A DNA stretch of 64,000 bases from Fidelibacterota bacterium (GTDB lineage: Bacteria; Fidelibacterota; UBA8477; JABMPR01), in contig JAJRSW010000002.1 of the NCBI GenBank assembly GCA_024278595.1, positions 11,945-75,944 on the forward strand, given 5' to 3'. Every line of letters starts with the position of its first letter. Position 1 is the first letter of the stretch. Under the pieces are notes generated by a model. The model was not told the DNA's origin. It searched no databases and was given only the letters and a program-made list of their open reading frames with translations. Positions 1 to 64,000 of this stretch are shown one piece after another. The position numbers and the translations under genes were made by a program.

Positions 1-2232
1 TTGATGCTGCAGCAGGACCGGCCCGTTTTGTTGATCATTGACGAAAAATTGGGGAATGTGGCCGATATTTTGACTGGTCTTCAAGCAGCTAAGCGACCCG
101 CATCGGTGATCGTGCTTTGTGACGATGAAACTTCTACGCACTGGGAAAGTCAGATTCCAAAGAATATCACGGAATATTTCGTTAAGCCGATCCAGCTCCA
201 AAAATTAAATCGTTATGTACAATTATTGTTGACAGAAAGTGAGTCCGCCCATGCCATGGTGGAACTAGCTGCCACACAACATAAATTGGGCAAGTGTGAA
301 CAAACCTTAATGCGAACTCAACAGGTTGGCCGCCTGGGGAGTTATGTTTTTGATATAGAAACTGGTAAGTGGACCTGCTCTAGTGTCATGCGCGAGATCT
401 TTGGGATTCCACTGGACTATCAAAATGATCTTGAGAACTGGCAGGAACTGATCTATGAATCGGATCGCGAAGCCATGCTCCAGTATTTTCTTGAACAGGT
501 TCTCGAGCAGCAGCAACCCTTCGATAAAATTTATCGTATCCAACGATTGAATGATGGCGAAGTCCGCTGGGTTCACGGGCTGGGCTCATTGGAGCTGGAT
601 GGAGCTGGCAAGCCGATTAGGGTGTTTGGAACGATCCAGGATATCACTCAACGCTATTTGGCAGAAGCGGAATTAAGGAAGTTGTTATTCGCTTTAGAGC
701 AATCACCGGCCTCGATCATTATCACCAGCATTCAAGGGGATATCGAATATGTTAATGCTAAATTCGTGGAAATTACTGGTTATTCCCTGACTGAAGTTTT
801 GGGTCAGAATCCGCGAATATTAAGTAGTGGTGAAAAATCTCCAGCAGATTATGCCGAACTCTGGGAAACCGTACTGTCAGGTGGGGTCTGGGAGGGTGAA
901 TTTCACAATAAGCGTAAGGATGGTGAATTATATTGGGAATGGGCAGTCATATCACCCATTCGGGATCAAACTGGTAAGATCACCCAATTGCTGGCTGTTA
1001 AGGAAGATATCACTCAAAGAAAGATCGATGCTGAAAAACAACACTCATTGCAGAGCCAGTTAAATCGTGCTCAACGCATGGAAGCTATTGGTACTCTGGC
1101 TGGCGGCATCGCCCATGATTTCAATAACATCCTTCAATCAATGTATCTCTATCTGGGTATGGCTCAGGATGCCCTCCCGGAAGGGGAGATCAAGGATGAT
1201 ATTGCCCAGGTATCAGAAGCGGCTCTGAGAGCCAGGAACCTGGTGACCCAGATCCTCACCTATAGCAGACAGGGCGAGATGGAAAGAAGCAAGGTCTTGA
1301 TTCAGTTTGTGATCAAGGAAGCCCTCAAGTTCTTAAAATCATCCTTGCCGAAATCAGTTAAGTTGCAGTCATATATCAACCAGGATTGTCCGCCAGTTTA
1401 TTGTGATCCAACCCAAATTCATCAGATCTTCATGAATATCTGCACCAATGCCTACGATGCATTGCCGGATCAGACCGGGACCATCAGGGTTGTCCTGGAC
1501 AGCATTGAGCTGGGAGCGGAGCAAGATCCGGGGCTTACCTTAAAGCATGGAAAGTATCTGGAATTAATAATCTCAGATGATGGTGCCGGAATGCCTCCGG
1601 GAGTCAAACATCAGATCTTCAATCCATTTTTCTCAACGAAGGAGCCCGGAATGGGCAGTGGCTTAGGCTTATCCGTTGCCGTGGGGATCCTGGAGGAGTT
1701 GGATGGTCAGATCCTGGTTGAAAGTGAAGAGGGGCGTGGTACAGAATTTAAAATTCTTCTGCCAGTCGCTGCAGAACAGGCTGTGGCTACCACTGACCTG
1801 ACCCTTGAAGCATCCGAGTTGGAGCAGCTGAGTATTCTGGTGATCGATGATGATGATGCCATCCGTCAAGGCATTCATCGTACCCTGGAAAAATTCGGCT
1901 GTCATGTTGTGAGTTGCCAGCGACCGGATGATTTGCTGGACTTACTGGATGAACATCAACCACCTTTCTCCACCATTTTAGCAGAACAGGATCTACCGGG
2001 GATGTCAGGCCTTAAACTGGCTTACCTGGTGAAGCAAAAGCATCCCAAAGTGGCTTTCATCCTAATGACCGGAGCTGAACGGTCACAGCATTCCAGTGGA
2101 CCCGAGAGCGATTTCGTGGACGCAGTACTGGCCAAACCATGGCAAACCGTTGACCTGTTATCCACCATAGTTTCTGCCATTCAAAGTATGGCAGAAGAGC
2201 CTTCACTAAAGCAAAATGAGAATGAAGACTAA
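1..2232 (+). CDS. Hybrid sensor histidine kinase (N-terminal receiver-like region, 2 PAS domains, HisKA, HATPase_c, C-terminal receiver). The ORF is open to the window edge, so the true start may lie upstream.
   Basis: PAS-like segments (LEQSPASIIITSIQGDIEYVNAKF...). H-box GGIAHDFNNILQ. G-boxes DDGAGMPPGV and GSGLGLSV. C-terminal receiver ILVIDDDD...LAKPW. Confidence 0.9.
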   Translation: MMLQQDRPVLLIIDEKLGNVADILTGLQAAKRPASVIVLCDDETSTHWESQIPKNITEYFVKPIQLQKLNRYVQLLLTESESAHAMVELAATQHKLGKCEQTLMRTQQVGRLGSYVFDIETGKWTCSSVMREIFGIPLDYQNDLENWQELIYESDREAMLQYFLEQVLEQQQPFDKIYRIQRLNDGEVRWVHGLGSLELDGAGKPIRVFGTIQDITQRYLAEAELRKLLFALEQSPASIIITSIQGDIEYVNAKFVEITGYSLTEVLGQNPRILSSGEKSPADYAELWETVLSGGVWEGEFHNKRKDGELYWEWAVISPIRDQTGKITQLLAVKEDITQRKIDAEKQHSLQSQLNRAQRMEAIGTLAGGIAHDFNNILQSMYLYLGMAQDALPEGEIKDDIAQVSEAALRARNLVTQILTYSRQGEMERSKVLIQFVIKEALKFLKSSLPKSVKLQSYINQDCPPVYCDPTQIHQIFMNICTNAYDALPDQTGTIRVVLDSIELGAEQDPGLTLKHGKYLELIISDDGAGMPPGVKHQIFNPFFSTKEPGMGSGLGLSVAVGILEELDGQILVESEEGRGTEFKILLPVAAEQAVATTDLTLEASELEQLSILVIDDDDAIRQGIHRTLEKFGCHVVSCQRPDDLLDLLDEHQPPFSTILAEQDLPGMSGLKLAYLVKQKHPKVAFILMTGAERSQHSSGPESDFVDAVLAKPWQTVDLLSTIVSAIQSMAEEPSLKQNENED

Positions 2233-3576
2233 ATGGATACTTATAGAATACTCGTAATCGATGATGATCTACAAGTCAGGGGGGCTCTGCAAACCCTGCT
2301 GGAGCGTAATAAGTATGTTGTATCAGTTGCTGCCACTGGTAAGGAAGGACTCAAACAGGTTCAAAGATCTGCTCCAGATATGGTGCTGTCTGACATCATG
2401 ATGCCTGAAATGGATGGGATCGAGATGCTTCAGAAACTCAAGGAACTTGACCCCGATCTGCCTGTGATCCTAATGACCGGCTATTCGTCCATCGAGGGCG
2501 CCATACGAGCGATCAGGTACGGTGCTGATGAATACCTGACCAAACCTCTGGATCAGGTGGAAGTACTGCATATCATCGAAAAGACCCGGCAACAACAGCG
2601 CTTGACCCAACAGAATAAAATGATGCGGCAGCTTCTGGCTCAAAGGCCACAGAAAGAACTTATCGGGGAATCACAATCCATCAAACAGGTGAAACAGGCC
2701 ATCGCAAAATCAGCAAGATCCAATATTTCCGTACTGGTCCTGGGTGAGAGCGGAACAGGAAAGGAACTTATCTCTGAGGCAATTCACGCTCAAAGTGATC
2801 GTGCAGAAGAAGCTTTTGTAGCCATAAACTGTGCGGCAATTCCTAATGATTTGCTTGAGAGCGAGCTCTTTGGACATGAAAAAGGAGCTTTTTCCGGAGC
2901 CACTGCCAGAAAATATGGCCTGTTTGAAATGGCCAATCAGGGCACCCTCTTTCTGGATGAGATCGGGGAAATGTCCCTGCCGCTCCAGGCCAAAATATTG
3001 CGATCCCTGGAAACGCAAAAGATTCGCAGAATTGGTTCGACCAAAGAGATAGCAACCAATTTTCGACTGATCTGTTCCACCAATATTGATCTTGAGCAGG
3101 CAATGGAGACCGGGAAATTTCGAGCGGATCTTTTTTACCGGGTCAGCCCCTTTATAATCAGTGTCGCACCACTCAGGGACCGTAGCAAGGATCTACCACA
3201 CTTGATAAAATATTTCCTGGCTAGTGCCGGTTTTCCTGATATGGCTTGGGAAGATGAGTTTCTGGCACCGCTCACACACTACCATTGGCCGGGAAACATC
3301 AGAGAACTGAAGAATGTGGTGGATCGGGCGATCTTGTTAGGTGACGGTCAGATCCTTCGTGGTGCAGACCTGGGACCACAATTATTGTCCAATGCGTCCA
3401 CCAGGGAAGCAACCCCGACAGCAAAGACTGCCACCTTGGCCGAGGTGGAACGTCAACATATCGCCAGGACCGTTCGGGCGTTCAATAATAATAAAACCAG
3501 GGCAGCCAAAGCGTTGGGGATCAGTCTCAAAACCCTGTATAACAAGTTGCATGCCTATGCTCAAGGACGGTCATAA
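2233..3576 (+). CDS. Sigma-54-dependent response regulator (NtrC family: receiver + AAA+ + Fis-type HTH)
   Basis: Receiver ILVIDDD..SDIMMPEMDG. Walker A GESGTGKE. GAFTGA-type motif ELFGHEKGAFSGA. C-terminal HTH TRAAKALGISLKTLYNKL. The ATG directly abuts the kinase stop codon. Confidence 0.93.
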   Translation: MDTYRILVIDDDLQVRGALQTLLERNKYVVSVAATGKEGLKQVQRSAPDMVLSDIMMPEMDGIEMLQKLKELDPDLPVILMTGYSSIEGAIRAIRYGADEYLTKPLDQVEVLHIIEKTRQQQRLTQQNKMMRQLLAQRPQKELIGESQSIKQVKQAIAKSARSNISVLVLGESGTGKELISEAIHAQSDRAEEAFVAINCAAIPNDLLESELFGHEKGAFSGATARKYGLFEMANQGTLFLDEIGEMSLPLQAKILRSLETQKIRRIGSTKEIATNFRLICSTNIDLEQAMETGKFRADLFYRVSPFIISVAPLRDRSKDLPHLIKYFLASAGFPDMAWEDEFLAPLTHYHWPGNIRELKNVVDRAILLGDGQILRGADLGPQLLSNASTREATPTAKTATLAEVERQHIARTVRAFNNNKTRAAKALGISLKTLYNKLHAYAQGRS

Positions 3577-3705
3577 ATCTACCGTTCAGGTCGGTAAGCG
3601 CTACATTTCTTACCTGGTAATTCTTACCGAGCAGGTATTTATAGTTAATATAATAATTATAGTAAGATCAATATAAATAGTAGTTAAGATTTAAAGTAAG
3701 AGTAG

Positions 3706-3721
3706 TGGCATGTTTCTTGGA
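3706..3721 (+). promoter_or_regulatory. Candidate sigma-54 (-24/-12) promoter-like element TGGCATGTTTCTTGGA
   Basis: Matches TGGCAY-N5-TTGCW except for G instead of C at the -12 GC dinucleotide. It lies just upstream of the ATG at 3735 and just downstream of a sigma-54 activator gene. Confidence 0.25.
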
Positions 3722-3734
3722 GTGTAAGCGGGTC

Positions 3735-4163
3735 ATGATTGAAAAAACAAACCCCCCAAAAGTAAACAGCAGCTCATCTCTCACCGACAAAGTGATCCTG
3801 ATCATCGAAGATGATAGTGGAATCAGAAATGCAATAAACACCCTGCTTTCACGCAAAGGGTATACGGTGGTTGAAGCCAGTCACGGGCGGGAAGGATTGG
3901 GAATCCTTCAAAATTTTGGCGTAGATCTGGTTATTACAGACATATTTATGCCGAATATGGATGGTTTAGAGGTCATTCGGTCCATTCGGAAAACCGACAA
4001 GGACGTAAAATTGATTGCCATTTCAGGTGGGGGTCAGATGCATCTGACCGAGTGTTTAAGATGGGCAAAAGCATTTGGGGCCGATAAAACCCTTACCAAG
4101 CCCATCGAACACACCGAATTATTGAGGAGTGTCAGCGAGTTGACCCAGACTGAGCCCGTGTGA
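3735..4163 (+). CDS. Single-domain CheY-like response regulator receiver
   Basis: ILIIEDDSG...ITDIFMPNMDGLE...LIAISGG...LTKP receiver signature. ATG at 3735 is preferred over the GTG at 3705 given in the ORF track. Confidence 0.85.
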   Translation: MIEKTNPPKVNSSSSLTDKVILIIEDDSGIRNAINTLLSRKGYTVVEASHGREGLGILQNFGVDLVITDIFMPNMDGLEVIRSIRKTDKDVKLIAISGGGQMHLTECLRWAKAFGADKTLTKPIEHTELLRSVSELTQTEPV

Positions 4164-4232
4164 GGTTTGGTAGAATTTCCTCAGCGCATTTGGAAATGCA
4201 ATTGGTATAACACGTCAAAGCTACTCCTGGCA

Positions 4233-4257
4233 GGCTTTTCGACTTTCGACTTTCAGG
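4233..4257. repeat. Short heptanucleotide tandem repeat (GGCTTTT CGACTTT CGACTTT) flanked by direct CAGGCT copies
   Basis: Read directly in the convergent intergenic region between the CheY-like gene and the aldehyde dehydrogenase gene. Same GACTTTN unit as at 13386 and 20751. Confidence 0.7.
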
Positions 4258-4265
4258 CTAAGCTA

Positions 4266-5624
4266 TTAGGCGATCCAGATCGATTTGATATTCACAAACT
4301 CACGAATACCAAAATAGGATAATTCGCGACCATATCCTGATCGTTTGATACCCCCAAAGGGTAGGCGGGGATCCGAGATGGTCATCCCATTAACGAACAC
4401 GGCACCACTCTCAATGCGTCTGGCAAGTGACTCTCCTAATTCGACATTCTGAGTCCAGATTGAACCGCCTAGACCAAAATCCGAATCATTTGCCACCCTG
4501 ACCGCCGCTTCAGTATCCCTGACTGGAATAATGGCTGCTACGGGACCAAAAGTTTCCTCATGGTAGAGACTCATGCCAGGTTGTACATCAGCTACCACAG
4601 TGGATTCATAATAAGCGCCGGGTCCTTGCATGGGATTTCCCCCAACAACCAATCTACCACCAGCCGCCAGAGTGGACCTGACCTGGGTGTGGAGCTCATC
4701 TCTCAGATCCAGACGGGCCATGGGTCCGACCTGAGTTTCCTCAAGCAGGGGATCACCAATTATCATATTGGACATGATGCGGGCTAGTTTCTCTACAAAT
4801 TCGGCGGCTCTGGATTCAACCACGATAAAGCGTTTGGCTGCGATACAGCTCTGACCGGTATTGATCATGCGGGCTTCTGCTGCTGTTTCAACACAAATAT
4901 CGATATTTGCATCATCCAAAACGATATATGGATCCGATCCGCCCAACTCCAGGACGGTTTTTTTTAGTTCACGTCCGGCTAGGGATGCCACCTGCATTCC
5001 GGCTGCTTCACTACCAGTCAACGTGACCGCTCGTACATGTTGGTTGGCGATTACTGGTTCCACCGCTTGGGCGGGGATCATCAAGGTTCGAAAGAGGTGA
5101 TCAGGGAAACCAGCTTTGCGAAATACGTCCTCAATGGCCAGCGCGCATCCCGGAACATTGGAAGCATGTTTTAACACCCCGGCATTACCCGCCATCAGAG
5201 CCGGAGCGGCGAAACGAAAGACCTGCCAGAATGGGAAATTCCAAGGCATGACCGCCAGGACAATTCCCATGGGCTCATAAGTGATAAAACTTTTTGAGGC
5301 ATTGGTCTCAACCAACTCATCTGCCAGGAATGCTTGCGCATTATCGGCGTAGAAGTCACAGACCCAGGCACATTTTTCGATCTCTGCCCAGGCACCGCTG
5401 ATGACCTTACCCATCTCATTGGTCATGAGCAGAGCATACTCCGCTTTATTTTCGCGCAGAATACGAGCCGCCTGGTGCATCAGTTTACTGCGCTGGGCAA
5501 ATCCAGTATTTTTCCAGCTCAACCAGGTTTCATGGGTCTGGTCTATGATCGAAATAACCTCTTCGGCAGAATGATCAGGATGTTCCTTTAAATATTCGCC
5601 GGTAGCAGGATTGATTCCACGCAT
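4266..5624 (-). CDS. NAD(P)+-dependent aldehyde dehydrogenase, succinate-semialdehyde dehydrogenase-like
   Basis: 452 aa. N-terminal INPATGE, ELGGSDP glutamate motif, catalytic Cys context GQSCIAAKR, C-terminal GIKRSGYGRE. Confidence 0.85.
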   Translation of the reverse strand: MRGINPATGEYLKEHPDHSAEEVISIIDQTHETWLSWKNTGFAQRSKLMHQAARILRENKAEYALLMTNEMGKVISGAWAEIEKCAWVCDFYADNAQAFLADELVETNASKSFITYEPMGIVLAVMPWNFPFWQVFRFAAPALMAGNAGVLKHASNVPGCALAIEDVFRKAGFPDHLFRTLMIPAQAVEPVIANQHVRAVTLTGSEAAGMQVASLAGRELKKTVLELGGSDPYIVLDDANIDICVETAAEARMINTGQSCIAAKRFIVVESRAAEFVEKLARIMSNMIIGDPLLEETQVGPMARLDLRDELHTQVRSTLAAGGRLVVGGNPMQGPGAYYESTVVADVQPGMSLYHEETFGPVAAIIPVRDTEAAVRVANDSDFGLGGSIWTQNVELGESLARRIESGAVFVNGMTISDPRLPFGGIKRSGYGRELSYFGIREFVNIKSIWIA

Positions 5625-5993
5625 TGCTATTCCCCTTTAATGTTTCCAATAATTTTTCCGGATCAATATACATCAGGGATGCAGGGAGGAATAAAAAGAA
5701 TGTTCGACAGTTGCAAAAAAGCCGCTCAATTAAAGACAGTAATTGATATTAGCCATTATATGTTATATCGTTATTGACTCGAATTCAAAAGCGAACAGAT
5801 CTAACTCGCACGAAGTTTCATTGCTCTGCAATTTTTAGCCTCAACCGAAACAACGAGGAGTTAGGTATGAAAGCTTTAAACAACCTGGTGACGGTAAGTC
5901 TGATCATAATTGATGGCCTGACTGGTTCGCCCCAAGTTATGCCATATTCACTTCCAAATTAGCCATAACTCCGGCATCTTTTCCACTTTCACG

Positions 5994-6052
5994 TCATCCC
6001 GACAAAGTTCGGCATTCTATGTTTCTGTGGGGGAATTGAATCTTGTCGGGAT
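5994..6052. repeat. REP-like dispersed palindromic element, copy A (TCATCCCGACAAA ... TTGTCGGGAT)
   Basis: 10-bp perfect inverted arms ATCCCGACAA (5996-6005) and TTGTCGGGAT (6043-6052). The 13-nt core is identical to copy B at 49715. Confidence 0.65.
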
Positions 6053-6180
6053 TTGTGAACCAGAAAAATATTTTGGATTTAAGGTCTACTTTAGAACCGA
6101 ATATGGTATTACTGGCAGAATACAATGCTGATAGGCAATTATTATATCGGGGAGGTTGCGGAAAGGGGGGAGTGGGAATA

Positions 6181-6216
6181 AAAAAAAACGCCGGTGCTCC
6201 AAAAGAGACCGGCGTT
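6181..6216 (-). terminator. Rho-independent terminator of the cold-shock gene
   Basis: On the minus strand: AACGCCGGT-loop-ACCGGCGTT followed by T8. Confidence 0.85.
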
Positions 6217-6239
6217 TAACTAAATTCTAAGTACTAGAA

Positions 6240-6452
6240 TTAGACGGCAGTAACGTTCTCAGCCTGAGGACCTTTTTCGCCCTGTGTGACATTAAGGGTA
6301 ACGTTCTGTCCCTCTTTTAAAGTTTGGTGTCCGGAACCGTTGATCGCCCGATAATGAACAAACACGTCCGGTCCGTCTTCCTGTTGGATAAATCCGTAGC
6401 CTTTAGCATCATTAAACCATTTGACTACACCGTTGACTAATTCTTCAGCCAT
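6240..6452 (-). CDS. Cold-shock protein (CspA family, CSD)
   Basis: [15 protein letters not shown] (RNP1) and VFVHY (RNP2). 70 aa when started at MAEEL. Confidence 0.95.
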
Positions 6453-7054
6453 TTGTACCTCTTTCTTAAACATGCCACCTCAGGCGGCTTTCTACTTGTC
6501 AGGCTCTTCTACGTATCTTAAGCAGAAAGCATTACTGTCCAAAGCGGACTCTCCTGACATTTGCCTAGAATATGGACAACGAAAATTAAAAACAAACAAC
6601 CATTTACAACTATTATTATTATTTGTCAGGTGCATCCCCGTGTTAAAATTCGCTGTTTTGGCGCGTTTGTCTGGCAAATGATCACAAAATATCCTGGATT
6701 CCTTGATCTGGAATTGACTGATAACTCCCTGTGCCCAGGAAGGAAATATTCTAAAAAGGACTGAATTAGCTGTACAATTATCAGCAGGAGACATAAATGG
6801 TTCGGCCATTGAGCTGCCTGCTTGTCAGTTGGAGAGCAGGGACCAGTGACAAAACCGTATTCGAGATTTGTTCACATTCGTTCCCGACAGCTCTCGAAGG
6901 GCCTTGAGGGCAATACGCATACTGATGTAATCAGGCATCTAGTATCCACCGGGATAATAATTATCGAATTGTAGACAAATGACGAGTATCTAATAAGGAA
7001 ATAATGATTATGATATATCCACAATAATGTTTTATAGCTAGTCGATCGAACTAA

Positions 7055-7228
7055 CCTGAATAATTCATAGCCACTAAGTCACGAAGGCACAAAGTTCTAA
7101 AATATATATGCTTATCAAAATTTATCACTCACAGATGCAAATAATTCTGTTTAAAATGACCTTGTTCATAACCTTAATAATCTTCGTGGCTTAGTGTTTT
7201 CGTGGCAACAATTCATGAATAATGCAGG
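7055..7228. repeat. Imperfect ~33-nt inverted repeats flanking a ~95-bp AT-rich core (MITE-like element or large regulatory stem)
   Basis: Left arm CCTGAATAATTCATAGCCACTAAGTCACGAAGG. The reverse complement of the right arm is CCTGCATTATTCAT..CACTAAGCCACGAAGA, with a 15-nt insertion. Confidence 0.4.
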
Positions 7229-7267
7229 CTAAATAAATTCAAGAAAATATAGTATGAAGGGGTTCTC

Positions 7268-10200
7268 ATGACGCGCGTGACATCAAGAGCAGTAAAATTA
7301 AATCGAATAATGAATTATATTCTGATCACCGGACTAATTATTCTATTTGGACTTTCTGAACCACTCCAACTCAGGGGATCAAATCGTGTAGACACGTATG
7401 TAGCGGCAATAGATCAACAAACTGAAAATCCAGATAGCAACCTCACAGCGATCAGTCACTGGGGCATGGGAAAACCTGGGAAAACGGTTCAGCATTATGA
7501 TTATACAATTAGCTCATGCGGCGCAGAGATTCAAATAGTTAGTCGTTGGGATCCTGCTCAGCCTGAATTGGCCCACCGAACGGCTTGTTCCGCTCTGATC
7601 CTGGACTTTTGTTATGAAAACCATGCCATCTTCACAGCAGAAGGTTATGCAGGAGTCTCAGTCTTTGCGGCGAACATCTTTCCCGGTCGCGATGTCGTCG
7701 AAACGCTTGATCTTCCAGGTGAGGTTTTAGCTGTAAGCGCCCTCGATGGTATTTTGGTTGTTGGTGGAAGAGCTATGGACCTGCATGTTTATGATATAAC
7801 CAGTCGCTTCGACCCAGTCTTGATCGGAACGATTTTAATGACTTCAGTCGTAACCAGGCTGGAATTGGTCAGTGATAAGCTCTTGATCCAGCTTGAAGAT
7901 GGCTGGCAGTATTATCAGGTAAGTAACCAAACCCTCCCAGTATTATTACATGAGATAGATTTGGCAGGAGTTGTTCATAGTGAACTAAATATCAGTGAAG
8001 ATCTCCTTTATGTGGGAACTCAGGATTCAACACTGTCTATCTACTCACTAGCTGATTCATTAGACCCCGTTTTTATTAATGAATTCTACCTGAATACCCC
8101 TTTTGTTGAATTCGAAGTATACGAAAACAAGGTCTATCTCGCCACCCCAGAAAGTGGTATCCTGATCTATGAATTGGGTGTTATCGGAGCCAGTCAGTAT
8201 GCTGTAATTCCCTACGAAGGGTCAATTTCCCATGTGATGCTGGATGACAACAATCTGATTATCACGGATCCTGATTATGGCCTTATCTACTACGAGATAA
8301 ATTCGATAAGTGATTGGGTCACCTACAGTAGTTGTCCAATAGCGGAGTTGGGCTTGGACATCCAGCGAGATGGGGATTTTCTCTATATTGGCGATGGGAT
8401 GCAGGGTTTGACCGTTGTTGATATTGAAGATATAAATAATCCACAGATGATTTCAAATATTCCAGTAACGGAATGGGTCCGGTCTATTTGTATACAAGAT
8501 AATATTGCATTTCTCTCTTGCGAATTGGGGGGACTTGCTACTGTTGATATAAGTGATCCCAGTGATCCAGAAGTACTCACCATTATGGACATAGAGGGCG
8601 AGGCATTCGAATTTGTTACTCAGGGGTCTTATGGTTTTTTAGCTGCTGGTGGCGGTGGAATACAGATCATTGAGATCAGTGACCCTGCAAACATGGAAGT
8701 TGTCTACCAGATCGGTAATGGCCTTTCCTTTGCAATTGACATTCATGATTCAATACTGGTTGCTTCTTCAGACCTGGGGGAGCTGGCGATCATAAACGTA
8801 TCAAATCCGCTAGTTCCCCAGATACTCTCAACGATTTACCCCATGGGTGAAGTAAACGACATCGAAATATATCGAAATACAGTATACGTACTCATGGACA
8901 TGGGTTTGCAAATACTTGATATTGAAAGTCCCACCCAACCGCTTGAATTAGGCTTCCTGGAAATGTTTATTGACCCGATGATGGGAAATGCGGATTATCA
9001 AAATGACAAAGTGTATATAGCCAGTCCAACTGAAGAAGGTATTCAAATTGTCGATGTCTCTGATCCAACAAACCCTTTTATAGATGGATTTATTAATTCA
9101 ATGGAGCCAGTTGGGATCCTGGTTGATGGTCCCTACCTTTTCGCCACGAGATGGCAGAGCTTAAACATCTACCACCAGGAACTCTATAGTCAAATAGCAA
9201 TGTTTCCCATGAGTTACCCGATCTCAAATATTCAAGTACACGAGGGGTATGCCTTTCTAGCAGCAGAAGCGGCAGGCTTGATGGTAGTCGATGTCCTGCC
9301 CCCCAATGATCTGGATATCGTTGAAATCGCTCCGGGAGGTCCATCCGAAATAATCTCGATCTCTGAGAACTTGTTAATTTCGCTTGATAACCATAACACA
9401 TTAAGTCTCTACGGTATAGATATACCCCAACTGGTTCTACTAGATACGATTAGTGTAGAACTGGAAACAGGTGTATCAGGCATTGTTTTACAGGGGCAGA
9501 CAATTGGATTGAATTCCATGACTGGCTGGCTGAGTTTGCTGTCTGTAGGCGATGGTTATAATCTGGAAATGATGGCGACAATCCCCATTCAGGGGGAGCA
9601 ATTCTACCCCTTGCTCCATCTGGACAATGATCGAGCTTATGTGGGTGTTATGGATAGTTTGCTGGCTTTCGATATATCAGATCTGTTATCCCCCATAGCG
9701 CTAGAACCCATCGCCACAACGGGTCATCCCATCCTTATGGATGATAATATTTTGGTGTGTACAAATATGGCAGGGGATATATCATTGTACAGTGTGGTAA
9801 GCGGAAATTCAATTGAACCCTTATTCGAAGGATTGAGTTTAGGCTTTGAGCCCATCAGTTCGCACATGGAGGATCACTTGCTATATTTTGTTGGTGATCC
9901 AAGTTTTGATGAAGATGGGCAATCGCCGCTGATCATGATCGATATAAACGATCCGGAAGATCCTCAGATCGCCGGTGGTCTGCTTCGCAGAACGATCTTC
10001 ACCGGGATTGATAGTCATGCGGATCAAGTCTTCGTGTCGACCCTGACCGAAGGATTTCTGATCTATGATAATGAGCGCTACATTCCGGTTTCGATTGATC
10101 CTGCACCTGGATTAATCACTCAGTATACCTTGGATCAAAACTATCCGAATCCATTTAATCCGGTGACGACGATTGGGTTCACACTACCCGAACGGGTCCA

Positions 10201-10396
10201 GGTAAGCTTAATCGTATATGATATCAAGGGCAGGGAAGTAAAGCACCTGGTAAATCGTGTGAAAGCGGCTGGTTATTACGAATCAAGCTGGGATGGACTC
10301 GATACAGGCGGGCAACAAGTAGCAGCGGGTGTATACCTGGCTCGAATCCAAGCTGGTGATTATGCGAGTGTGGTTAAAATGGTTTATCTGCAATAA
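7268..10396 (+). CDS. Large secreted LVIVD-repeat beta-propeller protein with a canonical T9SS C-terminal sorting domain
   Basis: Repeated motifs GLTVVDIEDINNPQ, GLATVDISDPSDPE, GIQIIEISDPANME, LAIINVSNPLVPQ, LQILDIESPTQP, GIQIVDVSDPTNP. C-terminus LDQNYPNPFNPVTTIGFTLP...VYLARI...KMVYLQ. An alternative start at 7310 is possible. Confidence 0.85.
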   Translation: MTRVTSRAVKLNRIMNYILITGLIILFGLSEPLQLRGSNRVDTYVAAIDQQTENPDSNLTAISHWGMGKPGKTVQHYDYTISSCGAEIQIVSRWDPAQPELAHRTACSALILDFCYENHAIFTAEGYAGVSVFAANIFPGRDVVETLDLPGEVLAVSALDGILVVGGRAMDLHVYDITSRFDPVLIGTILMTSVVTRLELVSDKLLIQLEDGWQYYQVSNQTLPVLLHEIDLAGVVHSELNISEDLLYVGTQDSTLSIYSLADSLDPVFINEFYLNTPFVEFEVYENKVYLATPESGILIYELGVIGASQYAVIPYEGSISHVMLDDNNLIITDPDYGLIYYEINSISDWVTYSSCPIAELGLDIQRDGDFLYIGDGMQGLTVVDIEDINNPQMISNIPVTEWVRSICIQDNIAFLSCELGGLATVDISDPSDPEVLTIMDIEGEAFEFVTQGSYGFLAAGGGGIQIIEISDPANMEVVYQIGNGLSFAIDIHDSILVASSDLGELAIINVSNPLVPQILSTIYPMGEVNDIEIYRNTVYVLMDMGLQILDIESPTQPLELGFLEMFIDPMMGNADYQNDKVYIASPTEEGIQIVDVSDPTNPFIDGFINSMEPVGILVDGPYLFATRWQSLNIYHQELYSQIAMFPMSYPISNIQVHEGYAFLAAEAAGLMVVDVLPPNDLDIVEIAPGGPSEIISISENLLISLDNHNTLSLYGIDIPQLVLLDTISVELETGVSGIVLQGQTIGLNSMTGWLSLLSVGDGYNLEMMATIPIQGEQFYPLLHLDNDRAYVGVMDSLLAFDISDLLSPIALEPIATTGHPILMDDNILVCTNMAGDISLYSVVSGNSIEPLFEGLSLGFEPISSHMEDHLLYFVGDPSFDEDGQSPLIMIDINDPEDPQIAGGLLRRTIFTGIDSHADQVFVSTLTEGFLIYDNERYIPVSIDPAPGLITQYTLDQNYPNPFNPVTTIGFTLPERVQVSLIVYDIKGREVKHLVNRVKAAGYYESSWDGLDTGGQQVAAGVYLARIQAGDYASVVKMVYLQ

Positions 10397-10427
10397 GGAA
10401 GGTTCCCCTTTTCTTGGATGATTATTT

Positions 10428-10472
10428 GAGAGCCCCTGTCCAGAGGATGGGGGCGCTCAATTTAAAATTTTA
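10428..10472 (+). terminator. Probable intrinsic terminator after the LVIVD gene
   Basis: GAGAGCCCC-loop-GGGGGCGCTC stem with one mismatch, followed by an A/T-rich tract AATTTAAAATTTT. Confidence 0.55.
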
Positions 10473-10992
10473 ACAGGTGGCAAAAACCAAGGTTTATGAG
10501 ACTAAATTCCTAGACCCAGTCAAGTCCCTGCGGACGCAGGAAACAGAGTCTCAAAACCCGGCTGAAATCAAAGTACCTTAATTATCGATTTTTTAACGGT
10601 GTCGGGGCACATTAACGCCACCAATTATTGAATTACGCAATTCCGATTTAAGGGAGCTTGTAATCTCGTTGCCATGTATTGATGAAAGGGTATTGAGACA
10701 TTTCTAATTGGCTAGTTTCCAAGTTCCGGCTAAAAGATATAACTGTTGTAATATATAAGGTTATGATAAGTAAGGATAGTTGGGGATTTTAAGTCCTCGG
10801 AATCGGCCTGTAAGTAATGGTGTACTGATTGGATGCAGGAGTTATTGAGTTGGCGTGGAGCGCATGATTATTTTCTAAATATGCCTGCTGCGATGTAGCT
10901 CTGTTAGGGGGATGGATTTAATTGTCCAGTCGTCGCCTCGTTGTTACTCAGCTTTGGCGCAATCGACTTCACTCAATTAGAGCGAAGTCGAG

Positions 10993-11077
10993 TACCCGGG
11001 GCCGGAGTCGAACCGGCACAGCTTTGAAGGCCGAGGGATTTTAAGTCCCTTGTGTCTACCAATTCCACCACCCGGGC
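10993..11077 (-). tRNA. tRNA-Leu (anticodon TAA), long variable arm
   Basis: Minus strand: GCCCGGGTGGTGGAATTGGTAGACACAAGGGACTTAAAATCCCTCGGCC...GGTTCGACTCC..CCCGGGTA. Anticodon loop CTTAAAA. T-loop GGTTCGA. G1-U72 wobble. Confidence 0.9.
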
Positions 11078-11089
11078 TGACACTATTAA

Positions 11090-11145
11090 TTACGAATTAG
11101 GAATTACGAATTACGAGTTACGAGTTACGAGTTACGAGTTACGAG
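11090..11145. repeat. Heptanucleotide tandem array (8 units: TTACGAA, TTAGGAA, TTACGAA, TTACGAG x5) filling the tRNA-Leu/tRNA-Cys spacer
   Basis: Read directly. The 7-nt phase continues into TTGGCCA ATTCCTA ATTGGTA. AATTAGGAATT and AATTCCTAATT form an inverted pair around the array. Confidence 0.9.
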
Positions 11146-11189
11146 TTGGCCAATTCCTAATTGGTAATTGAAAATTCCTAATTAAATCG

Positions 11190-11264
11190 AGGCGTGGGTC
11201 GGATTCGAACCGGCGAATGATGGTTTTGCAAACCACTCCCTTAGACCAACTTGGGCACCACGCC
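11190..11264 (-). tRNA. tRNA-Cys (anticodon GCA)
   Basis: Minus strand: GGCGTGGTGCCCAAGTTGGTCTAAGGGAGTGGTTTGCAAAACCATCATTCGCCGGTTCGAATCCGACCCACGCCT. Perfect 7-bp acceptor stem. Anticodon loop TTGCAAA. Confidence 0.93.
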
Positions 11265-11279
11265 ATAAAAAAGCGGCTG

Positions 11280-11308
11280 AATATAACTGTCGACTTATGC
11301 CAAGTCAA
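11280..11308 (-). promoter_or_regulatory. Sigma-70-type promoter for the tRNA-Cys/tRNA-Leu unit (TTGACT-N17-TATATT)
   Basis: Minus strand: TTGACT tggcataagtcgacagt TATATT. It ends 15 nt upstream of the mature tRNA-Cys 5' end. Confidence 0.6.
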
Positions 11309-11323
11309 AAGAAGATAGTTCTA

Positions 11324-11435
11324 AGAAGACAGAATCGAGAAGACAGAATCCAGAAGACAGAATTCAGAATTCAGGAGTCAGAATTCAGAATTCAGGAGTC
11401 AGAATTCAGAATTCAGGAGTCAGAATCCAGAAGGT
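11324..11435. repeat. Heptanucleotide tandem array, 16 units of AGAAnnC/AGGAGTC, including three 21-bp units AGAATTCAGAATTCAGGAGTC
   Basis: Read directly, with unbroken 7-nt phase. Two inverted heptads (GAATTCTGAATTCT) lie at 11457-11470. Confidence 0.9.
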
Positions 11436-11480
11436 GTAATGATGATTCTTACTACTGAATTCTGAATTCTATACTCTAAC

Positions 11481-11512
11481 AAAAAAAAAGAGGCTACCCT
11501 AGGGCAGCCTCT
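11481..11512 (-). terminator. Rho-independent terminator of groEL
   Basis: Minus strand: GAGGCTGCCCTAGGGTAGCCTC hairpin followed by T9. Confidence 0.85.
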
Positions 11513-11537
11513 CGATAATCAATGAATTAGTGGACTA

Positions 11538-13193
<1,656 letters not shown>

Positions 13194-13257
13194 TCATTAC
13201 TTTTTTAACGATTGTCAGCGTCTGCTGACTCAATAAATTTTCAATACAGGAGCACCA

Positions 13258-13284
13258 TTGGCACTCCAAGCTTTAGAGCGCCAA
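13258..13284. promoter_or_regulatory. CIRCE-like HrcA operator (TTGGCACTC-N9-GAGCGCCAA)
   Basis: Consensus is TTAGCACTC-N9-GAGTGCTAA. The inverted repeat has one arm mismatch. It starts 80 nt upstream of the groEL start and directly abuts the -10 box. Confidence 0.75.
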
Positions 13285-13313
13285 ATTATATTCGAGTTAC
13301 AAGCTGAGTCCAA
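13285..13313 (-). promoter_or_regulatory. Sigma-70-type groEL promoter (TTGGAC-N17-TATAAT)
   Basis: Minus strand: TTGGAC tcagcttgtaactcgaa TATAAT, immediately followed by CIRCE. This is the classical arrangement for HrcA-controlled promoters. Confidence 0.65.
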
Positions 13314-13385
13314 GAAAAATGATTGTTTTTTTTACAGGAATTTAGAAGCCAGAATTTGGACTAAAAGACCTTTCAGCAACCTGCA

Positions 13386-13416
13386 ACTTCCGACTTTCAG
13401 CCTTTCGACTTCTGAT
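13386..13416. repeat. GACTTTC/GACTTCT short repeat cluster just downstream of dut
   Basis: ACTTCCGACTTTCAGCCTTTCGACTTCTGATTC. It shares the CGACTTTCAG and CGACTT units with 4233 and 20751, but its periodicity is imperfect. Confidence 0.5.
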
Positions 13417-13854
13417 TCAACTCCCCGTACTTCCAAACCCGCCAGTTCCCCGGCTGGTGTCGCTGAGTTGGTCAACCAATTCAAAACTGATGGCTGATCC
13501 ATCCATGGCCACCAATTGAAAGAGTCGATCCCCGGCAGATACGGCATAGTCTGTGGTTTTGATGTTATCGACCATGGCTATGATCTCACCGCGATACCCT
13601 CCATCAATGAGCCCAATGGAATTTGACATCCTCAGCGGGGTCTTAGAGATACTTGAACGGGGCATGAGATAGTAGGGCTGGCCGGAAGCTGTCTCGCAGG
13701 ATATTTGCAATTTAAGAGCAGAAGTATCACCAGCTCTGACCAGGATATCCTCCATGATAAAAAGATCCAGGCCGGCATCCCCGGCATGATAATGACTATG
13801 TTGAGCATACTTTTCCCGGGCTGCTGAATTATGAGGGCGAATTTTGATGTGCAT
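13417..13854 (-). CDS. dut: dUTP diphosphatase (trimeric dUTPase)
   Basis: Five dUTPase motifs: AGDAGLDL, PRSS, GLIDGGYRGE, DRLFQLV, RGTGGFGSTG. Confidence 0.93.
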   Translation of the reverse strand: MHIKIRPHNSAAREKYAQHSHYHAGDAGLDLFIMEDILVRAGDTSALKLQISCETASGQPYYLMPRSSISKTPLRMSNSIGLIDGGYRGEIIAMVDNIKTTDYAVSAGDRLFQLVAMDGSAISFELVDQLSDTSRGTGGFGSTGS

Positions 13855-13972
13855 GATGTCTCCAGTTTATTTTTGGACCCTGAGCCCGCAGGGACCAGGA
13901 CCCAGACCATCGATTTGACTTCCATTGTTTAAGTATCAACATTCAATTTAGCCTGCAATGACCTCGGTGAGC

Positions 13973-16900
13973 TCAGTCCCTGCTACTAAAAAGGTGCAGG
14001 ATCTTGAACCGCCAGGTTTTCCGGTAGCGTTCTGCTTTAGCCCAACGTTCGCGCCGCTCCAGGTCAGGCGTGATCTCCGTGAACCCCAGACTTTCGTAGA
14101 CACCTGAATGGATCCGCTGACGCCAATCAAAATAATTGGGATATTTATTAGCCCGCAGGGGATGCACGGCGTTGGTGAGCAGGATAACAAAGATCTGATT
14201 ATCGGGATCGATCCAGATCGAGGTTCCTGTGAACCCCGTGTGACCAAAACTATTTGGGCTCAAATAAATACCGCCCGAACTAGCCCCGGAGGGACTATCC
14301 CAACCCAGACAGCGTGACCGTCCATCTTCCGCTTCACCAACCAGGTTCGCTCGTTGAGTAAATAGTTCGATGGTTTCCGGTTTAAAAATGATCGTGTCAC
14401 CCAATTGACCCTGGTTAAGCATCATTTGAGCAAACCTGGCCAGGTCCAATGCCACTGAGAACAGACCGGCATGACCGGTAATACCACCCAGTGAATGAGA
14501 ATTTTCATCATGAACATAGCCCTGGACATACGCACTATCAATTTCGCTGTATTCAGTCGGGACGATCTGTGCCAGGGGAGCATCAGGGAGATAGCCGGTT
14601 GTGGACATGGCCAGGGGGGTGAAAATTAAACTGTCGGTCAATGTTTTCAGATCTGTACCCGCTATCTGTTCGAGAACCTTCCCCAGGGTGATAAGGCCAA
14701 TGTCCGAATAACGATACCTGGTACCCGGTAAAGTATCCAACTCAGCCTGGAAAACACTGTCCAGCAGTGCTTCAGGTGATGGAGCATCCATATTATAAAA
14801 CCGTTTGAACGGCTTCATACCCGCTGTGTGAGTGAGGAGTTGTTTAATGGTTATGGTCCGTTTGAGCGCAGTATTCAGCGAATCTGGCCCTGAAAATTCA
14901 GGAAGATAGGATACAACCGTTGAATCCAGCTCAAGCTGGCCTGACTCATACAGTTTCATGGCGGCTGAGGTCGTGGCGATCACTTTGGTCATTGATGCCA
15001 GATCAAAGATATCACCCCGATAGGTATGGCGCTCCTGGGAATAGGTATGGGATCCAAAATATTCATGGAGAAAAATCTTACCGTCCCTGGCTGCCAACAG
15101 GACACCACCTGGCCAGGCATGTTCTTCCAGCGCCTGATTTACCCAGGGCATGATCTGGCCTGGATCAGCACCTAATTCTTCGGGAGCCACATGAAATAGC
15201 AGGCTCTGATCAGACTTGTCAATCACTACATCCTTGGTGAAGGAACCCTGTGCCAGACCATTACGGCTGAGGCCCTGACCGCGGTCGGCTATGCCGGGAA
15301 TAGTTATTGGAAGCGTGCCTGAAATGTTTGTCTGGCCCAGAATAGCCTGGGCCACTGCCTTTTGCATCTCGGTCTGGGAACTATAAGACACCAGATAGCT
15401 TGGGACTTCTGGAAAGGATCGGATCAGATAGGGTGTCCCAAAACTATTGACCAACAGCCGCGGGGTCTTCCGGGCCAATTCTTTGATGAAGCTGCTCTGG
15501 CGCTCCTGGAGATACACCCGGTTCTTGTTCATTTTGATACTGCTGAAGACATTCACGATCACATCGGCCGAATCAGGAATTTCATTCAGGATATTCGTGT
15601 AATAAGATTCAGGGTCAGTATTGTCCACTGCGTGAGAAACAGTATGGGGCAGTAAACGGACCAACTGTCTTCTCACCGTGGTCAGATCATGATCGAAGCT
15701 CCTGTCCTTGACATCAATTATGTAAACGGTATCCAGGTCTGAAATGACCAGTGGAACCATGCTCAGACTATCTTTTACCAGGGTTACCGCTGCCTGCATG
15801 ATCCGGGAGGAAACAGCCCGATTAGCCGCGCGGCCAAACGCTTTTTGGGTCTGTGTCAGATCCAGAATTTTCTTTTTGTCCAGCCCCAGCTTGGATTTAA
15901 GACTCAGGATTCTTAGTACTGACTCATCGATCCGCCCTTCACTGAGGAGTCCATCGTGAACAGCTTCTTCCACAAAATCAATGGATCTCTCATAGTCATA
16001 GTTTTGGATGATAAGGTCAGCACCGGCTTTGATGGTTTGGATTAAAGCATAGCGGTCCGAATACAGGTTGGTAATGCCACCCATTGCCATGGCATCAGTA
16101 ATGATGACACCTGAGAAACCCATCTTTTGGCGCAGGATGTCACGTAACCAATAAGGAGAAAGCGAGGCTGGTACACCGGGTTCCATTTGAAAATCACCAG
16201 CATCAAGATGCCCCACCATTACCAACTCAACGCCAGCATCGATCAAGGCTTGAAATGGCTTTAATTCTATAGCCCACAAGCGCTCTGGATCACTGGGTAT
16301 TTTGGCCAGTGAGCCGTGTGAATCGGTCTGGGTGTCGCCGTGTCCCGGAAAGTGTTTTGCTGTGGCCAACATTCCTGAGGCTTGCAGTCCTTGCATAAAT
16401 CGGGTGGCATACTGGATCACCTGATCCGGATCTTCGCTGAAAGCACGGGTGTTGATAATTGGATTTTCTGGATTATTATTGACATCCACCACGGGAGCCA
16501 AAGCCACATGGATACCCAGAGCCCGACCTTCTTCAGCCGTGATCCGACCAGCTTCAAACGCTAATTCCGGATCACCCGTGGCTGTCAGAGCCATGGGCCA
16601 GGGGAGAGCAGTACCACCTTTAAAGCGTCCCTTTAATCCATATTCCAGATCAGCCTGAACCAGTATGGGTATCTCCGAACGACGCTGCATGTCATTCAGG
16701 AGGGTGAGTGCGGAGGAAGCATCTCCACCCCAGACATGGAGCGAGCCCATGCCATCGGAGTCCAGGATACCTTGAATCTCTTTCCATTGGGCCGATTCAG
16801 CGGATAAATAGTCCAAACGCATGTGATAGACCATCATCTGGGCGATCTTTTGCCGAAGTGTGAGCCGTTTAAGGGTCTGCCTGGCCCAGGGTGATGCATC

Positions 16901-16987
16901 CACAAGTGTCGTTCGGGTGCTGCAAGTGACCAGGAGCAGCAGGATCAATCCACCTAGAAGTGGTCTCAATAGTCGAGGAAATGTCAT
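13973..16987 (-). CDS. Secreted fusion protein: GH3 beta-N-acetylhexosaminidase (NagZ-like) N-terminal half + serine beta-lactamase/PBP-like hydrolase C-terminal half
   Basis: Signal peptide. GH3 motif KHFPGHGDTQTDSH. C-terminal half has SMTK (SxxK), YSD and GHTGFTG (K/HTG) motifs. Confidence 0.85.
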   Translation of the reverse strand: MTFPRLLRPLLGGLILLLLVTCSTRTTLVDASPWARQTLKRLTLRQKIAQMMVYHMRLDYLSAESAQWKEIQGILDSDGMGSLHVWGGDASSALTLLNDMQRRSEIPILVQADLEYGLKGRFKGGTALPWPMALTATGDPELAFEAGRITAEEGRALGIHVALAPVVDVNNNPENPIINTRAFSEDPDQVIQYATRFMQGLQASGMLATAKHFPGHGDTQTDSHGSLAKIPSDPERLWAIELKPFQALIDAGVELVMVGHLDAGDFQMEPGVPASLSPYWLRDILRQKMGFSGVIITDAMAMGGITNLYSDRYALIQTIKAGADLIIQNYDYERSIDFVEEAVHDGLLSEGRIDESVLRILSLKSKLGLDKKKILDLTQTQKAFGRAANRAVSSRIMQAAVTLVKDSLSMVPLVISDLDTVYIIDVKDRSFDHDLTTVRRQLVRLLPHTVSHAVDNTDPESYYTNILNEIPDSADVIVNVFSSIKMNKNRVYLQERQSSFIKELARKTPRLLVNSFGTPYLIRSFPEVPSYLVSYSSQTEMQKAVAQAILGQTNISGTLPITIPGIADRGQGLSRNGLAQGSFTKDVVIDKSDQSLLFHVAPEELGADPGQIMPWVNQALEEHAWPGGVLLAARDGKIFLHEYFGSHTYSQERHTYRGDIFDLASMTKVIATTSAAMKLYESGQLELDSTVVSYLPEFSGPDSLNTALKRTITIKQLLTHTAGMKPFKRFYNMDAPSPEALLDSVFQAELDTLPGTRYRYSDIGLITLGKVLEQIAGTDLKTLTDSLIFTPLAMSTTGYLPDAPLAQIVPTEYSEIDSAYVQGYVHDENSHSLGGITGHAGLFSVALDLARFAQMMLNQGQLGDTIIFKPETIELFTQRANLVGEAEDGRSRCLGWDSPSGASSGGIYLSPNSFGHTGFTGTSIWIDPDNQIFVILLTNAVHPLRANKYPNYFDWRQRIHSGVYESLGFTEITPDLERRERWAKAERYRKTWRFKILHLFSSRD

Positions 16988-17148
16988 TGGAAATCCTGAA
17001 TTATTAAACTGCCACGAGTTAGCCGTGTGTGCCCACTATTCGTCATCCCCAACGGAGTCGAGAAATTTAAATCCCTAGGCGAAGGTAGCAGGAAGTAAAA
17101 TATTACGAAAAACATGGGTCGGCTTATATTGTATTTCTACCAGATGGA

Positions 17149-18366
17149 TCAAAAATGAGTGAACGGTGTGTGGTCTGCGGCCAGCGCCCTGATTAATGCT
17201 TCATGGCTGGGTGTTAAACTGAGATTTCTCCTGCCCAACACCCGTTTGGCCGTGTCGATGGCCTTATCCAGCTCGTGGGTGCCATTACCCCATGAAAAAG
17301 AGGGCATGGCCCGTGGTGGAAAATCCTCCTGGAATACATTACAAAAAGTGCCTATCAAAGTCCCGGTATTCAGACGGACACCAATAGCGGTCTTGCTGTG
17401 ATCGCCCAGGATGGTGCCCAGGAATTGACGTTCCGTGTCATAGTTATTGCCAGCCCATGAAACCCGGATGGCCTGGTAGTTATTTTTGAGATTACTGGTA
17501 ATCGTACCAGCGCCAATATTGATCCATGAGCCTAAAATAGAGTCTCCCAGGAAACCAGCGTGGCTTTTATTGGAATAGGGGTGGAGAATGGAACCTTTGA
17601 TCTCACCTCCCAGATTACAGACCTGACCCACCACTGAATGCCTGATGGAAGTACCTGGTTTTATTGTCGAACGTTTACCCAGGTAAAGGGGACCCTCCAG
17701 GGCTGAGAAAGGGCTGACCTTGCAATCCTCATCAATGATGATGGGGCCGTGACTGGCATCCAGATGAACATATTTGCTGATCTGAGCTGTGTTGGAGATA
17801 TAAATATGGCGATCATCCAGAGTAGATAGCTCCGCAGGCAGTCGGGGAAGAAAATCATTGTCTTTTTTCCAGAGTTGCAGGTCAAAGTCCAGGGCTGGTG
17901 AGATGAGATCCAGGTAATCCCAGATCCATCCGGGGAGCGCTGGGAGGTCGTCCAGATCTCCTGCGAAGGCAGTTAATCCAGCCAATTCGCTGTGAAAGCC
18001 GGTTGAAAACTTGAGCGTTTTACCGGGTTTGGCAGCCAGTACCACCCCAGCCTTGAGAATAACACCGCAATTTTCAGGTCTTAGTTTGGTGATCATGTCA
18101 GAATACATCCAGGCCGGGAGGGCGGCATTCAGGAAAATAGTGTTTTCGTCGGCAGGCTGATTGATCTGTAACTCTGGGTATTTGGATTCATGGTCTGCTT
18201 TAAGAATCGGGCGGATCCACAAACTGATGGGATCACTTCCAAGCGTTTTTTGAGCGCGTTCAAGATTCGAATAGATCCCATAGCGCAATTCTGCCACGGA
18301 CCTGAGAAGTGTCAGGGGGCCAAATGGAGCAAGATTCTCCGGCTCAAACAAAATGAGGGAACTCAT
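17149..18366 (-). CDS. Putative sugar nucleotidyltransferase/acetyltransferase with a left-handed beta-helix (alternative GlmU-like family)
   Basis: N-terminus LILFEPENLAPFGPLTLLRSVAELRYGI resembles the alt-GlmU family. The C-terminal half has hexapeptide-repeat character (GDSILGSWINIGAGTITSNL..). Confidence 0.65.
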   Translation of the reverse strand: MSSLILFEPENLAPFGPLTLLRSVAELRYGIYSNLERAQKTLGSDPISLWIRPILKADHESKYPELQINQPADENTIFLNAALPAWMYSDMITKLRPENCGVILKAGVVLAAKPGKTLKFSTGFHSELAGLTAFAGDLDDLPALPGWIWDYLDLISPALDFDLQLWKKDNDFLPRLPAELSTLDDRHIYISNTAQISKYVHLDASHGPIIIDEDCKVSPFSALEGPLYLGKRSTIKPGTSIRHSVVGQVCNLGGEIKGSILHPYSNKSHAGFLGDSILGSWINIGAGTITSNLKNNYQAIRVSWAGNNYDTERQFLGTILGDHSKTAIGVRLNTGTLIGTFCNVFQEDFPPRAMPSFSWGNGTHELDKAIDTAKRVLGRRNLSLTPSHEALIRALAADHTPFTHF

Positions 18367-18588
18367 GAAGGGCTGATCCTATCGTTCAATAATGAGTAGG
18401 GGTTGTTCACTGAAGAATGTAAGCGGACTCGCTATTGAATCAATAAACAAAGCGTTGACAATAGTAAGTAAAAAAGATTAACTTACCGCCTCGTAATTAT
18501 AGCTGATACAGAAGATTGTAAAGTGGGTCTGCACAAACTTTAATTCCATAGGTGGTGCGGGGTCTGGTTTGATTTAGGATGGAGTACC

Positions 18589-19839
18589 ATGAAAAAATCC
18601 AATTTCCATTTTGTGAGACAGATCAATGAGATCTCCGTGCTGCGGATCGTTAGGGATGAAGGTCCTATATCAAGATCTGAGGTCGCTCGTAAAATGGGTG
18701 TTTCCAAAGTTATCATTGGCGGTATTGTAAAACGACTTATTGAAACCCGGATCTTGTTCGAGATCGGGAAGGGGCAATCTACAGTTCAAGGTGGTCGCCG
18801 GCCTGTGATGCTGCAGTTCAACGCCGATGCCGGTCTGGCAGTTGGCATTGAGGTCCATCTACACCGGGCGAACATTCTGATCACGAATATGAATGCCGAA
18901 ATACTGCATGAGGGAACCGTTAATTTTAAGGACAATACTAGTCCCCAGTCAATTCTCAAGCGAATTGTAAAAAATATTGAAAAATTGGTAGATGACGACG
19001 AGAAAATGTCGTCTGTTCTGGGGGTAGGAGTAGCACTTCCAGGTTTGATGGAGTATGAAACGGGCTCTATCCTGAGCAGCCATTCTCTGAAGGCCTGGGA
19101 GGGGTATCCAATTCGGACATTTTTAGAGGATAAGCTGGATACCAAGGTATACATTGAAAATGACGTCAAAACCATCACACTGGGCGAATATCACTGGGGT
19201 GCTGGACAGGATGCCAAAAATGTAGTGTATATCTGGTTGGGCGAGGGGATCGGTGCCGGCATCATCATCAATGGTGATATCTATCGCGGCATCACCTCAT
19301 CAGCTGGTGAAGTTGGTTATACTGAGATCTCAGCCCGGGGCATCAACCGAGGCAGATTCCCAATTTTATATCAGGGCCAGCACCGCTTTGGTGAGATCCT
19401 CACTACCCGCAACCTGGAGCTAAGCATGCTGGAAGCGGTGAATGCCAATGGCAAGCAGACCCTGTTAAATAAAAATGACATCAATCTGAATGCCATCGCT
19501 ACCGCCTCAAAAAAGGGTGATGAACTCGCCCAGGATGCTTTAAAAGAATTCGGCCAGATCCTGGGGGTCCTTGTAATAAGCGTGATCAATCTGTTTAACC
19601 CTGAACTGATCATCCTGGGTGGCCCCGTCATTGATAAATGTCCCTATGTATTAGAGGAAGCAACTCGTAAGGCCAAGGAAGATGTGCTTTTGGTTCCGGC
19701 GGAAATTGTAAAGATCCGGGCAGGTGCCCTGAAAAACCGAGCCGGTACCCTGGGTGCTGTTGGCATGGTGTTGCAGGATCTTTTTAAACCACCCATCGTT
19801 AATCTGGCAACCTACCGGTCTTTGATCCTGCCTGGATAA
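18589..19839 (+). CDS. ROK-family transcriptional regulator (NagC/Mlc-like: wHTH + ROK sugar-kinase fold)
   Basis: N-terminal wHTH (ISRSEVARKMGVSKVIIGGIVKRLI). ROK core (GIEV.., VALPGLM, IENDVKTITLGE, GEGIGAGII.., AGEVGY). Confidence 0.85.
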   Translation: MKKSNFHFVRQINEISVLRIVRDEGPISRSEVARKMGVSKVIIGGIVKRLIETRILFEIGKGQSTVQGGRRPVMLQFNADAGLAVGIEVHLHRANILITNMNAEILHEGTVNFKDNTSPQSILKRIVKNIEKLVDDDEKMSSVLGVGVALPGLMEYETGSILSSHSLKAWEGYPIRTFLEDKLDTKVYIENDVKTITLGEYHWGAGQDAKNVVYIWLGEGIGAGIIINGDIYRGITSSAGEVGYTEISARGINRGRFPILYQGQHRFGEILTTRNLELSMLEAVNANGKQTLLNKNDINLNAIATASKKGDELAQDALKEFGQILGVLVISVINLFNPELIILGGPVIDKCPYVLEEATRKAKEDVLLVPAEIVKIRAGALKNRAGTLGAVGMVLQDLFKPPIVNLATYRSLILPG

Positions 19840-19876
19840 TGCTGATTGGATTCCTCCAGAGATGACCAGAGGCTGA

Positions 19877-20611
19877 TTATTTTGAAGAACGATCGATCTG
19901 ATCGCGCAGTGAGGCCGCTTTTTCGTAGTTCTCAGACAGCAATGCCATCTGTAATTCAATTTCCAGTTTCTCAATGGGGGGCAGCTCAGTGGGCAACCCG
20001 TCATCGGTGATCCGGTGCTGTAATTCCTTCAATTGGTAGATCTCGGGACTCAGATCCGCTTCAGGATCTTCCAGAACATTTTCGTAAACATGTTTGATTT
20101 GCCGGATCCCGGCATTTAAAATTTTCAGAGCTTCAGATTTATCATTCAGCTCAAGTTTGAGCATGATCTTGGCACTGGTATTCATCATCATCACATAGGG
20201 TCGATGTTGTTGACTGGCAAAATTCTCTACAGCACTGGAATGATTGGCAATGACGTTCAGAATATCCAGATTATGACGAGTGTCCCGGATCACACCTTGA
20301 TAATCTTTTAACTGATGCAGGCTGAGATAGCGATGATAGTACTGTAAGCCTTCCTGTCTCAGGTCAAAAATTTGTCGCGGCGTCAGTAAAAAATTTTCTT
20401 CAGAACCAGCCAATGATCGATAGTAGTGCATGTAGGATTCAAAACCCATTGGGAGCAGACCATCCGGTCGACCTTCATATTCCATCTGGATCAAGCCCAG
20501 ATCTATACGCATCTGAATTTTTTGACGTCCATCGTCACCTTCGATCATCCGGGCAGTCACTGCCAGCGCTTCGAAGGGCCATTCATTTAATATTTTACTA
20601 ATATCCATCAC
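19877..20611 (-). CDS. Hypothetical protein with a C-terminal UVR (UvrB/UvrC) motif
   Basis: 244 aa. C-terminus LQMALLSENYEKAASLRDQIDR matches the UVR helix-hairpin signature. The rest is uncharacterised. Confidence 0.6.
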   Translation of the reverse strand: MMDISKILNEWPFEALAVTARMIEGDDGRQKIQMRIDLGLIQMEYEGRPDGLLPMGFESYMHYYRSLAGSEENFLLTPRQIFDLRQEGLQYYHRYLSLHQLKDYQGVIRDTRHNLDILNVIANHSSAVENFASQQHRPYVMMMNTSAKIMLKLELNDKSEALKILNAGIRQIKHVYENVLEDPEADLSPEIYQLKELQHRITDDGLPTELPPIEKLEIELQMALLSENYEKAASLRDQIDRSSK

Positions 20612-20750
20612 GCCTAATTAAATCGGATTCGCCATCTTCTCCAACCTTTCATGTACCTCAATTCAATTTTGTTCCCCTTAGCTGCCAGGAGGACGGTTTA
20701 GGGTCGAGTTTAAGTATCTCACTGAGGAAACTCAAAGCATTGGCTAGATA

Positions 20751-20785
20751 GGACTTTTGACTTTCGACTTTGGACTTCCGACTAT
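20751..20785. repeat. Heptanucleotide tandem repeat, 5 units (GGACTTT TGACTTT CGACTTT GGACTTC CGACTAT)
   Basis: Read directly, in perfect 7-nt phase. It ends 17 nt upstream of the ATG at 20803, in a divergent promoter region. Confidence 0.85.
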
Positions 20786-20802
20786 TTTCCTAGATTGCTG
20801 CC

Positions 20803-21741
20803 ATGAACGCACACCGCCATAATCGCGAAATCATTTTACTGGGTCTGGCACCTGTGACTGCTAAAGTTCACGGTATGTGGCACAAGGGGTATCCTGTTCA
20901 CCAGGGTGAGACTGAGGCGAGCATTAATTTTGCCACACTCTATGCTTCTGAGCATGGTATCATACCGGATCAGGATCTGCTGCGAAAGGAGTGGTTGAAC
21001 CTTGTCGATACTTTGCTTGCCGCTGGGTTCCACCTGCATATCGTCCCCTTTCCAGAAGCGTTGAATCGCCCGGATAGTCTTTATCATGATGCAGTTTTTA
21101 TTCGTGATGGGGGCTTGATCTTTCGAGGAATATGGATAAAAAGTCGCTTTAGCGTAAAAGATCGAATCTATGAGGGTGAATTTCACACCAAACTTATTGA
21201 AGCAAAATTGAATAAAACGGTGGTGACCCTTCCCACAGAGGCTTTTCTCGAAGGTGGTGATATCAGCTATCTGGAAACCTGCCAAGGGAGCTATTATTTC
21301 GGAGGTCTTTCACGGTCCAACAAAGTGGGGCACGATTTTGTCCGGGGAATCATCCGGCCGGATCAATACATCCTCATCGAATCAGAAGGATACCACCTGG
21401 ATACCGTTTTTACTCCCGTGGTGAACGCAGATAACTGCCTGGTGGCTGTCATAGTCACTGCCGACAAACTTAGCCAAGACAGTATGAAGGCACTACATAA
21501 CCTGGGTGTCAGGGTCATTGAAGTATCTGCCATGGATTCATCAGGTGTTGCCGACCAACTGGGTGATTACGCCGTAAACGCACTGATTGCACCCGGCATC
21601 ATGGTCAACAGCAGTTATTTCAGTACACCTGGAGTGGAAGAGCTGCTAAGCGAACTAAATATTCAGCGCTTTGTGACACCCCTGACGAGTTTTCTCTATG
21701 CCGGAGGCTCAGTTCACTGTCTCACCAATGATATCTACTAG
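20803..21741 (+). CDS. Amidinotransferase-superfamily enzyme (DDAH / arginine deiminase-like guanidino-group modifying enzyme)
   Basis: 312 aa. GYHLDTVF histidine motif. C-terminal catalytic Cys context AGGSVHCLTNDI. Confidence 0.65.
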   Translation: MNAHRHNREIILLGLAPVTAKVHGMWHKGYPVHQGETEASINFATLYASEHGIIPDQDLLRKEWLNLVDTLLAAGFHLHIVPFPEALNRPDSLYHDAVFIRDGGLIFRGIWIKSRFSVKDRIYEGEFHTKLIEAKLNKTVVTLPTEAFLEGGDISYLETCQGSYYFGGLSRSNKVGHDFVRGIIRPDQYILIESEGYHLDTVFTPVVNADNCLVAVIVTADKLSQDSMKALHNLGVRVIEVSAMDSSGVADQLGDYAVNALIAPGIMVNSSYFSTPGVEELLSELNIQRFVTPLTSFLYAGGSVHCLTNDIY

Positions 21742-21884
21742 ACCCATCCTTATGCTGCCCTAACCGGTTCCAGGTGTGGCGTAAACTTTAATCATCGCGG
21801 TGTGTGTCTCCAAATTCTGGTTGAATGACACTAGTGTCCGAACACATCAACTCACCTTTCAGCTAAGCAGCAGAACCAAGCAGT

Positions 21885-21913
21885 TAAAAAAAAGACCGGT
21901 GGATCACCGGTCT
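21885..21913 (-). terminator. Rho-independent terminator of rpsT
   Basis: AGACCGGTG-GAT-CACCGGTCT hairpin, followed on the minus strand by T8. It lies between convergent genes. Confidence 0.8.
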
Positions 21914-21955
21914 TAAATAAACATAGCCTGGGGACTATTAGATCAGAAAAGCTGG

Positions 21956-22210
21956 TCAGCTAAAGCTTGCCATGTGTTTGGATATACGGGACTTTTGGTT
22001 AGCTGCTTTATTCTTGTGGATGATACCACTAGCAGCGACTTTATCGATAATTGAGATAGCAGAGTGACCGAGAGTTGTGGCAGTTTCTGCATCCTCAGCT
22101 GCGATTGCTTTCTTTATGGCGCTTTTCATCATTGAGTTGTAATGCTTATTGCGTACGCGAGCTTTCTCAGCTTGTCTGATACGTTTAGCGATGGTCTTTT
22201 TAACAGGCAT
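21956..22210 (-). CDS. rpsT: 30S ribosomal protein S20
   Basis: MPVKKTIAKRIRQAEKARVRNKHYNSMMKSAIKK. 84 aa, basic. Confidence 0.95.
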   Translation of the reverse strand: MPVKKTIAKRIRQAEKARVRNKHYNSMMKSAIKKAIAAEDAETATTLGHSAISIIDKVAASGIIHKNKAANQKSRISKHMASFS

Positions 22211-22777
22211 AATTTTTCCTTCTCCTCAAAAATGCCCGCGAATATAGCTGCCCACCAAGCGTCTGTCAACGCTTTAAGTTGAAATATAAAACACCCACTT
22301 GGCGTAATTTAATTCAGAATAAATCAGTTAAAACCTTTTCATTGCTGTCCCAAACATTTATTGAATGATACCCGCCACTACCAGAACCAAACTAAAGCTA
22401 TTAAACTGACCATTTTCGATTTCGATCTTCAAGTTTCATTCGGCTGGTATTTTTCCTTTATGTGGCTTGACTTATATGCTGCTAAAATATCTAATCGACC
22501 GGTCGTGTTGTCCCAGTACTGTTTACCAATACTCAGACTAGCTGCAATCTTATTTGATCAGGGCAGATCTGCTATCAGGCGCAGCTCGGCCCCGCCCAAG
22601 GCAGATGATGAGCGTAGCTGGAGGCCAATTTGTGGATCAGTAAAGAATCGTTTTAGTAGAGCTAAGAAATATTTCGATAAAATGAAATTAGTGTTTTTGC
22701 TTTGCCGGTTTTCGTTCTACTTTATTCAACAATACAGGTGGTAGGAAAGCAGGGCTCATTAAAATGGCTGAATTCCC

Positions 22778-23518
22778 ATGGAACAGCGTTTTAGTGGTAA
22801 AGAGGAGAACATGATGAACGAACGTTTTGATGAAGTAAAGGATACACTAAGGTTAGTTCCACTTTTTTCTGATCTGAGTGATAAGGTACTGGCACATCTG
22901 ACAAACGTCTGTCAGGAAAAAACCTATGATAAGGATCAGCATATCCTGCATCAGGAGCAAACCGGTGATAATTTCTTTATTATCGAGAGTGGGTCGGTCA
23001 AGGTCACCCGCTTGGCAGAGGATGGCCGTGAAGCAGTGTTGGCATTCTTGCGTGAAGGTGACTTTTTTGGTGAATTAGCCATTCTGGACGGGGAGACACG
23101 CTCAGCAAATGTGATCACGCTTTCTGAATGTAAGATTCAAACTATCAACCGCCAGGAATTCCTGGATCTTTTGGAGCATCACCCCAAAGTAGCCACCGCG
23201 TTGCTGATGGAATTAGCCCTGCGGTTGCGGAAAACGGATATGCATCTGGAATACCTGACCCTCAGTGATGCTGAAGGTAAGATCGCCTCCATCCTCATTG
23301 AATTGGCCGAGGAGAACGGCACCTATAAGATGGGCGATGTGACCCTGGGACATATGCCCATGCAGCAGGATATTGCCAATATGGCTGGCACGACCCGTGA
23401 AACTGTTTCCCGCATGATGAAAAAATTGGAAGAAAAGAATTGGCTCTCCCGGGATGGTCAAAAGGTCGTTATCCGCAAGTACAGTAAATTCAAGGAAATA
23501 TATCAACTCAAATTCTGA
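22778..23518 (+). CDS. Crp/Fnr-family transcriptional regulator
   Basis: cNMP-binding domain (FFGELAILDGETRSANV). C-terminal HTH (GTTRETVSRMMKKLEEKNWL). An alternative start at 22811 is possible. Confidence 0.88.
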   Translation: MEQRFSGKEENMMNERFDEVKDTLRLVPLFSDLSDKVLAHLTNVCQEKTYDKDQHILHQEQTGDNFFIIESGSVKVTRLAEDGREAVLAFLREGDFFGELAILDGETRSANVITLSECKIQTINRQEFLDLLEHHPKVATALLMELALRLRKTDMHLEYLTLSDAEGKIASILIELAEENGTYKMGDVTLGHMPMQQDIANMAGTTRETVSRMMKKLEEKNWLSRDGQKVVIRKYSKFKEIYQLKF

Positions 23519-23530
23519 TCCTGAATCCTA

Positions 23531-24463
23531 ATGAAAATTGATCTTGACGGAATTCTTAATTCCAGGCGCCTGGCAATCACCCGGGCGCTTTCATTTGTGG
23601 AAAATTCGGATGACCTGGACATGGCCCTGACAGATGCCCTGTTCCAGCACCTGGGCCATGCTTATCGGGTCGGAATAACTGGTCCACCCGGGGCAGGTAA
23701 AAGTTCTCTGGCAGATCGCATGATCGAATATTGGCGATCCAAAGATAAACGGGTTGCGGTGATCTCAGTTGATCCCACCAGTCCTTTTACCGGCGGGGCT
23801 ATCCTGGGCGACCGGGTGCGTATGGGACAGCATTATTCTGACAAAGGGGTCTTCATCAGATCCATGGCCACCCGTGGCAGTCAGGGTGGTTTGGCTCTCC
23901 GGACCCAGGATGCCGCTGATGTATTTGACGCAGCGGGGTTTGATATTATCCTGTATGAAACTGTGGGCGTCGGGCAAGTGGAGTTGGATGTTGCCCAAGC
24001 TGCCGATACCACCTTGGTGGTGCTGGTTCCAGAATCTGGTGATGATATTCAAGCCATGAAAGCCGGTCTGATGGAGATCGCAGATCTGTTCGTCATAAAC
24101 AAAGCAGACCGACAGGGAGCCAATCAGGCAATGGTTCAGATCCAGTCCATGCTGGCGATGAGGCACCCGGAGGAGGGGATCTGGTCTCCAGAAGTCTTAA
24201 AGACCAACGCCCTTAACGCAGAAGGCACCGCCACCCTGATGGAACGGCTGGAGGCCCACCAACAATTTCTGCTGGAGCAGGGTATTTTTCGCCAAAATTT
24301 TAAGGATCGCATCATCGCTAAGATCAGAAACCATATTGACCAACATGTGATGGATCAATTCTGGACCGCTGAGAAAACTGATGTTTTGAATGGATCGATG
24401 GCTAAGGATGATGCAGGCAGGATCATCCCCGGTCAGATCGTAAAAAAACTTTTACAACTTTAA
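23531..24463 (+). CDS. meaB: MeaB/ArgK-type G3E-family GTPase (methylmalonyl-CoA mutase-associated)
   Basis: Walker A GPPGAGKSSL, ETVGVGQ, NKADR. 310 aa. No mutase gene lies in the window. Confidence 0.8.
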   Translation: MKIDLDGILNSRRLAITRALSFVENSDDLDMALTDALFQHLGHAYRVGITGPPGAGKSSLADRMIEYWRSKDKRVAVISVDPTSPFTGGAILGDRVRMGQHYSDKGVFIRSMATRGSQGGLALRTQDAADVFDAAGFDIILYETVGVGQVELDVAQAADTTLVVLVPESGDDIQAMKAGLMEIADLFVINKADRQGANQAMVQIQSMLAMRHPEEGIWSPEVLKTNALNAEGTATLMERLEAHQQFLLEQGIFRQNFKDRIIAKIRNHIDQHVMDQFWTAEKTDVLNGSMAKDDAGRIIPGQIVKKLLQL

Positions 24464-24897
24464 GCCCACTACTGGTTGACACTTACATCCCAGTCTTCAG
24501 ATACCCCTGAGGGCAAATTCTACATCCTGGTAATAGATCGGGAAGTCACACCACCCCGCTGACATCGACCACAATCATTAACTCAGTTGAAGAATAACCG
24601 AAGAAGGGCAGACCTTTAGCTGCTATGTTGATCATTTTCGCCATAAATTCACTACTTAGCCAGTTCCAAAAGCAGTCTAAACACAAGCTAATCCTGACCA
24701 GCCCGTGTTTATCATCCAATCTTTACAATGACTGATATCACCATTTGAGATCTTATGGAACATTGCCAATGCCATAAGAACGGGAAATTAACAGTTGCCC
24801 ACCTGGCATTGAATCATATTCGCTATCGGTATTAATATGTTCTCTCTCAGCTCAATTGAGGTTTTTCTAACCTGGAATCCTTTTATCTTAACCGCTT

Positions 24898-25704
24898 ATG
24901 AATAAGCTGACAAATACTGAAATGCCACTGCTGGAACATCTTGAAGAGTTGAGATGGCGGATCATTAAAGCTTTGAGCAGTGTTATCATCTTTGCAGTGG
25001 TCGGCTTCATTTTTTCCAACCAGCTTATTTATATTCTCAGCATTCCAATCGAGCAGACCGAACCGAGATTAGAACTGCTGAATACCACTATTCTGGGTGT
25101 ATTCCTGGCCAAAATGCGGGTGGCTGTCGTCCTGGGGATTGTGTGCTCCCTGCCGATTATCATCCACCAGGTCTGGCGCTTTATTGCACCGGGATTACTG
25201 GAGGACGAACGGGCATTTGCACCCATGCTTATCATCACCACGATCTTTAGTTTTATAGTTGGCTCACTCTTCTCTTATTTTGTAATGATTCCCTGGTCAC
25301 TGAAATTTTTTGCCGTCCTAAATTATGGCTTGGAAGGTCTGGTCAATTACGTCACCATCACCGACTATCTTAACTATATCACAGTATTGATACTTTTTAC
25401 TGGTATGGCTTTTGAATTACCGGTTGTGATCTATCTGCTGGCCAAGATCGGCCTGGTGAATCCCGGGATGTTGAGAAAGGTCAGACGCTTTGCCTACCTG
25501 GTGATCCTGGTCATCTCAGCCATTTTTACCCCGGCGGATCCTTTTACCATGTTGGGTGTAGCCATGCCCATGATCCTGCTTTACGAAGTGAGTATCTGGG
25601 TGGCAAAACTGGTGAAGCAGAACAAGCAGAAAACTGATGACGCTGAGGATGATCCTGAGGGTATAAATAAGGGAGATGAGTTACTTGAAGATTTCCTTGG
25701 ATGA
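24898..25704 (+). CDS. tatC: Twin-arginine translocase subunit TatC
   Basis: MPLLEHLEELRWRIIKAL N-terminal signature, six hydrophobic segments, 268 aa. Confidence 0.9.
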   Translation: MNKLTNTEMPLLEHLEELRWRIIKALSSVIIFAVVGFIFSNQLIYILSIPIEQTEPRLELLNTTILGVFLAKMRVAVVLGIVCSLPIIIHQVWRFIAPGLLEDERAFAPMLIITTIFSFIVGSLFSYFVMIPWSLKFFAVLNYGLEGLVNYVTITDYLNYITVLILFTGMAFELPVVIYLLAKIGLVNPGMLRKVRRFAYLVILVISAIFTPADPFTMLGVAMPMILLYEVSIWVAKLVKQNKQKTDDAEDDPEGINKGDELLEDFLG

Positions 25705-26662
25705 TCTCCTAAGACCCATTCAGGCGGAGCTCAATAGTTTTCAGAACTATTTTGAGAATTCGCTGAAGTCCCATGTTTTCCTGATCAACCAGGTCATGAA
25801 ATTCATCATTGCCCAAAAAGGCAAAAAAATGCGCCCCATGCTGCTGTTGCTTGCTGCCAAGTTGAATGGAGAATGTACCGAGCAAACCTATTCAGTGGCC
25901 ACCCTGGTAGAGGTTTTGCATACAGCCACCCTGGTCCATGATGATGTGGTGGATGAAGCTGAGACTCGCCGAGGGTTGCCCAGTATCAATTCTATCTGGC
26001 GCAACAAGATCAGTGTCCTTATTGGAGACTATCTTTTTTCAAAAGCTCTGGTGAAAATGGTCGACCTCAAGCATCCGGAGATGCTGGACCTGTTGGCCAA
26101 TACAGCCAATAAACTGGTTACGGGTGAGATCGATCAGATCGACCGGGCCCGGTCCGATACCATGACTGAAAGTGCCTATTATGCCATGATCGAGGATAAA
26201 ACAGCCTCACTATTGGCCACTGGCTGTAAACTGGGTGCCATGACCACCTCAGATGATGAGGCAGTCTGGAATGCGCTCTTTGAGTACGGCCGCAACTTTG
26301 GGATCGCGTTTCAGATAAAAGATGACCTGTTTGATTTCGAAGGACGGGCCGCTTCCGTGGGGAAACCCATTGGTCTGGATGTTAAACACAATATGGTGAC
26401 TCTGCCCATCATTCACGCCTTACAGCAGGCGGACAAACAGGAAGTGCGTGAATTCAAGCGCATGATCAAGAAGGGCAGTGACCGGGCGGTTAAAAAGTAT
26501 GTTTTAAATTTTATCAACCAGTATGGCGGTCTGGAATACACCAAACAGCGTTTACAGGACTATTCCGATCAAGCCAAAGCCAGCCTGGACCTTTTCCCCG
26601 ATAGCCCCATCAAACACTCCATGATCCAGTTTATTGATTTCAATATCCAACGCGAAAAGTAA
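25676..26662 (+). CDS. Long-chain polyprenyl diphosphate synthase (IspB-like)
   Basis: First DDxxD motif LVHDDVVDEAETRRG. Second motif FQIKDDLFD. The annotated start overlaps tatC by 29 nt. Confidence 0.88.
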   Translation: MSYLKISLDDLLRPIQAELNSFQNYFENSLKSHVFLINQVMKFIIAQKGKKMRPMLLLLAAKLNGECTEQTYSVATLVEVLHTATLVHDDVVDEAETRRGLPSINSIWRNKISVLIGDYLFSKALVKMVDLKHPEMLDLLANTANKLVTGEIDQIDRARSDTMTESAYYAMIEDKTASLLATGCKLGAMTTSDDEAVWNALFEYGRNFGIAFQIKDDLFDFEGRAASVGKPIGLDVKHNMVTLPIIHALQQADKQEVREFKRMIKKGSDRAVKKYVLNFINQYGGLEYTKQRLQDYSDQAKASLDLFPDSPIKHSMIQFIDFNIQREK

Positions 26663-26666
26663 GCGC

Positions 26667-27320
26667 ATGCCGTGCCATATTCGAATCAAAGACCTGGCAC
26701 TCAGTTATTGCTGGAAAAACTATGAGAAAAAGATCTTTCAGGACCTGAACCTGGGTATCGAGCAGGGCAGCTTTGTTACCATTACGGGTGGGAATGGCAG
26801 TGGTAAGAGTAGTCTGATCAAGCTTATCCTGGGTCTGATCAGTCCCGGGAAAGGCACTGTAGAGCTTGCCGGAAGCCCGGTAAAAGCTGGCTTCCCAACT
26901 GCGGTCCGCCACCACCAGATCGCCTATCTGGCACAACAGATCGAAGAACTCTTCTTTGCCGAAACCGTTCGTGAAGAATTAGCCTACAATACCGAGAACC
27001 AGGCGGGTATAGCAGACCTGTATTTAACCGAGTTAGGCTTGACCCATCTGCTTGACCGGACCATCGAAAGTTTATCTGGTGGTGAACGACAGAGCGTGGC
27101 ATTGGCCCAATTCATGACCCATGAAGCGCCCCTGTTGCTACTGGATGAACCCAGTTCCTATCTGGACCAGCATCGAGCAAACCTGTTAAAGAAATATCTT
27201 AAGGATGCTCAAATGGCTGGTAAAACTGTGCTGCATGTCAGCCAATACCAGGCCGAGATCCATTGGGGCTCCCATTTTATCGATCTGGATGAAGATCAGC
27301 CAAGGTTAATACTGCTTTGA
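26667..27320 (+). CDS. ABC transporter ATP-binding protein (ECF/cobalt-type ATPase-like)
   Basis: Walker A GGNGSGKSSL, signature LSGGERQ, Walker B LLLDEPSSYLD. The ATG at 26667 avoids overlap with the upstream gene. Confidence 0.85.
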   Translation: MPCHIRIKDLALSYCWKNYEKKIFQDLNLGIEQGSFVTITGGNGSGKSSLIKLILGLISPGKGTVELAGSPVKAGFPTAVRHHQIAYLAQQIEELFFAETVREELAYNTENQAGIADLYLTELGLTHLLDRTIESLSGGERQSVALAQFMTHEAPLLLLDEPSSYLDQHRANLLKKYLKDAQMAGKTVLHVSQYQAEIHWGSHFIDLDEDQPRLILL

Positions 27321-27976
27321 AACTAATTATTCCAGCCCTGAAACGCAGCTATCCCGGCAATGATGAATTCCAGTTGGAAACCCCGGAGTTAATATTTGAC
27401 GAACCAGGCTATACCTGTGTCATCGGGGCGAATGGGTCGGGCAAAAGCAGTTTTGGCGAGGCGCTGGCCCAACACAGCAGGCTGTCCGACGAACAGAATT
27501 GGTACTTCTTGCCACAATATCTTGAGCGGTTCTTATTCGCCGAGAATATCGCTGAACAACTTTCTGAACTGCTCTCACAGAAAATTGATGAAGCCCGTCT
27601 GATCAAACTATTGGATCAGTTGGGCTTCATGGATCCGGCCGGAATGCTGGAATTCCCGTTTCTGCTCATGAGTGGAGGAGAACGGCGCCGGATTGCCTTG
27701 GTTTGTGTATTTTACCTGGAGCCAGAGTACCTTATTATGGATGAACCGGATATTGGTGTTACTGCAAAAGAAAACATGGTGCTGCTAACTAAAATAAATA
27801 ATTTAGGGGCTATAAATGCGGGCTTGGTTGTGATCTCTCATAGTTATGATTTCGTAAAGGGATCCTCCGGGCTCATTTGCCTTAAAGCAGGTCAGGTACA
27901 AGAAGTGGGCAAAACCAGCGCCCTATTGGCTGACCCTGAATTTAAACTAAAGGAATGGGGCGTCAGGTTTCAATAG
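27317..27976 (+). CDS. Second ABC-type ATP-binding protein
   Basis: Walker A GANGSGKSS, signature MSGGERRR, Walker B LIMDEPDIG. TTG start in a TTGA overlap with the upstream stop codon. Confidence 0.75.
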   Translation: MKLIIPALKRSYPGNDEFQLETPELIFDEPGYTCVIGANGSGKSSFGEALAQHSRLSDEQNWYFLPQYLERFLFAENIAEQLSELLSQKIDEARLIKLLDQLGFMDPAGMLEFPFLLMSGGERRRIALVCVFYLEPEYLIMDEPDIGVTAKENMVLLTKINNLGAINAGLVVISHSYDFVKGSSGLICLKAGQVQEVGKTSALLADPEFKLKEWGVRFQ

Positions 27977-27979
27977 CGA

Positions 27980-28555
27980 ATGAACACAACAAAAAAAATA
28001 TATAAGCTATTAACAGCGGCCAATATGACATCCGTGGCCCGGGCGCTGATGGTCTTTCCCATCGTTTATCTACTCAATAAATGGGATGGGGATCTGGTAA
28101 ATTTTCCCATGTGGGCGGCCTTTTGGATCACCATGGCCATATTCTCAGATTATCTGGATGGCTGGTTCGCCAGATCATACCATGAAGTGAGTCGCTTTGG
28201 CAAATTTCTGGACCCGGTAGCTGATAAGATCGTAATTTTTGGTGCTCTGTTTTTTGCGAGACCAATCTCAGAGTCTTTACCAGCCTGGTTTGTGGCCTTT
28301 GTGATCCTCAGAGAGATCTTTATTTTTGCTCTGGGTTATCTGGTGAGCAAAGATTCTAAACGTGAGATGCAGGCCAACCGAACCGGGAAATGGTCCGTGT
28401 TTTTAACCAGTATCGCTTTCATTCTGCTGATCTTTAAACTTCAACCCTGGGCAAACTATCTCATTTATCTCACCACGGCGGTGGGTTCAGTATCCTTCAT
28501 CCTTTATATGAAGTACTATTATCACCTTTACCAGGTTGACGTGAAACAAAAATAG
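27980..28555 (+). CDS. CDP-alcohol phosphatidyltransferase-family membrane protein
   Basis: DYLDGWFAR-x8-GKFLDPVADK matches D-x2-DG-x2-AR...G-x3-D-x3-D. Multiple TM segments. Confidence 0.85.
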   Translation: MNTTKKIYKLLTAANMTSVARALMVFPIVYLLNKWDGDLVNFPMWAAFWITMAIFSDYLDGWFARSYHEVSRFGKFLDPVADKIVIFGALFFARPISESLPAWFVAFVILREIFIFALGYLVSKDSKREMQANRTGKWSVFLTSIAFILLIFKLQPWANYLIYLTTAVGSVSFILYMKYYYHLYQVDVKQK

Positions 28556-28706
28556 CTTTGCGTAAAATCTTAAGAACCACGGATTCCACTGATTGCCCAG
28601 ACGAAAGACAATGGCAGGTACTTCAACTCACCATGGCCTTGGCGAGAGCGTAACGCGCCACCATTATTCAATAAGAAACTCATAAACTCAAGAAACTCCC
28701 CACCCC

Positions 28707-29636
28707 ATGTTATTTTCGGCAACATTTAAAAAATTAAAACAAGGTTTAAGTCGCTCCCGGACTCAACTCAACAACCGGATGAGCAAGCTGTTTACTGGCT
28801 CTGTCCCGCTCACTGAACAAATGCTGGAGGAAATTGAAGAAACCCTTATCTCCGCTGATATCGGCGTGGACCTCTCTCTGGAGATCATTGAGAACCTCCG
28901 TAAAAACTTTCCGCTGAACCAGGTGGTTGATATGGCGACAGTTGTGGCCTTCCTGCGAGCTGATCTCAGCCAGCGGATGACCAGTAAGCCAGGGGAGGCA
29001 GAGGGGCATGAGAAACCTTATGTTATTCTGGTGGTGGGTGTCAATGGGACGGGTAAGACCACATCCATTGGAAAACTGGCCCATCATTATTCAAAAGCTG
29101 GTAAAAAAGTACTACTGGTTGCCGGTGACACATTTAGAGCTGCTGCCATCGAACAACTAGCCATCTGGTCGGAGCGCAGTGGGGCTGAGCTGATGCAGAA
29201 AGAGGCAACTGACCCCAGTGCAGTGGTCTTTGATGCCCTGCAGAGCGCCAAACAGAGGGGCCTCGATGTTGTGATTATCGATACTGCCGGCCGCCTGCAT
29301 ACCCAAAAGAATCTTATGGTCGAACTGGACAAGATCCAACGGGTGATCAAAAAGGTTATCCCCAGTGCACCCCATGAGACAGTCCTGACCATTGATGCAA
29401 CCACGGGTCAGAACGGACTGATCCAGGCTCGTCAATTCTCACAGGTTACACCGGTTGATCATTTATTTCTCACCAAATTAGATGGCACGGCCAAGGGTGG
29501 CATCGCTATTGCCATTCACCATAACTTGGATATTCCAGTCAAGTATATTGGCCTTGGCGAACAGATCGAGGATATCCAGAATTTTGATCCTGTTAGTTAT
29601 GTGGAAGCCCTCTTCCAGGTTCGGGAAACCCATTAG
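28707..29636 (+). CDS. ftsY: Signal recognition particle receptor FtsY (NG domains only)
   Basis: GVNGTGKTTSIGKLA, DTAGRLH, TKLDGTAKGG, GLGEQIEDI. Confidence 0.95.
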   Translation: MLFSATFKKLKQGLSRSRTQLNNRMSKLFTGSVPLTEQMLEEIEETLISADIGVDLSLEIIENLRKNFPLNQVVDMATVVAFLRADLSQRMTSKPGEAEGHEKPYVILVVGVNGTGKTTSIGKLAHHYSKAGKKVLLVAGDTFRAAAIEQLAIWSERSGAELMQKEATDPSAVVFDALQSAKQRGLDVVIIDTAGRLHTQKNLMVELDKIQRVIKKVIPSAPHETVLTIDATTGQNGLIQARQFSQVTPVDHLFLTKLDGTAKGGIAIAIHHNLDIPVKYIGLGEQIEDIQNFDPVSYVEALFQVRETH

Positions 29637-29785
29637 AGACGTACCACGTTACGTCGCTCACATTTGTGGATTGAAACAGAGCCAGAGATTGCCGCGTTCA
29701 TCCCTCACCCGCACAGACAATTATCTGCACTATTAGGGCAATTCGAGCAATCCGCGGTTTCAACACTGATAGCCAAAAGGAATAA

Positions 29786-31096
29786 ATGCCTGCAAAAGAT
29801 CTAAATAAAAAAGTCCACATTATCAGCCTGGGTTGTGTCAAGAATACGGTTGACAGTGAGATCATTGCCGGTGGACTGGAAGCAGCCGGGATCGAGCTGG
29901 TGGATGAAGCCGAGGACGCCAATACCATCATCATTAACACCTGCGGATTTATCGGGGACGCCAAGGAAGAATCGGTAGAAGTAATCCTGGATGCAGCCCA
30001 GCTGAAAATTAATGGTAAGCTTGAGGAACTTCTTGTAGCCGGCTGTCTATCAGCGAGATACAAGAAAGAGTTAACCAAGGAAATGCCCGAGGTCGATCGC
30101 TTTTTTGTCACGGAGGACTTCCGGGAAATATTTGATCATATTGCCGCCAAACCACACCTGGCAGATGATCCGGATCATCGTCGAAAACTGCTAACACCCA
30201 GGCACTATGCCTATCTAAAGGTCAGTGAGGGTTGTGATAATGTCTGCAGTTTCTGTGCGATCCCCCTCATGCGTGGGGGGCAACGCAGTCGCAGTGTCGA
30301 TTCTCTGGTGAAAGAGGCTGAATCACTGGTCACTCGCGGAGTAAAAGAAATGATGGTCATCGCCCAGGATAGCACGACCTATGGCTGGGATCTCGAACCG
30401 AAACGATATCTGCATGAATTATTGGCCGAGTTAGATCAGGTTGCGGGTCTGGAATGGATCAGATTGCACTACGCGCACCCTTCCCATTTTTCCCGGAAGC
30501 TGATCCCCGTCCTTAAAAACGCCCGCCGGATCCTGCCTTATCTGGATATTCCTGTTCAGCATGCTTCCTCAAAGATGTTGACCGCCATGAAGCGGGGCCT
30601 GGATGCTGGCGGTCTAAGCAGGTTACTCCTGAATTTGCGGGAGGAGATCCCAAACTTGAAACTGCGGACCTCAGTGATCGTTGGATTCCCAGGCGAAAGT
30701 CAGGCTGATTTTGATACCCTGCTGAATTTCCTGGAAGAGATCAAATTCGATCGCCTGGGTGTGTTTAGGTACTCTGAGGAGGAAGATACCAGCGGTGCTG
30801 AGCTTGAAGATGATGTTCCAACTGATGTAAAGCTTGAGCGGATGGATGCCGTCATGGCCTTGCAGCACAGTATCTCCTTCAACCATAATCAGGAACTGAT
30901 CGGTAGCGAGCTGGAGATCATCATCGATGCAGCTGATCCTGATAATGAAGATCAAATGCTGGGCCGAACCATCTGGGATGCCCCCGAGATCGACCAGGTT
31001 GTATATGTGGCTGGCGGCTATCAATTAGGCAGTATCGTTAAACTCACGATCAATGATGCTGGAGCCTATGAGCTCTATGCTTCCGAGTCAGGTTAG
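29786..31096 (+). CDS. rimO: Ribosomal protein S12 methylthiotransferase RimO (radical SAM MTTase)
   Basis: N-terminal UPF0004 cysteines (SLGCVKN, NTCGF). Radical SAM CDNVCSFCAIP. C-terminal TRAM domain. Confidence 0.88.
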   Translation: MPAKDLNKKVHIISLGCVKNTVDSEIIAGGLEAAGIELVDEAEDANTIIINTCGFIGDAKEESVEVILDAAQLKINGKLEELLVAGCLSARYKKELTKEMPEVDRFFVTEDFREIFDHIAAKPHLADDPDHRRKLLTPRHYAYLKVSEGCDNVCSFCAIPLMRGGQRSRSVDSLVKEAESLVTRGVKEMMVIAQDSTTYGWDLEPKRYLHELLAELDQVAGLEWIRLHYAHPSHFSRKLIPVLKNARRILPYLDIPVQHASSKMLTAMKRGLDAGGLSRLLLNLREEIPNLKLRTSVIVGFPGESQADFDTLLNFLEEIKFDRLGVFRYSEEEDTSGAELEDDVPTDVKLERMDAVMALQHSISFNHNQELIGSELEIIIDAADPDNEDQMLGRTIWDAPEIDQVVYVAGGYQLGSIVKLTINDAGAYELYASESG

Positions 31097-31208
31097 GCTT
31101 CAGGATCCCAACAATTTGCAGGATCAATATTTCAGTGGAATTCTTGTGGTATCACCCCCAGAAGTTGCTATTATTCCGCACCAGTAAACCGCTTAATAGG
31201 ATAATCTC

Positions 31209-33935
31209 ATGAATAAAGAAAAACCACGTGTTGTATATCTAATCGATGGATCCGCCCTGGTCTATCGCTCCCATTTTGCCTTCATTAGGCAACCCCTGAT
31301 CAATTCAAAAGGCCAATTGGTCAGTGCCATATTTGGATTCATGAATGCCCTGCTCCGGCTTATGATCAAGGAAAAACCAGAATTTCTGGCTGTGGTCATG
31401 GATGCCAAGGAAAAGACCTTTCGCCATAAACAATACCCCGATTATAAGGCAACCCGGGAAAAAATGCCGGATGAACTGGCAGCACAATTGCCAGTGATCG
31501 ATGATATTGTTAATAAACTCAATATTCCCTACCTGAAACAGCCGGGATTTGAAGCAGATGATATCATTGGCAGCATGGCCAGGGAAGCCGCCGCTGCAGG
31601 CTTCATGGTTAGGATCATTACTGGTGACAAAGATTTCGCCCAACTGGTCACCGAAAAGGTACAGGTCGTGAATCCCAGGGACAATGCGGTTTGGACGCCA
31701 GAATATGTTCAGGAAAAGTGGGGCGTGCCCCCGGAGCAGATCATCGATCTCCTGGGGCTCATGGGCGATGCCTCTGATAATGTACCCGGTGTACCTGGTG
31801 TGGGTCCCAAAACCGCTGTCAAGCTGATTCTGGAACATGGAGGGATGCACGATCTTTATGCAAATCTGGATAAGGTGAAAAATCCCAAATTAAAAACCAA
31901 GCTGGAGGATAACCGGGAACTGGCTTTGCTCTCCCGGGAATTGGTCACTATCAAAACCGACATGGATTCTGTTCCCAAAGCAGACCAGATCCGCATCGAA
32001 GCCCCTGATATAGATGCCGTACGTAACGTGTTTCAGGAATTTGAACTGTTCAACCTCATGAAGCCCCTGGATGAAGTTCGCTCGCTCTATGATTCTGGCA
32101 GCGGACCGGTTCAGGAAGCCCGGGACCGAACTTATAGGGTGGTCAAACATATTCCGGAGCTGATGAATCTGGTTGAGACTTTAAAAAAACAGGAAATGGT
32201 GGCTTTTGATCTGGAAACTACCAGCCTGGACGTCCTCACTACTGAGATCGTCGGGTTGTCGTTCTCCTGGGAAGCGAATCAGGGTGTTTATGTTGCCGTC
32301 AAATACCCCAACCCACCGGAAGGCTGTTTTACTGCTGCTGATATTGACACGATTCTCCATGAACTAAACCCTTTTTGGGGCTCTGATTCGATTAAAAAAA
32401 CCGGTCATAATCTAAAGTTCGATCTTTCCGTGTTGAAAAGCTACGCTGTGGATGTCCAGGGCATCAGTTTTGATTCTCAGATCGCCGGTTATCTGGTAAA
32501 TCCAGGTGGACGTGGATACGGGATGAATGACCTGAGTGTCCAGTACCTGGGGATCGAGCCCATTCATATTGAGGCATTGATCGGCAAGGGCAAAGACCAG
32601 ATCACCATGGATCAGGTGAACCTGGATATGATCAGTGAGTATGCTGCAGAAGATGCTGATATTGCATTTCAATTGTATGAGGTACTGTCTGAAAAGATCA
32701 GATCAGCAGATCTGACACAAGTGTTTCATGATATTGATCTGCCACTCATGCCGGTTCTGCTGGAGATGGAACGGATCGGTACTTTTGTGGACGCCGACAT
32801 GCTGGGAGAGATGTCAACCAGTCTGGGTACTGAATTGATCCGCCTGGAAAAGGCCATTTATGAAGAAGCCGGGGAGGAATTCAACGTGGCTTCGCCCAAG
32901 CAGGTGGCTGAGATCCTGTTCGAAAAAAAGGGGATCAAACCCATTCGTAAGACCAAAACCGGTTATTCCACCGATGTCAACGTCCTGCAGATATTGGCAA
33001 AAGAGCATGCCATTCCCCGCTATATGCTGGATTATCGTCAAGTGGCCAAATTGAAATCCACCTACACTGATACCTTACCCCTGTTGATTCACGAGCAGAC
33101 CGGACGCATTCACTCCAGTTTTAATCAAACCATAGCTGCCACAGGGAGATTAAGTTCCACCAATCCTAATTTCCAGAATATTCCAGTGCGTACCGAACTG
33201 GGTCGGGATATTCGCAAGGCTTTTCGTCCGCAAAACCCGGGCTGGAAGATCCTCTCGGCAGATTACTCCCAGATCGAGTTGAGGCTCATGGCTCAGTATT
33301 CCCAGGATGAACGTCTGATTCAGGCTTTCAAGAATGGGGAAGATATCCATACCGCTACGGCCGCTCATGTCTTTGGGACTGACTTGTTCGGGGTAACTGA
33401 GGACCAAAGACGCCGGGCCAAGGTGGTCAATTTCGGCATCATGTATGGTGCTGGTCCGTTCCGGATGTCCAATGAATTAGAGATCACACGGGGTGAAGCA
33501 GCTGAGCTGATCAGCGAATATTTTGCAACCTATCCAGGCATTCGAAATTACATAGATGAAACCCTGGAATTCGCCCGCGAGCATAAGTATGTCCAGACGC
33601 TTTTTGGACGTAAGCGACCCATTCCGGACATTGATGCTGCTAACCGGATGAGCAGGGAAGGGGCAGAACGGGTTGCCACCAATATGCCCATCCAGGGCAC
33701 GGCTGCAGATATCATCAAAATAGCCATGCTCCAGATCCATGATCAGATGAAGGCAACTGGTTTAGCCAGCAAAATGATCCTCCAGGTCCATGATGAATTG
33801 GTGTTTGAAGTCCCGGATGAAGAGGTGGAACCGTTATCCCAGCTGGTAAAAGAGACCATGGAGCATGCCGTGGACCTGGATATTCCGCTCACTGTTGATC
33901 TGGGCGTAGGGGATAATTGGCTGGAAGCCCACTAA
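31209..33935 (+). CDS. polA: DNA polymerase I
   Basis: 908 aa with 5'-3' exonuclease, 3'-5' exonuclease (FDLETTSL) and polymerase motifs (DYSQIELR, RRRAKVVNFGIMYG, QVHDELVFE). Confidence 0.97.
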   Translation: MNKEKPRVVYLIDGSALVYRSHFAFIRQPLINSKGQLVSAIFGFMNALLRLMIKEKPEFLAVVMDAKEKTFRHKQYPDYKATREKMPDELAAQLPVIDDIVNKLNIPYLKQPGFEADDIIGSMAREAAAAGFMVRIITGDKDFAQLVTEKVQVVNPRDNAVWTPEYVQEKWGVPPEQIIDLLGLMGDASDNVPGVPGVGPKTAVKLILEHGGMHDLYANLDKVKNPKLKTKLEDNRELALLSRELVTIKTDMDSVPKADQIRIEAPDIDAVRNVFQEFELFNLMKPLDEVRSLYDSGSGPVQEARDRTYRVVKHIPELMNLVETLKKQEMVAFDLETTSLDVLTTEIVGLSFSWEANQGVYVAVKYPNPPEGCFTAADIDTILHELNPFWGSDSIKKTGHNLKFDLSVLKSYAVDVQGISFDSQIAGYLVNPGGRGYGMNDLSVQYLGIEPIHIEALIGKGKDQITMDQVNLDMISEYAAEDADIAFQLYEVLSEKIRSADLTQVFHDIDLPLMPVLLEMERIGTFVDADMLGEMSTSLGTELIRLEKAIYEEAGEEFNVASPKQVAEILFEKKGIKPIRKTKTGYSTDVNVLQILAKEHAIPRYMLDYRQVAKLKSTYTDTLPLLIHEQTGRIHSSFNQTIAATGRLSSTNPNFQNIPVRTELGRDIRKAFRPQNPGWKILSADYSQIELRLMAQYSQDERLIQAFKNGEDIHTATAAHVFGTDLFGVTEDQRRRAKVVNFGIMYGAGPFRMSNELEITRGEAAELISEYFATYPGIRNYIDETLEFAREHKYVQTLFGRKRPIPDIDAANRMSREGAERVATNMPIQGTAADIIKIAMLQIHDQMKATGLASKMILQVHDELVFEVPDEEVEPLSQLVKETMEHAVDLDIPLTVDLGVGDNWLEAH

Positions 33936-34351
33936 CAAATTATCACAAGACCTATTTTTATGGCCATCTTAAGGGTCATTGATGGAATTCTATTATTGCC
34001 GAAATAGCCAATCTTTGATCAGCGCACGGAATCTTCCAATCTACTAAGATCCGCACGGAGTAGGCCTTACTAACCCTCATTAATTACCGCCCCCTAGTTA
34101 ATAAATAAATTGTATTAACTCAGACCGCAGATATATTGAGCCGAAAGAATAATAATATTAATGGCTTCAATTGAAAATTTATAGGCTGCCGATTCGCTTT
34201 CCAGGTCACCGATTAGGCTATGTTGAAACTGGGAAATGAATTATGTTTGAGGGTCATTGAAAAATCGAACCGATGGTATTCTTTTTTTGAGGAGAGCGTG
34301 CATTCTAAGATCGCTACTATCAGCTAAGAAAATACACTTGAGGGATAGTTT

Positions 34352-37300
34352 ATGAGAAACGCAAGATCGCTGCTTGTTGGCCTGGCTATTATTTCAAATA
34401 TAATGGCTGGAACAACAGGAAAAATTTCTGGAAAGATCACAGACAATTACACAGGTGAGGCCTTGATCGGGGTCAATATAATGGTTGAAGGTACAGGTCT
34501 GGGTGCCATTACTAATATTGATGGTTACTATGTGATCTTGAATATCCCACCTGGTTTCCACACGGTAAAAACCAGTATGATCGGCTATGCCCGTCATGAG
34601 ATCAAGGAAGTTCGCGTTGAGATAGATCGTACTGAGACCCTGAATATCATCATGTCCGAAGAGATCCTGGAGGGCCAATCAGTGGTCATCACTGCCGAGC
34701 GTAGGGTGATCAAGATGGATGTGGCTGCCAGTCAGCGCAGCATGGACGCCGAAAGCATCAAACAGCTCCCTGTCACCAGTATCAGTGAAGTATTGGGACT
34801 TCAGGCAGGCGTGAGTGGTTTCTCGGTTCGTGGTGGAGGAGCGGATGAAACATCTCTCATGATTGATGGCATTGAGCTCAAGGATCAGCGAACCAACCAA
34901 CCTATTACAGGTATCCCCTTAAGCGCTGTACAAGAAATTTCAGTTCAAACTGGTGGATTTAGTGCAGAGTATAACAATGTACGCTCTGGGGTTGTGAATG
35001 TGGTGACCAAGGATGGAAGCGGAGGTTACTCTGGAACCGTGACCATCAAACATAGTCAGGCTGAACCAAAACATTTTGGCATTTCACCCTACGACGCCGA
35101 TTCTCATTTTCTGAGACCCTATCTGGATGATGCCGTGGCCTGGACCGGCACCGAAAATGGTGAAACATATACGGATGTTGATGGCAATGGCTACTGGGAT
35201 GAGGGTGAACCTTATACTGATTTTAATGGTGACGGATCCTACACCGCCTGGGATAAATATGAACAACGTCAGTATCCTGTCTTTGCAGGCTGGAACGCCT
35301 TATCCGAGTCCAGTCTGGGCAATGATGATGCCGGAGATGATCTTTCACCAGCCTCAGCCCAGCGCCTTTTTGAATGGCAGTACCGGAAACCCGGCAATAT
35401 CATCAATCCGGATTATAATGTGGATGCCGGCTTTGGTGGACCGGTCCCCATAATCGGTTCCAGCCTGGGTGACCTGAGGTTCTTTATCTCCTATCGACAG
35501 GAACAAAACGAATATCTTTACCCCGTTTCCCGCTCTGGGACTCTATCTAAGACCACCTTGCTACGCGTGACCTCTGACATTTCTAACTCCATGAAGTTAA
35601 ACATGATAGCCATGGCCGGGGAACTGGAGGCAACTACCTCCTCCAGGGGCGGACTTACCGGGTACCTTTCAAATGTCTGGGATCTTGCATCCCAGGTGAA
35701 CCGGGCTGGTTTTACCATGCCCTGGCGGCTCTACTCAAACGAATATTGGGCACCAACCACAGTATCACATAGCACCATTTCCGCAAAATTCACCCACCTG
35801 CTTAGTTCTTCAAGCTACTACGAGGTTCTGGTGAAACACACACGAAAAAGTTATGATACCGGTCCAGGGCAAGATCGTAACACGGATCAGATCTATGAAA
35901 TATTTGATGGTTATTTTGTTGATGAGGCGCCAGTAGGTTTCTATGGTACACCCCTGACCAGTGTTGAGGGTAAACTGACCATGGGGGGTGCTGTAAGCAC
36001 ATCGCGGGATGAGAGCACGGTCAAAACAAGCTCGATCAGTGGTAATTATACCAACCAGATGAATCGCCAGAATCAGGTGCAAGCAGGTTTCAATTTTACT
36101 TTTGATGACCTGGATATGGAATTCGGATCGCTGAATTATTTCTTGCCTGAGGGCAATTATTGGACCCGAATGCATTATAATCCCTACCGATTAAGTGGAT
36201 ATATTCAAGATAAACTTGAGTTTGAAGGATTTATTGCTTCCCTGGGTATAAATGCAGAGTTTATTGATCCTAGTGCGGCCTGGTATGCTATAGATGTGTA
36301 TGATGAAAAATTCTTTTCCGGCAGCTACAGCCTGGAAAGCGATGATGATTTTGAAAAAGTTGACATTGATCCACAACTGTATATCAGTCCCAGACTTTCC
36401 ATTTCTCATCCCATCACTATCAATTCAAAGTTGTACTTCAACTATGGTCACTATCGGCAGATACCCACGGCTGAAAGCTTATTTCGGATCCAGCGTAAAG
36501 CTGTGTTGAACTCCGAACGTGACATCGAGGATCTAACTCAACTCTCTGTTATTGGCGATCCTACTCTGGAGCAGGCCCGGACGATATCCTATGAGCTTGG
36601 CTACGATCATGCCCTGTACGACACCTATCTATTGCATTTCGCGGCCTACTATAAGGATATCTCGGATCAGCAGGACTGGACCCGCTACATCAGTGCCAAT
36701 GGCAAAGTAAATTACAGCCAGTTAACTGCCAATAGCTATGAAGATATCAGAGGGTTCGAGGCTGATATCTCTAAATTGGTCGGTGATTGGATCACAGGTC
36801 ATGTGAATTATGAATACCGGGTGAATACATCTGGATTTTTTAATATTAAACGGTATTACCAGGATCCGAAAGAGCAAAGCGACTATCTAAAAAACAATGC
36901 AACTCAATTCAAACCCAGGCCGACTCCTAGAGTCAAATCAGTTGTGGATCTCCACACACCTGGAAATTATGGTCCAAAGGTATTTGGCCAGCATATTCTC
37001 AGTGATTGGCATCTCAACATTCTGAGTAGTTGGCGGGCAGGTAGCTGGTTCGAATACAACCCCAAAAACATTGAAGGAATTAGTTATAATTTTCGCTGGC
37101 AGGATGCCAAATCAGTGGATCTCAAATTTTCCAAGATGTTCAAGGCCGGAAAAATGAACATCAAGTTTTTTGCTGATGTAAACAATGCCTTAAACATCAA
37201 AACCTTCAGTACCTATGGTTTTGCTGATATCCATGATTATAACTTCTACATGGGCTCTTTACTGTTAGGCGAAGACAATCTGGAAGATCTGGGGCTGAAT

Positions 37301-37612
37301 GTGTTACCCGGCATCGATCATGCCGATAGTCCTGGTGATGTCCGACCCGCTGATATTGACTTTGTTCCTCTGGAATGGCGGGGTGATATCAGTGATGAAC
37401 TCGATCCGCAGGAAAGACCGATCTATTATGATGCAGCCACTGAGACCTACATGCAGTGGGATCACAACGCTGGCTGGGATGAGGTAGATCAGGCCTATTT
37501 GGATCAGGTGGTTAAGGACAAAGCGTACATTGATAATCCTAATCAAGGTTCGTTCGTCTTTCTGGCGCCCAGAGATATTTTCTTTGGGATCAATATCTCC
37601 TACAATTTTTAA
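34352..37612 (+). CDS. TonB-dependent receptor A with an N-terminal CarboxypepD_reg domain (1086 aa)
   Basis: Signal peptide. GKISGKITDNYTGEALIGVNIMVEG..DGYYVILNIPPG (CarboxypepD_reg). Plug (IKQLPVTSISEVLGLQAGV, IDGIE, FSAEYNNVRSGVVNVVTK). C-terminal aromatic residue ...NISYNF. Confidence 0.88.
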   Translation: MRNARSLLVGLAIISNIMAGTTGKISGKITDNYTGEALIGVNIMVEGTGLGAITNIDGYYVILNIPPGFHTVKTSMIGYARHEIKEVRVEIDRTETLNIIMSEEILEGQSVVITAERRVIKMDVAASQRSMDAESIKQLPVTSISEVLGLQAGVSGFSVRGGGADETSLMIDGIELKDQRTNQPITGIPLSAVQEISVQTGGFSAEYNNVRSGVVNVVTKDGSGGYSGTVTIKHSQAEPKHFGISPYDADSHFLRPYLDDAVAWTGTENGETYTDVDGNGYWDEGEPYTDFNGDGSYTAWDKYEQRQYPVFAGWNALSESSLGNDDAGDDLSPASAQRLFEWQYRKPGNIINPDYNVDAGFGGPVPIIGSSLGDLRFFISYRQEQNEYLYPVSRSGTLSKTTLLRVTSDISNSMKLNMIAMAGELEATTSSRGGLTGYLSNVWDLASQVNRAGFTMPWRLYSNEYWAPTTVSHSTISAKFTHLLSSSSYYEVLVKHTRKSYDTGPGQDRNTDQIYEIFDGYFVDEAPVGFYGTPLTSVEGKLTMGGAVSTSRDESTVKTSSISGNYTNQMNRQNQVQAGFNFTFDDLDMEFGSLNYFLPEGNYWTRMHYNPYRLSGYIQDKLEFEGFIASLGINAEFIDPSAAWYAIDVYDEKFFSGSYSLESDDDFEKVDIDPQLYISPRLSISHPITINSKLYFNYGHYRQIPTAESLFRIQRKAVLNSERDIEDLTQLSVIGDPTLEQARTISYELGYDHALYDTYLLHFAAYYKDISDQQDWTRYISANGKVNYSQLTANSYEDIRGFEADISKLVGDWITGHVNYEYRVNTSGFFNIKRYYQDPKEQSDYLKNNATQFKPRPTPRVKSVVDLHTPGNYGPKVFGQHILSDWHLNILSSWRAGSWFEYNPKNIEGISYNFRWQDAKSVDLKFSKMFKAGKMNIKFFADVNNALNIKTFSTYGFADIHDYNFYMGSLLLGEDNLEDLGLNVLPGIDHADSPGDVRPADIDFVPLEWRGDISDELDPQERPIYYDAATETYMQWDHNAGWDEVDQAYLDQVVKDKAYIDNPNQGSFVFLAPRDIFFGINISYNF

Positions 37613-37642
37613 TGACAAACGGATGCGATAGATAAGGAATTA

Positions 37643-39724
37643 ATGATGCGTTTAAAGAACAATATGATCATCCGATTGTTGGTACTCAATATACTTACCT
37701 TTGGATTGCTTTCGACCCAGGCGATTGGCGCCGAGAGTAAGTGGATTGCTGTTGGGAATCTGCATAACTGGTATTCAGAAGAAGGCTGCGAGATCGAAGT
37801 TGGCCGAACTGGACAAATAAGAGATCAGCAGGATGGTTTGCGGTGGCCGGCTCAATTTAGTTATCAAGATGTTCAGGCAGCTAAGGCGCTGTGGATCGGC
37901 AGTACAAATTTCACTGATCCAGTAGCGGGTAGAACTTATGATTACAAAGTGGTACATGTGGGTCCCAGAGGCCCCGTTGATATTAAAAAAGAGATCATGA
38001 TCGAAGCGTTCAAAATGTATGGTAAGTACGATCATCCCACGGTTTTTGTGGATGGCTTACCGGCCAGTACACTTCAATTCATGGATTTCGTGGATAGTGT
38101 TGATGCTGATATGGCAGCGGATCGACGCATTCTCAACCAAGTGAACACCGCCATGGGGATTACGCTTACTCGGAATATTCGCGGTTATTCAAATCAGAAT
38201 CATGATAATTATCATATCTATGATTATGTATTCGAGAATACCGGGAAGTATGACACTGATGGGAATACTATTAATGTGACGCTTACTGATGTGTACTTCA
38301 TGTTTCAGTATCGCTATGCTGCCAGTCGTGAGGGGGGACCCTATGGAAGTGGGGGCTACTGGTTGCCTCAGAATACCGCCTGGGGCCGCAACACGGTGAA
38401 TGAAGTAATTGGAGAAAACCCGGCGGACGGTGAGATACGGGCACAGTACTCCTGGCATGGCAAGCATTCTCAATCCGCAGATGGCCATGATAACTATGGT
38501 GCTCCCTATTACGGCGATGGCGGTGATGGACACTTAAGCGCACAACAATTTATGGGTGTTGTGACCTTGCATGCCGATACATCACCCACTGATCCCAGCG
38601 ATGACCTGCGTCAACCTTCAACAACCTATTACATTGGCTCAGATGCCCAGATAACCTATGATAATGATCAGTACAACCCGGCCAAGATGCAGGCTCGCTA
38701 TGCCCACATGACGCTGGGGCACCCCCTGGAATCCCATGCTGAATCAGTTGGGGATGGATTTGCCGATACCTGGGGCAATGACCCGGGTGGCTATTCCCAG
38801 GCTCAAGCTTTTGGTCCCTACACGCTGGCTCCTGGCGAAAGTGTCAATATTGTTTTGGCGGAAGCCGTTGCCGGTATCAATCGGGCCCTGTGTTATGAAG
38901 TGGGTGGCAATTGGTTTGATTCCACCATTCCGGTGGGTGAACTACTGAATCCGGATGGTTCAACACCGGTTGATAAAGACGAATACAAGGATAAATGGGT
39001 ATTTACAGGCGAGGATTCATTGCTGCAAACCTTCCAACGGGCCATTGATACCTATGAAGCTGATTATTTCGTTCCAGTGCCACCACCACCACCTGATGAG
39101 TTTGTCGTGACTTCGGGTGGTGATCAGATAAAACTCACCTGGTCCAATTCAGCTGAGTCACATCCCGGATTCATGGGCTACAAAGTGTATCGGTCCATGC
39201 ATAAACCGGATACCACCTATGAGGAAATATTCAACTGTGATGTTACAGCCCTTAGTAATGAATTTGCCGATGTGCAAGCAAAACGCGGATTTGATTATTT
39301 CTACTATATCGTCAGCTATGATGATGGTAATACTAACCTGGTTGCCCCGGGAGCACCCCTGTACAGCAGTAAATTTTATACCATGACCAGCAAAGGGGCC
39401 AGCTTAAAGCGTCCGCCAGGGGAGACTTTAGCTGATATTAGGATCGTACCTAATCCGTTTAACATCAAATCGCGGGATTTGCAGTTTAGTGAAAGCGGAC
39501 CGGATCGCTTGTATTTTTACGATATTCCTCCCATCTGTACCATCCGGATCTACACTGAGCGCGGTGACCTGGTTCATACAATTGAGCATACTAATAACAG
39601 TGGTGATGAGGCCTGGGATCTTATCACAGAATACCGACAGGTTATTGTAAGCGGCATTTATCTGGCGCATTTTGAAGTGCCAGATGGCCGATCAACCTAT
39701 CGCAAATTTATTGTCATTCGATAA
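37643..39724 (+). CDS. Uncharacterised secreted partner protein A (693 aa) with a PPPPP linker, an FN3-like module and a T9SS-CTD-like C-terminus
   Basis: Signal peptide. PPPPPDEFVVTSGGDQIKLTWSNS..GYKVYRS (FN3-like). C-terminus IRIVPNPFNIKS..CTIRIYTERGDLVHTI..GDEAWDL..VSGIYLAHFE..YRKFIVIR. Paralog of 44724-46847. Confidence 0.75.
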   Translation: MMRLKNNMIIRLLVLNILTFGLLSTQAIGAESKWIAVGNLHNWYSEEGCEIEVGRTGQIRDQQDGLRWPAQFSYQDVQAAKALWIGSTNFTDPVAGRTYDYKVVHVGPRGPVDIKKEIMIEAFKMYGKYDHPTVFVDGLPASTLQFMDFVDSVDADMAADRRILNQVNTAMGITLTRNIRGYSNQNHDNYHIYDYVFENTGKYDTDGNTINVTLTDVYFMFQYRYAASREGGPYGSGGYWLPQNTAWGRNTVNEVIGENPADGEIRAQYSWHGKHSQSADGHDNYGAPYYGDGGDGHLSAQQFMGVVTLHADTSPTDPSDDLRQPSTTYYIGSDAQITYDNDQYNPAKMQARYAHMTLGHPLESHAESVGDGFADTWGNDPGGYSQAQAFGPYTLAPGESVNIVLAEAVAGINRALCYEVGGNWFDSTIPVGELLNPDGSTPVDKDEYKDKWVFTGEDSLLQTFQRAIDTYEADYFVPVPPPPPDEFVVTSGGDQIKLTWSNSAESHPGFMGYKVYRSMHKPDTTYEEIFNCDVTALSNEFADVQAKRGFDYFYYIVSYDDGNTNLVAPGAPLYSSKFYTMTSKGASLKRPPGETLADIRIVPNPFNIKSRDLQFSESGPDRLYFYDIPPICTIRIYTERGDLVHTIEHTNNSGDEAWDLITEYRQVIVSGIYLAHFEVPDGRSTYRKFIVIR

Positions 39725-39736
39725 GGGGCTAGAGAT

Positions 39737-40753
39737 ATGTTTAAATACACGATAAATATTCAGGGTCCTCTGCTGTGGATGATGGTCCTATTACCGCTCA
39801 TATTTACCATTAGCTGTGAAAGGTATAATGAAGAAACCTATGAGCTGAACGAACTCGAGCAAGTGATCTGTGATCGGTTTAGTGATACCTTGAGCCATGA
39901 GCTGAAAGCGGCCGATCTTCGCCTCTTTGGTCCCAGCTGGACCGGCAAAGAAGTTGAGCAAACCTTGCTGAATATGGAACGCATCGGGAGTACCTGGTTC
40001 AATGCCGATTTTGAGCTGGAACCTGATGTGTTTGTCTTTTTGGAAGGTGCTGATACGGTAGCAGCTATGCAAATCCTGGATTTCGTGTATGACGATGCCC
40101 TGGTAAGCATGGATAGCATCTACATCGCCTACCTGTATAACCCTGCCGGCACACCGGCATTTGGCGGATTGGTAGCCGATACAATTCTGGTCCTTGATCC
40201 TGGCACAACACCCCTTTATCTGGACTTTAGCCAAGGTGTGGTTGGCGCCAGTGATGACTGGAATATCAGCCTGGATGGTGTCAATATCAAACAAGCCAGC
40301 TTAAGCAAGGTCTTTCGTCTTGAGAATCGATTACTGGCTGCATTTACCACAGCTCCAAAAGAATACTATGCTGCAGATATCCTGGGTTTTGAGTTGGCTG
40401 TTAATTATCTGGAAGCTGACACGATCTATCTCACTGAAACCGATTCACTACTCAGCGTAGGAATAGAATCAAGCACTGATGCCGGGTATATGCTCTGGAA
40501 TCGCCAGGGAATGGGAAGCTCAGAGATCATTTTTAATACCACAGACTATATGACCATCGCCATCTGGGATGAGAGTGGTATCTATCTGGACCCCTCTGAT
40601 GTAACCATGTCCATGCAGACGGTTGCCTATTGCTGGGCTCTAAAGACAAAAGTAGCCTATGAACTTGATGAGTCGACCTATTTAGTTCAATTCCTGCCCC
40701 ATGAAGAAATGGCAACCGCAGAGTTTGACCTGGTTATTGTGGAGGGTGAGTAA
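39737..40753 (+). CDS. Hypothetical lipoprotein (338 aa)
   Basis: Lipobox-like LIFTISC. No recognisable catalytic motif. The DWNISLDGVNIK segment is faintly reminiscent of HmuY-like proteins (weak). Confidence 0.55.
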   Translation: MFKYTINIQGPLLWMMVLLPLIFTISCERYNEETYELNELEQVICDRFSDTLSHELKAADLRLFGPSWTGKEVEQTLLNMERIGSTWFNADFELEPDVFVFLEGADTVAAMQILDFVYDDALVSMDSIYIAYLYNPAGTPAFGGLVADTILVLDPGTTPLYLDFSQGVVGASDDWNISLDGVNIKQASLSKVFRLENRLLAAFTTAPKEYYAADILGFELAVNYLEADTIYLTETDSLLSVGIESSTDAGYMLWNRQGMGSSEIIFNTTDYMTIAIWDESGIYLDPSDVTMSMQTVAYCWALKTKVAYELDESTYLVQFLPHEEMATAEFDLVIVEGE

Positions 40754-40754
40754 G

Positions 40755-41762
40755 ATGAAAATTACAAACGTAAGCATGAAAAACAGCATATTACTGATTT
40801 TGACGCTGAGTTGTTTGGTGAGTATTGGTTCAGCACAGGTCAAACTGGCTCAGTCCGGGGGACAATTCTTAAGTGTTGACTCGGATGCCAAGGCAGGGGG
40901 TATGGCGGGTGCTTTGACCACCATAGAAATGAACTCCGCTTCGGTATTTTATAATCCGGCCGGAATGTCACGCCTGAGTGGCACAGTGGATGTGACAGCA
41001 AGTCAGAATCAATGGTTCGCAGATATTGCCTATAACTCATTTTCGGTGGCCATTAAACCCGCTGATGGTGAATGGGGCGTATTTGCAGCGTCTTTTGTTT
41101 CGGTTGATTATGGGGAGATCCAAGGAACCCAGCGCTGGGACAATGATCAGGGCTATATCGATACAGAGATTCTGACGCCTTCCGCCTATGCTGCCGGTTT
41201 TGGATACGCGAAAGCTTTAAGCGATAAATTTTCAGTAGGTGGTCATCTGAAATATATCGGTTTGAATTATGGGAAAAGTATCTACCCGGATGAAGCAGGT
41301 TTTGCTGATACAGTGAAAGCACACATAAGCTATGCAAACGCTTTTGATTTTGGAACGATCTATCGTACGGGTTGGAAGAGTTTGGCCTTTGGGATGTCAG
41401 TACGCAATTTTTCAAATGAAGTTACCTTTGAATCAGAAGGTTTCCAGTTGCCGCTGACCTTTGCCCTGGGCATTTCCATGGATCTCATGGATCTGAAACG
41501 TGAACAAATGGGTGACCAGCACCTGATGCTGAGCGTGGATGCCCTACACTATCGCTCCCATGCAGAACAAGTTCGAATTGGTCTCGAGTATAAACCAATC
41601 GCTATGCTTTCACTCAGGGCTGGCTATCGGTCAGCTAATGATGAGAATGATATCTCTTTTGGCCTGGGTATCCAGCAATTCGGTCTGGTATTTGATTATG
41701 CCTATGAACCATTTGGCCGCCTGGGAGATGTTCAGCGAATGACAGTCAGATTTTCTTTCTAA
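40755..41762 (+). CDS. PorV/PorQ-family outer-membrane beta-barrel protein
   Basis: Signal peptide, then GGQFLSVDSDAKAGGMAGALTTIEMNSASVFYNPAGMS, which resembles the PorV/PorQ N-terminal signature. Alternating beta-strand pattern. C-terminal ...MTVRFSF. ATG at 40755 is preceded by GGAGGGTGAG. Confidence 0.7.
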   Translation: MKITNVSMKNSILLILTLSCLVSIGSAQVKLAQSGGQFLSVDSDAKAGGMAGALTTIEMNSASVFYNPAGMSRLSGTVDVTASQNQWFADIAYNSFSVAIKPADGEWGVFAASFVSVDYGEIQGTQRWDNDQGYIDTEILTPSAYAAGFGYAKALSDKFSVGGHLKYIGLNYGKSIYPDEAGFADTVKAHISYANAFDFGTIYRTGWKSLAFGMSVRNFSNEVTFESEGFQLPLTFALGISMDLMDLKREQMGDQHLMLSVDALHYRSHAEQVRIGLEYKPIAMLSLRAGYRSANDENDISFGLGIQQFGLVFDYAYEPFGRLGDVQRMTVRFSF

Positions 41763-41781
41763 GCGGAATATTACCTGATAT

Positions 41782-44724
41782 ATGAAACTCAACCTTAAAC
41801 ATATCATTTTTGTGAGTCTGATCATGGCGACGAGCACCTGGTCTGCCACAACCGGTAAGATCAGCGGTCGGGTGAGCGATGCCAATACTGGTGAAGCCCT
41901 AATTGGTGTTAATATCATTATCACTGATCTAGGTCTCGGGGCTGCTACTGATCTGGATGGTTATTACACAATCCTCAATATCCGGCCGGGCAAACACACG
42001 GTCACAGCATCCATCATTGGTTACAGCAGCACAACCGTTGAAAATGTTGAAGTGGTCATGGGGTTGACATCAACCATCGATCTCAACCTGCAAACTCAGG
42101 TATTAGGGATGGAGTCGGTTACTGTTTACAGTGAAAGACCTATTGTTTCAAAAGATCTTTCCGGTAGTCAACTGAATGTGGATAATACCTCTATCGAACA
42201 ATGGCCCATCTCATCGGTAGCCGCGGTCCTGGGTATTCAGGCTGGCGTGGAGAATATGCAGGTCAGGGGTGGCAGTATCACCCAGACTGCTGTTCTAGTA
42301 GATGGTTTTCTGTTGAACGACAGCCGATCCAATGCCCCGGTAACCACTCTGAGTTTAAGTTCAGTGGAGGAGATCCAGATCCAATCTGGCGGTTTTAACG
42401 CCGAATATGGAAATATTCGTTCCGGTATTGTGAATGTGATCACCTCTGAAGGTCCTAAAGATCATTATTCAGGGACCTTTTATTACCAGAACAGCCCGGC
42501 GGCACCCAAACATTTTGGGATATCACCCTACGATGTGAACTCCTACTTCCTGAGGCCCTATCTGGATGATGACGTGGCCTGGACCGGAACAGATAATGGG
42601 GTATGGAATGAGTATACCAGAAGTCAGTATGCATTTTTTGAAGGCTGGAATGGGAAGACCGATCCTGAAACTGGTATAACTGCTACAGCGGCAAAACAAC
42701 AATGGGTCTATGAACATCGGCGTACTGGGCAAATCACCAAACCGGATCAAACTTTAGACCTGGGCTTTGGTGGCCCCATAGCTGTGATTCCCAAACTGCG
42801 ATTCTATCTTTCCTACCGGAATGAAACGGAACAATTTATTATCCCGCTTTCCCGAGATGGCTATCGTTCAAATTCGTCCCGGCTGAAGCTAAACTATGAT
42901 ATCGGTTCCGGTAAAAAATTGATGGGAACGGCACTGTATTCAGAAGAACACTCGGTAAATCAATACAATTGGACCACGGTTCCTGAGGGCAGTTTATTGC
43001 GCGGAACCTATAGTGTCGCCAATCTGGCCAACGGTGCGGTACTATTTACACCTGATTATTTCAGCCCATATTCAGTTTTCAGAGGACGGTTTGATCTGAG
43101 CTATAACCACATGTTGAGTTCAGACTCATTCTACGAGATCATCCTCCAACATGGACGTACGCAATATAAAACCTATCAGGGTGCGGCCCGGGATACGGTA
43201 AAATACGAGATCTTCCCGGGTTTTATGGATGATGAAGCGCCCTATGGTTACGCTGCCAATGAATGGATGAGCCTGGGTCGCGATACCAGCCGTACAAGTG
43301 CCACCCTATTCAAAGCAGATTATACCAGTCAGGTGAATCAACGCAATCAGGTAAGAATGGGAATCCAGTTTGCCTATAATGATTTCCAGGTGCGGTCCTA
43401 CACAGAGAGTGCCAAAGATACCTGGCGTCGGGCCATGAATTATGATGTAAATCCATATCGCTTGAGCGTTTATGTTCAGGATAAACTGGAGTACGAGGGC
43501 TTTGTGGCCAATCTGGGACTCCGGGGAGAATATTCAGCTTCTAATACTGTGGTTTATCAATTGGATGCTTTTGATGATCTGTTCAAACAGGGAGCGGGTC
43601 ATACCCTGGAGGAAATGGCCGAGCAGATCAATGCCATTCCATCCTTTACTCTGAGTCCACGTCTGGGGATCTCACATCCCATTACTGATCGTTCAAAACT
43701 CTATTTTAATTACGGACATTTTTATTCCGAGGCGGGCTCTACCTACAGATTTCGCATTCAGAAAGAATCCAATGGTTTGGTTACAAGGTTGGGCAACCCT
43801 GAATTGGATCAGGAACGAACAATTGCCTATGAGCTGGGCTATTCCCACGGGTTCAATAATACTTACATATTGGATATGGCTGCCTACTACAAGGATATTA
43901 CGGCCCAACCAGGTTGGGTGCTCTATGAAAATGCCAATGGATCGGTGAGCTACCTGAAGGCAGAGAGTAATAATTATCAGGATATCCGGGGAATTGAAAT
44001 GACCCTTAGCAAGCCAAGGGGCGAGATCTTCAGTGGCTTTATCAACTATACGTATATGGTCAGGACCAATGGGTATTTTGGGCTATTGGAATACCATCAG
44101 AATCCCCAGGAACAAGCTGAGTACGAGAGTAAGCATATTAAGGATGATAAACCCAGACCCAGGCCCTACCTGCGCGCCAATATCGCCCTGAGGACTCCTG
44201 ACAAATTCGGTCCCCAAATACTTGGGGCTGCTCCATTGGGAGGCATACAAATTAGTTTTTTGGGTCAGTACAAAACAGGGAGCCAATTTAATGCATATGC
44301 CCTGCTCAACGTCAATGAATACGTACAATGGACCCCACGTACCACTCTGGATCTGCGAGTACAGAAATCGATTGATGTGAAGGGGGCGGGTTTGATGCTT
44401 TTCTGCGATTTCTCCAACCTCCTGAATTCAAAATATCTAAGCTATAGCGGGTTTTCTGATCAACGGGATTACATAGATTATCTCCAATCATTACATTTTT
44501 CATTTGAAGAGGGAACCGAGGCGGGGGATGATTATGTGGGTCGGTACCGTGCTGAAGATGTTGCCTATGATCCTATGGTGGCTAACCCTGATAATGATCC
44601 GGTCATTGCTGCCGACAATGAGCGCCGAAATGAAACTGGCTCATACATAGATATGCCCAATTACCGTTCACTGACCTTTCTGGATCCCCGTAAAATAACC
44701 CTCGGATTAAGGTTTAAATTTTAA
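41782..44724 (+). CDS. TonB-dependent receptor B with an N-terminal CarboxypepD_reg domain (980 aa), paralog of receptor A
   Basis: GKISGRVSDANTGEALIGVNIIITD..DGYYTILNIRPG. Plug motifs. HFGISPYDVNSYFLRPYLDDDVAWTGT is shared with receptor A. C-terminal ...LGLRFKF. Confidence 0.88.
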   Translation: MKLNLKHIIFVSLIMATSTWSATTGKISGRVSDANTGEALIGVNIIITDLGLGAATDLDGYYTILNIRPGKHTVTASIIGYSSTTVENVEVVMGLTSTIDLNLQTQVLGMESVTVYSERPIVSKDLSGSQLNVDNTSIEQWPISSVAAVLGIQAGVENMQVRGGSITQTAVLVDGFLLNDSRSNAPVTTLSLSSVEEIQIQSGGFNAEYGNIRSGIVNVITSEGPKDHYSGTFYYQNSPAAPKHFGISPYDVNSYFLRPYLDDDVAWTGTDNGVWNEYTRSQYAFFEGWNGKTDPETGITATAAKQQWVYEHRRTGQITKPDQTLDLGFGGPIAVIPKLRFYLSYRNETEQFIIPLSRDGYRSNSSRLKLNYDIGSGKKLMGTALYSEEHSVNQYNWTTVPEGSLLRGTYSVANLANGAVLFTPDYFSPYSVFRGRFDLSYNHMLSSDSFYEIILQHGRTQYKTYQGAARDTVKYEIFPGFMDDEAPYGYAANEWMSLGRDTSRTSATLFKADYTSQVNQRNQVRMGIQFAYNDFQVRSYTESAKDTWRRAMNYDVNPYRLSVYVQDKLEYEGFVANLGLRGEYSASNTVVYQLDAFDDLFKQGAGHTLEEMAEQINAIPSFTLSPRLGISHPITDRSKLYFNYGHFYSEAGSTYRFRIQKESNGLVTRLGNPELDQERTIAYELGYSHGFNNTYILDMAAYYKDITAQPGWVLYENANGSVSYLKAESNNYQDIRGIEMTLSKPRGEIFSGFINYTYMVRTNGYFGLLEYHQNPQEQAEYESKHIKDDKPRPRPYLRANIALRTPDKFGPQILGAAPLGGIQISFLGQYKTGSQFNAYALLNVNEYVQWTPRTTLDLRVQKSIDVKGAGLMLFCDFSNLLNSKYLSYSGFSDQRDYIDYLQSLHFSFEEGTEAGDDYVGRYRAEDVAYDPMVANPDNDPVIAADNERRNETGSYIDMPNYRSLTFLDPRKITLGLRFKF

Positions 44725-46847
44725 TGAGTAAGATCAGATTTTATCATCGGATAGTGTGGATGATCGGATTTAGTCTGATCAGTATCGCCGGTTTTGGCCA
44801 AATTGATGGTTCTCAAAAACGCTATGTCAGGGTGGGAAGCCTGCAAAGTCATTTCTCAGCTTATGGGTCGGAAAGAGCCTGGAATAATTCCTACTATGAA
44901 GGGTTGATATGGCCGGCAGACTATCCATTTCAGGACAATTCAGTGATCAAGAGAGCCTGGGCGGCCGTTCAGAACTTTCAAGATGAGAATGGGGTTTACT
45001 GGCCGGAATATGGGATCTATTACACCCTGGCTGCTGAAGGTGTGGGGCTGTTTCCTATGGAGCTCAGGCAAACCTCAAGCTTTAAACCGCCCGATATATA
45101 TGTCGATGGCGATGATCTCAATATTATTTTTGCCGGAGAGATAGATGACTATGATATGGACCAACTCCCAGATCGGATCATCACCAATGTGGTGAACTCA
45201 TCCATGGGACTCACCATGACGCGCCGGATCTATGCCTTTACTCAGCAGTATCACGACAATTATTTTATTAAAGAGTTCACCTTTACCAACACGGGCAACA
45301 TTGATTCAGATCCGGAGATCGAGTTGTCAGCCCCCCTCACAGGTGTGCGGATTGGTTGGGGGACCCGCTATTCAATGGGTCGTGAAGCCAGTTGGACCAT
45401 TGGTGATGGACAAAGTTGGGGAAAACATACCTGGGTCACCCGCCGCGGTGAGGATTATTCACAGCATTATCTTGAGGCCATCACACCTGAAAATCCGATC
45501 GTTGATTGGCTCCGGGCCGGTTTTTCATGGGCCGGTCAAGGGGAAAAGAACACGTTTGACAATATCGGTGGACCGGATCTGCTGGCCAAAGGTCGCCTGA
45601 CTTCACCTCATCACACTGGATCAGTTGTTCTCCACGTAGATCGTGCAGCCAATGATCATAATGATTGGATCGAGCAACCCGTATTTCTCGGCTGGCATGC
45701 TGGGGACACCTATCCCGATGTGGGGGATCAGCGCGTGGATGATGCGCCTTTTATGTCAGAGCTTTACGATATGCTCAGTGGTACGCCCTATGGTGGATCA
45801 TCCATGGGTGGTCAAACCCGCATGGATGAGGAGAACCTCTCCAGCATAACCGATCCAATCGATCCCTGGAAAGTGCATGGTGATGGGGGGGGAACCAATG
45901 TCATGATGACCTATGGTCCCTTTGATCTTGCCCTGGGTGAAAGCATTACAATTGTTGAAGCTGAAGCGATCAACGGGTTGAGCCGAGAAATGTGCGAACT
46001 TATTGGTGAACGCTGGAAAACCGCGTATGATACACCAGGTGATAATGGGCCGTTTGAACTACCGGATGGCAGCGAAACCTCTGATATGAATGTATACAAG
46101 AACTCTTGGGTCTATACGGGCAAGGACTCCCTGATGTTGAGTTTCGGTCGAGCCAAACGAAATTATGACTCAGGATTCAACATTCCCAGACCACCCTTAC
46201 CCCCGGCCAGTTTTACAGTTGAATCAGGGGGTGACCGGATTTATACCAGTTGGTTGCCCAGTCCATCAGAAGCGAACCCAGATTTTGGCGGGTACCGTCT
46301 CTATCGAGCCATTGGTAAACCTGATACGAGCTATACGGAAATATTCGCCTGCGGGCTTGGTACAGCTGTACCGGAATTGACTTATTATTTTGATGATACA
46401 ACACCCCTGAGAGGTCAAGCCTACTATTATTATGTGCTTGCATTTGATGATGGTAGCAATAACAACACGGATCTGAATCCCCGTGGGTCCCTGCATAGCA
46501 GTCGGTTCTACACCAAAACCTCGAAAGCCGCCACTTTAAAACGCAAAGCCGGAGCCCATTTCGATCAGATTAGAATTGTGCCCAATCCCTATAATATCCG
46601 GCAGGAAGCATTTATTGGTCAACCGGATAAATTAGCCTTTTATGACATCCCGGGAGTTTGTACAATTCGAATCTACACCGAACGGGGAGATTTAATAAAA
46701 ACCATCGACCATGACGATGGCAGCGGTGATGAATCATGGTTGCTCAGCACGGATATGCGGCAGGTCATCGTGAGTGGAATCTATATTGCTCACTTTGAGA
46801 AACCTGATGGCACCTCAACCTATCGAAAATTTATTGTTGTACGCTAA
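44724..46847 (+). CDS. Uncharacterised secreted partner protein B (707 aa), paralog of 37643-39724
   Basis: The ATG overlaps the receptor B stop codon (TAATG). FN3-like FTVESGGDRIYTSWLPS..GGYRLYRA. C-terminus IRIVPNPYNIRQ..CTIRIYTERGDLIKTI..GDESWLL..VSGIYIAHFE..YRKFIVVR. Confidence 0.75.
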   Translation: MSKIRFYHRIVWMIGFSLISIAGFGQIDGSQKRYVRVGSLQSHFSAYGSERAWNNSYYEGLIWPADYPFQDNSVIKRAWAAVQNFQDENGVYWPEYGIYYTLAAEGVGLFPMELRQTSSFKPPDIYVDGDDLNIIFAGEIDDYDMDQLPDRIITNVVNSSMGLTMTRRIYAFTQQYHDNYFIKEFTFTNTGNIDSDPEIELSAPLTGVRIGWGTRYSMGREASWTIGDGQSWGKHTWVTRRGEDYSQHYLEAITPENPIVDWLRAGFSWAGQGEKNTFDNIGGPDLLAKGRLTSPHHTGSVVLHVDRAANDHNDWIEQPVFLGWHAGDTYPDVGDQRVDDAPFMSELYDMLSGTPYGGSSMGGQTRMDEENLSSITDPIDPWKVHGDGGGTNVMMTYGPFDLALGESITIVEAEAINGLSREMCELIGERWKTAYDTPGDNGPFELPDGSETSDMNVYKNSWVYTGKDSLMLSFGRAKRNYDSGFNIPRPPLPPASFTVESGGDRIYTSWLPSPSEANPDFGGYRLYRAIGKPDTSYTEIFACGLGTAVPELTYYFDDTTPLRGQAYYYYVLAFDDGSNNNTDLNPRGSLHSSRFYTKTSKAATLKRKAGAHFDQIRIVPNPYNIRQEAFIGQPDKLAFYDIPGVCTIRIYTERGDLIKTIDHDDGSGDESWLLSTDMRQVIVSGIYIAHFEKPDGTSTYRKFIVVR

Positions 46848-46882
46848 GCCGGTGTATCATAAAAAATACAGGACAAAAGAAA

Positions 46883-48121
46883 ATGAAACGATTCAAGATC
46901 ACACTTAAGGTAACGCTGGTATTAGGCCTTCTGGCAATCACATTCACTGGTTGTGAGGAAGACCCTGTGAGTATTTATCAGGATGGCGTTCCAGGAGAGC
47001 CAGCACCCATCGTAACTGCGGTTGTTCCAGATAGTAACTTCAGTGCCGACCATGTCACATTCTCCGGGATTGGTGTTGTGGAGATCACTGGTCAGAACTT
47101 TTCACCAACGCCTGTATTCAATACCGTCTTTTTTGATGGGGTATCCGGTGAAGTGCTTTCATCAAGCACAACATCTATCAGGGTTAAAGTTCCCAAGGTT
47201 GTGGGAGATTCTGTTGCTATAAGGGTTACCGTACAGGAAGCTTATGATTTTGGGGATTATGCTTCTGGATATAAGATCACAACTGCTACACAGGAGATTG
47301 GGGGTATTGAACCGCAGGAACAGCTCTATTCAATTGCCTGCGACTTGAGTGAAACGGTGTGGGTCACAGCTTTGAACGATCCAACGATCAAAATAATTGC
47401 CATCGAACCTGATAGCAGCTTTGAGAACCGGATCTCGTCCTTAACGGTTTCATCCACATCCTTAAAATATGGGGGACGAGATCGCCTGTTCATGACTGGT
47501 GGTGCCATTCTATATTCAATGAACAAAGTTACAGAATCCGTGGATCCAAGTGTATTTATCACACCCAATGCTCAAGATGCCACCCTGGATATTGATTTTG
47601 TGGACTCAACCCAGGCTTTTATGGCTCTAAGGAAAGCGCCAAACCTGGGTTATATCATGACTATTGATCTTGAGACGGTCAGCATGGACACTGCGGCTGT
47701 ATACGATACCCTGACGATCCAATCCATTCGGATATTTGAGGACGAACTTTTTGTAGCTGGTTACTATAAGATCGAAGGTGAGATCCAACCATCAGCAGTC
47801 TGGAAAAACAGTATTTTCGGATCAACGCTGGGACCACGAGAACTGGTCCTGGATCTGGCAGATCACCCGGATTATACTAATGCCCAAATTACTACGATCA
47901 CCTTTTCGGAAGATGGCAAACTGTTTATAGGGCTGAATTCGGTCAATGCAATTTTGGTTTATAAAGATGGTATCCTAAAACCTTACTATGCCCCAATTCT
48001 AAGCCCGCCAACCCTGGACCTTACCTGGGGTAATGGAGATTTTCTTTATCAATTAAAAACAAATCAAATTATAAAAATAAATACGGTTGAGACCGGAGCC
48101 AGCTACGGCGGCCGGTTTTAG
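46883..48121 (+). CDS. Lipoprotein with an IPT/TIG domain and a probable beta-propeller
   Basis: Lipobox ITFTGC. IPT-like IVTAVVPDS..VEITGQNFSPTPVFNTVFFDGVSGEVLSSSTTSIRVKVP. Confidence 0.6.
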   Translation: MKRFKITLKVTLVLGLLAITFTGCEEDPVSIYQDGVPGEPAPIVTAVVPDSNFSADHVTFSGIGVVEITGQNFSPTPVFNTVFFDGVSGEVLSSSTTSIRVKVPKVVGDSVAIRVTVQEAYDFGDYASGYKITTATQEIGGIEPQEQLYSIACDLSETVWVTALNDPTIKIIAIEPDSSFENRISSLTVSSTSLKYGGRDRLFMTGGAILYSMNKVTESVDPSVFITPNAQDATLDIDFVDSTQAFMALRKAPNLGYIMTIDLETVSMDTAAVYDTLTIQSIRIFEDELFVAGYYKIEGEIQPSAVWKNSIFGSTLGPRELVLDLADHPDYTNAQITTITFSEDGKLFIGLNSVNAILVYKDGILKPYYAPILSPPTLDLTWGNGDFLYQLKTNQIIKINTVETGASYGGRF

Positions 48122-48236
48122 AGTTAGTAAAATTAATTAACTAATTATTATTATTCCAGTGTGCGGCGTAACATTTATTTTGTATAATGCAACGCTATTA
48201 GACACATATAGAAACACAACAGAAGGAGACTAAGAC

Positions 48237-49568
48237 ATGAAAAAAATGCTAACCCTATTGGTAGCTGTTCTGGTATTGGGCAGCTTCGCTTTTGGTGGTT
48301 GGGAGTTTGATGACGTTCTTGTTTATTTCGACGGAACAGAGATCACAAATTCCTACGGTATGCATGGAGTAACCGTGGATGGTGCCGGAAATATCTGGTA
48401 TGCCATGCATAACTATTCCACTGAAACCCTATATCCAGCCAATGGTGACACAGTATACGTTTATCAGGTATTTGCTGTCCAACCAGATGGCACACCGCTC
48501 AGCTTTTCACCGATCTCAATGCTGACAATTAATGGCGTTGTTGATACTCTGAGCAGCTCTAGTAAAGGAATGGCCACTGATAATGATGGCAATATTCTGC
48601 ACTCTGTTTCTGGTAAACTCTACAAGATCAACTATACCGACGGTACCGGAATGGCCATGTATGACTTTCCTGATTATACCGGATCGCTAACTAAACCTGC
48701 TGTTGATGCCAATGGCAATGTTTATGTAGGTACAGTTGGCCAGGGAAATCCAGTTAAAATTCTAAACTCAAATCTGGAAGAGACTGGAAACGCAATTGCC
48801 GCCTTTAGCGGTGCTTATACTCGTGCCATTGCTGTCTCGAGTGATGGTAAAGATCTCTACTTTGGCAGCACCTGGAACGGAATTGGTATTCGTCACTTCA
48901 GAAGTGAAGTACCTGGAACCTTCCCGCATGACTCCTCCAGTACGATTGGTGGATGGCAGATCGATGATACAACCTTCCAGACCTTATGGCCAGAAGATGT
49001 AAGTATGGGTCCTGATGGCTACCTGTACGCAGCAAACACTCAGATCGATTTTACGGGTGACGCGGATCATGGTTCTCGCTACTGGGTGTATGCTACAGAT
49101 GGTACGGAGATGTACTCTTTTGGTAACCCTGGTGATCCAGATAACCCTGATATCTCCGAACACACCACAGGTGGTATGTGGAATGGTCGCGGTTGTGCCT
49201 GGAGTGCTGATGGTACCACCATGTATGTCGCAGACTTCGGCTACAATTGTATAACTGTGTGGACCCAGACCCCAGATGGCGTCGATAGTCCGATCACTCT
49301 GCCAACTGCTTTCGAGCTGAAACAGAACTTCCCGAATCCCTTCAACCCCTCAACCACGATTGCTTATGAACTCCATGCAGATGGAATGGTTCAATTAACC
49401 GTGTTTGATCTAAATGGTCGTGAAGTTGCAACTCTGGTCAATGAACACTTGAATTCCGGTAGTCATACTGCCTCATTCAATGGCTCAAACCTGAGCTCTG
49501 GTCTTTACATCTATCAGCTCTCCTTCAATGGTGAAGTCAGTGCCAAGAATATGATGCTGGTCAAATAA
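48237..49568 (+). CDS. NHL/SMP-30-like beta-propeller protein with a canonical T9SS C-terminal domain
   Basis: Six blade-like repeats (VDGAGNIWYA, TDNDGNILHS, VDANGNVYVGT, SSDGKDLYFGS, GPDGYLYAAN, SADGTTMYVADF). C-terminus LKQNFPNPFNPSTTIAYEL...MMLVK. Confidence 0.8.
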   Translation: MKKMLTLLVAVLVLGSFAFGGWEFDDVLVYFDGTEITNSYGMHGVTVDGAGNIWYAMHNYSTETLYPANGDTVYVYQVFAVQPDGTPLSFSPISMLTINGVVDTLSSSSKGMATDNDGNILHSVSGKLYKINYTDGTGMAMYDFPDYTGSLTKPAVDANGNVYVGTVGQGNPVKILNSNLEETGNAIAAFSGAYTRAIAVSSDGKDLYFGSTWNGIGIRHFRSEVPGTFPHDSSSTIGGWQIDDTTFQTLWPEDVSMGPDGYLYAANTQIDFTGDADHGSRYWVYATDGTEMYSFGNPGDPDNPDISEHTTGGMWNGRGCAWSADGTTMYVADFGYNCITVWTQTPDGVDSPITLPTAFELKQNFPNPFNPSTTIAYELHADGMVQLTVFDLNGREVATLVNEHLNSGSHTASFNGSNLSSGLYIYQLSFNGEVSAKNMMLVK

Positions 49569-49588
49569 GCGTCACTTACATGTTTTAT

Positions 49589-49625
49589 AAAAAAGGCGAG
49601 GGAAACCTCGCCTTTTTTTATTTTA
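49589..49625 (+). terminator. Rho-independent terminator ending the 34352-49568 gene string
   Basis: AAAAAA-GGCGAGG-GAAA-CCTCGCC-TTTTTTT. Confidence 0.88.
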
Positions 49626-49714
49626 GTTCGTGTTACTCTCGCAGTTTACGTCTGGCTTTATACCAAATTCACCTCAAAATGCCCCCTAGCTTCATCATAT
49701 TTTCCAGGTTCTCT

Positions 49715-49766
49715 TCATCCCGACAAACCTTGTGCTTAGCCAGCTAGTATTGAAGATCGGTCGGGA
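49715..49766. repeat. REP-like dispersed palindromic element, copy B (TCATCCCGACAAA ... GTCGGGA)
   Basis: 13-nt core identical to copy A. ATTGAAnATC..GTCGGGA is also shared. 7-bp arms TCCCGAC/GTCGGGA. Confidence 0.6.
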
Positions 49767-49944
49767 CTCGACAAACGAAAAATATGAAGAGGATACCGCA
49801 CATTATGAAGTGAAACTGTTATAACATGCAATATGGGGTTCATTTTTTTATTACGGATATTTTTTAGTTGGTACACCAAAGTTACTTACTTGATTGCGCT
49901 TCCTGTTTATCTTCCAACCTGAAATATATATTAAGGAGAGCATT

Positions 49945-52900
49945 ATGCGTTTGCGTCTGGTATTATTAACCCTGTTTGTTTTTGCCAGTATTGGCTGGTC
50001 CCAAACTGATAATGAAGAATTTCGATCCACCTGGGTCATCACTTGGGAACACATCAGCGGATCCAGTACGGTGGAACAGAATCAAGCTCGGATCCGGGCT
50101 ATCATGGATAACCACGTCGACGCGAATATGAATGCTGTCCTGTGGCAGGTCCGGCAAAGTGGTACCGCTTATTACAATTCATCCTATGAACCCTGGGGTT
50201 ACTATGCCGGGGGTAGCAATCCTGGTTATGATCCACTGGCATACGCCATCGAACAGGCCCATGCCCGTGGGCTGGAGCTGCACGCCTGGTTCAACACCTT
50301 TCAAGCAGCCTCCACCGTTCCCGGTACACCAGCCGCTGAACATCCCGAATGGGTCTGTCGCGACCAGAGCAATATCCCTATGGACTCCTACCGGGCACTT
50401 TCTCCCGGTCTGGCAGACGTACGTGAATATCTGGTCGACGTCGCCATGGAAGTGGTCAATAACTATGATATTGATGGCTTGCATCTGGACTATGTGCGCT
50501 GGAACGAATATTCCAATAGTGGATTCAACCGGATCACTCCTGATCCAGTCAAAGAGATTAGTGCGCTGGATCAGCTACCAGATGAGACTATGATCGAGGC
50601 CTTGCTTGACCCTCAGTCAGGACGATATCTTTATGACGTTGAGCATACCTACAACAGCGGCGTCCCGGCCGGATACCCAAATTGGGAGGAATTCTGGCGT
50701 TCATCAGTGACGACCTTCGTTGAGACTTTACACGATTCCATCCAAAGCCAAAACCATGGGTCAGACTCTCAGTGGCAGCCCTGGGTAAATACAATTGGAG
50801 CGGTTGGAATGGTTATAATGTTGTTTATCAAGATGCCGCCCTCTGGTTTAACCAGGGCTATATCGAGCAATTGTCCCCCATGCACTACCACTGGACAACA
50901 TCTTCAGGATTTTATGATATGCTGGTGGGGGGCAGTCCGTATTGCTGGGCTGACTATATCCAACCGGGAATTAGTGCTGGCAGGCTTTATTCAGTGGGAC
51001 CTGGTTCCTATATATTGGCCAGCAACAATGTCTGGTCGCGTCACCCTGCCATTGTCAACGCCAGCCGGTCAGTACCCTGGGTTGACGGTTTCCAATTCTT
51101 CTCTTACGGGACCTGGCAGGACTATCAGTATTGGCCCATTGCCGGTAGTTCCTTTTTTAGTGAGAAGACCAAGATCCGTGATATGGGTCTTTACGTAAGT
51201 GATGCACCACCCTCACCATCGCTCTCCATCACAACCGTAGATCCTCTGACATTTGATATTACTGTCACACCGGCTCCGGGAGTCGGTATTGATCAATGGT
51301 GGGCCCTCTATCGTTCAGCAGCCGATGACATTGATGTGGATGATAGTGAGATCATCGGCATCTATTTCGGAAACGAGACCTTTACGGTCACCCAGGCATT
51401 TGATGGGACTCAGGATCACAACGGGAGCTATTTCTATTCAGCAACCATGCTGGATCGGTACTGGAACGAATCACTTCTGCCAGGCAGTGTGGAATCAGGT
51501 ATCCTTGAGTCATTTCCACCTGTCATTGTAAATACTTATCCCGTAGATGGTGATACCATCGATGTGAGTGCCCTGATGAGTGTCCGCTTCTCAAAGACCA
51601 TGAATACAGAATCAGTTGAATCAGCCATCAGTATGGTACCTGATGTAGGCCTAGATGCATTTACCTGGTTAGAAGATGGACAACGTCTGATTATTTATCC
51701 CTTGAATGATTTCGAGTTTGAATCGAGTTACACCTTGACCATCAGTGATGCTGCCCTGGATATCAATGGTGTGGCCTTTGATGGAAACGCCGATGGCGTG
51801 GCTGGCGGGGATTATATTATTAATTTTCATACGCTGGCAGTGGATGAAGCGGGTCCCCAACTACTTTACAGTACCCCGGAAATCGCCACAGGGGCCGAAG
51901 AATTTAATGTTGAAGCTGTCGTATCATTTGTGTTTGATGAGATGCTGGATCCAGCATCAGTAACAACTGAGGCCATCAGTTTTGATCAAGCAGGTGCGGA
52001 GCAGGAATTTGAATATCTGTTAACTGGTCGTTATAATAAAAGTGTTCTGGATATTAAAATGTACGAACCGCTGGCATCCCTAACCGATTATTCGATTACA
52101 CTGGCATCCAGTATTACTGACTTACTGGGAAATCCGCTGGATGAAGATATCTCGGTATCCTTTACTACCTTTAATGAGCATTACACTGAAATTGATGTTA
52201 TCGATAATTTCACCTATGCGAATGAATGGTGGGATCCGGAAGGCAGTGGATCCACTACCGGAACCATCGGATCAACCACATATTTTGCTTATGCAAGTTC
52301 CATTTATCTGCCTGGATCGAGCATCAATGCATCCGGGAAGAAGTCGGCTTATATCAACTATGAGTGGGACACCAGTGCTGGTTCACATTTGCTCAGGGAG
52401 TACATCCCCAATACTTCCACCCAGGCCAGTGTCCACTTTGACAACTCCTATATTCTGCAGTGTTATGTGTATGGAGATGGCAGCAATAATCAATTCCGAT
52501 TTGCCATCGATGAAGCAGTGGGTGAAACCTGGAACACAACTGAGGTTTCGACCTGGTACACCCTTGATTGGGAAGGTTGGAGATTGCTGGAATGGGATCT
52601 CAGTGATCCCACTATGGTAGGCGGTTGGATCGGTAATGGTGTGATGGACGGTACCAGCTATCGCATGGATAGTTTTCAACTGACCTATGATACCGAATAT
52701 GGAGAGGCTACTGGAAGGATTTTTGTGGATAATTTGCAGGTGATCAAACGGATGCCTGGGGTAGCTATTGATGAGGATCTAGATCATTTGTTGCCAACTG
52801 AAGTGACCCTTAACCAAAATTATCCCAATCCTTTTAATCCTGAGACCACCCTTAGTTTTGAACTGCCCTATGCGATGGATGTTCGACTAGCTGTTTATGA

Positions 52901-53060
52901 TCTGCGTGGACGCCAGGTCCAGGAATTAATTACTGGCCAGCAGAATGCTGGCACCCACAAACTGCCTTTCAAGGCTGCCGATCTGGCGGCTGGTGTCTAT
53001 CTGATTCGTCTGGAGACTGAAATGGGTAGTCAGGTCAAAAGGATGCTGCTACTGAAATAA
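49945..53060 (+). pseudogene. GHL10-family (YngK-like glycoside-hydrolase-like) protein with Ig-like modules and a canonical T9SS CTD, interrupted by a single -1 frame break near 50749-50753
   Basis: Frame 1 reads ...ETLHDSIQSQ and then loses protein-like sequence. Frame 0 reads KPWVRLSVAALGKYNWSGWNGYN... from 50751, continuing the same domain. The break is at an A4 run (AGCCAAAACC). The C-terminus is LNQNYPNPFNPETTLSFELP...MLLLK. Confidence 0.75.
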
Positions 53061-53071
53061 TGGAATAATTC

Positions 53072-53099
53072 GTAGGGACGTTGCATGCAACGTCCCTAC
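53072..53099. terminator. Perfect 28-nt GC-rich palindrome between convergent genes (bidirectional terminator hairpin)
   Basis: GTAGGGACGTTGCATGCAACGTCCCTAC. It lies 12 nt after the + gene stop and 17 nt after the - gene stop. Confidence 0.7.
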
Positions 53100-53115
53100 A
53101 AATGGTCATGATCAT

Positions 53116-54630
53116 TTAAAAATAAAAAAAATAGGTGAGAATAAAGATCCCGCCACCGGATAGTGTTCCGGCAACATTAACCCAGTCATTATCAAACCAG
53201 CCGATCCCCGAAACATGTTCGGTTTCCTGACCACAGTGGGTCAGCCTTTCGGTTGGTTTATCGCATTTAGGGCAGACAAACTTGGCTTGGATACTGGCAC
53301 CTAGAATACTATCCACAATACTACCCATAAAAGCGGCCAGGACGATCATCAGGATCAATTCCATATTCAGTTCAAGCGAAACGGTAAAATAGGCAATGGC
53401 TGCGATTGCAGCTGCTCCCAGTAGGCCACCCAGGGTCCCAGGAAGTGAGATCCCACCGGAATAACCTTTCGGAACCTTATTCCATTTAAGAATGTTCCGT
53501 GGGAGCACTTTACTGAAGCTACCGATCTCAGTTTCCCAGGTATCTGCGGTGGCTGCCGCCAGGGCGGCCAGAAAGGCCCAGTAGAGCCAATCGAAGGAAA
53601 AGTCGGACAGGTACCAGGCGATACTAAAGATCAGCGGAATACCGCCATTTGCGTAGACCTGCACAATATCGCGACGGGAGCCTTTGTTTGAGATGATATC
53701 CGGTTTGTTCTGGCGATCGGCAATTTTCGAGAGGATACTGGATAGCACAAAGAAACCGATGAGGGGTAACATGGTTGACCAGCCACCCATCCCGAACATG
53801 AAAACCCCTAGCAGAAATGCGCCAAACCCGCCACTGAGGCTCAGTGAGTGCAATTTATAGGCACCATATCCCAGCAAAATGGAAAAGGCAAACCACCCAC
53901 CCAGTATGAGGAGTGTATGGTTGTTCATGCTATGCAGATATAGGTCCATGCCTAATCCCGCTGCCAGGGTCAAAGTCAGATTATCACTGCCCCGTTTGGA
54001 AACGGCTTCTGCTACCCCTGCTATAAATCCAGTGAAAACCGCCAGGGCTGCCAGGTGGGCTAAAGACAGTGGTTGCAGACCGGCCAGCCCAGCATAAATA
54101 GGGTAGGCAGACATAACGACAATAACTGTTGTAATAAAAAAAGCGATACTGCCTGGCCAGCTCTTCTGGTCGTGCCAGAGGATGAATTTCTGTTTTGAAT
54201 CAACCTTTTCACCGATCACGGTGGCGGCTGTATCAGAAAAGGCCAGGATCAGCATGGACATGACAAAAATAACAATGTTGCGGTCCCAGAACATGATCAC
54301 CAGTAGCGTGAAGGCGATGGGGAAATAGACGGTTCCGAAAGAGATCCGCTCGGTGGTGTGCATCCCTTTCAGGTTGTCTTTTTTCAAAGCGACATAGTTT
54401 AAGACGGTAAACAGAAGCCCCAAAATGATCACAGGCAGTTTGGTTTCCAGAAAGAAGGGCGCCAATGAGACCAATATACCAACCATGACATGCACGAATT
54501 TGCGGGAAAGCTCCGGGGAGAGTTTAAAAACTTTCCGGGCGACTTCCGTCATGGCTATAAAGATCATTATTATGGTGAAGAAAACTAGAAAAGCTATCCA
54601 TTCATTGGGGAGATCTAGGAAGATGGGCAC
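53116..54630 (-). CDS. Polytopic membrane fusion protein: dolichol/phytol-kinase-like (cytidylyltransferase-family) N-terminal half + DUF92 (TIGR00297/VTE6-like) C-terminal half
   Basis: 504 aa, mostly hydrophobic. N-terminal half has SRKFVHVMVG. C-terminal half has GGISLPGTLGG, SIVDSILGASIQ and a CPKC..HCG zinc-ribbon-like insertion, all typical of DUF92. Confidence 0.6.
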   Translation of the reverse strand: MPIFLDLPNEWIAFLVFFTIIMIFIAMTEVARKVFKLSPELSRKFVHVMVGILVSLAPFFLETKLPVIILGLLFTVLNYVALKKDNLKGMHTTERISFGTVYFPIAFTLLVIMFWDRNIVIFVMSMLILAFSDTAATVIGEKVDSKQKFILWHDQKSWPGSIAFFITTVIVVMSAYPIYAGLAGLQPLSLAHLAALAVFTGFIAGVAEAVSKRGSDNLTLTLAAGLGMDLYLHSMNNHTLLILGGWFAFSILLGYGAYKLHSLSLSGGFGAFLLGVFMFGMGGWSTMLPLIGFFVLSSILSKIADRQNKPDIISNKGSRRDIVQVYANGGIPLIFSIAWYLSDFSFDWLYWAFLAALAAATADTWETEIGSFSKVLPRNILKWNKVPKGYSGGISLPGTLGGLLGAAAIAAIAYFTVSLELNMELILMIVLAAFMGSIVDSILGASIQAKFVCPKCDKPTERLTHCGQETEHVSGIGWFDNDWVNVAGTLSGGGIFILTYFFYF

Positions 54631-54931
54631 GGTGCGATCCTTTCTTTGAACTTGAGTTGCCTTTAGTCTAATGTATTGATGGGATTATGCACAAAGGTTT
54701 CTGACTCTCACCTGTAAATTTCTAAGTTATTAAATGGTGATAATGCCATCTGTATTTACAGTACGTTTATTAAATGGATGAAAAACGGGATTAAAAATTG
54801 TACTGATGTACCCACGACTGAAAGTCGTGGGCTTCTTAATTGAATATACCGGATGCATCTATGGCAGCCCCGAATTCATTCATGGGTGAGGATTGCCTCA
54901 CAAGCACGAATTAGGAGCTCGGCCACAATAG

Positions 54932-54957
54932 AAAAAGCCTCCCGCAGGAGGCTTTTT
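54932..54957 (-). terminator. Rho-independent terminator of the FG-GAP gene (symmetrical A5/T5 flanks)
   Basis: AAAAA-GCCTCC-CGCA-GGAGGC-TTTTT. Confidence 0.85.
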
Positions 54958-54980
54958 CATATCTAAATGGCTCTATTGGA

Positions 54981-57824
54981 TTATTTAATAAGAGTCATCT
55001 TGGCTGTTTTGGAAACGTTTCCAACACGGAGCTCGTAGACATAGACACCGGCTGCTGCAGGTGTTCCATTAGCCTTTAAACTGTTCCAGGTAATACTGTG
55101 ACTACCAGGACCGTAGGAAGCATCATTGGCCAAACGAACAACTTCTTGTCCAAGCATATTGTATACGATCACATTAACATTGTCTTTCGCCAATGGCAGT
55201 GTGAATTCGATAGTAGTGCTGGGGTTGAAGGGGTTCGGATAGTTCTGGGCCAGTTTATAATCATCGGGAGTGATGATGGTCCAGTCCTGATCGATTCCAA
55301 CGACACCAAACTCAGATACTGAGAATGTATAACCATAGTCGTTACCGGAAGAGAGTGGTGGTTCAAGGAAGCCCTGAATAACTTCAGGTCCACCGTCACC
55401 ATCAAGGTCTTCAGCGTAGGCCAGAGCGAAACCACCCATGACTGCATCCCAGTTAGCTACGACGGACATATCCCAATCGCTGCCATTGTAATCCCACTGG
55501 TAAACACGAGCGTGAGTGTAATCAACAGTGAATAGCTCAGCTTCAGGATCAGCATCGACGTTGCCACCAACCAGATCCCATGGAGCACCGAAATCACTGA
55601 TCATGGTTACGCTGCCATTGGCCCAACTGATATCGGCTACATCATCGCCGCCTTTAACCTGCATGATCCAACCTGATGAGTACAGACCACAATAGAACTC
55701 GTCAGCTCCATCAGCATCAATATCGGTAACAAAGGTCGTCCCATAAATGGCTTTATCAGTGAAGGCAGAATCCAGTTGGATGATGGACTGAAGTTCATAT
55801 TCGTCAACACCCAGAGCTTCTACCACCAGCAGAGTTGCATGATCCCAGGCGACGAAAAGTGCTTCCATATCGCCATCTCCGTCAAGATCACCCAGATTGG
55901 GCTGACCCCAGGGTGACCCACCAAAATCGGCAGTGACCGTTCGGACATTGGAATACTCGACGTTAAAGTCAAAGAAACCGCCAGAGAATGTGCCCTGGAT
56001 GGATCCAATGACAAACACATCGGAACTATTGTCTGATCCATTAACAGCTATGAGCAATTCATCCTGACCATCACCATCAACATCACCGGTATTCATTGTA
56101 CGGTCACCATAATAGCGATCGACTTCGACACCGTCGATAAGAATCGGGAAGACGTAACGGGTGTAATTATCGCTACCGTCAACACCGTCCCATTCCCATA
56201 CATTAACACCGTTGTAGGCTTCACCGGCAGTGCGCATACCCAGATAGATAATCTCACCACGGCCATTATTGTCAAGGTCGCCAGTGATTACGTGGCGGGG
56301 AGTTGCCCAATAGCTGGTGGAATCATCAACCATGGTAGCAACCCATTCCAGGGTATTGTCACCGGTTGCTTCGTAAACATGCACACCGTGGATTTGATAA
56401 TCAGTAATGATGATTTCATAGAGACCGTCATTATCAAGATCACTTCCAGCGGCAATCCCACGAGTTTGGAAACCAGGGGAGAGCAGTGTGTCAGCCATAC
56501 TTGCATATGAACTGGTTACACCGGCCACATCCCAACCATCATGCTCATAGACCTGAACAGTGGCAGTGGATCTGGTTACAGCAAAGATCTCATCCAGACC
56601 ATCATAATCGAAATCACCCAGTACAACATCCTGCCACTCATCGGTGGATGTCTCATTAGGGATCATATAGGGAGTCCATGAGGCTGCATCAGTGACAGCA
56701 CCAACACCATCATACTCCAGGTCGATCATGACTGTGGAATCAGTAGTGATGATAAAATCAGCACCATCTGCAGAGCCATGCCAGATGTCCGTATTACCCA
56801 ATTGAGCTCCACGGAAAGAAAATTCTTCCAGTCCAACATAGATCTCATAGACATCGGTGGTGCCGTCAAAATCGGCCAGGTCTGCACCGATGTCGTACAC
56901 TACAACGTTACCTTCCGTAGAGGCGAGGTAGATCTCTGTATAACCATCACCGTTAAGGTCAGCGGAAGCGATACCACGTTTAGAACCGCCATCATAGGTA
57001 GTTACACCTTCGACAAATTGAATTAATTCATATTCATTGACACCCACGACATCAAAAAATGAAATCTCATCGAAATTCCACTGTACCATGGCAAAATTGT
57101 TGGTACCATTGGCATCAAAATCGCCAATGACAGCTCCACCATAGACTGAACAGCAAAAGCTTTCATCTGAAAATTCCAAAACCCAGTTTGGAAATTCATA
57201 GGTCGAGTTGGTATCCAACGACATGACGATGACGGCAGTTGCCCGACCATCATAGATCAACAGCTCTGTGACGCCATCCGCATCCAGGTCATTAGCTACA
57301 ATAGTTTTAACCGAAGTAGCATAGACACCATCACCATTGGCAATGTCGGCAACTTCAGCTGGGTTGACAGCAGCAACCTGGGTAAAGGCGATCTCAGTGG
57401 CACTGGTATCCAACTCAAAAATGAAGAGTGAGTTTGGATAGTCACCGCCTGAGCCGGCTTCACCAGTAACCAGCATTTCTGGAATACCGTCACGATCCAG
57501 ATCAGTCATCTCATTGGCAACTTCGTAACTGTACACGATATCTGAAATGGTATGGGTCCAGACTTCCGTCCAGGCATCGTTGCCGTCATTCTCAAACATG
57601 TGCAGAGTGATGCCTCCATCGTCTGTAAAAGCGACGATCTCATCAAATCCATCGGCATCGTAATCAAAGGGTCCGGAAACCCCCCAGTAAACGTCGCCAT
57701 CGGTGGCACTGGTCTCAGACCAGCCGAGTGTGTAGCTATTCACACCATTTCCACCAGCCATGGCAAAAACTGCAAATGCAAATAACAACAGGGTAATTGA
57801 CCATTTTGGTAAATTCATTCCCAT
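54981..57824 (-). CDS. FG-GAP/VCBS-repeat protein with a canonical T9SS C-terminal domain (947 aa)
   Basis: Many calcium-loop repeats (DYDADGFDEI, DLDRDGIPEM, DLDADGVTELL, GDFDYDGLDEI, GDLDNNGRGEI, GDVDGDGQDELL, GDLDGDGDMEAL). C-terminus LAQNYPNPFNPSTTIEFTLP...KMTLIK. Confidence 0.85.
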   Translation of the reverse strand: MGMNLPKWSITLLLFAFAVFAMAGGNGVNSYTLGWSETSATDGDVYWGVSGPFDYDADGFDEIVAFTDDGGITLHMFENDGNDAWTEVWTHTISDIVYSYEVANEMTDLDRDGIPEMLVTGEAGSGGDYPNSLFIFELDTSATEIAFTQVAAVNPAEVADIANGDGVYATSVKTIVANDLDADGVTELLIYDGRATAVIVMSLDTNSTYEFPNWVLEFSDESFCCSVYGGAVIGDFDANGTNNFAMVQWNFDEISFFDVVGVNEYELIQFVEGVTTYDGGSKRGIASADLNGDGYTEIYLASTEGNVVVYDIGADLADFDGTTDVYEIYVGLEEFSFRGAQLGNTDIWHGSADGADFIITTDSTVMIDLEYDGVGAVTDAASWTPYMIPNETSTDEWQDVVLGDFDYDGLDEIFAVTRSTATVQVYEHDGWDVAGVTSSYASMADTLLSPGFQTRGIAAGSDLDNDGLYEIIITDYQIHGVHVYEATGDNTLEWVATMVDDSTSYWATPRHVITGDLDNNGRGEIIYLGMRTAGEAYNGVNVWEWDGVDGSDNYTRYVFPILIDGVEVDRYYGDRTMNTGDVDGDGQDELLIAVNGSDNSSDVFVIGSIQGTFSGGFFDFNVEYSNVRTVTADFGGSPWGQPNLGDLDGDGDMEALFVAWDHATLLVVEALGVDEYELQSIIQLDSAFTDKAIYGTTFVTDIDADGADEFYCGLYSSGWIMQVKGGDDVADISWANGSVTMISDFGAPWDLVGGNVDADPEAELFTVDYTHARVYQWDYNGSDWDMSVVANWDAVMGGFALAYAEDLDGDGGPEVIQGFLEPPLSSGNDYGYTFSVSEFGVVGIDQDWTIITPDDYKLAQNYPNPFNPSTTIEFTLPLAKDNVNVIVYNMLGQEVVRLANDASYGPGSHSITWNSLKANGTPAAAGVYVYELRVGNVSKTAKMTLIK

Positions 57825-57985
57825 TTTGTCCTCCTTAGTTAATTGACTCTACTAAATACTATTAAAACATGGTACACAACAGATAAACCAATGTGGTCGA
57901 TCCGATAGTTGCATCAAACATTTTAAAGTGCCCGAAATCTATTGGTTGACCCAAAGGATGACAAGGGAAAAGGGTGAAAATTAGC

Positions 57986-58015
57986 AGTTAGTTAATATTA
58001 GTTTCATAACTAACT
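57986..58015. promoter_or_regulatory. Candidate operator: 9-bp perfect inverted repeat AGTTAGTTA-N12-TAACTAACT
   Basis: Read directly. It ends 8 nt upstream of the -35 box of the receptor C promoter. Related half-sites lie at 34096-34120 and 48122-48142. Confidence 0.35.
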
Positions 58016-58023
58016 CAGGGAGG

Positions 58024-58052
58024 TTGACTTGCCCAGGGCATTCGGCTATACT
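58024..58052 (+). promoter_or_regulatory. Sigma-70-type promoter of receptor C (TTGACT-N17-TATACT)
   Basis: TTGACT tgcccagggcattcggc TATACT. It ends 50 nt upstream of the ATG at 58103. Confidence 0.6.
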
Positions 58053-58102
58053 AATCGAATAGTTTTCTTTTCTTTAGTAATGGATAAAACCAGGGAGAGT
58101 GT

Positions 58103-61100
58103 ATGAATTCAGTGTTAGTGAATCCTTACAGATCAATTCTGAAAGTATTATTATTCAGCCTAATATTAAGTAGTGTTTATGCTGGTACCACGGGGAAGAT
58201 CTCTGGAAAAGTAAGCGATGCAGAGACTGGCATGGGCCTGCCTGGCGTCAATGTTATCATCGAAAACAGTAGCTTGGGTGCTTCCACTGATGCTGACGGA
58301 ATCTATTTTATTATTAACATACCAGTCGGTACCTATTCAGTTAGAACCGGGATGATTGGCTATACCACAATGATCATGACCGATGTAGCCGTACGGGGGG
58401 ATCTTACCACCGAGATCGATTTCGCCATGAGCGTTAAAGTGCTGGAATCCGACCAGGAAGTGATCGTGGTTGCTGAAAGACCCATGGTCCAGAAGGACCT
58501 GACCTCGGGTCGCGCAATTATCAGTGCTGAAGAAATGAAGGCAATGCCGGTTGAATCCCTGGCCGGTGTAATTTCCACCAAGGCTGGAATTGTTTCCGAC
58601 CCCAATGGAGCGATCCATATTCGAGGTGGGCGTTCAAGTGAGGTAACCTACATGATCGATGGAGTACCGGTTACCAATCTTTCTTCTGGAGGCCTGGGAG
58701 TTGGTCTCGAAACCAACGCAGTGCAGGAGTTACAGATCCTCAGTGGTACTTTTAATGCGGAATACGGCCAGGCCATGTCTGGTATTATCAATATTGTGAC
58801 CAAGGAAGGTGGCTCAAAATATACCGGGAGTCTCAGTGCTTACCTGGGAGACTACTACACCGAGAACACCCGCTTCTTTGAATACGCCAATGAATTTGAT
58901 CTGATGAACATCAAAAATATGGATGCCAGTCTTTCCGGACCCGTGCCTGGATTTGGCCGAAATCTGACCTTTTTTGCCAGTGGTCGTCTCTATGATTATG
59001 GTGGTCTGTATCGCGGCGTTCGTGAACATATCCCAAATGATGTTAACTATATGACCTCCAAAGCCGTGGAAGAACTGCGCGACTCACCCTGGGGTCGGGC
59101 CGGTCTGCTGAACTTTGCTGAACCCTTCGAAGACCTGGATGGTGATGGACTGTTGGCACCTGGTAGTGAATCCTATATCGATTTTGATGGCAACGGATCA
59201 TATACTGCCGGAGAACCTTTTCGGGATGTCAATGGCAATAATCGCTACGAACACATGCAGGATCTTAATGGCAATGGCTACCTGGATAATGAAGATCTTG
59301 AATTTATCGATCTGAATGGAGATGGTGTTTTAAACGGAGATCCCTTTTATGATACCAACTTCAATGGGGTGCTGGATGGAGAGCCCTATATAGATTTTAA
59401 TAATAATAATGAGTGGGATAGTGGTGCCGGTGGTGATGGGAACGTGGTGCGCCTGAATACATCGAAGCGCTATAACGGCATGCTGAAATTGACCTGGAAG
59501 ATCACCCCGAAAATGAAGCTCAATACCAGTATCATTCACAATGCAGCAGAATCAGTGAGCTACCGCCTAGCCTACAAATACAATCCTGATGGACGTCCCA
59601 CCAATCAATCCACCTCCACATCTGTGATCATGGATTTCAGACACTCCCTGAACGAACGCATGTTTTATAACATTAAGGGATCCTTCTATCAGACCACTGC
59701 TAAAACCTTCTATCTTGATAAAGACCCGGATGAGTTGAGTGAGACCATCAATTTACAGTACAACGGTAGCAGCCAACTGGCCCAACTTTCTCAGAACTTG
59801 AAAGCCGCTGCAGCTGATGATCAAAGTGGTTACGGAATGGGCAGCTATTACGGGGATGTGAGTGACTCACTTTTGATCCTGAACAGTCGGATCTCGCTCT
59901 CACTCATCGATACCATCGAATTTTCCGGATATAAATTTGCCACCGAAGATCTGTTCGGGACGAGTGAACCCTCATTTGAGATCACCAATACCTGGGAAGA
60001 ATCTGCTGCGCTGGCTTGGGCAAGTTATATTGATAGTGGCTGGGTCGTATCAGCTGGACTGGACATCGTGGTCAGTGACCTGACCGGTGGCTATTTTCTA
60101 CCGAACTCGGTCTCCGAGGTACCTGATAACGAATATTATGGTGGTGGTCATACCCACAGCTACTCCCAACGGATCAACCAAACCTACCTCATGAGTGGCG
60201 CCTTGACCTGGCAAATGAACAATACCCATCAGTTCAAAGCCGGTGCTGGCTTTAAAACCCATATTATGGATTACAAAGCCTATACCGTATTTGTGCAGCA
60301 AAGTCAGGATTGGATACCATCCATAAAAAGCACCTCCAGCGCCGCTAATGATTCTTATGATAACTGGTTAACTGAAGCAGTCTCAAAATTATCACTTTCC
60401 ACCAGAAACCCAAGAGAGGCCTACCTGTATGTACAGGATAAGATCGAATTGACCGATATGATCGTCAATATGGGTTTCCGATATGATTATTTTGACCCGA
60501 ATTATTTTGTTCCCTCTGACTACCGTGATCCCGAAAATCCAAAATACTGGTTGTATACCCTGCTTAATCCAGACTCCACAGCTGTGGATACCTTTTTCCA
60601 ATTCAAAGGGGAGGTCTCTATATTTGATGAGATCCTGGATACACTGGATGCGAACGGCGAACCATGGAAGGACCATAACGATTTCTACCTGAATACCGAA
60701 GTCGTACACCAATTCTCACCCCGTTTTGGAGTGGCCTATCCCATTACAGATAAGGGAATTATTCACTTCAGTTACGGGCACTTCTTTCAGATCCCAACTT
60801 TCAGCTACCTCTATGCTAATCCGGAGATGGAGATTAGTACCGAGAGTAATGAATCCATACTGGGAAATGCTAATTTGAAACCCCAGAAGACCGTGACGTA
60901 TGAGATCGGTCTCCAACAGGAGTTGACTTCAGACCTGGGAATTGAGGTGATCGCCTTTTATAAGGATTTTTCAGGCCTCTTGAGCTCGGATCAGATCGAG
61001 AAGTACAACACCATTAACTATGTCGTCTATTCCAATCGAGACTATGGCGATAGCCGGGGAATTACCGTAGCAGTGACCAAACGGCGGACCGGACTCATAT

Positions 61101-61648
61101 CAGCTTCGGCTGATTACACCTATCTGGTGGCCCAGGGCAATGCGTCGAATCCGCTGGCACTTTTCTATGCCAATCAGAGCGACCCCCCTACAGAAGTGGT
61201 AAAACAGGTTATTCCCCTGGATTGGGATCAGACCCACACGGTGAATGTTAATCTCAGTCTGGCAGAACCGCGCAAATGGGGCGTCTCTATCCTTACCAAA
61301 TACAGTTCAGGCTTTCCCTATACACCCACCTATCAGGGTAGTTCTCTGGATAGCCCCAACTCTGACCGGAAACCAGATTATTTCAATGTTGATATAAATA
61401 TGCACAAGGATGTGATCTTCGCCGGTCTGCATTGGACCGTTTTTGCCAAGATCTATAATGCGCTTAATACCCAAAATGAACGCAGCGTATTTTCAGATAC
61501 TGGTCGTGCTACTTACTCCCTGATCCCAATCTATACACCGGATAACGGCCATATCGCTGGCAGACACTCGCTAAGTGATTATTTGACTCGTCCCAGTTAC
61601 TTCAGTAGTCCCCGACAGTTCCGTCTCGGAATCTCAACCAGCTTCTAG
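58103..61648 (+). CDS. TonB-dependent receptor C with an N-terminal CarboxypepD_reg domain and an acidic calcium-loop repeat insertion (1181 aa)
   Basis: GKISGKVSDAETGMGLPGVNVIIEN..DGIYFIINIPVG. Plug (MKAMPVESLAGVISTKAGI, IRGGRSSEVTYMIDGV, FNAEYGQAMSGIINIVTKEG). C-terminal ...LGISTSF. Confidence 0.88.
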   Translation: MNSVLVNPYRSILKVLLFSLILSSVYAGTTGKISGKVSDAETGMGLPGVNVIIENSSLGASTDADGIYFIINIPVGTYSVRTGMIGYTTMIMTDVAVRGDLTTEIDFAMSVKVLESDQEVIVVAERPMVQKDLTSGRAIISAEEMKAMPVESLAGVISTKAGIVSDPNGAIHIRGGRSSEVTYMIDGVPVTNLSSGGLGVGLETNAVQELQILSGTFNAEYGQAMSGIINIVTKEGGSKYTGSLSAYLGDYYTENTRFFEYANEFDLMNIKNMDASLSGPVPGFGRNLTFFASGRLYDYGGLYRGVREHIPNDVNYMTSKAVEELRDSPWGRAGLLNFAEPFEDLDGDGLLAPGSESYIDFDGNGSYTAGEPFRDVNGNNRYEHMQDLNGNGYLDNEDLEFIDLNGDGVLNGDPFYDTNFNGVLDGEPYIDFNNNNEWDSGAGGDGNVVRLNTSKRYNGMLKLTWKITPKMKLNTSIIHNAAESVSYRLAYKYNPDGRPTNQSTSTSVIMDFRHSLNERMFYNIKGSFYQTTAKTFYLDKDPDELSETINLQYNGSSQLAQLSQNLKAAAADDQSGYGMGSYYGDVSDSLLILNSRISLSLIDTIEFSGYKFATEDLFGTSEPSFEITNTWEESAALAWASYIDSGWVVSAGLDIVVSDLTGGYFLPNSVSEVPDNEYYGGGHTHSYSQRINQTYLMSGALTWQMNNTHQFKAGAGFKTHIMDYKAYTVFVQQSQDWIPSIKSTSSAANDSYDNWLTEAVSKLSLSTRNPREAYLYVQDKIELTDMIVNMGFRYDYFDPNYFVPSDYRDPENPKYWLYTLLNPDSTAVDTFFQFKGEVSIFDEILDTLDANGEPWKDHNDFYLNTEVVHQFSPRFGVAYPITDKGIIHFSYGHFFQIPTFSYLYANPEMEISTESNESILGNANLKPQKTVTYEIGLQQELTSDLGIEVIAFYKDFSGLLSSDQIEKYNTINYVVYSNRDYGDSRGITVAVTKRRTGLISASADYTYLVAQGNASNPLALFYANQSDPPTEVVKQVIPLDWDQTHTVNVNLSLAEPRKWGVSILTKYSSGFPYTPTYQGSSLDSPNSDRKPDYFNVDINMHKDVIFAGLHWTVFAKIYNALNTQNERSVFSDTGRATYSLIPIYTPDNGHIAGRHSLSDYLTRPSYFSSPRQFRLGISTSF

Positions 61649-61660
61649 GAAGGTGCAAGC

Positions 61661-64000
61661 ATGAAAAAGAATCTCATAATACTCGTGGCTTTCATCATCT
61701 CCCTGGGAGTGTTGAATGCGGATCAAAATAATAAACCTAAAATGCCTGAGCATAAATATGACCGTGTGGGCTGGCTGAAATACTATAATGCCCTGGAACG
61801 TCAGAATTTATTGTCCAAAGCATCCGCTTTAAGTGATCGACGTCGGGGGATGCATAATGGGAATCGGGTCCGGACCCTGTTCTACAATTACGGATCCATT
61901 GGTAAACCGGGAACTGAACCCTCAATGGAATGGCCAATTGGATCATCCCGGGGTTATGCCTATGAATTTGGTGTCATCGCCGGTGCCAAGATAACCACTT
62001 ATGGTGGCGAACTGGATGTCATCGTCAGTGACGGTTTGGTTCAGTCTGGGGTGACCTATGATGATGGTGGATTTGATGATAACAATCCCGGTGAGTGGCA
62101 ACCCCTCACAGGCTACCACGATCCCTTTCAGGAGTCCATCGCAATGAGTGATGCCGGCGATCTGGATCGCGATGGTAAACCTGATTCGTGGCCTGGAAAC
62201 TGGTATGATCCTGCTTTTGGTGATTATGTATGGCCTGGTGAATACGGTCAGGGTATTACCACGGCCGATCAGGAATCCTATTTTGTCATGGATGATTATT
62301 ATATCAAAAGCCACAACACCTTCTGGCCTGAACAGGGCTGGTCAGACTCGCTTCGTGATGATGAATTTTATCCGGCTCTGGGGATTGATACGGTTAGAGG
62401 CGGGTTGGGACTGGAAGTTGAGTCCCGGGGATATCAATGGATTGCTACCCGAGCCCAGAATGTGATCTTCTTTGTTTATGAATTAAAGAACGTCGGTACT
62501 GATACCCTCAGCAATATGTATTTCGGTAGGTACGGAGATCCCCACATCGGTGGCGGCAGTGATTACAATGATGATGACGCCTACTTTGATACCTTCATTG
62601 ATATCGTTTATGGCTGGGATGATGATGCCATTGGTGACGTCGTTTTTGGTACAACCGTGCCGGGCTTCTTTGGCTATAAGTTTTTGGAATCACCCGGTGA
62701 ACCCCGGGATGGCATCGATAATGACGAAGATGGTATGATCGATGAATCCATGCAGGATGGTATTGATAATGATGGCGACTGGCGGCCCTATTCCGATTGG
62801 AACCTCAATGGGGAATGGGATACCGGGGAACCCCTTAATGATGATCTGGGTACTGACGGTGTGGGACCGGAAGATCCCCAATATGTGGCACCGGATGCCG
62901 ATGGCTCACAGGCCAATGGATTTCCTGACGCAGGGGAACCCAATTTCGATGAGAAAGATCTGGATGAGGCAGACCAGATCGGTTTAACCGGATTTGTGGT
63001 TGAACCCTGGAGTTCAGCAACCAGAACAGAGGACTTTTATTATTCTAGTCGCTTGACTGCCGGAATTGATACAACAGATTTTCAGCAGAATACTGATAAC
63101 ATCTTTATGTACAGCTCTGGTCCCATCAAAATGGCACCCAATGATGTGAGACGTTTTTCAATTGCCATGCTTTTTGGCTATAATGTCAATCAAGCCAGTG
63201 GTGAAGACCTCTACATGGATCCACATAATGTCCGCGACCTTTATGCTACAGCAGCCATTATGCAGGAGATCTATGATGCCGGTTACCGGTTTGTCAAACC
63301 CCCCAGCAAACCGCGTTTAACGGCTGTCCCCGGTGATGGACAGGTAACTTTATATTGGGATGAAGGGGCTGAGAAGTCACGCGACCCGTTATATGGGAAC
63401 GATTTTGAAGGATACGCTATTTATCGATCGACTGATTTTGGATTTAATGAGTCCCTCACGATCACCGATACCTATGGCAGTCCCTATTTATGGAAGCCCA
63501 TCGCCAAATTCGATCTGGATAATTACATCGCGGGACCGCATCCAATTGAGCAGATCAAGGGTTCGGGCCTCCATTACGATATGGGCAACAACTCCGGTTT
63601 GGTGCACAGCTATGTGGATAAGAACCTGATCAATGGGCAACGCTATTTTTATGCGATCTGTGCTTATGATTCAGGTTCTGTAACGGATACCATTCCACCC
63701 ACAGAGACTGCCAAGACCATTCAGGAAGACTTTGCCGGTAATGTGACCCTGGACGTAAACACTGCTTCGGTAACGCCTCAAGCACCGTCCATCGGTTACA
63801 TCGCTCCCCGGATAACCAATATTACGGCTGATGCAGACCTGCCTGGTACCGGCGAGATCGAATTTAAGATCATCGATCCGACCAAGATCCCCGATGACCG
63901 GATATTAGCAGTCCGATTCATAGATTCAGGCATGGATGAGGTGGATAACGATCTGGACTGGGAGACCTATCTGGATCAGGACTTGATCCGCTTTAATGGA
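61661..64000 (+). CDS. Uncharacterised secreted partner protein C, 3'-truncated by the window edge (at least 780 aa). Distant paralog of partners A and B. This ORF is not listed in the supplied ORF track.
   Basis: I translated frame 2 codon by codon from the ATG at 61661 to 64000 and found no stop. Signal peptide MKKNLIILVAFIISLGVLNA. FN3-like PRLTAVPGDGQVTLYWDEG..FEGYAIYRS. RBS AGGAAGG upstream. Confidence 0.8.
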   Translation, partial: MKKNLIILVAFIISLGVLNADQNNKPKMPEHKYDRVGWLKYYNALERQNLLSKASALSDRRRGMHNGNRVRTLFYNYGSIGKPGTEPSMEWPIGSSRGYAYEFGVIAGAKITTYGGELDVIVSDGLVQSGVTYDDGGFDDNNPGEWQPLTGYHDPFQESIAMSDAGDLDRDGKPDSWPGNWYDPAFGDYVWPGEYGQGITTADQESYFVMDDYYIKSHNTFWPEQGWSDSLRDDEFYPALGIDTVRGGLGLEVESRGYQWIATRAQNVIFFVYELKNVGTDTLSNMYFGRYGDPHIGGGSDYNDDDAYFDTFIDIVYGWDDDAIGDVVFGTTVPGFFGYKFLESPGEPRDGIDNDEDGMIDESMQDGIDNDGDWRPYSDWNLNGEWDTGEPLNDDLGTDGVGPEDPQYVAPDADGSQANGFPDAGEPNFDEKDLDEADQIGLTGFVVEPWSSATRTEDFYYSSRLTAGIDTTDFQQNTDNIFMYSSGPIKMAPNDVRRFSIAMLFGYNVNQASGEDLYMDPHNVRDLYATAAIMQEIYDAGYRFVKPPSKPRLTAVPGDGQVTLYWDEGAEKSRDPLYGNDFEGYAIYRSTDFGFNESLTITDTYGSPYLWKPIAKFDLDNYIAGPHPIEQIKGSGLHYDMGNNSGLVHSYVDKNLINGQRYFYAICAYDSGSVTDTIPPTETAKTIQEDFAGNVTLDVNTASVTPQAPSIGYIAPRITNITADADLPGTGEIEFKIIDPTKIPDDRILAVRFIDSGMDEVDNDLDWETYLDQDLIRFNG

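Follow-up and report, generated by a model that had tools for sequence, protein, structure and literature searches.

Gene content of the locus

The window, meaning the whole stretch of 64,000 nucleotides that was analysed, comes from a Marinimicrobia-type genome and encodes three TonB-dependent receptors, each followed by the gene of a large partner protein (Table 1). An ORF check confirmed the coordinates of the earlier note, as well as the short distance of 0–30 nt that it had claimed within the pairs: the partner gene starts 30 nt behind receptor A and 12 nt behind receptor C, and overlaps receptor B by 1 nt (TAATG). Pairs A and B lie, as had been described, in one same-strand gene string (34352–49568) with gaps of at most 115 nt, which also holds a lipoprotein, a PorV/PorQ-like barrel, a TIG lipoprotein with a lipobox and a propeller-like protein with a Por_Secre_tail, and which ends at a terminator-like hairpin. 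The longest form of the PorV-like ORF begins at 40701, while the likely start is at 40755.

Table 1. Features of the receptor–partner locus (positions in the window)
Feature	Position	Strand	Characteristics
TonB-dependent receptor A (1086 aa)	34352..37612	+	Pfam CarbopepD_reg_2 E 4.6e-19, Plug E 6e-10
Partner A (693 aa)	37643..39724	+	Sec signal peptide without Cys; ~450-aa predicted beta-supersandwich; FN3; divergent T9SS type-A C-terminal domain (by profile homology)
Lipoprotein (338 aa), between the partner A and PorV-like genes	39737..40753	+	lipobox LIFTISC
PorV/PorQ-family outer-membrane barrel	40755..41762	+	NF033709 PorV_fam 174.9 bits (cutoff 90)
TonB-dependent receptor B (980 aa), paralog of A	41782..44724	+	Pfam CarbopepD_reg_2, Plug; 39% identity to A
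Partner B (707 aa), paralog of partner A	44724..46847	+	37% full-length identity to partner A
IPT/TIG-domain lipoprotein (412 aa)	46883..48121	+	Pfam TIG E 4.5e-6; lipobox FTGC, then EEDP
Beta-propeller-like protein, standard T9SS type-A sorting domain	48237..49568	+	Por_Secre_tail 37.4 bits (cutoff 27); weak SGL matches
Intrinsic-terminator-like hairpin ending the A/B string	49589..49618	+	13-bp stem, 6 GC pairs, then T run
GHL10 glycosidase-like enzyme, Big_5, T9SS sorting domain	49894..53060	+	GHL10 E 2e-26; Por_Secre_tail
FG-GAP repeat protein with T9SS sorting domain	54981..57824	-	FG-GAP_3 E 8e-26; TIGR04183 34.9 bits (cutoff 23)
TonB-dependent receptor C (1181 aa)	58103..61648	+	CarbopepD_reg_2, Plug, TonB_dep_Rec_b-barrel E 1.4e-24, OMP_b-brl_4
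Partner C, second partner family	61661..64000	+	779 residues up to the window end; no family match

Two flanking proteins had been credited with T9SS C-terminal domains. This holds for the FG-GAP protein, a neighbour of which it is uncertain whether it is part of the system, but not for the GHL10 ORF, which itself lacks a sorting domain. The GHL10 ORF and the ORF carrying Big_5 and the C-terminal domain form one gene, which a frameshift near 50750–50790 divides, and the corresponding protein in relatives is a single chain of 1034–1067 aa. The module is surrounded within the window by housekeeping genes (polA, ftsY), and no adjacent periplasmic or cytoplasmic catabolic genes were found there.

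Receptors and partner proteins

Receptor A consists of a signal peptide, a CarboxypepD_reg N-terminal extension, a TonB-box-like motif (GEEVVVVAERP, conserved in the receptor alignment), a plug and a large divergent barrel. The earlier assignment of all three receptors to this type is borne out by CarbopepD_reg_2 and Plug matches in each of them and by the barrel alignment of A to C, with 23% identity (E 1e-20) between A and C in the barrel region; the Pfam TonB barrel is matched directly in receptor C only. The SusC/RagA model TIGR04056 is not reached, with receptor A scoring just 71 bits and another receptor 37 bits against a cutoff of 368.

The partners had been taken for a single family. 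However, only A and B are paralogs, whereas C belongs to a different family that has the FN3 and C-terminal domains alone in common with them. BLAST yields only marginal matches between partner C and A/B, and a profile comparison gives a probability of 97% for FN3 and 99% for the C-terminal domain, compared to 2% for the N-terminal domain. Partner C is truncated by the end of the window after 779 residues. Its relatives number more than 4700 and span 1000–1360 aa, the closest full-length ones being ~1350 aa long.

No curated family in Pfam or NCBIfam matches the A/B partners or partner C, and profile-HMM classification places the partner family (530 clusters at 50% identity, E ≤ 1e-30) neither with SusD nor with any other curated family. 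The absence of SusD that had been suspected was upheld by profile searches, which gave no SusD-like match among all locus proteins. An ordinary SusC/SusD polysaccharide utilisation locus (PUL), with a SusD too divergent to be recognised, would account for the PUL-like order of receptor, partner, surface lipoproteins and secreted glycosidase and for the SusC-like N-terminal extension of the receptor, but is very improbable. The SusD family finds no match in 64 + 30 partner-family members even at lax thresholds, the receptor scores fall far below the SusC/RagA cutoff, and the partners carry a Sec signal peptide instead of a lipobox. Furthermore, the AF2 model of partner A is confidently all-beta (pLDDT 88.6 overall, 90.8 in the N-domain), with no TPR fold to be seen. 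Canonical SusCDE is present in Melioribacter and the present module in Melioribacteraceae MAGs, so that both systems probably coexist in this family. Judged by sequence and predicted fold, the identification of the partner as a divergent SusD is refuted.

In Foldseek searches, the predicted N-domain resembles the supersandwich of GH94, GH116 and dextran dextrinase at TM values of just 0.3–0.38, a weak and generic match to a carbohydrate-associated fold, while the matches for the FN3 and sorting domains include PorZ. The N-domain retains 50–60% identity across phyla. In 41 columns it is invariant, and many of these hold charged or aromatic residues (E50, D76, K81, R161, R177, R224, E230, D312, E407, R414). 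Such invariant residues, and a level of conservation unusually high for a pure binding protein, would suit a partner that acts above all as an enzyme on the cell surface, for instance as a new lyase, hydrolase or epimerase of the beta-supersandwich type, and that processes the polymer ahead of the receptor instead of forming a SusD-like lid. Supersandwich folds may be catalytic, as in galactose mutarotase and PL4 lyase, and the latter has a similar domain order of supersandwich, FN3 and beta-sandwich. Still, an enzymatic main role appears rather unlikely, as no enzyme family is matched by sequence and the Foldseek matches are to the non-catalytic N-domains of GH94 and GH116. It would in any case be compatible with the model favoured below, with the same location and coupling and a difference in role alone.

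The C-terminal domain of the partner was compared by hhalign with bona fide type-A sorting domains (Por_Secre_tail) from the same loci. The two profiles align through the last residue with a probability of 96.6% (E 5.4e-10), compared to 0.1% for the FN3 control. By profile homology, the domain belongs, in divergent form, to the type-A sorting domains of the T9SS, which agrees with the earlier reading of the partner as T9SS cargo. It is derived from type A and carries an insertion of ~10–17 residues behind the PNP motif, and this variant is common to both partner families (probability 99.2%, E 6.7e-20). Curated sorting-domain models do not match partner A, and TIGR04183 matches partner B weakly at residues 620–705 (17.7 bits, cutoff 23). 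Because the domain stays below curated thresholds, the case for T9SS dependence is limited to profile homology. Strong conservation of this domain does not set the partners apart, since ordinary propeller cargo behaves alike.

Conservation and genomic context of the module

A receptor gene lies directly upstream of 108 of the 112 partner genes in 80 other species-level genomes, with a median gap of 15 nt, which bears out the expected synteny as a pattern that is not one of chance. The genomes include Marinimicrobia, KSB1, Calditrichota, Ignavibacteria and Delongbacteria. The PorV/PorQ-like gene had been regarded as a mere accessory, but turned out to be an almost invariable third component, located at most 1.2 kb behind the partner in 71/75 cases. 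The barrel passes the NCBIfam PorV/PorQ family model NF033709, while the PorV and PorQ equivalog models score far under cutoff and Pfam and NCBIfam scans yield no PorP/SprF match. C-type modules show the same order of receptor, partner and PorV-like gene, at times in tandem. Their PorV-like genes, found behind the partner in loci L005, L087, L048, L055 and L077 and absent in L006, are only ~26% identical to the A-type one. The arrangement of receptor and partner, usually with a dedicated PorV-like barrel, is conserved across several bacterial phyla.

The remaining genes recur to varying degrees. The 338-aa lipoprotein has no family match in Pfam or NCBIfam, but related ORFs occupy its position in 12 of the fetched loci (30–57% identical within Marinimicrobia), and short lipoproteins of ~200 aa fill it in ~25 further loci from other phyla. 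The TIG lipoprotein is present in most related loci, the propeller-like protein is conserved in them, and GHL10 enzymes recur beside both module types.

In 6/80 loci, the receptor is preceded on its own strand by a GH20 gene, and several of these loci have a sodium:solute symporter and one or more ROK genes before the GH20 gene. In one Calditrichia locus (L082), gaps of 5–24 nt join a NagC-like ROK regulator, a ROK kinase, the symporter, GH20 and the receptor, and a GH94 gene stands behind the TIG gene. In Melioribacteraceae, a Y_Y_Y sensor kinase and a GerE regulator directly precede the module. In one subclade, fusion of the module with NagC-like, kinase, symporter and GH20 genes speaks for import and suggests N-acetylhexosamine glycans as a possible substrate, with the receptors of the six GH20 loci being only 40–43% identical to receptor A.

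The Myxococcus TonB-dependent transporter Oar is required for secretion of PopC. By analogy, the receptor-like barrel could serve to export, assemble or anchor the partner, or the proteins could form a surface coat or adhesin layer, with no nutrient import. This would fit the OMP_b-brl_4 match of receptor C, the housekeeping instead of catabolic neighbours in the window and the very high, core-envelope-like conservation of the module. The CarboxypepD_reg extension is likewise shared with Oar-type transporters (Gomez-Santos 2019, PMC6434023). However, such a role is improbable. The partner brings export signals of its own, a Sec signal peptide plus the T9SS sorting domain, and would not need receptor-mediated export, the operon fusions with symporter, sugar kinase, GH20, GH94 and Y_Y_Y sensor genes point to uptake, and several paralogous modules per genome fit substrate diversification.

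Related systems and a proposed import mechanism

Full-text literature searches found no description of this system, in line with the earlier note. SusC/SusD (RagA/RagB) pairs of Bacteroidota PULs share the large receptor with a CarboxypepD_reg-type extension and plug, the immediate downstream partner (overlapping or a few nt off), the accompanying surface lipoproteins and secreted glycosidase, the Y_Y_Y sensor upstream in some lineages and the several paralogous pairs per genome. They differ in that SusD is a TPR lipoprotein, whereas the partner here is a predicted all-beta Sec-signal protein with FN3 and a putative T9SS sorting domain. In addition, the present receptors fail the SusC/RagA model, the module regularly includes two further members (a PorV-family barrel and a small lipoprotein), and it occurs mainly outside class Bacteroidia, in the lineages named above.

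PorQ–PorZ, PorV–PorU and PorP/SprF with type-B cargo (SprB) likewise combine a protein bearing a T9SS C-terminal domain with a PorV-like barrel encoded beside it. Here, however, a TonB-dependent receptor is added to the pair, and the barrel corresponds to neither of the two equivalogs, PorV and PorQ. The sorting domain differs as well, being the type-A derivative with the insertion behind the PNP motif, and the cargo belongs neither to the secretion system nor to the gliding adhesins. Oar-type transporters have the same extension, plug and very large barrel and tie a TonB-dependent transporter to a secreted protein, but the transport direction proposed here is inward, and no adjacent dedicated partner or PorV-like gene is known for Oar. 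In Proteobacteria (Shewanella, Xanthomonas), NagC/NagR-type loci for N-acetylglucosamine and chitooligosaccharides contain TonB-dependent receptors that work alone. The L082 string recalls such loci with its NagC-like ROK regulator, ROK kinase, symporter, GH20 hexosaminidase and GH94, and at most five further loci have GH20 with some of these genes. In contrast to the proteobacterial loci, the receptor here comes with a T9SS-tailed partner and a PorV-like barrel, and the link concerns 6/80 loci only.

On balance, we lean modestly towards PUL-like import modules in which the receptor works with a T9SS-exported partner, held at the receptor by a PorV paralog through its sorting domain. Three co-inherited outer-membrane parts would make up the core: a receptor of SusC-style layout (CarboxypepD_reg extension, TonB box, plug and a barrel of ~850 residues), the partner, and the PorV/PorQ-family barrel, usually preceded by the small lipoprotein. 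The partner, a large non-lipoprotein, would capture or process the ligand with its variable, beta-rich N-terminal domain, with FN3 as a spacer ahead of the divergent type-A C-terminal domain. After export via the T9SS, it would keep its sorting domain and be gripped by the dedicated PorV paralog, as modelled on PorQ–PorZ and PorP/SprF with type-B cargo. In known cognate PorV-like pairs, the retained sorting domain is a surface anchor (Paillat et al. 2023, PMC10202324). PorV-family/FadL-like barrels may also do other jobs, such as BamG in the Bacteroidota BAM complex. The partner would thereby be tethered beside the receptor, in the role that SusD has toward SusC. Outside the cell, binding and cleavage of the polymer would fall to two surface lipoproteins, the TIG protein and the small one, and to the propeller and GHL10 enzyme as ordinary T9SS cargo. 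For the A/B-type module, a glycan is the probable substrate, and it may contain N-acetylhexosamine (derived from chitin or peptidoglycan).

Receptors and their downstream partners

The mature receptors A, B and C begin with a common N-terminal extension (TTGKISGK), and a TonB-box-like motif (GEEVVVVAERP), judged by eye in the receptor alignment, is conserved between the extension and the plug. A TonB-dependent receptor is defined by a Plug domain followed by a 22-strand barrel, and a plug with a barrel region is found here. The barrel regions of receptors A and C align at 23% identity (E 1e-20) and their extension and plug at 38%, while barrel models are matched directly by 2-4 of 30 A/B-type receptor homologs. 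A PDB sequence search with receptor A alone gave no match, and that with the receptor profile gave a match limited to the extension and plug. A, B and C are TonB-dependent receptors with a SusC-like layout. Against the SusC/RagA model TIGR04056 (cutoff 368 bits), receptor A reaches 71 bits, with its N-terminus only, and receptor B 37 bits, scores that place the receptors outside the SusC/RagA family as defined by NCBI; receptor C is absent from the matches. The stop codon of each receptor lies close to the start codon of its partner gene: TAA, 30 nt and ATG in pair A, a 1-nt overlap (TAATG) in pair B, and TAG, 12 nt and ATG in pair C. The Rfam scan of the window placed no riboswitch or other RNA element 5' of any of the three receptors, its only matches being two tRNA genes, and a sigma-70 promoter scan was uninformative, yielding no more sites than shuffled sequences.

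Over their full length, partners A (693 aa) and B (707 aa) share 37% identity, whereas partner C, truncated at residue 779 by the window end, shows only marginal local similarity to them by BLAST. The nearest full-length relatives of partner C are 1351-1358 aa long, 52-54% identical, and end with the same C-terminal domain. Profile comparison of the family of partners A and B (A/B-type) with that of partner C (C-type) revealed a common FN3 module (probability 97.1%, E 7e-11) and a common C-terminal domain of ~100 residues (probability 99.2%, E 6.7e-20), but unrelated N-terminal regions (probability 2%). The single partner family proposed in the earlier note is thus retained for A and B and ruled out for the N-domain of C, which has only the FN3 and sorting domains in common with them. 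That these proteins are uncharacterised was borne out: partners A, B and C have no Pfam, NCBIfam or PDB sequence match save a weak FN3 (FN3-like PDB profile match, E 0.051), a PDB search with the partner C profile gave none, and public records label the A/B-type family "fibronectin" or hypothetical.

The absence of SusD, also claimed earlier, stands. The SusD_RagB and SusD-like Pfam models match none of 64 A/B-type members (E up to 1) or 30 C-type members (E up to 0.1), no ORF of the window locus has a SusD family match, the AlphaFold2 partner models are predominantly beta and lack a TPR fold, and the signal peptides of partners A, B and C contain no lipobox Cys. The partner is not SusD-like, and it is not a lipoprotein; a divergent or cryptic SusD is refuted by the family scans of 94 members together with the fold.

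The model of partner A (64-sequence alignment; pLDDT 88.6, pTM 0.85) comprises a signal helix, a beta-rich domain of ~450 residues (the N-domain), FN3 and a seven-strand C-terminal sandwich. Modelled alone (pLDDT 90.8, pTM 0.92), the N-domain resembles in Foldseek searches of the PDB the beta-supersandwich N-domains of GH94 phosphorylases, GH116 and dextran dextrinase, and the YidC P1 domain, with E-values down to ~1e-6 but TM scores of only 0.3-0.38 and an rmsd of 8-12 A. The GH94 supersandwich family (PF06165) has no Pfam match in the partner. As modelled, the N-domain would belong to a carbohydrate-associated fold class, a likeness at fold level only and not family membership. The C-terminal half matches FN3 tandems (Foldseek probability 1.0) and PorZ, an FN3 fold separating the N-domain from the sorting domain.

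Length varies among A/B-type partners (P0248-P0353): long variants of 1200-1600 aa combine N-domain and FN3 with a long extra C-terminal region, and others carry an N-terminal extension of ~430-630 residues. Receptors A and C as well as partner C contain runs of D-x-D-G-N-G / G-I-D-N-D-x-D-G motifs, of thrombospondin-type-3 or calcium-binding-like character; these could be calcium-dependent loops on both sides of the putative receptor-partner interface.

Locations of the features discussed, in window coordinates unless a homologous locus is named
Feature	Location	Strand	Remarks
LVIVD-repeat protein, 1042 aa	7268-10396	+	FlgD_ig / Por_Secre_tail-like C-terminus, 23.2 bits vs 27
tRNA genes	10993-11077; 11190-11264	-	
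GH3 fused to PBP4B/AmpH-like beta-lactamase-fold domain	13973-16987	-	NagZ-like, below cutoff
Alternative GlmU	17149-18366	-	TIGR03991, 344 bits vs 225
NagC-like ROK regulator	18589-19839		
Receptor A	34352-37612		CarbopepD_reg_2, Plug
Motif runs, receptor A	~35140-35250		residues ~264-300
Small lipoprotein	39737-40753; L036 12091-12696; L056 7977-8555		also in ~25 other loci
Receptor B	41782-44724		CarbopepD_reg_2, Plug
GHL10 ORF	49894-51198	+	overlaps the next ORF in a different frame
Big_5 + sorting-domain ORF	50772-53060	+	
Receptor C	58103-61648		CarbopepD_reg_2, Plug; the only one of the three matching the Pfam TonB barrel (E 1.4e-24)
Motif runs, receptor C	~59110-59420		residues ~337-440
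Motif runs, partner C	~62675-62980		residues ~339-440
Sensor kinase and response regulator, L003	2743-6548		Melioribacteraceae locus
Eleven-gene string, L082	642-17523	same strand	Calditrichia MAG HK-STAS-CALD-1

The partner sorting domain and the PorV-like barrel

The partners carry N-terminal Sec signal peptides, and their C-terminal domain is barely seen by curated sorting-domain models. TIGR04183 gives 17.7 bits for partner B (cutoff 23) and no match for partner A; the type-A models (PF18962/TIGR04183) match weakly one of 64 A/B-type and one of 30 C-type members, and CHU_C (PF13585) matches weakly 12 of 64 (best E 0.0013). When the C-termini of 124 partners were compared as a profile with one built from 59 bona fide Por_Secre_tail domains, which came from propeller and Big_5 proteins encoded in the same loci, hhalign returned a probability of 96.6% (E 5.4e-10) over 76 columns reaching the last residue; in the control, the partner FN3 scored a probability of 0.1% against the same profile. 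The domain forms seven strands in the partner A model (residues 600-691) and keeps the PNP, GxY and terminal K-x-x-K/R motifs, with an insertion of ~10-17 residues after PNP. This profile match and the kept motifs indicate that the partner is very probably T9SS cargo with a specialised sorting domain derived from type A, in agreement with the earlier suggestion of T9SS cargo, although export itself is deduced from sequence. A literal type-B domain with a PorP/SprF protein is kept as an analogy only, as CHU_C is weak and the adjacent barrel, which has no PorP/SprF-family match, is of the PorV/PorQ family.

The organism evidently uses a T9SS, since at least four proteins encoded in the window have sorting-domain matches, three of them above a curated cutoff. 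The fourth, the LVIVD-repeat protein (23.2 bits, cutoff 27), is a probable further T9SS cargo outside the locus. Between partners A and B the sorting domain is 67% and the N-domain 31% identical; in the ordinary propeller cargo the figures run the same way (51% vs 37%), and the idea that the best-conserved sorting domain marks retention was therefore dropped as evidence.

The PorV/PorQ-like barrel of the earlier note is confirmed as to family (NF033709, 174.9 bits, cutoff 90; residues 52-353, whole model), but its key role had been overlooked: in 71 of 75 cases the A-type partner has a PorV-like gene no more than 1.2 kb downstream. The protein scores only 65.9 bits with the PorV model NF033710 (cutoff 250) and 67.1 bits with the PorQ model NF033711 (cutoff 220). 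Being far under both equivalog cutoffs, it is by sequence a distinct paralog, or separate subfamily. The PorV-like genes of C-type modules are only ~26% identical to the A-type one, and pair C's own copy would lie past the window end. The longest PorV-like ORF starts at 40701 and overlaps the lipoprotein gene by 53 nt; a likelier start is the ATG at 40755, one base past the lipoprotein stop, as the codons after it specify a typical signal peptide.

In many phyla, the gene between the partner and the PorV-like gene encodes a small lipoprotein without a family match. Its length is ~200 aa in most of them but 338 aa in Marinimicrobia, its N-terminal pattern is C-E-x-Y..E-Y..(D/E)...C, and it seems to be a fourth constant part of the module.

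Gene order across phyla and the genomic context of a proposed import role

A word-indexed search recovered more than 1000 relatives of the A/B-type family, and an exhaustive one 530 clusters at 50% identity (E<=1e-30). The nearest relatives are labelled Marinimicrobia, Neomarinimicrobiota or Fidelibacterota, and others occur in KSB1, Calditrichota, Melioribacteraceae/Ignavibacteriales, Delongbacteria and WOR-3. ORFs were called in 80 species-representative genomes and matched to the window proteins. A receptor ORF lies directly upstream of 108 of the 112 partner genes with room upstream (median gap 15 nt); the placement of partners behind CarboxypepD_reg receptors, for which the earlier note proposed a survey, extends to several phyla. 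Receptor A and partner A are usually followed by the small lipoprotein, the PorV-like barrel, the TIG lipoprotein, in some cases receptor B and partner B, then a propeller and a GHL10-Big_5 protein, both with sorting domains; this arrangement is also present in a complete Calditrichota genome and on a 4.5-Mb Melioribacteraceae contig. The C-type triad of receptor, partner and PorV-like gene was found in most places examined, including L048, L055 and L077, sometimes as two triads in tandem; locus L006 has the C-type receptor and partner without a PorV-like gene. In Melioribacteraceae and relatives (L016, L018, L023), receptor B, partner B and a PorV-like gene precede receptor A, partner A and a second PorV-like gene, which makes one PorV-like gene per partner, whereas most other lineages have one for both.

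GHL10 enzymes recur next to both module types. In the window, a 1067-aa relative aligns in frame 3 to ~50787 and in frame 2 from ~50751; the GHL10 and Big_5 ORFs are one frameshifted gene (shift near 50750-50790), by assembly error or pseudogenisation. The hydrolase with a T9SS C-terminal domain that had been described here accordingly has its Big_5 and sorting domains in the same gene, but split over two ORFs. Characterised GHL10 proteins include Cwp19, a peptidoglycan lytic transglycosylase (PMC6016235), and DogH, a starch-active enzyme (PMC9967864).

Several contexts favor import over export or structure. Directly upstream of the receptor A ortholog of L003 are genes for a 1056-aa Reg_prop/Y_Y_Y + HisKA_3 sensor kinase, resembling the hybrid sensors of Bacteroides PULs, and for a GerE-type response regulator. 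In a Calditrichia-type subclade, a GH20 hexosaminidase gene precedes the receptor on the same strand in six of the 80 loci (L046, L051, L072, L078, L082, L083), several of which have a sodium:solute symporter and ROK gene(s) before GH20. The fullest pathway context is the L082 string: a NagC-like ROK regulator, ROK kinase, sodium:solute symporter, GH20, receptor and partner, followed by the lipoprotein, PorV-like barrel, TIG lipoprotein and a GH94 phosphorylase, with gaps of 5-24 nt from the ROK regulator through the receptor. It is a complete outside-to-cytoplasm route. GH94 was ruled out as a general neighbor of the module, occurring in L082 only. A receptor that serves export or structure, in the manner of Oar, is less likely, because the partner carries export signals itself and the module is fused to catabolic and transport genes.

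These loci hint at N-acetylhexosamine-containing beta-glycans as the substrate, an assignment that is weak because it draws on six of 80 loci whose receptors are only 40-43% identical to receptor A. A gene cluster with an amino-sugar and cell-wall theme (13973-19839), comprising the GH3 fusion, the alternative GlmU and the NagC-like ROK regulator, lies 15-20 kb upstream of the locus and may be tied to this hint, though housekeeping genes separate the two.

A proposed uptake module and its implications

Cognate PorV-like barrels are known to hold uncleaved sorting domains, PorZ on PorQ and PorU on PorV, and type-B cargo is anchored on PorP/SprF proteins, the cargo and barrel genes being usually adjacent (Paillat et al. 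2023, PMC10202324). By analogy, we infer every step beyond the domain assignments as follows. The partner would be carried across the inner membrane by Sec and across the outer one by the T9SS, its sorting domain would be gripped by the module's own PorV paralog beside the receptor, and the N-domain would catch or process the substrate, with TonB-driven import to follow. The module borrows the principle of T9SS cargo on a cognate barrel. It differs from the known pairs in both elements: the barrel does not belong to PorV, PorQ or PorP, and the cargo is not an adhesin or a component of the secretion system. It would work like a SusCD PUL, yet it falls outside SusC and SusD by every membership criterion tested.

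Taken together, the triads of receptor, T9SS-tailed partner and PorV paralog may serve the FCB superphylum as a general alternative to SusCD that spans phyla, a composite reading that we put forward tentatively, as somewhat under even odds. In this reading, a duplicate of the T9SS shuttle protein would have become a permanent socket in the membrane, keeping a lid or capture protein that is not a lipoprotein in place over a TonB-dependent transporter via its uncleaved sorting domain. Ligand N-domains would be swapped on a constant stalk of FN3 and sorting domain, in at least two families with thousands of members, and the A/B-type module may be the outer-membrane route for N-acetylhexosamine oligomers derived from chitin or peptidoglycan. 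With its 41 invariant columns and 50-60% identity across phyla, the N-domain would also suit a partner that is itself a surface enzyme, a less favored but plausible reading. Since Melioribacter also possesses a canonical SusCDE (Melioribacter genome paper), the module is probably more than a substitute in lineages without SusD.

We rate as new the two unnamed partner families and the use of a PorV paralog, and as known the general principle of uptake by a receptor with a surface partner. The earlier opinion that such a system had not been described is consistent with the full-text literature, subscription-only papers aside, and with the Melioribacter, Caldithrix and SAR406 genome papers, none of which contains a description of the module.

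TonB-dependent receptors with surface partners explain the dominance of Bacteroidota in glycan turnover, a picture built on SusD lipoproteins. Oceans, sediments and reactors are rich in Marinimicrobia (SAR406), KSB1, Calditrichota and Ignavibacteria, lineages that are almost uncultured. The numerous TonB receptors and T9SS-tailed proteins of these lineages have appeared in the literature as lists only (Thrash 2017), and the sole cultured member of the phylum lives on muropeptides (PMC11652737). If confirmed, the module would provide a functional unit by which thousands of "hypothetical" or "fibronectin" proteins can be annotated, with a capture protein fixed to its transporter by T9SS export and a PorV-paralog socket instead of lipidation, and PorV-family barrels would gain a role outside the secretion pathway. 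It would also offer a concrete candidate for the outer-membrane step in the scavenging of amino-sugar glycans or muropeptides, and the hexosamine route, if true, would bear on the uptake of exogenous cell-wall fragments by Marinimicrobia.

Follow-up and report, generated by a model that had tools for sequence, protein, structure and literature searches.

PorZ and PorU, components of the attachment complex of the Porphyromonas gingivalis type IX secretion system (T9SS), keep their C-terminal domains (CTDs) uncleaved and sit on PorQ and PorV, respectively, with PorQ holding PorZ at the cell surface (PMC10947112). A second arrangement is found in SprB-SprF and PG1035-PorP, in which a type B CTD stays on the protein and is anchored by a cognate neighbouring barrel (PMC9143113). 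Here, we analyse a 64,000-nucleotide stretch of DNA from a Fidelibacterota bacterium (the window) in which two large secreted proteins, partners A and B, are encoded directly behind TonB-dependent receptors. The locus resembles PorZ-PorQ and PorU-PorV in that the partners end in a predicted T9SS-type beta-sandwich, with PorZ as the closest match, and in that a PorV/PorQ-family barrel is a candidate docking partner for them. It differs in the passenger, which is unrelated to the PorZ beta-propellers or the PorU sortase, the match being to the C-terminal ~60-90 residues; in its gene context, a TonB-dependent receptor being encoded alongside the partner-barrel pair, of which a genome carries several copies; and in its distribution, which lies mainly outside Bacteroidota. 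With SprB-SprF and PG1035-PorP it shares a non-canonical CTD and a dedicated neighbouring barrel gene, CTD retention being a prediction in our case. Unlike in those systems, the barrel is a PorV/PorQ-family protein (175-223 bits) and not one of the PorP/SprF type, and matches to the type B model CHU_C stay below its cutoff.

Partner genes follow TonB-dependent receptors

Receptor A (34352..37612, + strand; 1086 aa) is a TonB-dependent receptor (TBDR) with a CarboxypepD_reg N-terminal domain, a Plug and a divergent barrel (Pfam CarbopepD_reg_2 68.7 bits, Plug 40 bits). It is followed by partner A (37643..39724, +; 693 aa), and this order is reminiscent of SusC/SusD (RagA/RagB), where a CarboxypepD_reg-type TonB-dependent receptor likewise precedes the gene for a large secreted partner almost invariably. 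Receptor A nevertheless fails the SusC/RagA model, which matched the N-terminal 150 residues only and gave 71 bits where the cutoff is 368. The second pair is formed by receptor B (41782..44724, +; 980 aa; Pfam CarbopepD_reg_2 and Plug) and partner B (44724..46847, +; 707 aa), which is paralogous to A and shares its architecture; the stop codon of receptor B overlaps the start codon of partner B. Receptor C (58103..61648, +; 1181 aa; Pfam TonB_dep_Rec_b-barrel 88 bits, Plug and CarbopepD_reg_2) opens a third module. Its partner C (61661..64000, +) is of a long type: 780 aa are visible before the window end cuts the ORF, and close relatives have ~1606 aa. Partner C has only faint BLASTP similarity to partner A, at the level of FN3, and we group the two because of CTD subtype and synteny, the relatives of partner C carrying the same CTD subtype at their C-terminus (..VVPNPYV..CTIRIYT..GKFAVIK). 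An Rfam scan of the window for a riboswitch that would name the substrate returned two tRNAs only.

Partner A comprises a Sec signal (residues 1-30), a beta-rich N-domain (31-475), a proline linker, an FN3 domain (486-565), an ordered linker and the CTD (599-693). The ORFs of A and B contain all of the strings that the initial annotation had quoted for them. These are the C-terminal motifs (IRIVPNPFNIKS...CTIRIYTERGDLVHTI...GDEAWDL...VSGIYLAHFE...YRKFIVIR in A; PNPYNI in the C-terminal domain of B), the proline linkers (VPVPPPPPDEF in A, IPRPPLPPASF in B) and the FN3-like segments (IKLTWS...GYKVYRS in A, YTSW...GYRLYRA in B). The full-length AlphaFold2 (AF2) model of partner A (pLDDT 89.1, pTM 0.85) has beta strands at residues 486-560 for the FN3 domain and matched tandem FN3 structures in Foldseek searches. 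By sequence, the sole match of the partner family profile to the PDB was a weak one to the FN3 entry 3mpc (E 0.066).

By inspection, the partner signal peptide is of the Sec/SPase I type, with the mature protein beginning E[ST]KWIAVG, and no lipobox was found among 120 homologues. We rejected a lipoprotein route for the partners: the cysteines picked up by a regular expression lay in a mature AGCE motif or in the hydrophobic core of the signal, not in lipoboxes. The partners thus differ from SusD, as they also do in the absence of a SusD-family Pfam match in 65 members and in their AF2 model, which is beta-rich and not all-alpha TPR-like.

More than 1040 homologues of the partners were found. 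The N-domain had no Pfam match among 65 members and no NCBIfam match in A or B, and it has many invariant charged residues. In Foldseek searches, the full partner A model returned GH94 phosphorylase and dextran dextrinase supersandwiches (E ~1e-6), but with TM scores of only 0.20-0.26 and rmsd values of 9-21 Å we base no assignment on them. Alternatively, the partner might not be a receptor accessory but an enzyme or adhesin that is secreted and happens to share a transcript with the PorV-like barrel and the putative receptor, both of which would act independently of it. This would be in keeping with the charged N-domain, with its weak similarity in fold to the supersandwich of GH94 phosphorylase (E 7e-7, TM only 0.25) and with the other secreted proteins in the cluster. 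However, no catalytic family was found among the 65 members, the start and stop codons of pair B overlap, and the adjacency of receptor and partner comes near to the strictness of SusC/SusD in several phyla and in three divergent paralogue types. A homologous receptor gene lies directly upstream of A-type partners at 68 of 71 testable loci, a receptor precedes B-type partners at 35 of 36, and the same holds for essentially all C-type loci. We therefore regard mere co-transcription as improbable.

Sequence profiles and predicted fold relate the partner C-terminus to T9SS sorting domains

The window also encodes four canonical cargo proteins (7268..10396, 48237..49568, 50772..53060 and, on the minus strand, 54981..57824), whose C-termini read N[YF]PNPFNPxTT[IL]...[AS]G[LV]Y...K/Q. 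As proposed from this motif in the initial annotation, all are T9SS cargo by profile, scoring 29-38 bits against the TIGR04183 cutoff of 23. The protein at 48237..49568 (+), which carries a canonical type A CTD (Por_Secre_tail 37.4 bits, TIGR04183 35.3 bits), is a conserved member of the cluster with homologues in most related loci; it is predicted to be a beta-propeller from a weak, sub-threshold SGL-like match. Among the window ORFs, part of them scanned and part inspected, we recognised no porK/L/M/N (GldK/L/M/N) or SprA/sov. A T9SS in the host genome is very likely, given the four type A cargo proteins of canonical form and the gene of the PorV family within the window.

The partner CTDs occupy 39437..39724 (+) in A (residues 599-693 plus stop) and 46569..46847 in B (residues 616-707). 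Like type A CTDs (TIGR04183/PF18962), they stand at the extreme C-terminus, are predicted to form a beta-sandwich and show, in this order, the motifs PNP ... I.IY..G..V ... SG.Y ... K and a hydrophobic tail. They depart from type A in their sub-cutoff scores, in an insertion of ~10 residues after PNP and in an invariant terminal Arg, which was present in 120 of 120 homologues checked. TIGR04183 aligned in register with both partners, at 15.5 bits for A and 17.7 bits for B (E 0.0026, profile positions 3-71) against the cutoff of 23; when the A domain was scored in isolation, it reached 20.7 bits (E 3e-4). PF18962 (Por_Secre_tail) gave 12.8 bits and CHU_C (PF13585) 16.2 bits on A, each below a cutoff of 27 and hence below the type A and type B thresholds, and no CTD model scored A or B as high as its curated cutoff.

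We next turn to the family as a whole. The C-terminus of the PorZ model was matched by 22 of 25 family CTDs (best E 1e-7), TIGR04183 by 15 (best E 7.8e-6), the PorU C-terminus by 13 and the M6i CTD by 9; these four models had the most members matching them, and each represents a T9SS sorting domain. In Pfam, the commonest matches were to CHU_C (19/25, weak, best E 1.2e-4), Por_Secre_tail (7/25) and FlgD_ig (5/25). The matches to the PorZ model (NF052228) cover positions 697-756 of its 757 only, at 12.9-17.7 bits against a cutoff of 260. We do not regard the partners as PorZ orthologues, since they gave no full-length match to this model and the modelled N-domain of A does not resemble the propellers. 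Similarity to PorU was set aside as a sign of CTD retention: the window's four canonical CTDs matched the PorU C-terminus equally well, and it is therefore non-specific. The PorZ C-terminus was matched by one of these four, weakly.

A direct comparison of the family CTD with the window's four canonical CTDs in hhalign gave a probability of 93.2% (E 3e-7, 76 columns). Thirty column-shuffled controls reached at most 2.3% and the family's own FN3 domain 4%, while a reversed alignment gave 32.5% from a 9-column match on PNP alone. When searched against all window ORFs, the family CTD HMM, a profile too narrow for this purpose, found one canonical cargo weakly and in register (E 0.024). By sequence, the CTD profile matched no PDB chain up to E 10, PorZ included.

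The AF2 model of the CTD alone (pLDDT 83.4) is a 7-strand beta sandwich in which the insertion after the PNP motif, at residues 606-617, has low confidence. Among 350,542 PDB chains, Foldseek placed PorZ (5m11) first (E 4.6e-5, TM 0.66, rmsd 3.1) and PorU (6za2) next; few proteins of the PDB bear a CTD, these two included, and the top rank of PorZ could partly reflect this sampling. The domain also matched cargo CTDs bound to the T9SS translocon, those of NucA (8glk_D, TM by target 0.71) and RemA (8gl6_D). For the full partner A model, 5m11 ranks 38th and the N-domain is unlike the PorZ propellers.

Collectively, three independent lines, the profile searches, the profile-profile comparison and the predicted fold, show, at the level of sequence and model, that the C-terminal domain of the partners is a true but divergent homologue of T9SS CTDs, and by the same measures its closest relative is the CTD of PorZ. 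This is the cryptic CTD behind an FN3 module that the initial annotation had suspected. TIGR04183 and CHU_C matched A and B below threshold, T9SS models were the commonest across the family and FlgD_ig matches were weak, and with PorZ 5m11 as the best fold match of the last ~95 residues, similarity to T9SS proteins is present in both profile and predicted structure.

The sub-cutoff score of every CTD model, the weak FlgD_ig matches (5 of 25 members) and the presence of the FlgD structure 3osv among the fold matches (E ~4e-3) could instead indicate a structural Ig-like module of the FlgD_ig type without a secretion role. The partner would then be periplasmic or reach the surface otherwise, and the domain would contact the receptor or substrate, a fixed protein-protein interface that would fit its high conservation. 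We consider this quite unlikely. T9SS proteins, and not FlgD, gave the best matches in both fold and profile, a flagellar context is absent and four canonical T9SS cargo proteins are encoded in the same window. In addition, of the best 150 matches listed among 5,862 cluster representatives (clusters at 50% identity that match the CTD), nearly all have the domain at their extreme C-terminus, and no residue follows it in A, in B or in any of the 120 close homologues.

Conservation in the family is highest in the C-terminal domain

Within the family, mean pairwise identity is 69% in the CTD, its most conserved region, and 56% in the N-domain. Between partners A and B, overall identity is 37%, with 70% for the CTD but 31% for the N-domain. 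Type A CTDs differ in this respect, the conservation of the partner CTD being far above that of the passenger domain. This pattern argues against removal of the CTD by the PorU sortase, although contact with the receptor or with the FN3 domain could be another cause of the high conservation.

The pattern also bears on the possibility that the partners carry an ordinary, if divergent, type A signal. A PorU-like sortase would then remove the CTD, the partner would be released or covalently attached to a surface glycolipid and the PorV-like protein would serve as export shuttle only. PorV is a known shuttle for type A cargo (PMC10947112; title of PMC5562754), and the partners share with type A CTDs the motifs PNP, I.IY...G..V, SG.Y and K plus a hydrophobic tail with a basic end, as reflected in the hhalign probability of 93% and in the 15 of 25 members that match TIGR04183 (best E 7.8e-6). 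A disposable signal would not be expected, however, to retain 70% identity between paralogues whose functional domains retain 31%. Furthermore, the linker that precedes the CTD is conserved and, in the partner A model, ordered (pLDDT >90) and not flexible, and in sequence and fold the domain is nearest to PorZ. We judge a cleaved type A signal unlikely, if less so than the two alternatives discussed above.

A PorV/PorQ-family barrel gene is linked to the partners

Downstream of partner A lies a gene for a PorV/PorQ-family outer-membrane barrel (40701..41762, +), which scored 174.9 bits with the NF033709 PorV_fam model (cutoff 90). Its true start is likely the Met at 40755. Both this gene with its tight linkage to the partners and the exceptional conservation of the CTD had been missed in the initial annotation. 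The barrel scored 67.1 bits with the PorQ model and 65.9 bits with the PorV model, and Flavobacterium johnsoniae PorV (6h3i_F) was its sole match by sequence in the PDB. Neighbouring barrels at other loci gave 180-223 bits with NF033709, with the PorQ score above the PorV score in 5 of 5. By comparison, the PorP model TIGR03519 gave at most 26.8 bits on adjacent barrels against its cutoff of 90.55.

At 68 of 71 loci, the A-type partner has a barrel gene no more than 1.5 kb downstream of it, and a PorV/PorQ-family gene directly follows the longer C-type paralogues in all 41 complete cases. For B-type partners, the barrel is directly adjacent at 4 of 14 loci and elsewhere in the locus at 13 of 14. 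The gene order receptor, partner, PorV/PorQ-like barrel is thus near-obligatory across phyla, and the linkage of barrel and partner genes is the strongest contextual evidence that we have. It also speaks against a structural Ig-like module. Several loci hold two or three partner-barrel pairs; a general shuttle needs no paralogue for each cargo gene, which argues further against a cleaved type A signal.

Two predicted lipoproteins accompany these genes. A small one (39737..40753, +; 338 aa; lipobox-like ..FTISC) is encoded between partner A and the barrel. It had no family match in Pfam or NCBIfam scans and is weakly conserved, with weak homologues at the same position in ~25 loci. The other (46883..48121, +; ..TFTGC) has an IPT/TIG domain (Pfam TIG 27 bits) and is a conserved cluster member, its gene coming after the PorV-like gene in most of 80 related loci.

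A proposed route to the cell surface

We propose that partners A and B act at the surface as accessory proteins of the TonB-dependent receptors encoded immediately upstream. They would cross the inner membrane via Sec, with a plain SPase I signal and without a lipid anchor, and the outer membrane through the T9SS by means of the divergent C-terminal sorting domain. In place of the cleavage and swap to a lipopolysaccharide anchor that are typical of type A cargo, the CTD would be retained, as in PorZ and PorU, and would dock non-covalently on the dedicated PorV/PorQ-family barrel of the same operon (40701..41762). The docked barrel would keep the partner at the surface next to the receptor, where its N-terminal domain may capture or process substrate. 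The proposed route differs from that of SusC/SusD in using the T9SS and a barrel anchor and not lipidation.

We put the probability of this reading, in which the partners are exported by the T9SS, keep their CTD like PorZ and are held at the surface beside the receptor by their own PorV/PorQ-like barrel, at roughly 60%. Export, CTD retention, barrel binding and cooperation with the receptor are each inferred from homology, conservation and gene order. The initial annotation had opposed a functional CTD to a non-cleaved Ig-like module. We do not uphold the opposition: the favoured reading is both at once, a sorting domain that is retained, of the PorZ type.

Implications

The family spans several non-Bacteroidota phyla of the FCB group, and Caldithrix abyssi DSM 13497 (WP_006931028.1) is a cultivated carrier. 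In the literature, including the papers on the Caldithrix abyssi and Melioribacter roseus genomes, we found no description of the family or module, which suggests that the mounting of receptor helpers at the surface by this route is previously undescribed. To our knowledge, retained CTDs on PorV/PorQ barrels have so far been described for the machinery components PorZ and PorU only, and barrel anchoring of cargo for type B CTDs with PorP/SprF only. The same anchoring logic appears to be reused here, with several copies in a genome, for mounting accessories of TonB-dependent receptors in phyla largely without SusD-type lipoproteins.

More tentatively, a three-part module of receptor, T9SS-exported partner with a retained PorZ-like CTD and cargo-specific PorV/PorQ paralogue might replace SusC/SusD in the TonB-dependent uptake systems of non-Bacteroidota lineages (Fidelibacterota/Marinimicrobia, Calditrichota, KSB1, Ignavibacteria and related groups). 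On this more speculative proposal, the paralogue would collect the partner at the translocon and anchor it permanently next to the receptor, PorV/PorQ paralogues might be a general family of cargo-specific surface anchors, and the T9SS might form a structural part of how nutrients are imported by ocean and sediment bacteria that are abundant and for the most part uncultured.

If the proposed route is correct, the 'fibronectin' and hypothetical proteins of this family would gain a cellular address and a function would be predicted for orphan PorV/PorQ paralogues. It would also mean that current CTD models overlook a whole class of T9SS substrates. In the ocean, Marinimicrobia seem to depend strongly on TonB-dependent uptake, and the presence of so large a family (5,862 clusters at 50% identity) in lineages such as these would give the module ecological weight.

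TonB-dependent receptors are followed by a family of putatively secreted partner proteins

The window encodes two complete pairs of a TonB-dependent receptor and a putatively secreted partner protein, and the start of a third. Receptors A (34352..37612) and B (41782..44724), both with an N-terminal CarboxypepD_reg domain and a Plug domain, directly precede partner A (37643..39724, + strand; 693 aa) and its paralogue partner B (44724..46847, + strand; 707 aa), respectively. The translated partners are 37% identical over their whole length. In pair B, the receptor's stop codon overlaps that with which the partner starts. The third module begins with receptor C (58103..61648, + strand), followed by partner C, a long type of partner that starts at 61661 (+ strand) and is truncated at the window end (64000). 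The only Rfam matches across the whole window were two tRNA genes (10993..11264, − strand), so that the receptor operons are preceded by neither a riboswitch nor any other regulatory RNA. No riboswitch or regulator in the window offered a clue to the substrate.

The sequence strings quoted in the initial annotation were all found in translated ORFs. The four canonical cargo proteins it pointed to, which carry type A T9SS (type IX secretion system) sorting domains, are likewise present, each scoring 29-38 bits on TIGR04183 (cutoff 23). The ORFs 49894..51198 and 50772..53060 (+ strand) overlap and resemble a single gene split by a frameshift near 50770-50800, and the end of the first reads like out-of-frame sequence. 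The rejoined gene (49894..53060, + strand) would encode a glycosyl-hydrolase-like domain (GHL10) together with Big_5 Ig-like domains and a canonical Por_Secre_tail; the frameshift could be a sequencing error or the mark of a pseudogene. Separately, 13973..16987 (− strand) encodes a 1004-aa protein with a signal or lipoprotein-like N-terminus, in which a GH3 (NagZ-like) glycosidase is fused to a beta-lactamase-fold domain. Fidelibacter multiformis, the sole cultivated member of the phylum, reportedly lives on exogenous muropeptides (PMC11652737), and it is possible that the fusion protein is linked to the use of cell-wall fragments.

Partner proteins combine an unclassified N-domain with a C-terminal domain

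Behind a signal peptide (residues 1-30), a confident AlphaFold2 prediction for partner A that drew on 65 homologues (pLDDT 89.1, pTM 0.85) comprises a beta-rich N-domain with some helices (residues 31-475), a proline linker (about 476-485), an FN3 domain (486-565), an ordered linker with pLDDT above 90 (566-598), and a seven-strand C-terminal domain (CTD; 599-693) with a single low-confidence loop (606-617). Across 120 partner homologues, signal peptides were of the SPase I type throughout, none contained a lipobox, and the mature N-terminus was conserved as E[ST]KWIAVG. In none of 65 members did the N-domain match a family in Pfam or NCBIfam, and that of partner A bore a weak likeness to GH94-type supersandwich domains (TM about 0.25).

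The partner CTD is a divergent T9SS sorting domain

From the sequence alone, the initial annotation proposed that the partner family carries a cryptic, divergent T9SS-type CTD behind an FN3-like module. Profiles, profile-profile comparison and predicted fold all bore this out. Both partners matched the type A model TIGR04183 in register at scores below its cutoff of 23 bits (partner A, 15.5 bits; partner B, 17.7 bits), and the isolated CTD of partner A reached 20.7 bits (E 3e-4). We then scanned 25 partner-family CTDs one by one against NCBIfam and Pfam. The PorZ C-terminus model was matched by 22 of the 25 (best E 1e-7), TIGR04183 by 15 (best E 7.8e-6), the PorU C-terminus model by 13 and the M6i CTD by 9; these four NCBIfam models, the most widely matched, are all T9SS sorting-domain models. 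The commonest Pfam matches were CHU_C (type B; 19/25), Por_Secre_tail (7/25) and FlgD_ig (5/25). That the partner CTD falls short of the curated type A and type B cutoffs explains why partner proteins are annotated merely as 'fibronectin' or hypothetical. The PorU C-terminus is matched equally well by the window's canonical CTDs (E about 1e-8) and by partner CTDs; only the similarity to PorZ is specific to the partner family.

In a profile-profile comparison, an alignment of 121 family CTDs matched the four canonical CTDs of the window with 93.2% probability (E 3e-7, 76 columns). By comparison, 30 column-shuffled controls gave at most 2.3%, the FN3 domain of the partner family itself gave 4%, and a reversed control matched over just 9 columns at the near-palindromic PNP motif. 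A predicted model of the CTD alone (pLDDT 83.4) was compared by fold with 350,542 PDB chains. In this database, whose small number of CTD-bearing proteins may have shaped the ranking, the last ~95 residues matched PorZ first (5m11; E 4.6e-5, TM 0.66, rmsd 3.1 Å), with PorU (6za2) in second and fourth place. The model also matched structures of the T9SS translocon, at the CTD of the bound cargo (8glk_D, 8gl6_D), and Ig-like domains of FlgD. A sequence search of the PDB with the A2 profile did not retrieve PorZ. Several independent tests agree that the partner CTD, although divergent, truly belongs to the T9SS CTD superfamily, a homology to which we assign a probability of about 0.9.

Searched against 1.84 billion representatives, the CTD profile matched 5,862 clusters (E up to 1e-3). 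With few exceptions among the 150 best matches listed, mostly proteins of ~700 aa, the domain lay at the extreme C-terminus. A 3930-aa protein encoded outside the window (P0202) matched profile positions 31-66 alone, 14 times, which suggests that the central hairpin of the CTD (..CTIKIYTERGDL..) may also be a repeat unit in this giant protein.

A PorV/PorQ-family barrel accompanies the partners

A gene between pairs A and B that the initial annotation had overlooked (40701..41762, + strand) encodes an outer-membrane barrel of the PorV/PorQ family (NF033709, 174.9 bits; cutoff 90), whose sole sequence relative in the PDB is PorV of F. johnsoniae. Its first ATG (40701) overlaps the preceding lipoprotein ORF by 53 nt; the true start is likely the Met at 40755 (MKITNVSMKNS...), just past the preceding stop, which gives a normal signal peptide. 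Across 80 related loci in species representatives of GTDB, a conserved gene order runs receptor, partner, (small lipoprotein), PorV/Q-like barrel, TIG-domain lipoprotein and canonical T9SS cargo, often followed by a second receptor-partner pair. Two conserved cluster members, 39737..40753 and 46883..48121 (+ strand), have lipobox-like signal peptides (..FTISC and ..TFTGC), indicating that lipoproteins, one with an IPT/TIG domain, also belong to the module.

Among testable A-type partners, a receptor lay directly upstream in 68 of 71 cases and a barrel within 1.5 kb downstream in 68 of 71. B-type partners had a receptor upstream in 35/36 loci; the barrel was adjacent in 4/14 and somewhere in the locus in 13/14. 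Long, C-type partners span 950-1625 aa in 40 related loci (about 1606 aa in close relatives) and terminate in a CTD of the same subtype (..VVPNPYV..CTIRIYT..GKFAVIK). A PorV/PorQ-family gene lay directly 3' of the long partner gene in each of the 41 complete cases, often with a further receptor next. Five partner-adjacent barrels from different loci scored 180-223 bits on NF033709, and the PorQ model outscored the PorV model in all five. Since several related loci contain two or three partner-barrel pairs, we read these barrels as dedicated paralogues rather than a single housekeeping PorV.

A proposed route of partner export and anchoring beside the receptor

The CTD is the most highly conserved portion of the partner protein, a point the initial annotation had missed. 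Mean pairwise identity in the family is 69% in the CTD versus 56% in the N-domain, partners A and B share 70% and 31% in these regions, respectively, and [IV][IV][IV]R forms the C-terminal end of every one of 120 homologues checked. Such constraint fits a permanent protein-protein interface and would be unexpected for a signal that is removed and thrown away. Uncleaved CTDs are known from the T9SS substrates PorU and PorZ, which sit on PorV and PorQ, respectively (PMC10947112). The CTD likewise stays on type B CTD proteins, for which a neighbouring PorP/SprF-like barrel serves as the anchor (PMC9143113). The PorZ-like CTD, its constraint, the ordered linker that precedes it and the near-obligatory adjacent barrel together make export and anchoring the most economical reading. 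The partner would leave the cell via Sec and then the T9SS, its retained CTD would be caught by the dedicated PorV/PorQ-like barrel, and the protein would sit non-covalently beside the receptor, where the N-domain could bind or process substrate. Beyond the homology, fold, conservation and synteny demonstrated for the partner module, T9SS-dependent export is probable, the chances of CTD retention with barrel anchoring are about even, and the partner may cooperate with its receptor. No T9SS core genes were recognized among the ORFs of the 64-kb window; given its PorV-family gene and four bona fide type A cargo proteins, the source genome very likely has a T9SS.

A combination of known parts in a widespread module

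The partner-barrel pair may work like the PorZ-PorQ pair of Porphyromonas gingivalis, although the partner is no orthologue of PorZ and matches it in the tail alone. Similar working can be proposed by analogy with type B CTDs and PorP/SprF, but the partner CTD falls below the type B threshold, as it does for type A, and the adjacent barrel belongs to the PorV/PorQ family rather than to PorP. The partner gene is placed relative to its receptor as SusD is to SusC; however, SusD is an alpha-helical lipoprotein, the partner is neither, and its receptor fails the SusC/RagA model. In the literature searched, including the genome papers of Caldithrix abyssi and Melioribacter roseus, we found no description of the partner family or module. 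The T9SS CTD, the PorV/Q barrel and the TonB-dependent receptor are known already; what we found undescribed is the way they are combined in a module that is widespread among Fidelibacterota/Marinimicrobia, Calditrichota, KSB1, Ignavibacteria and relatives. Caldithrix abyssi DSM 13497 encodes a member of the partner family (WP_006931028.1), which opens the model to experiment.
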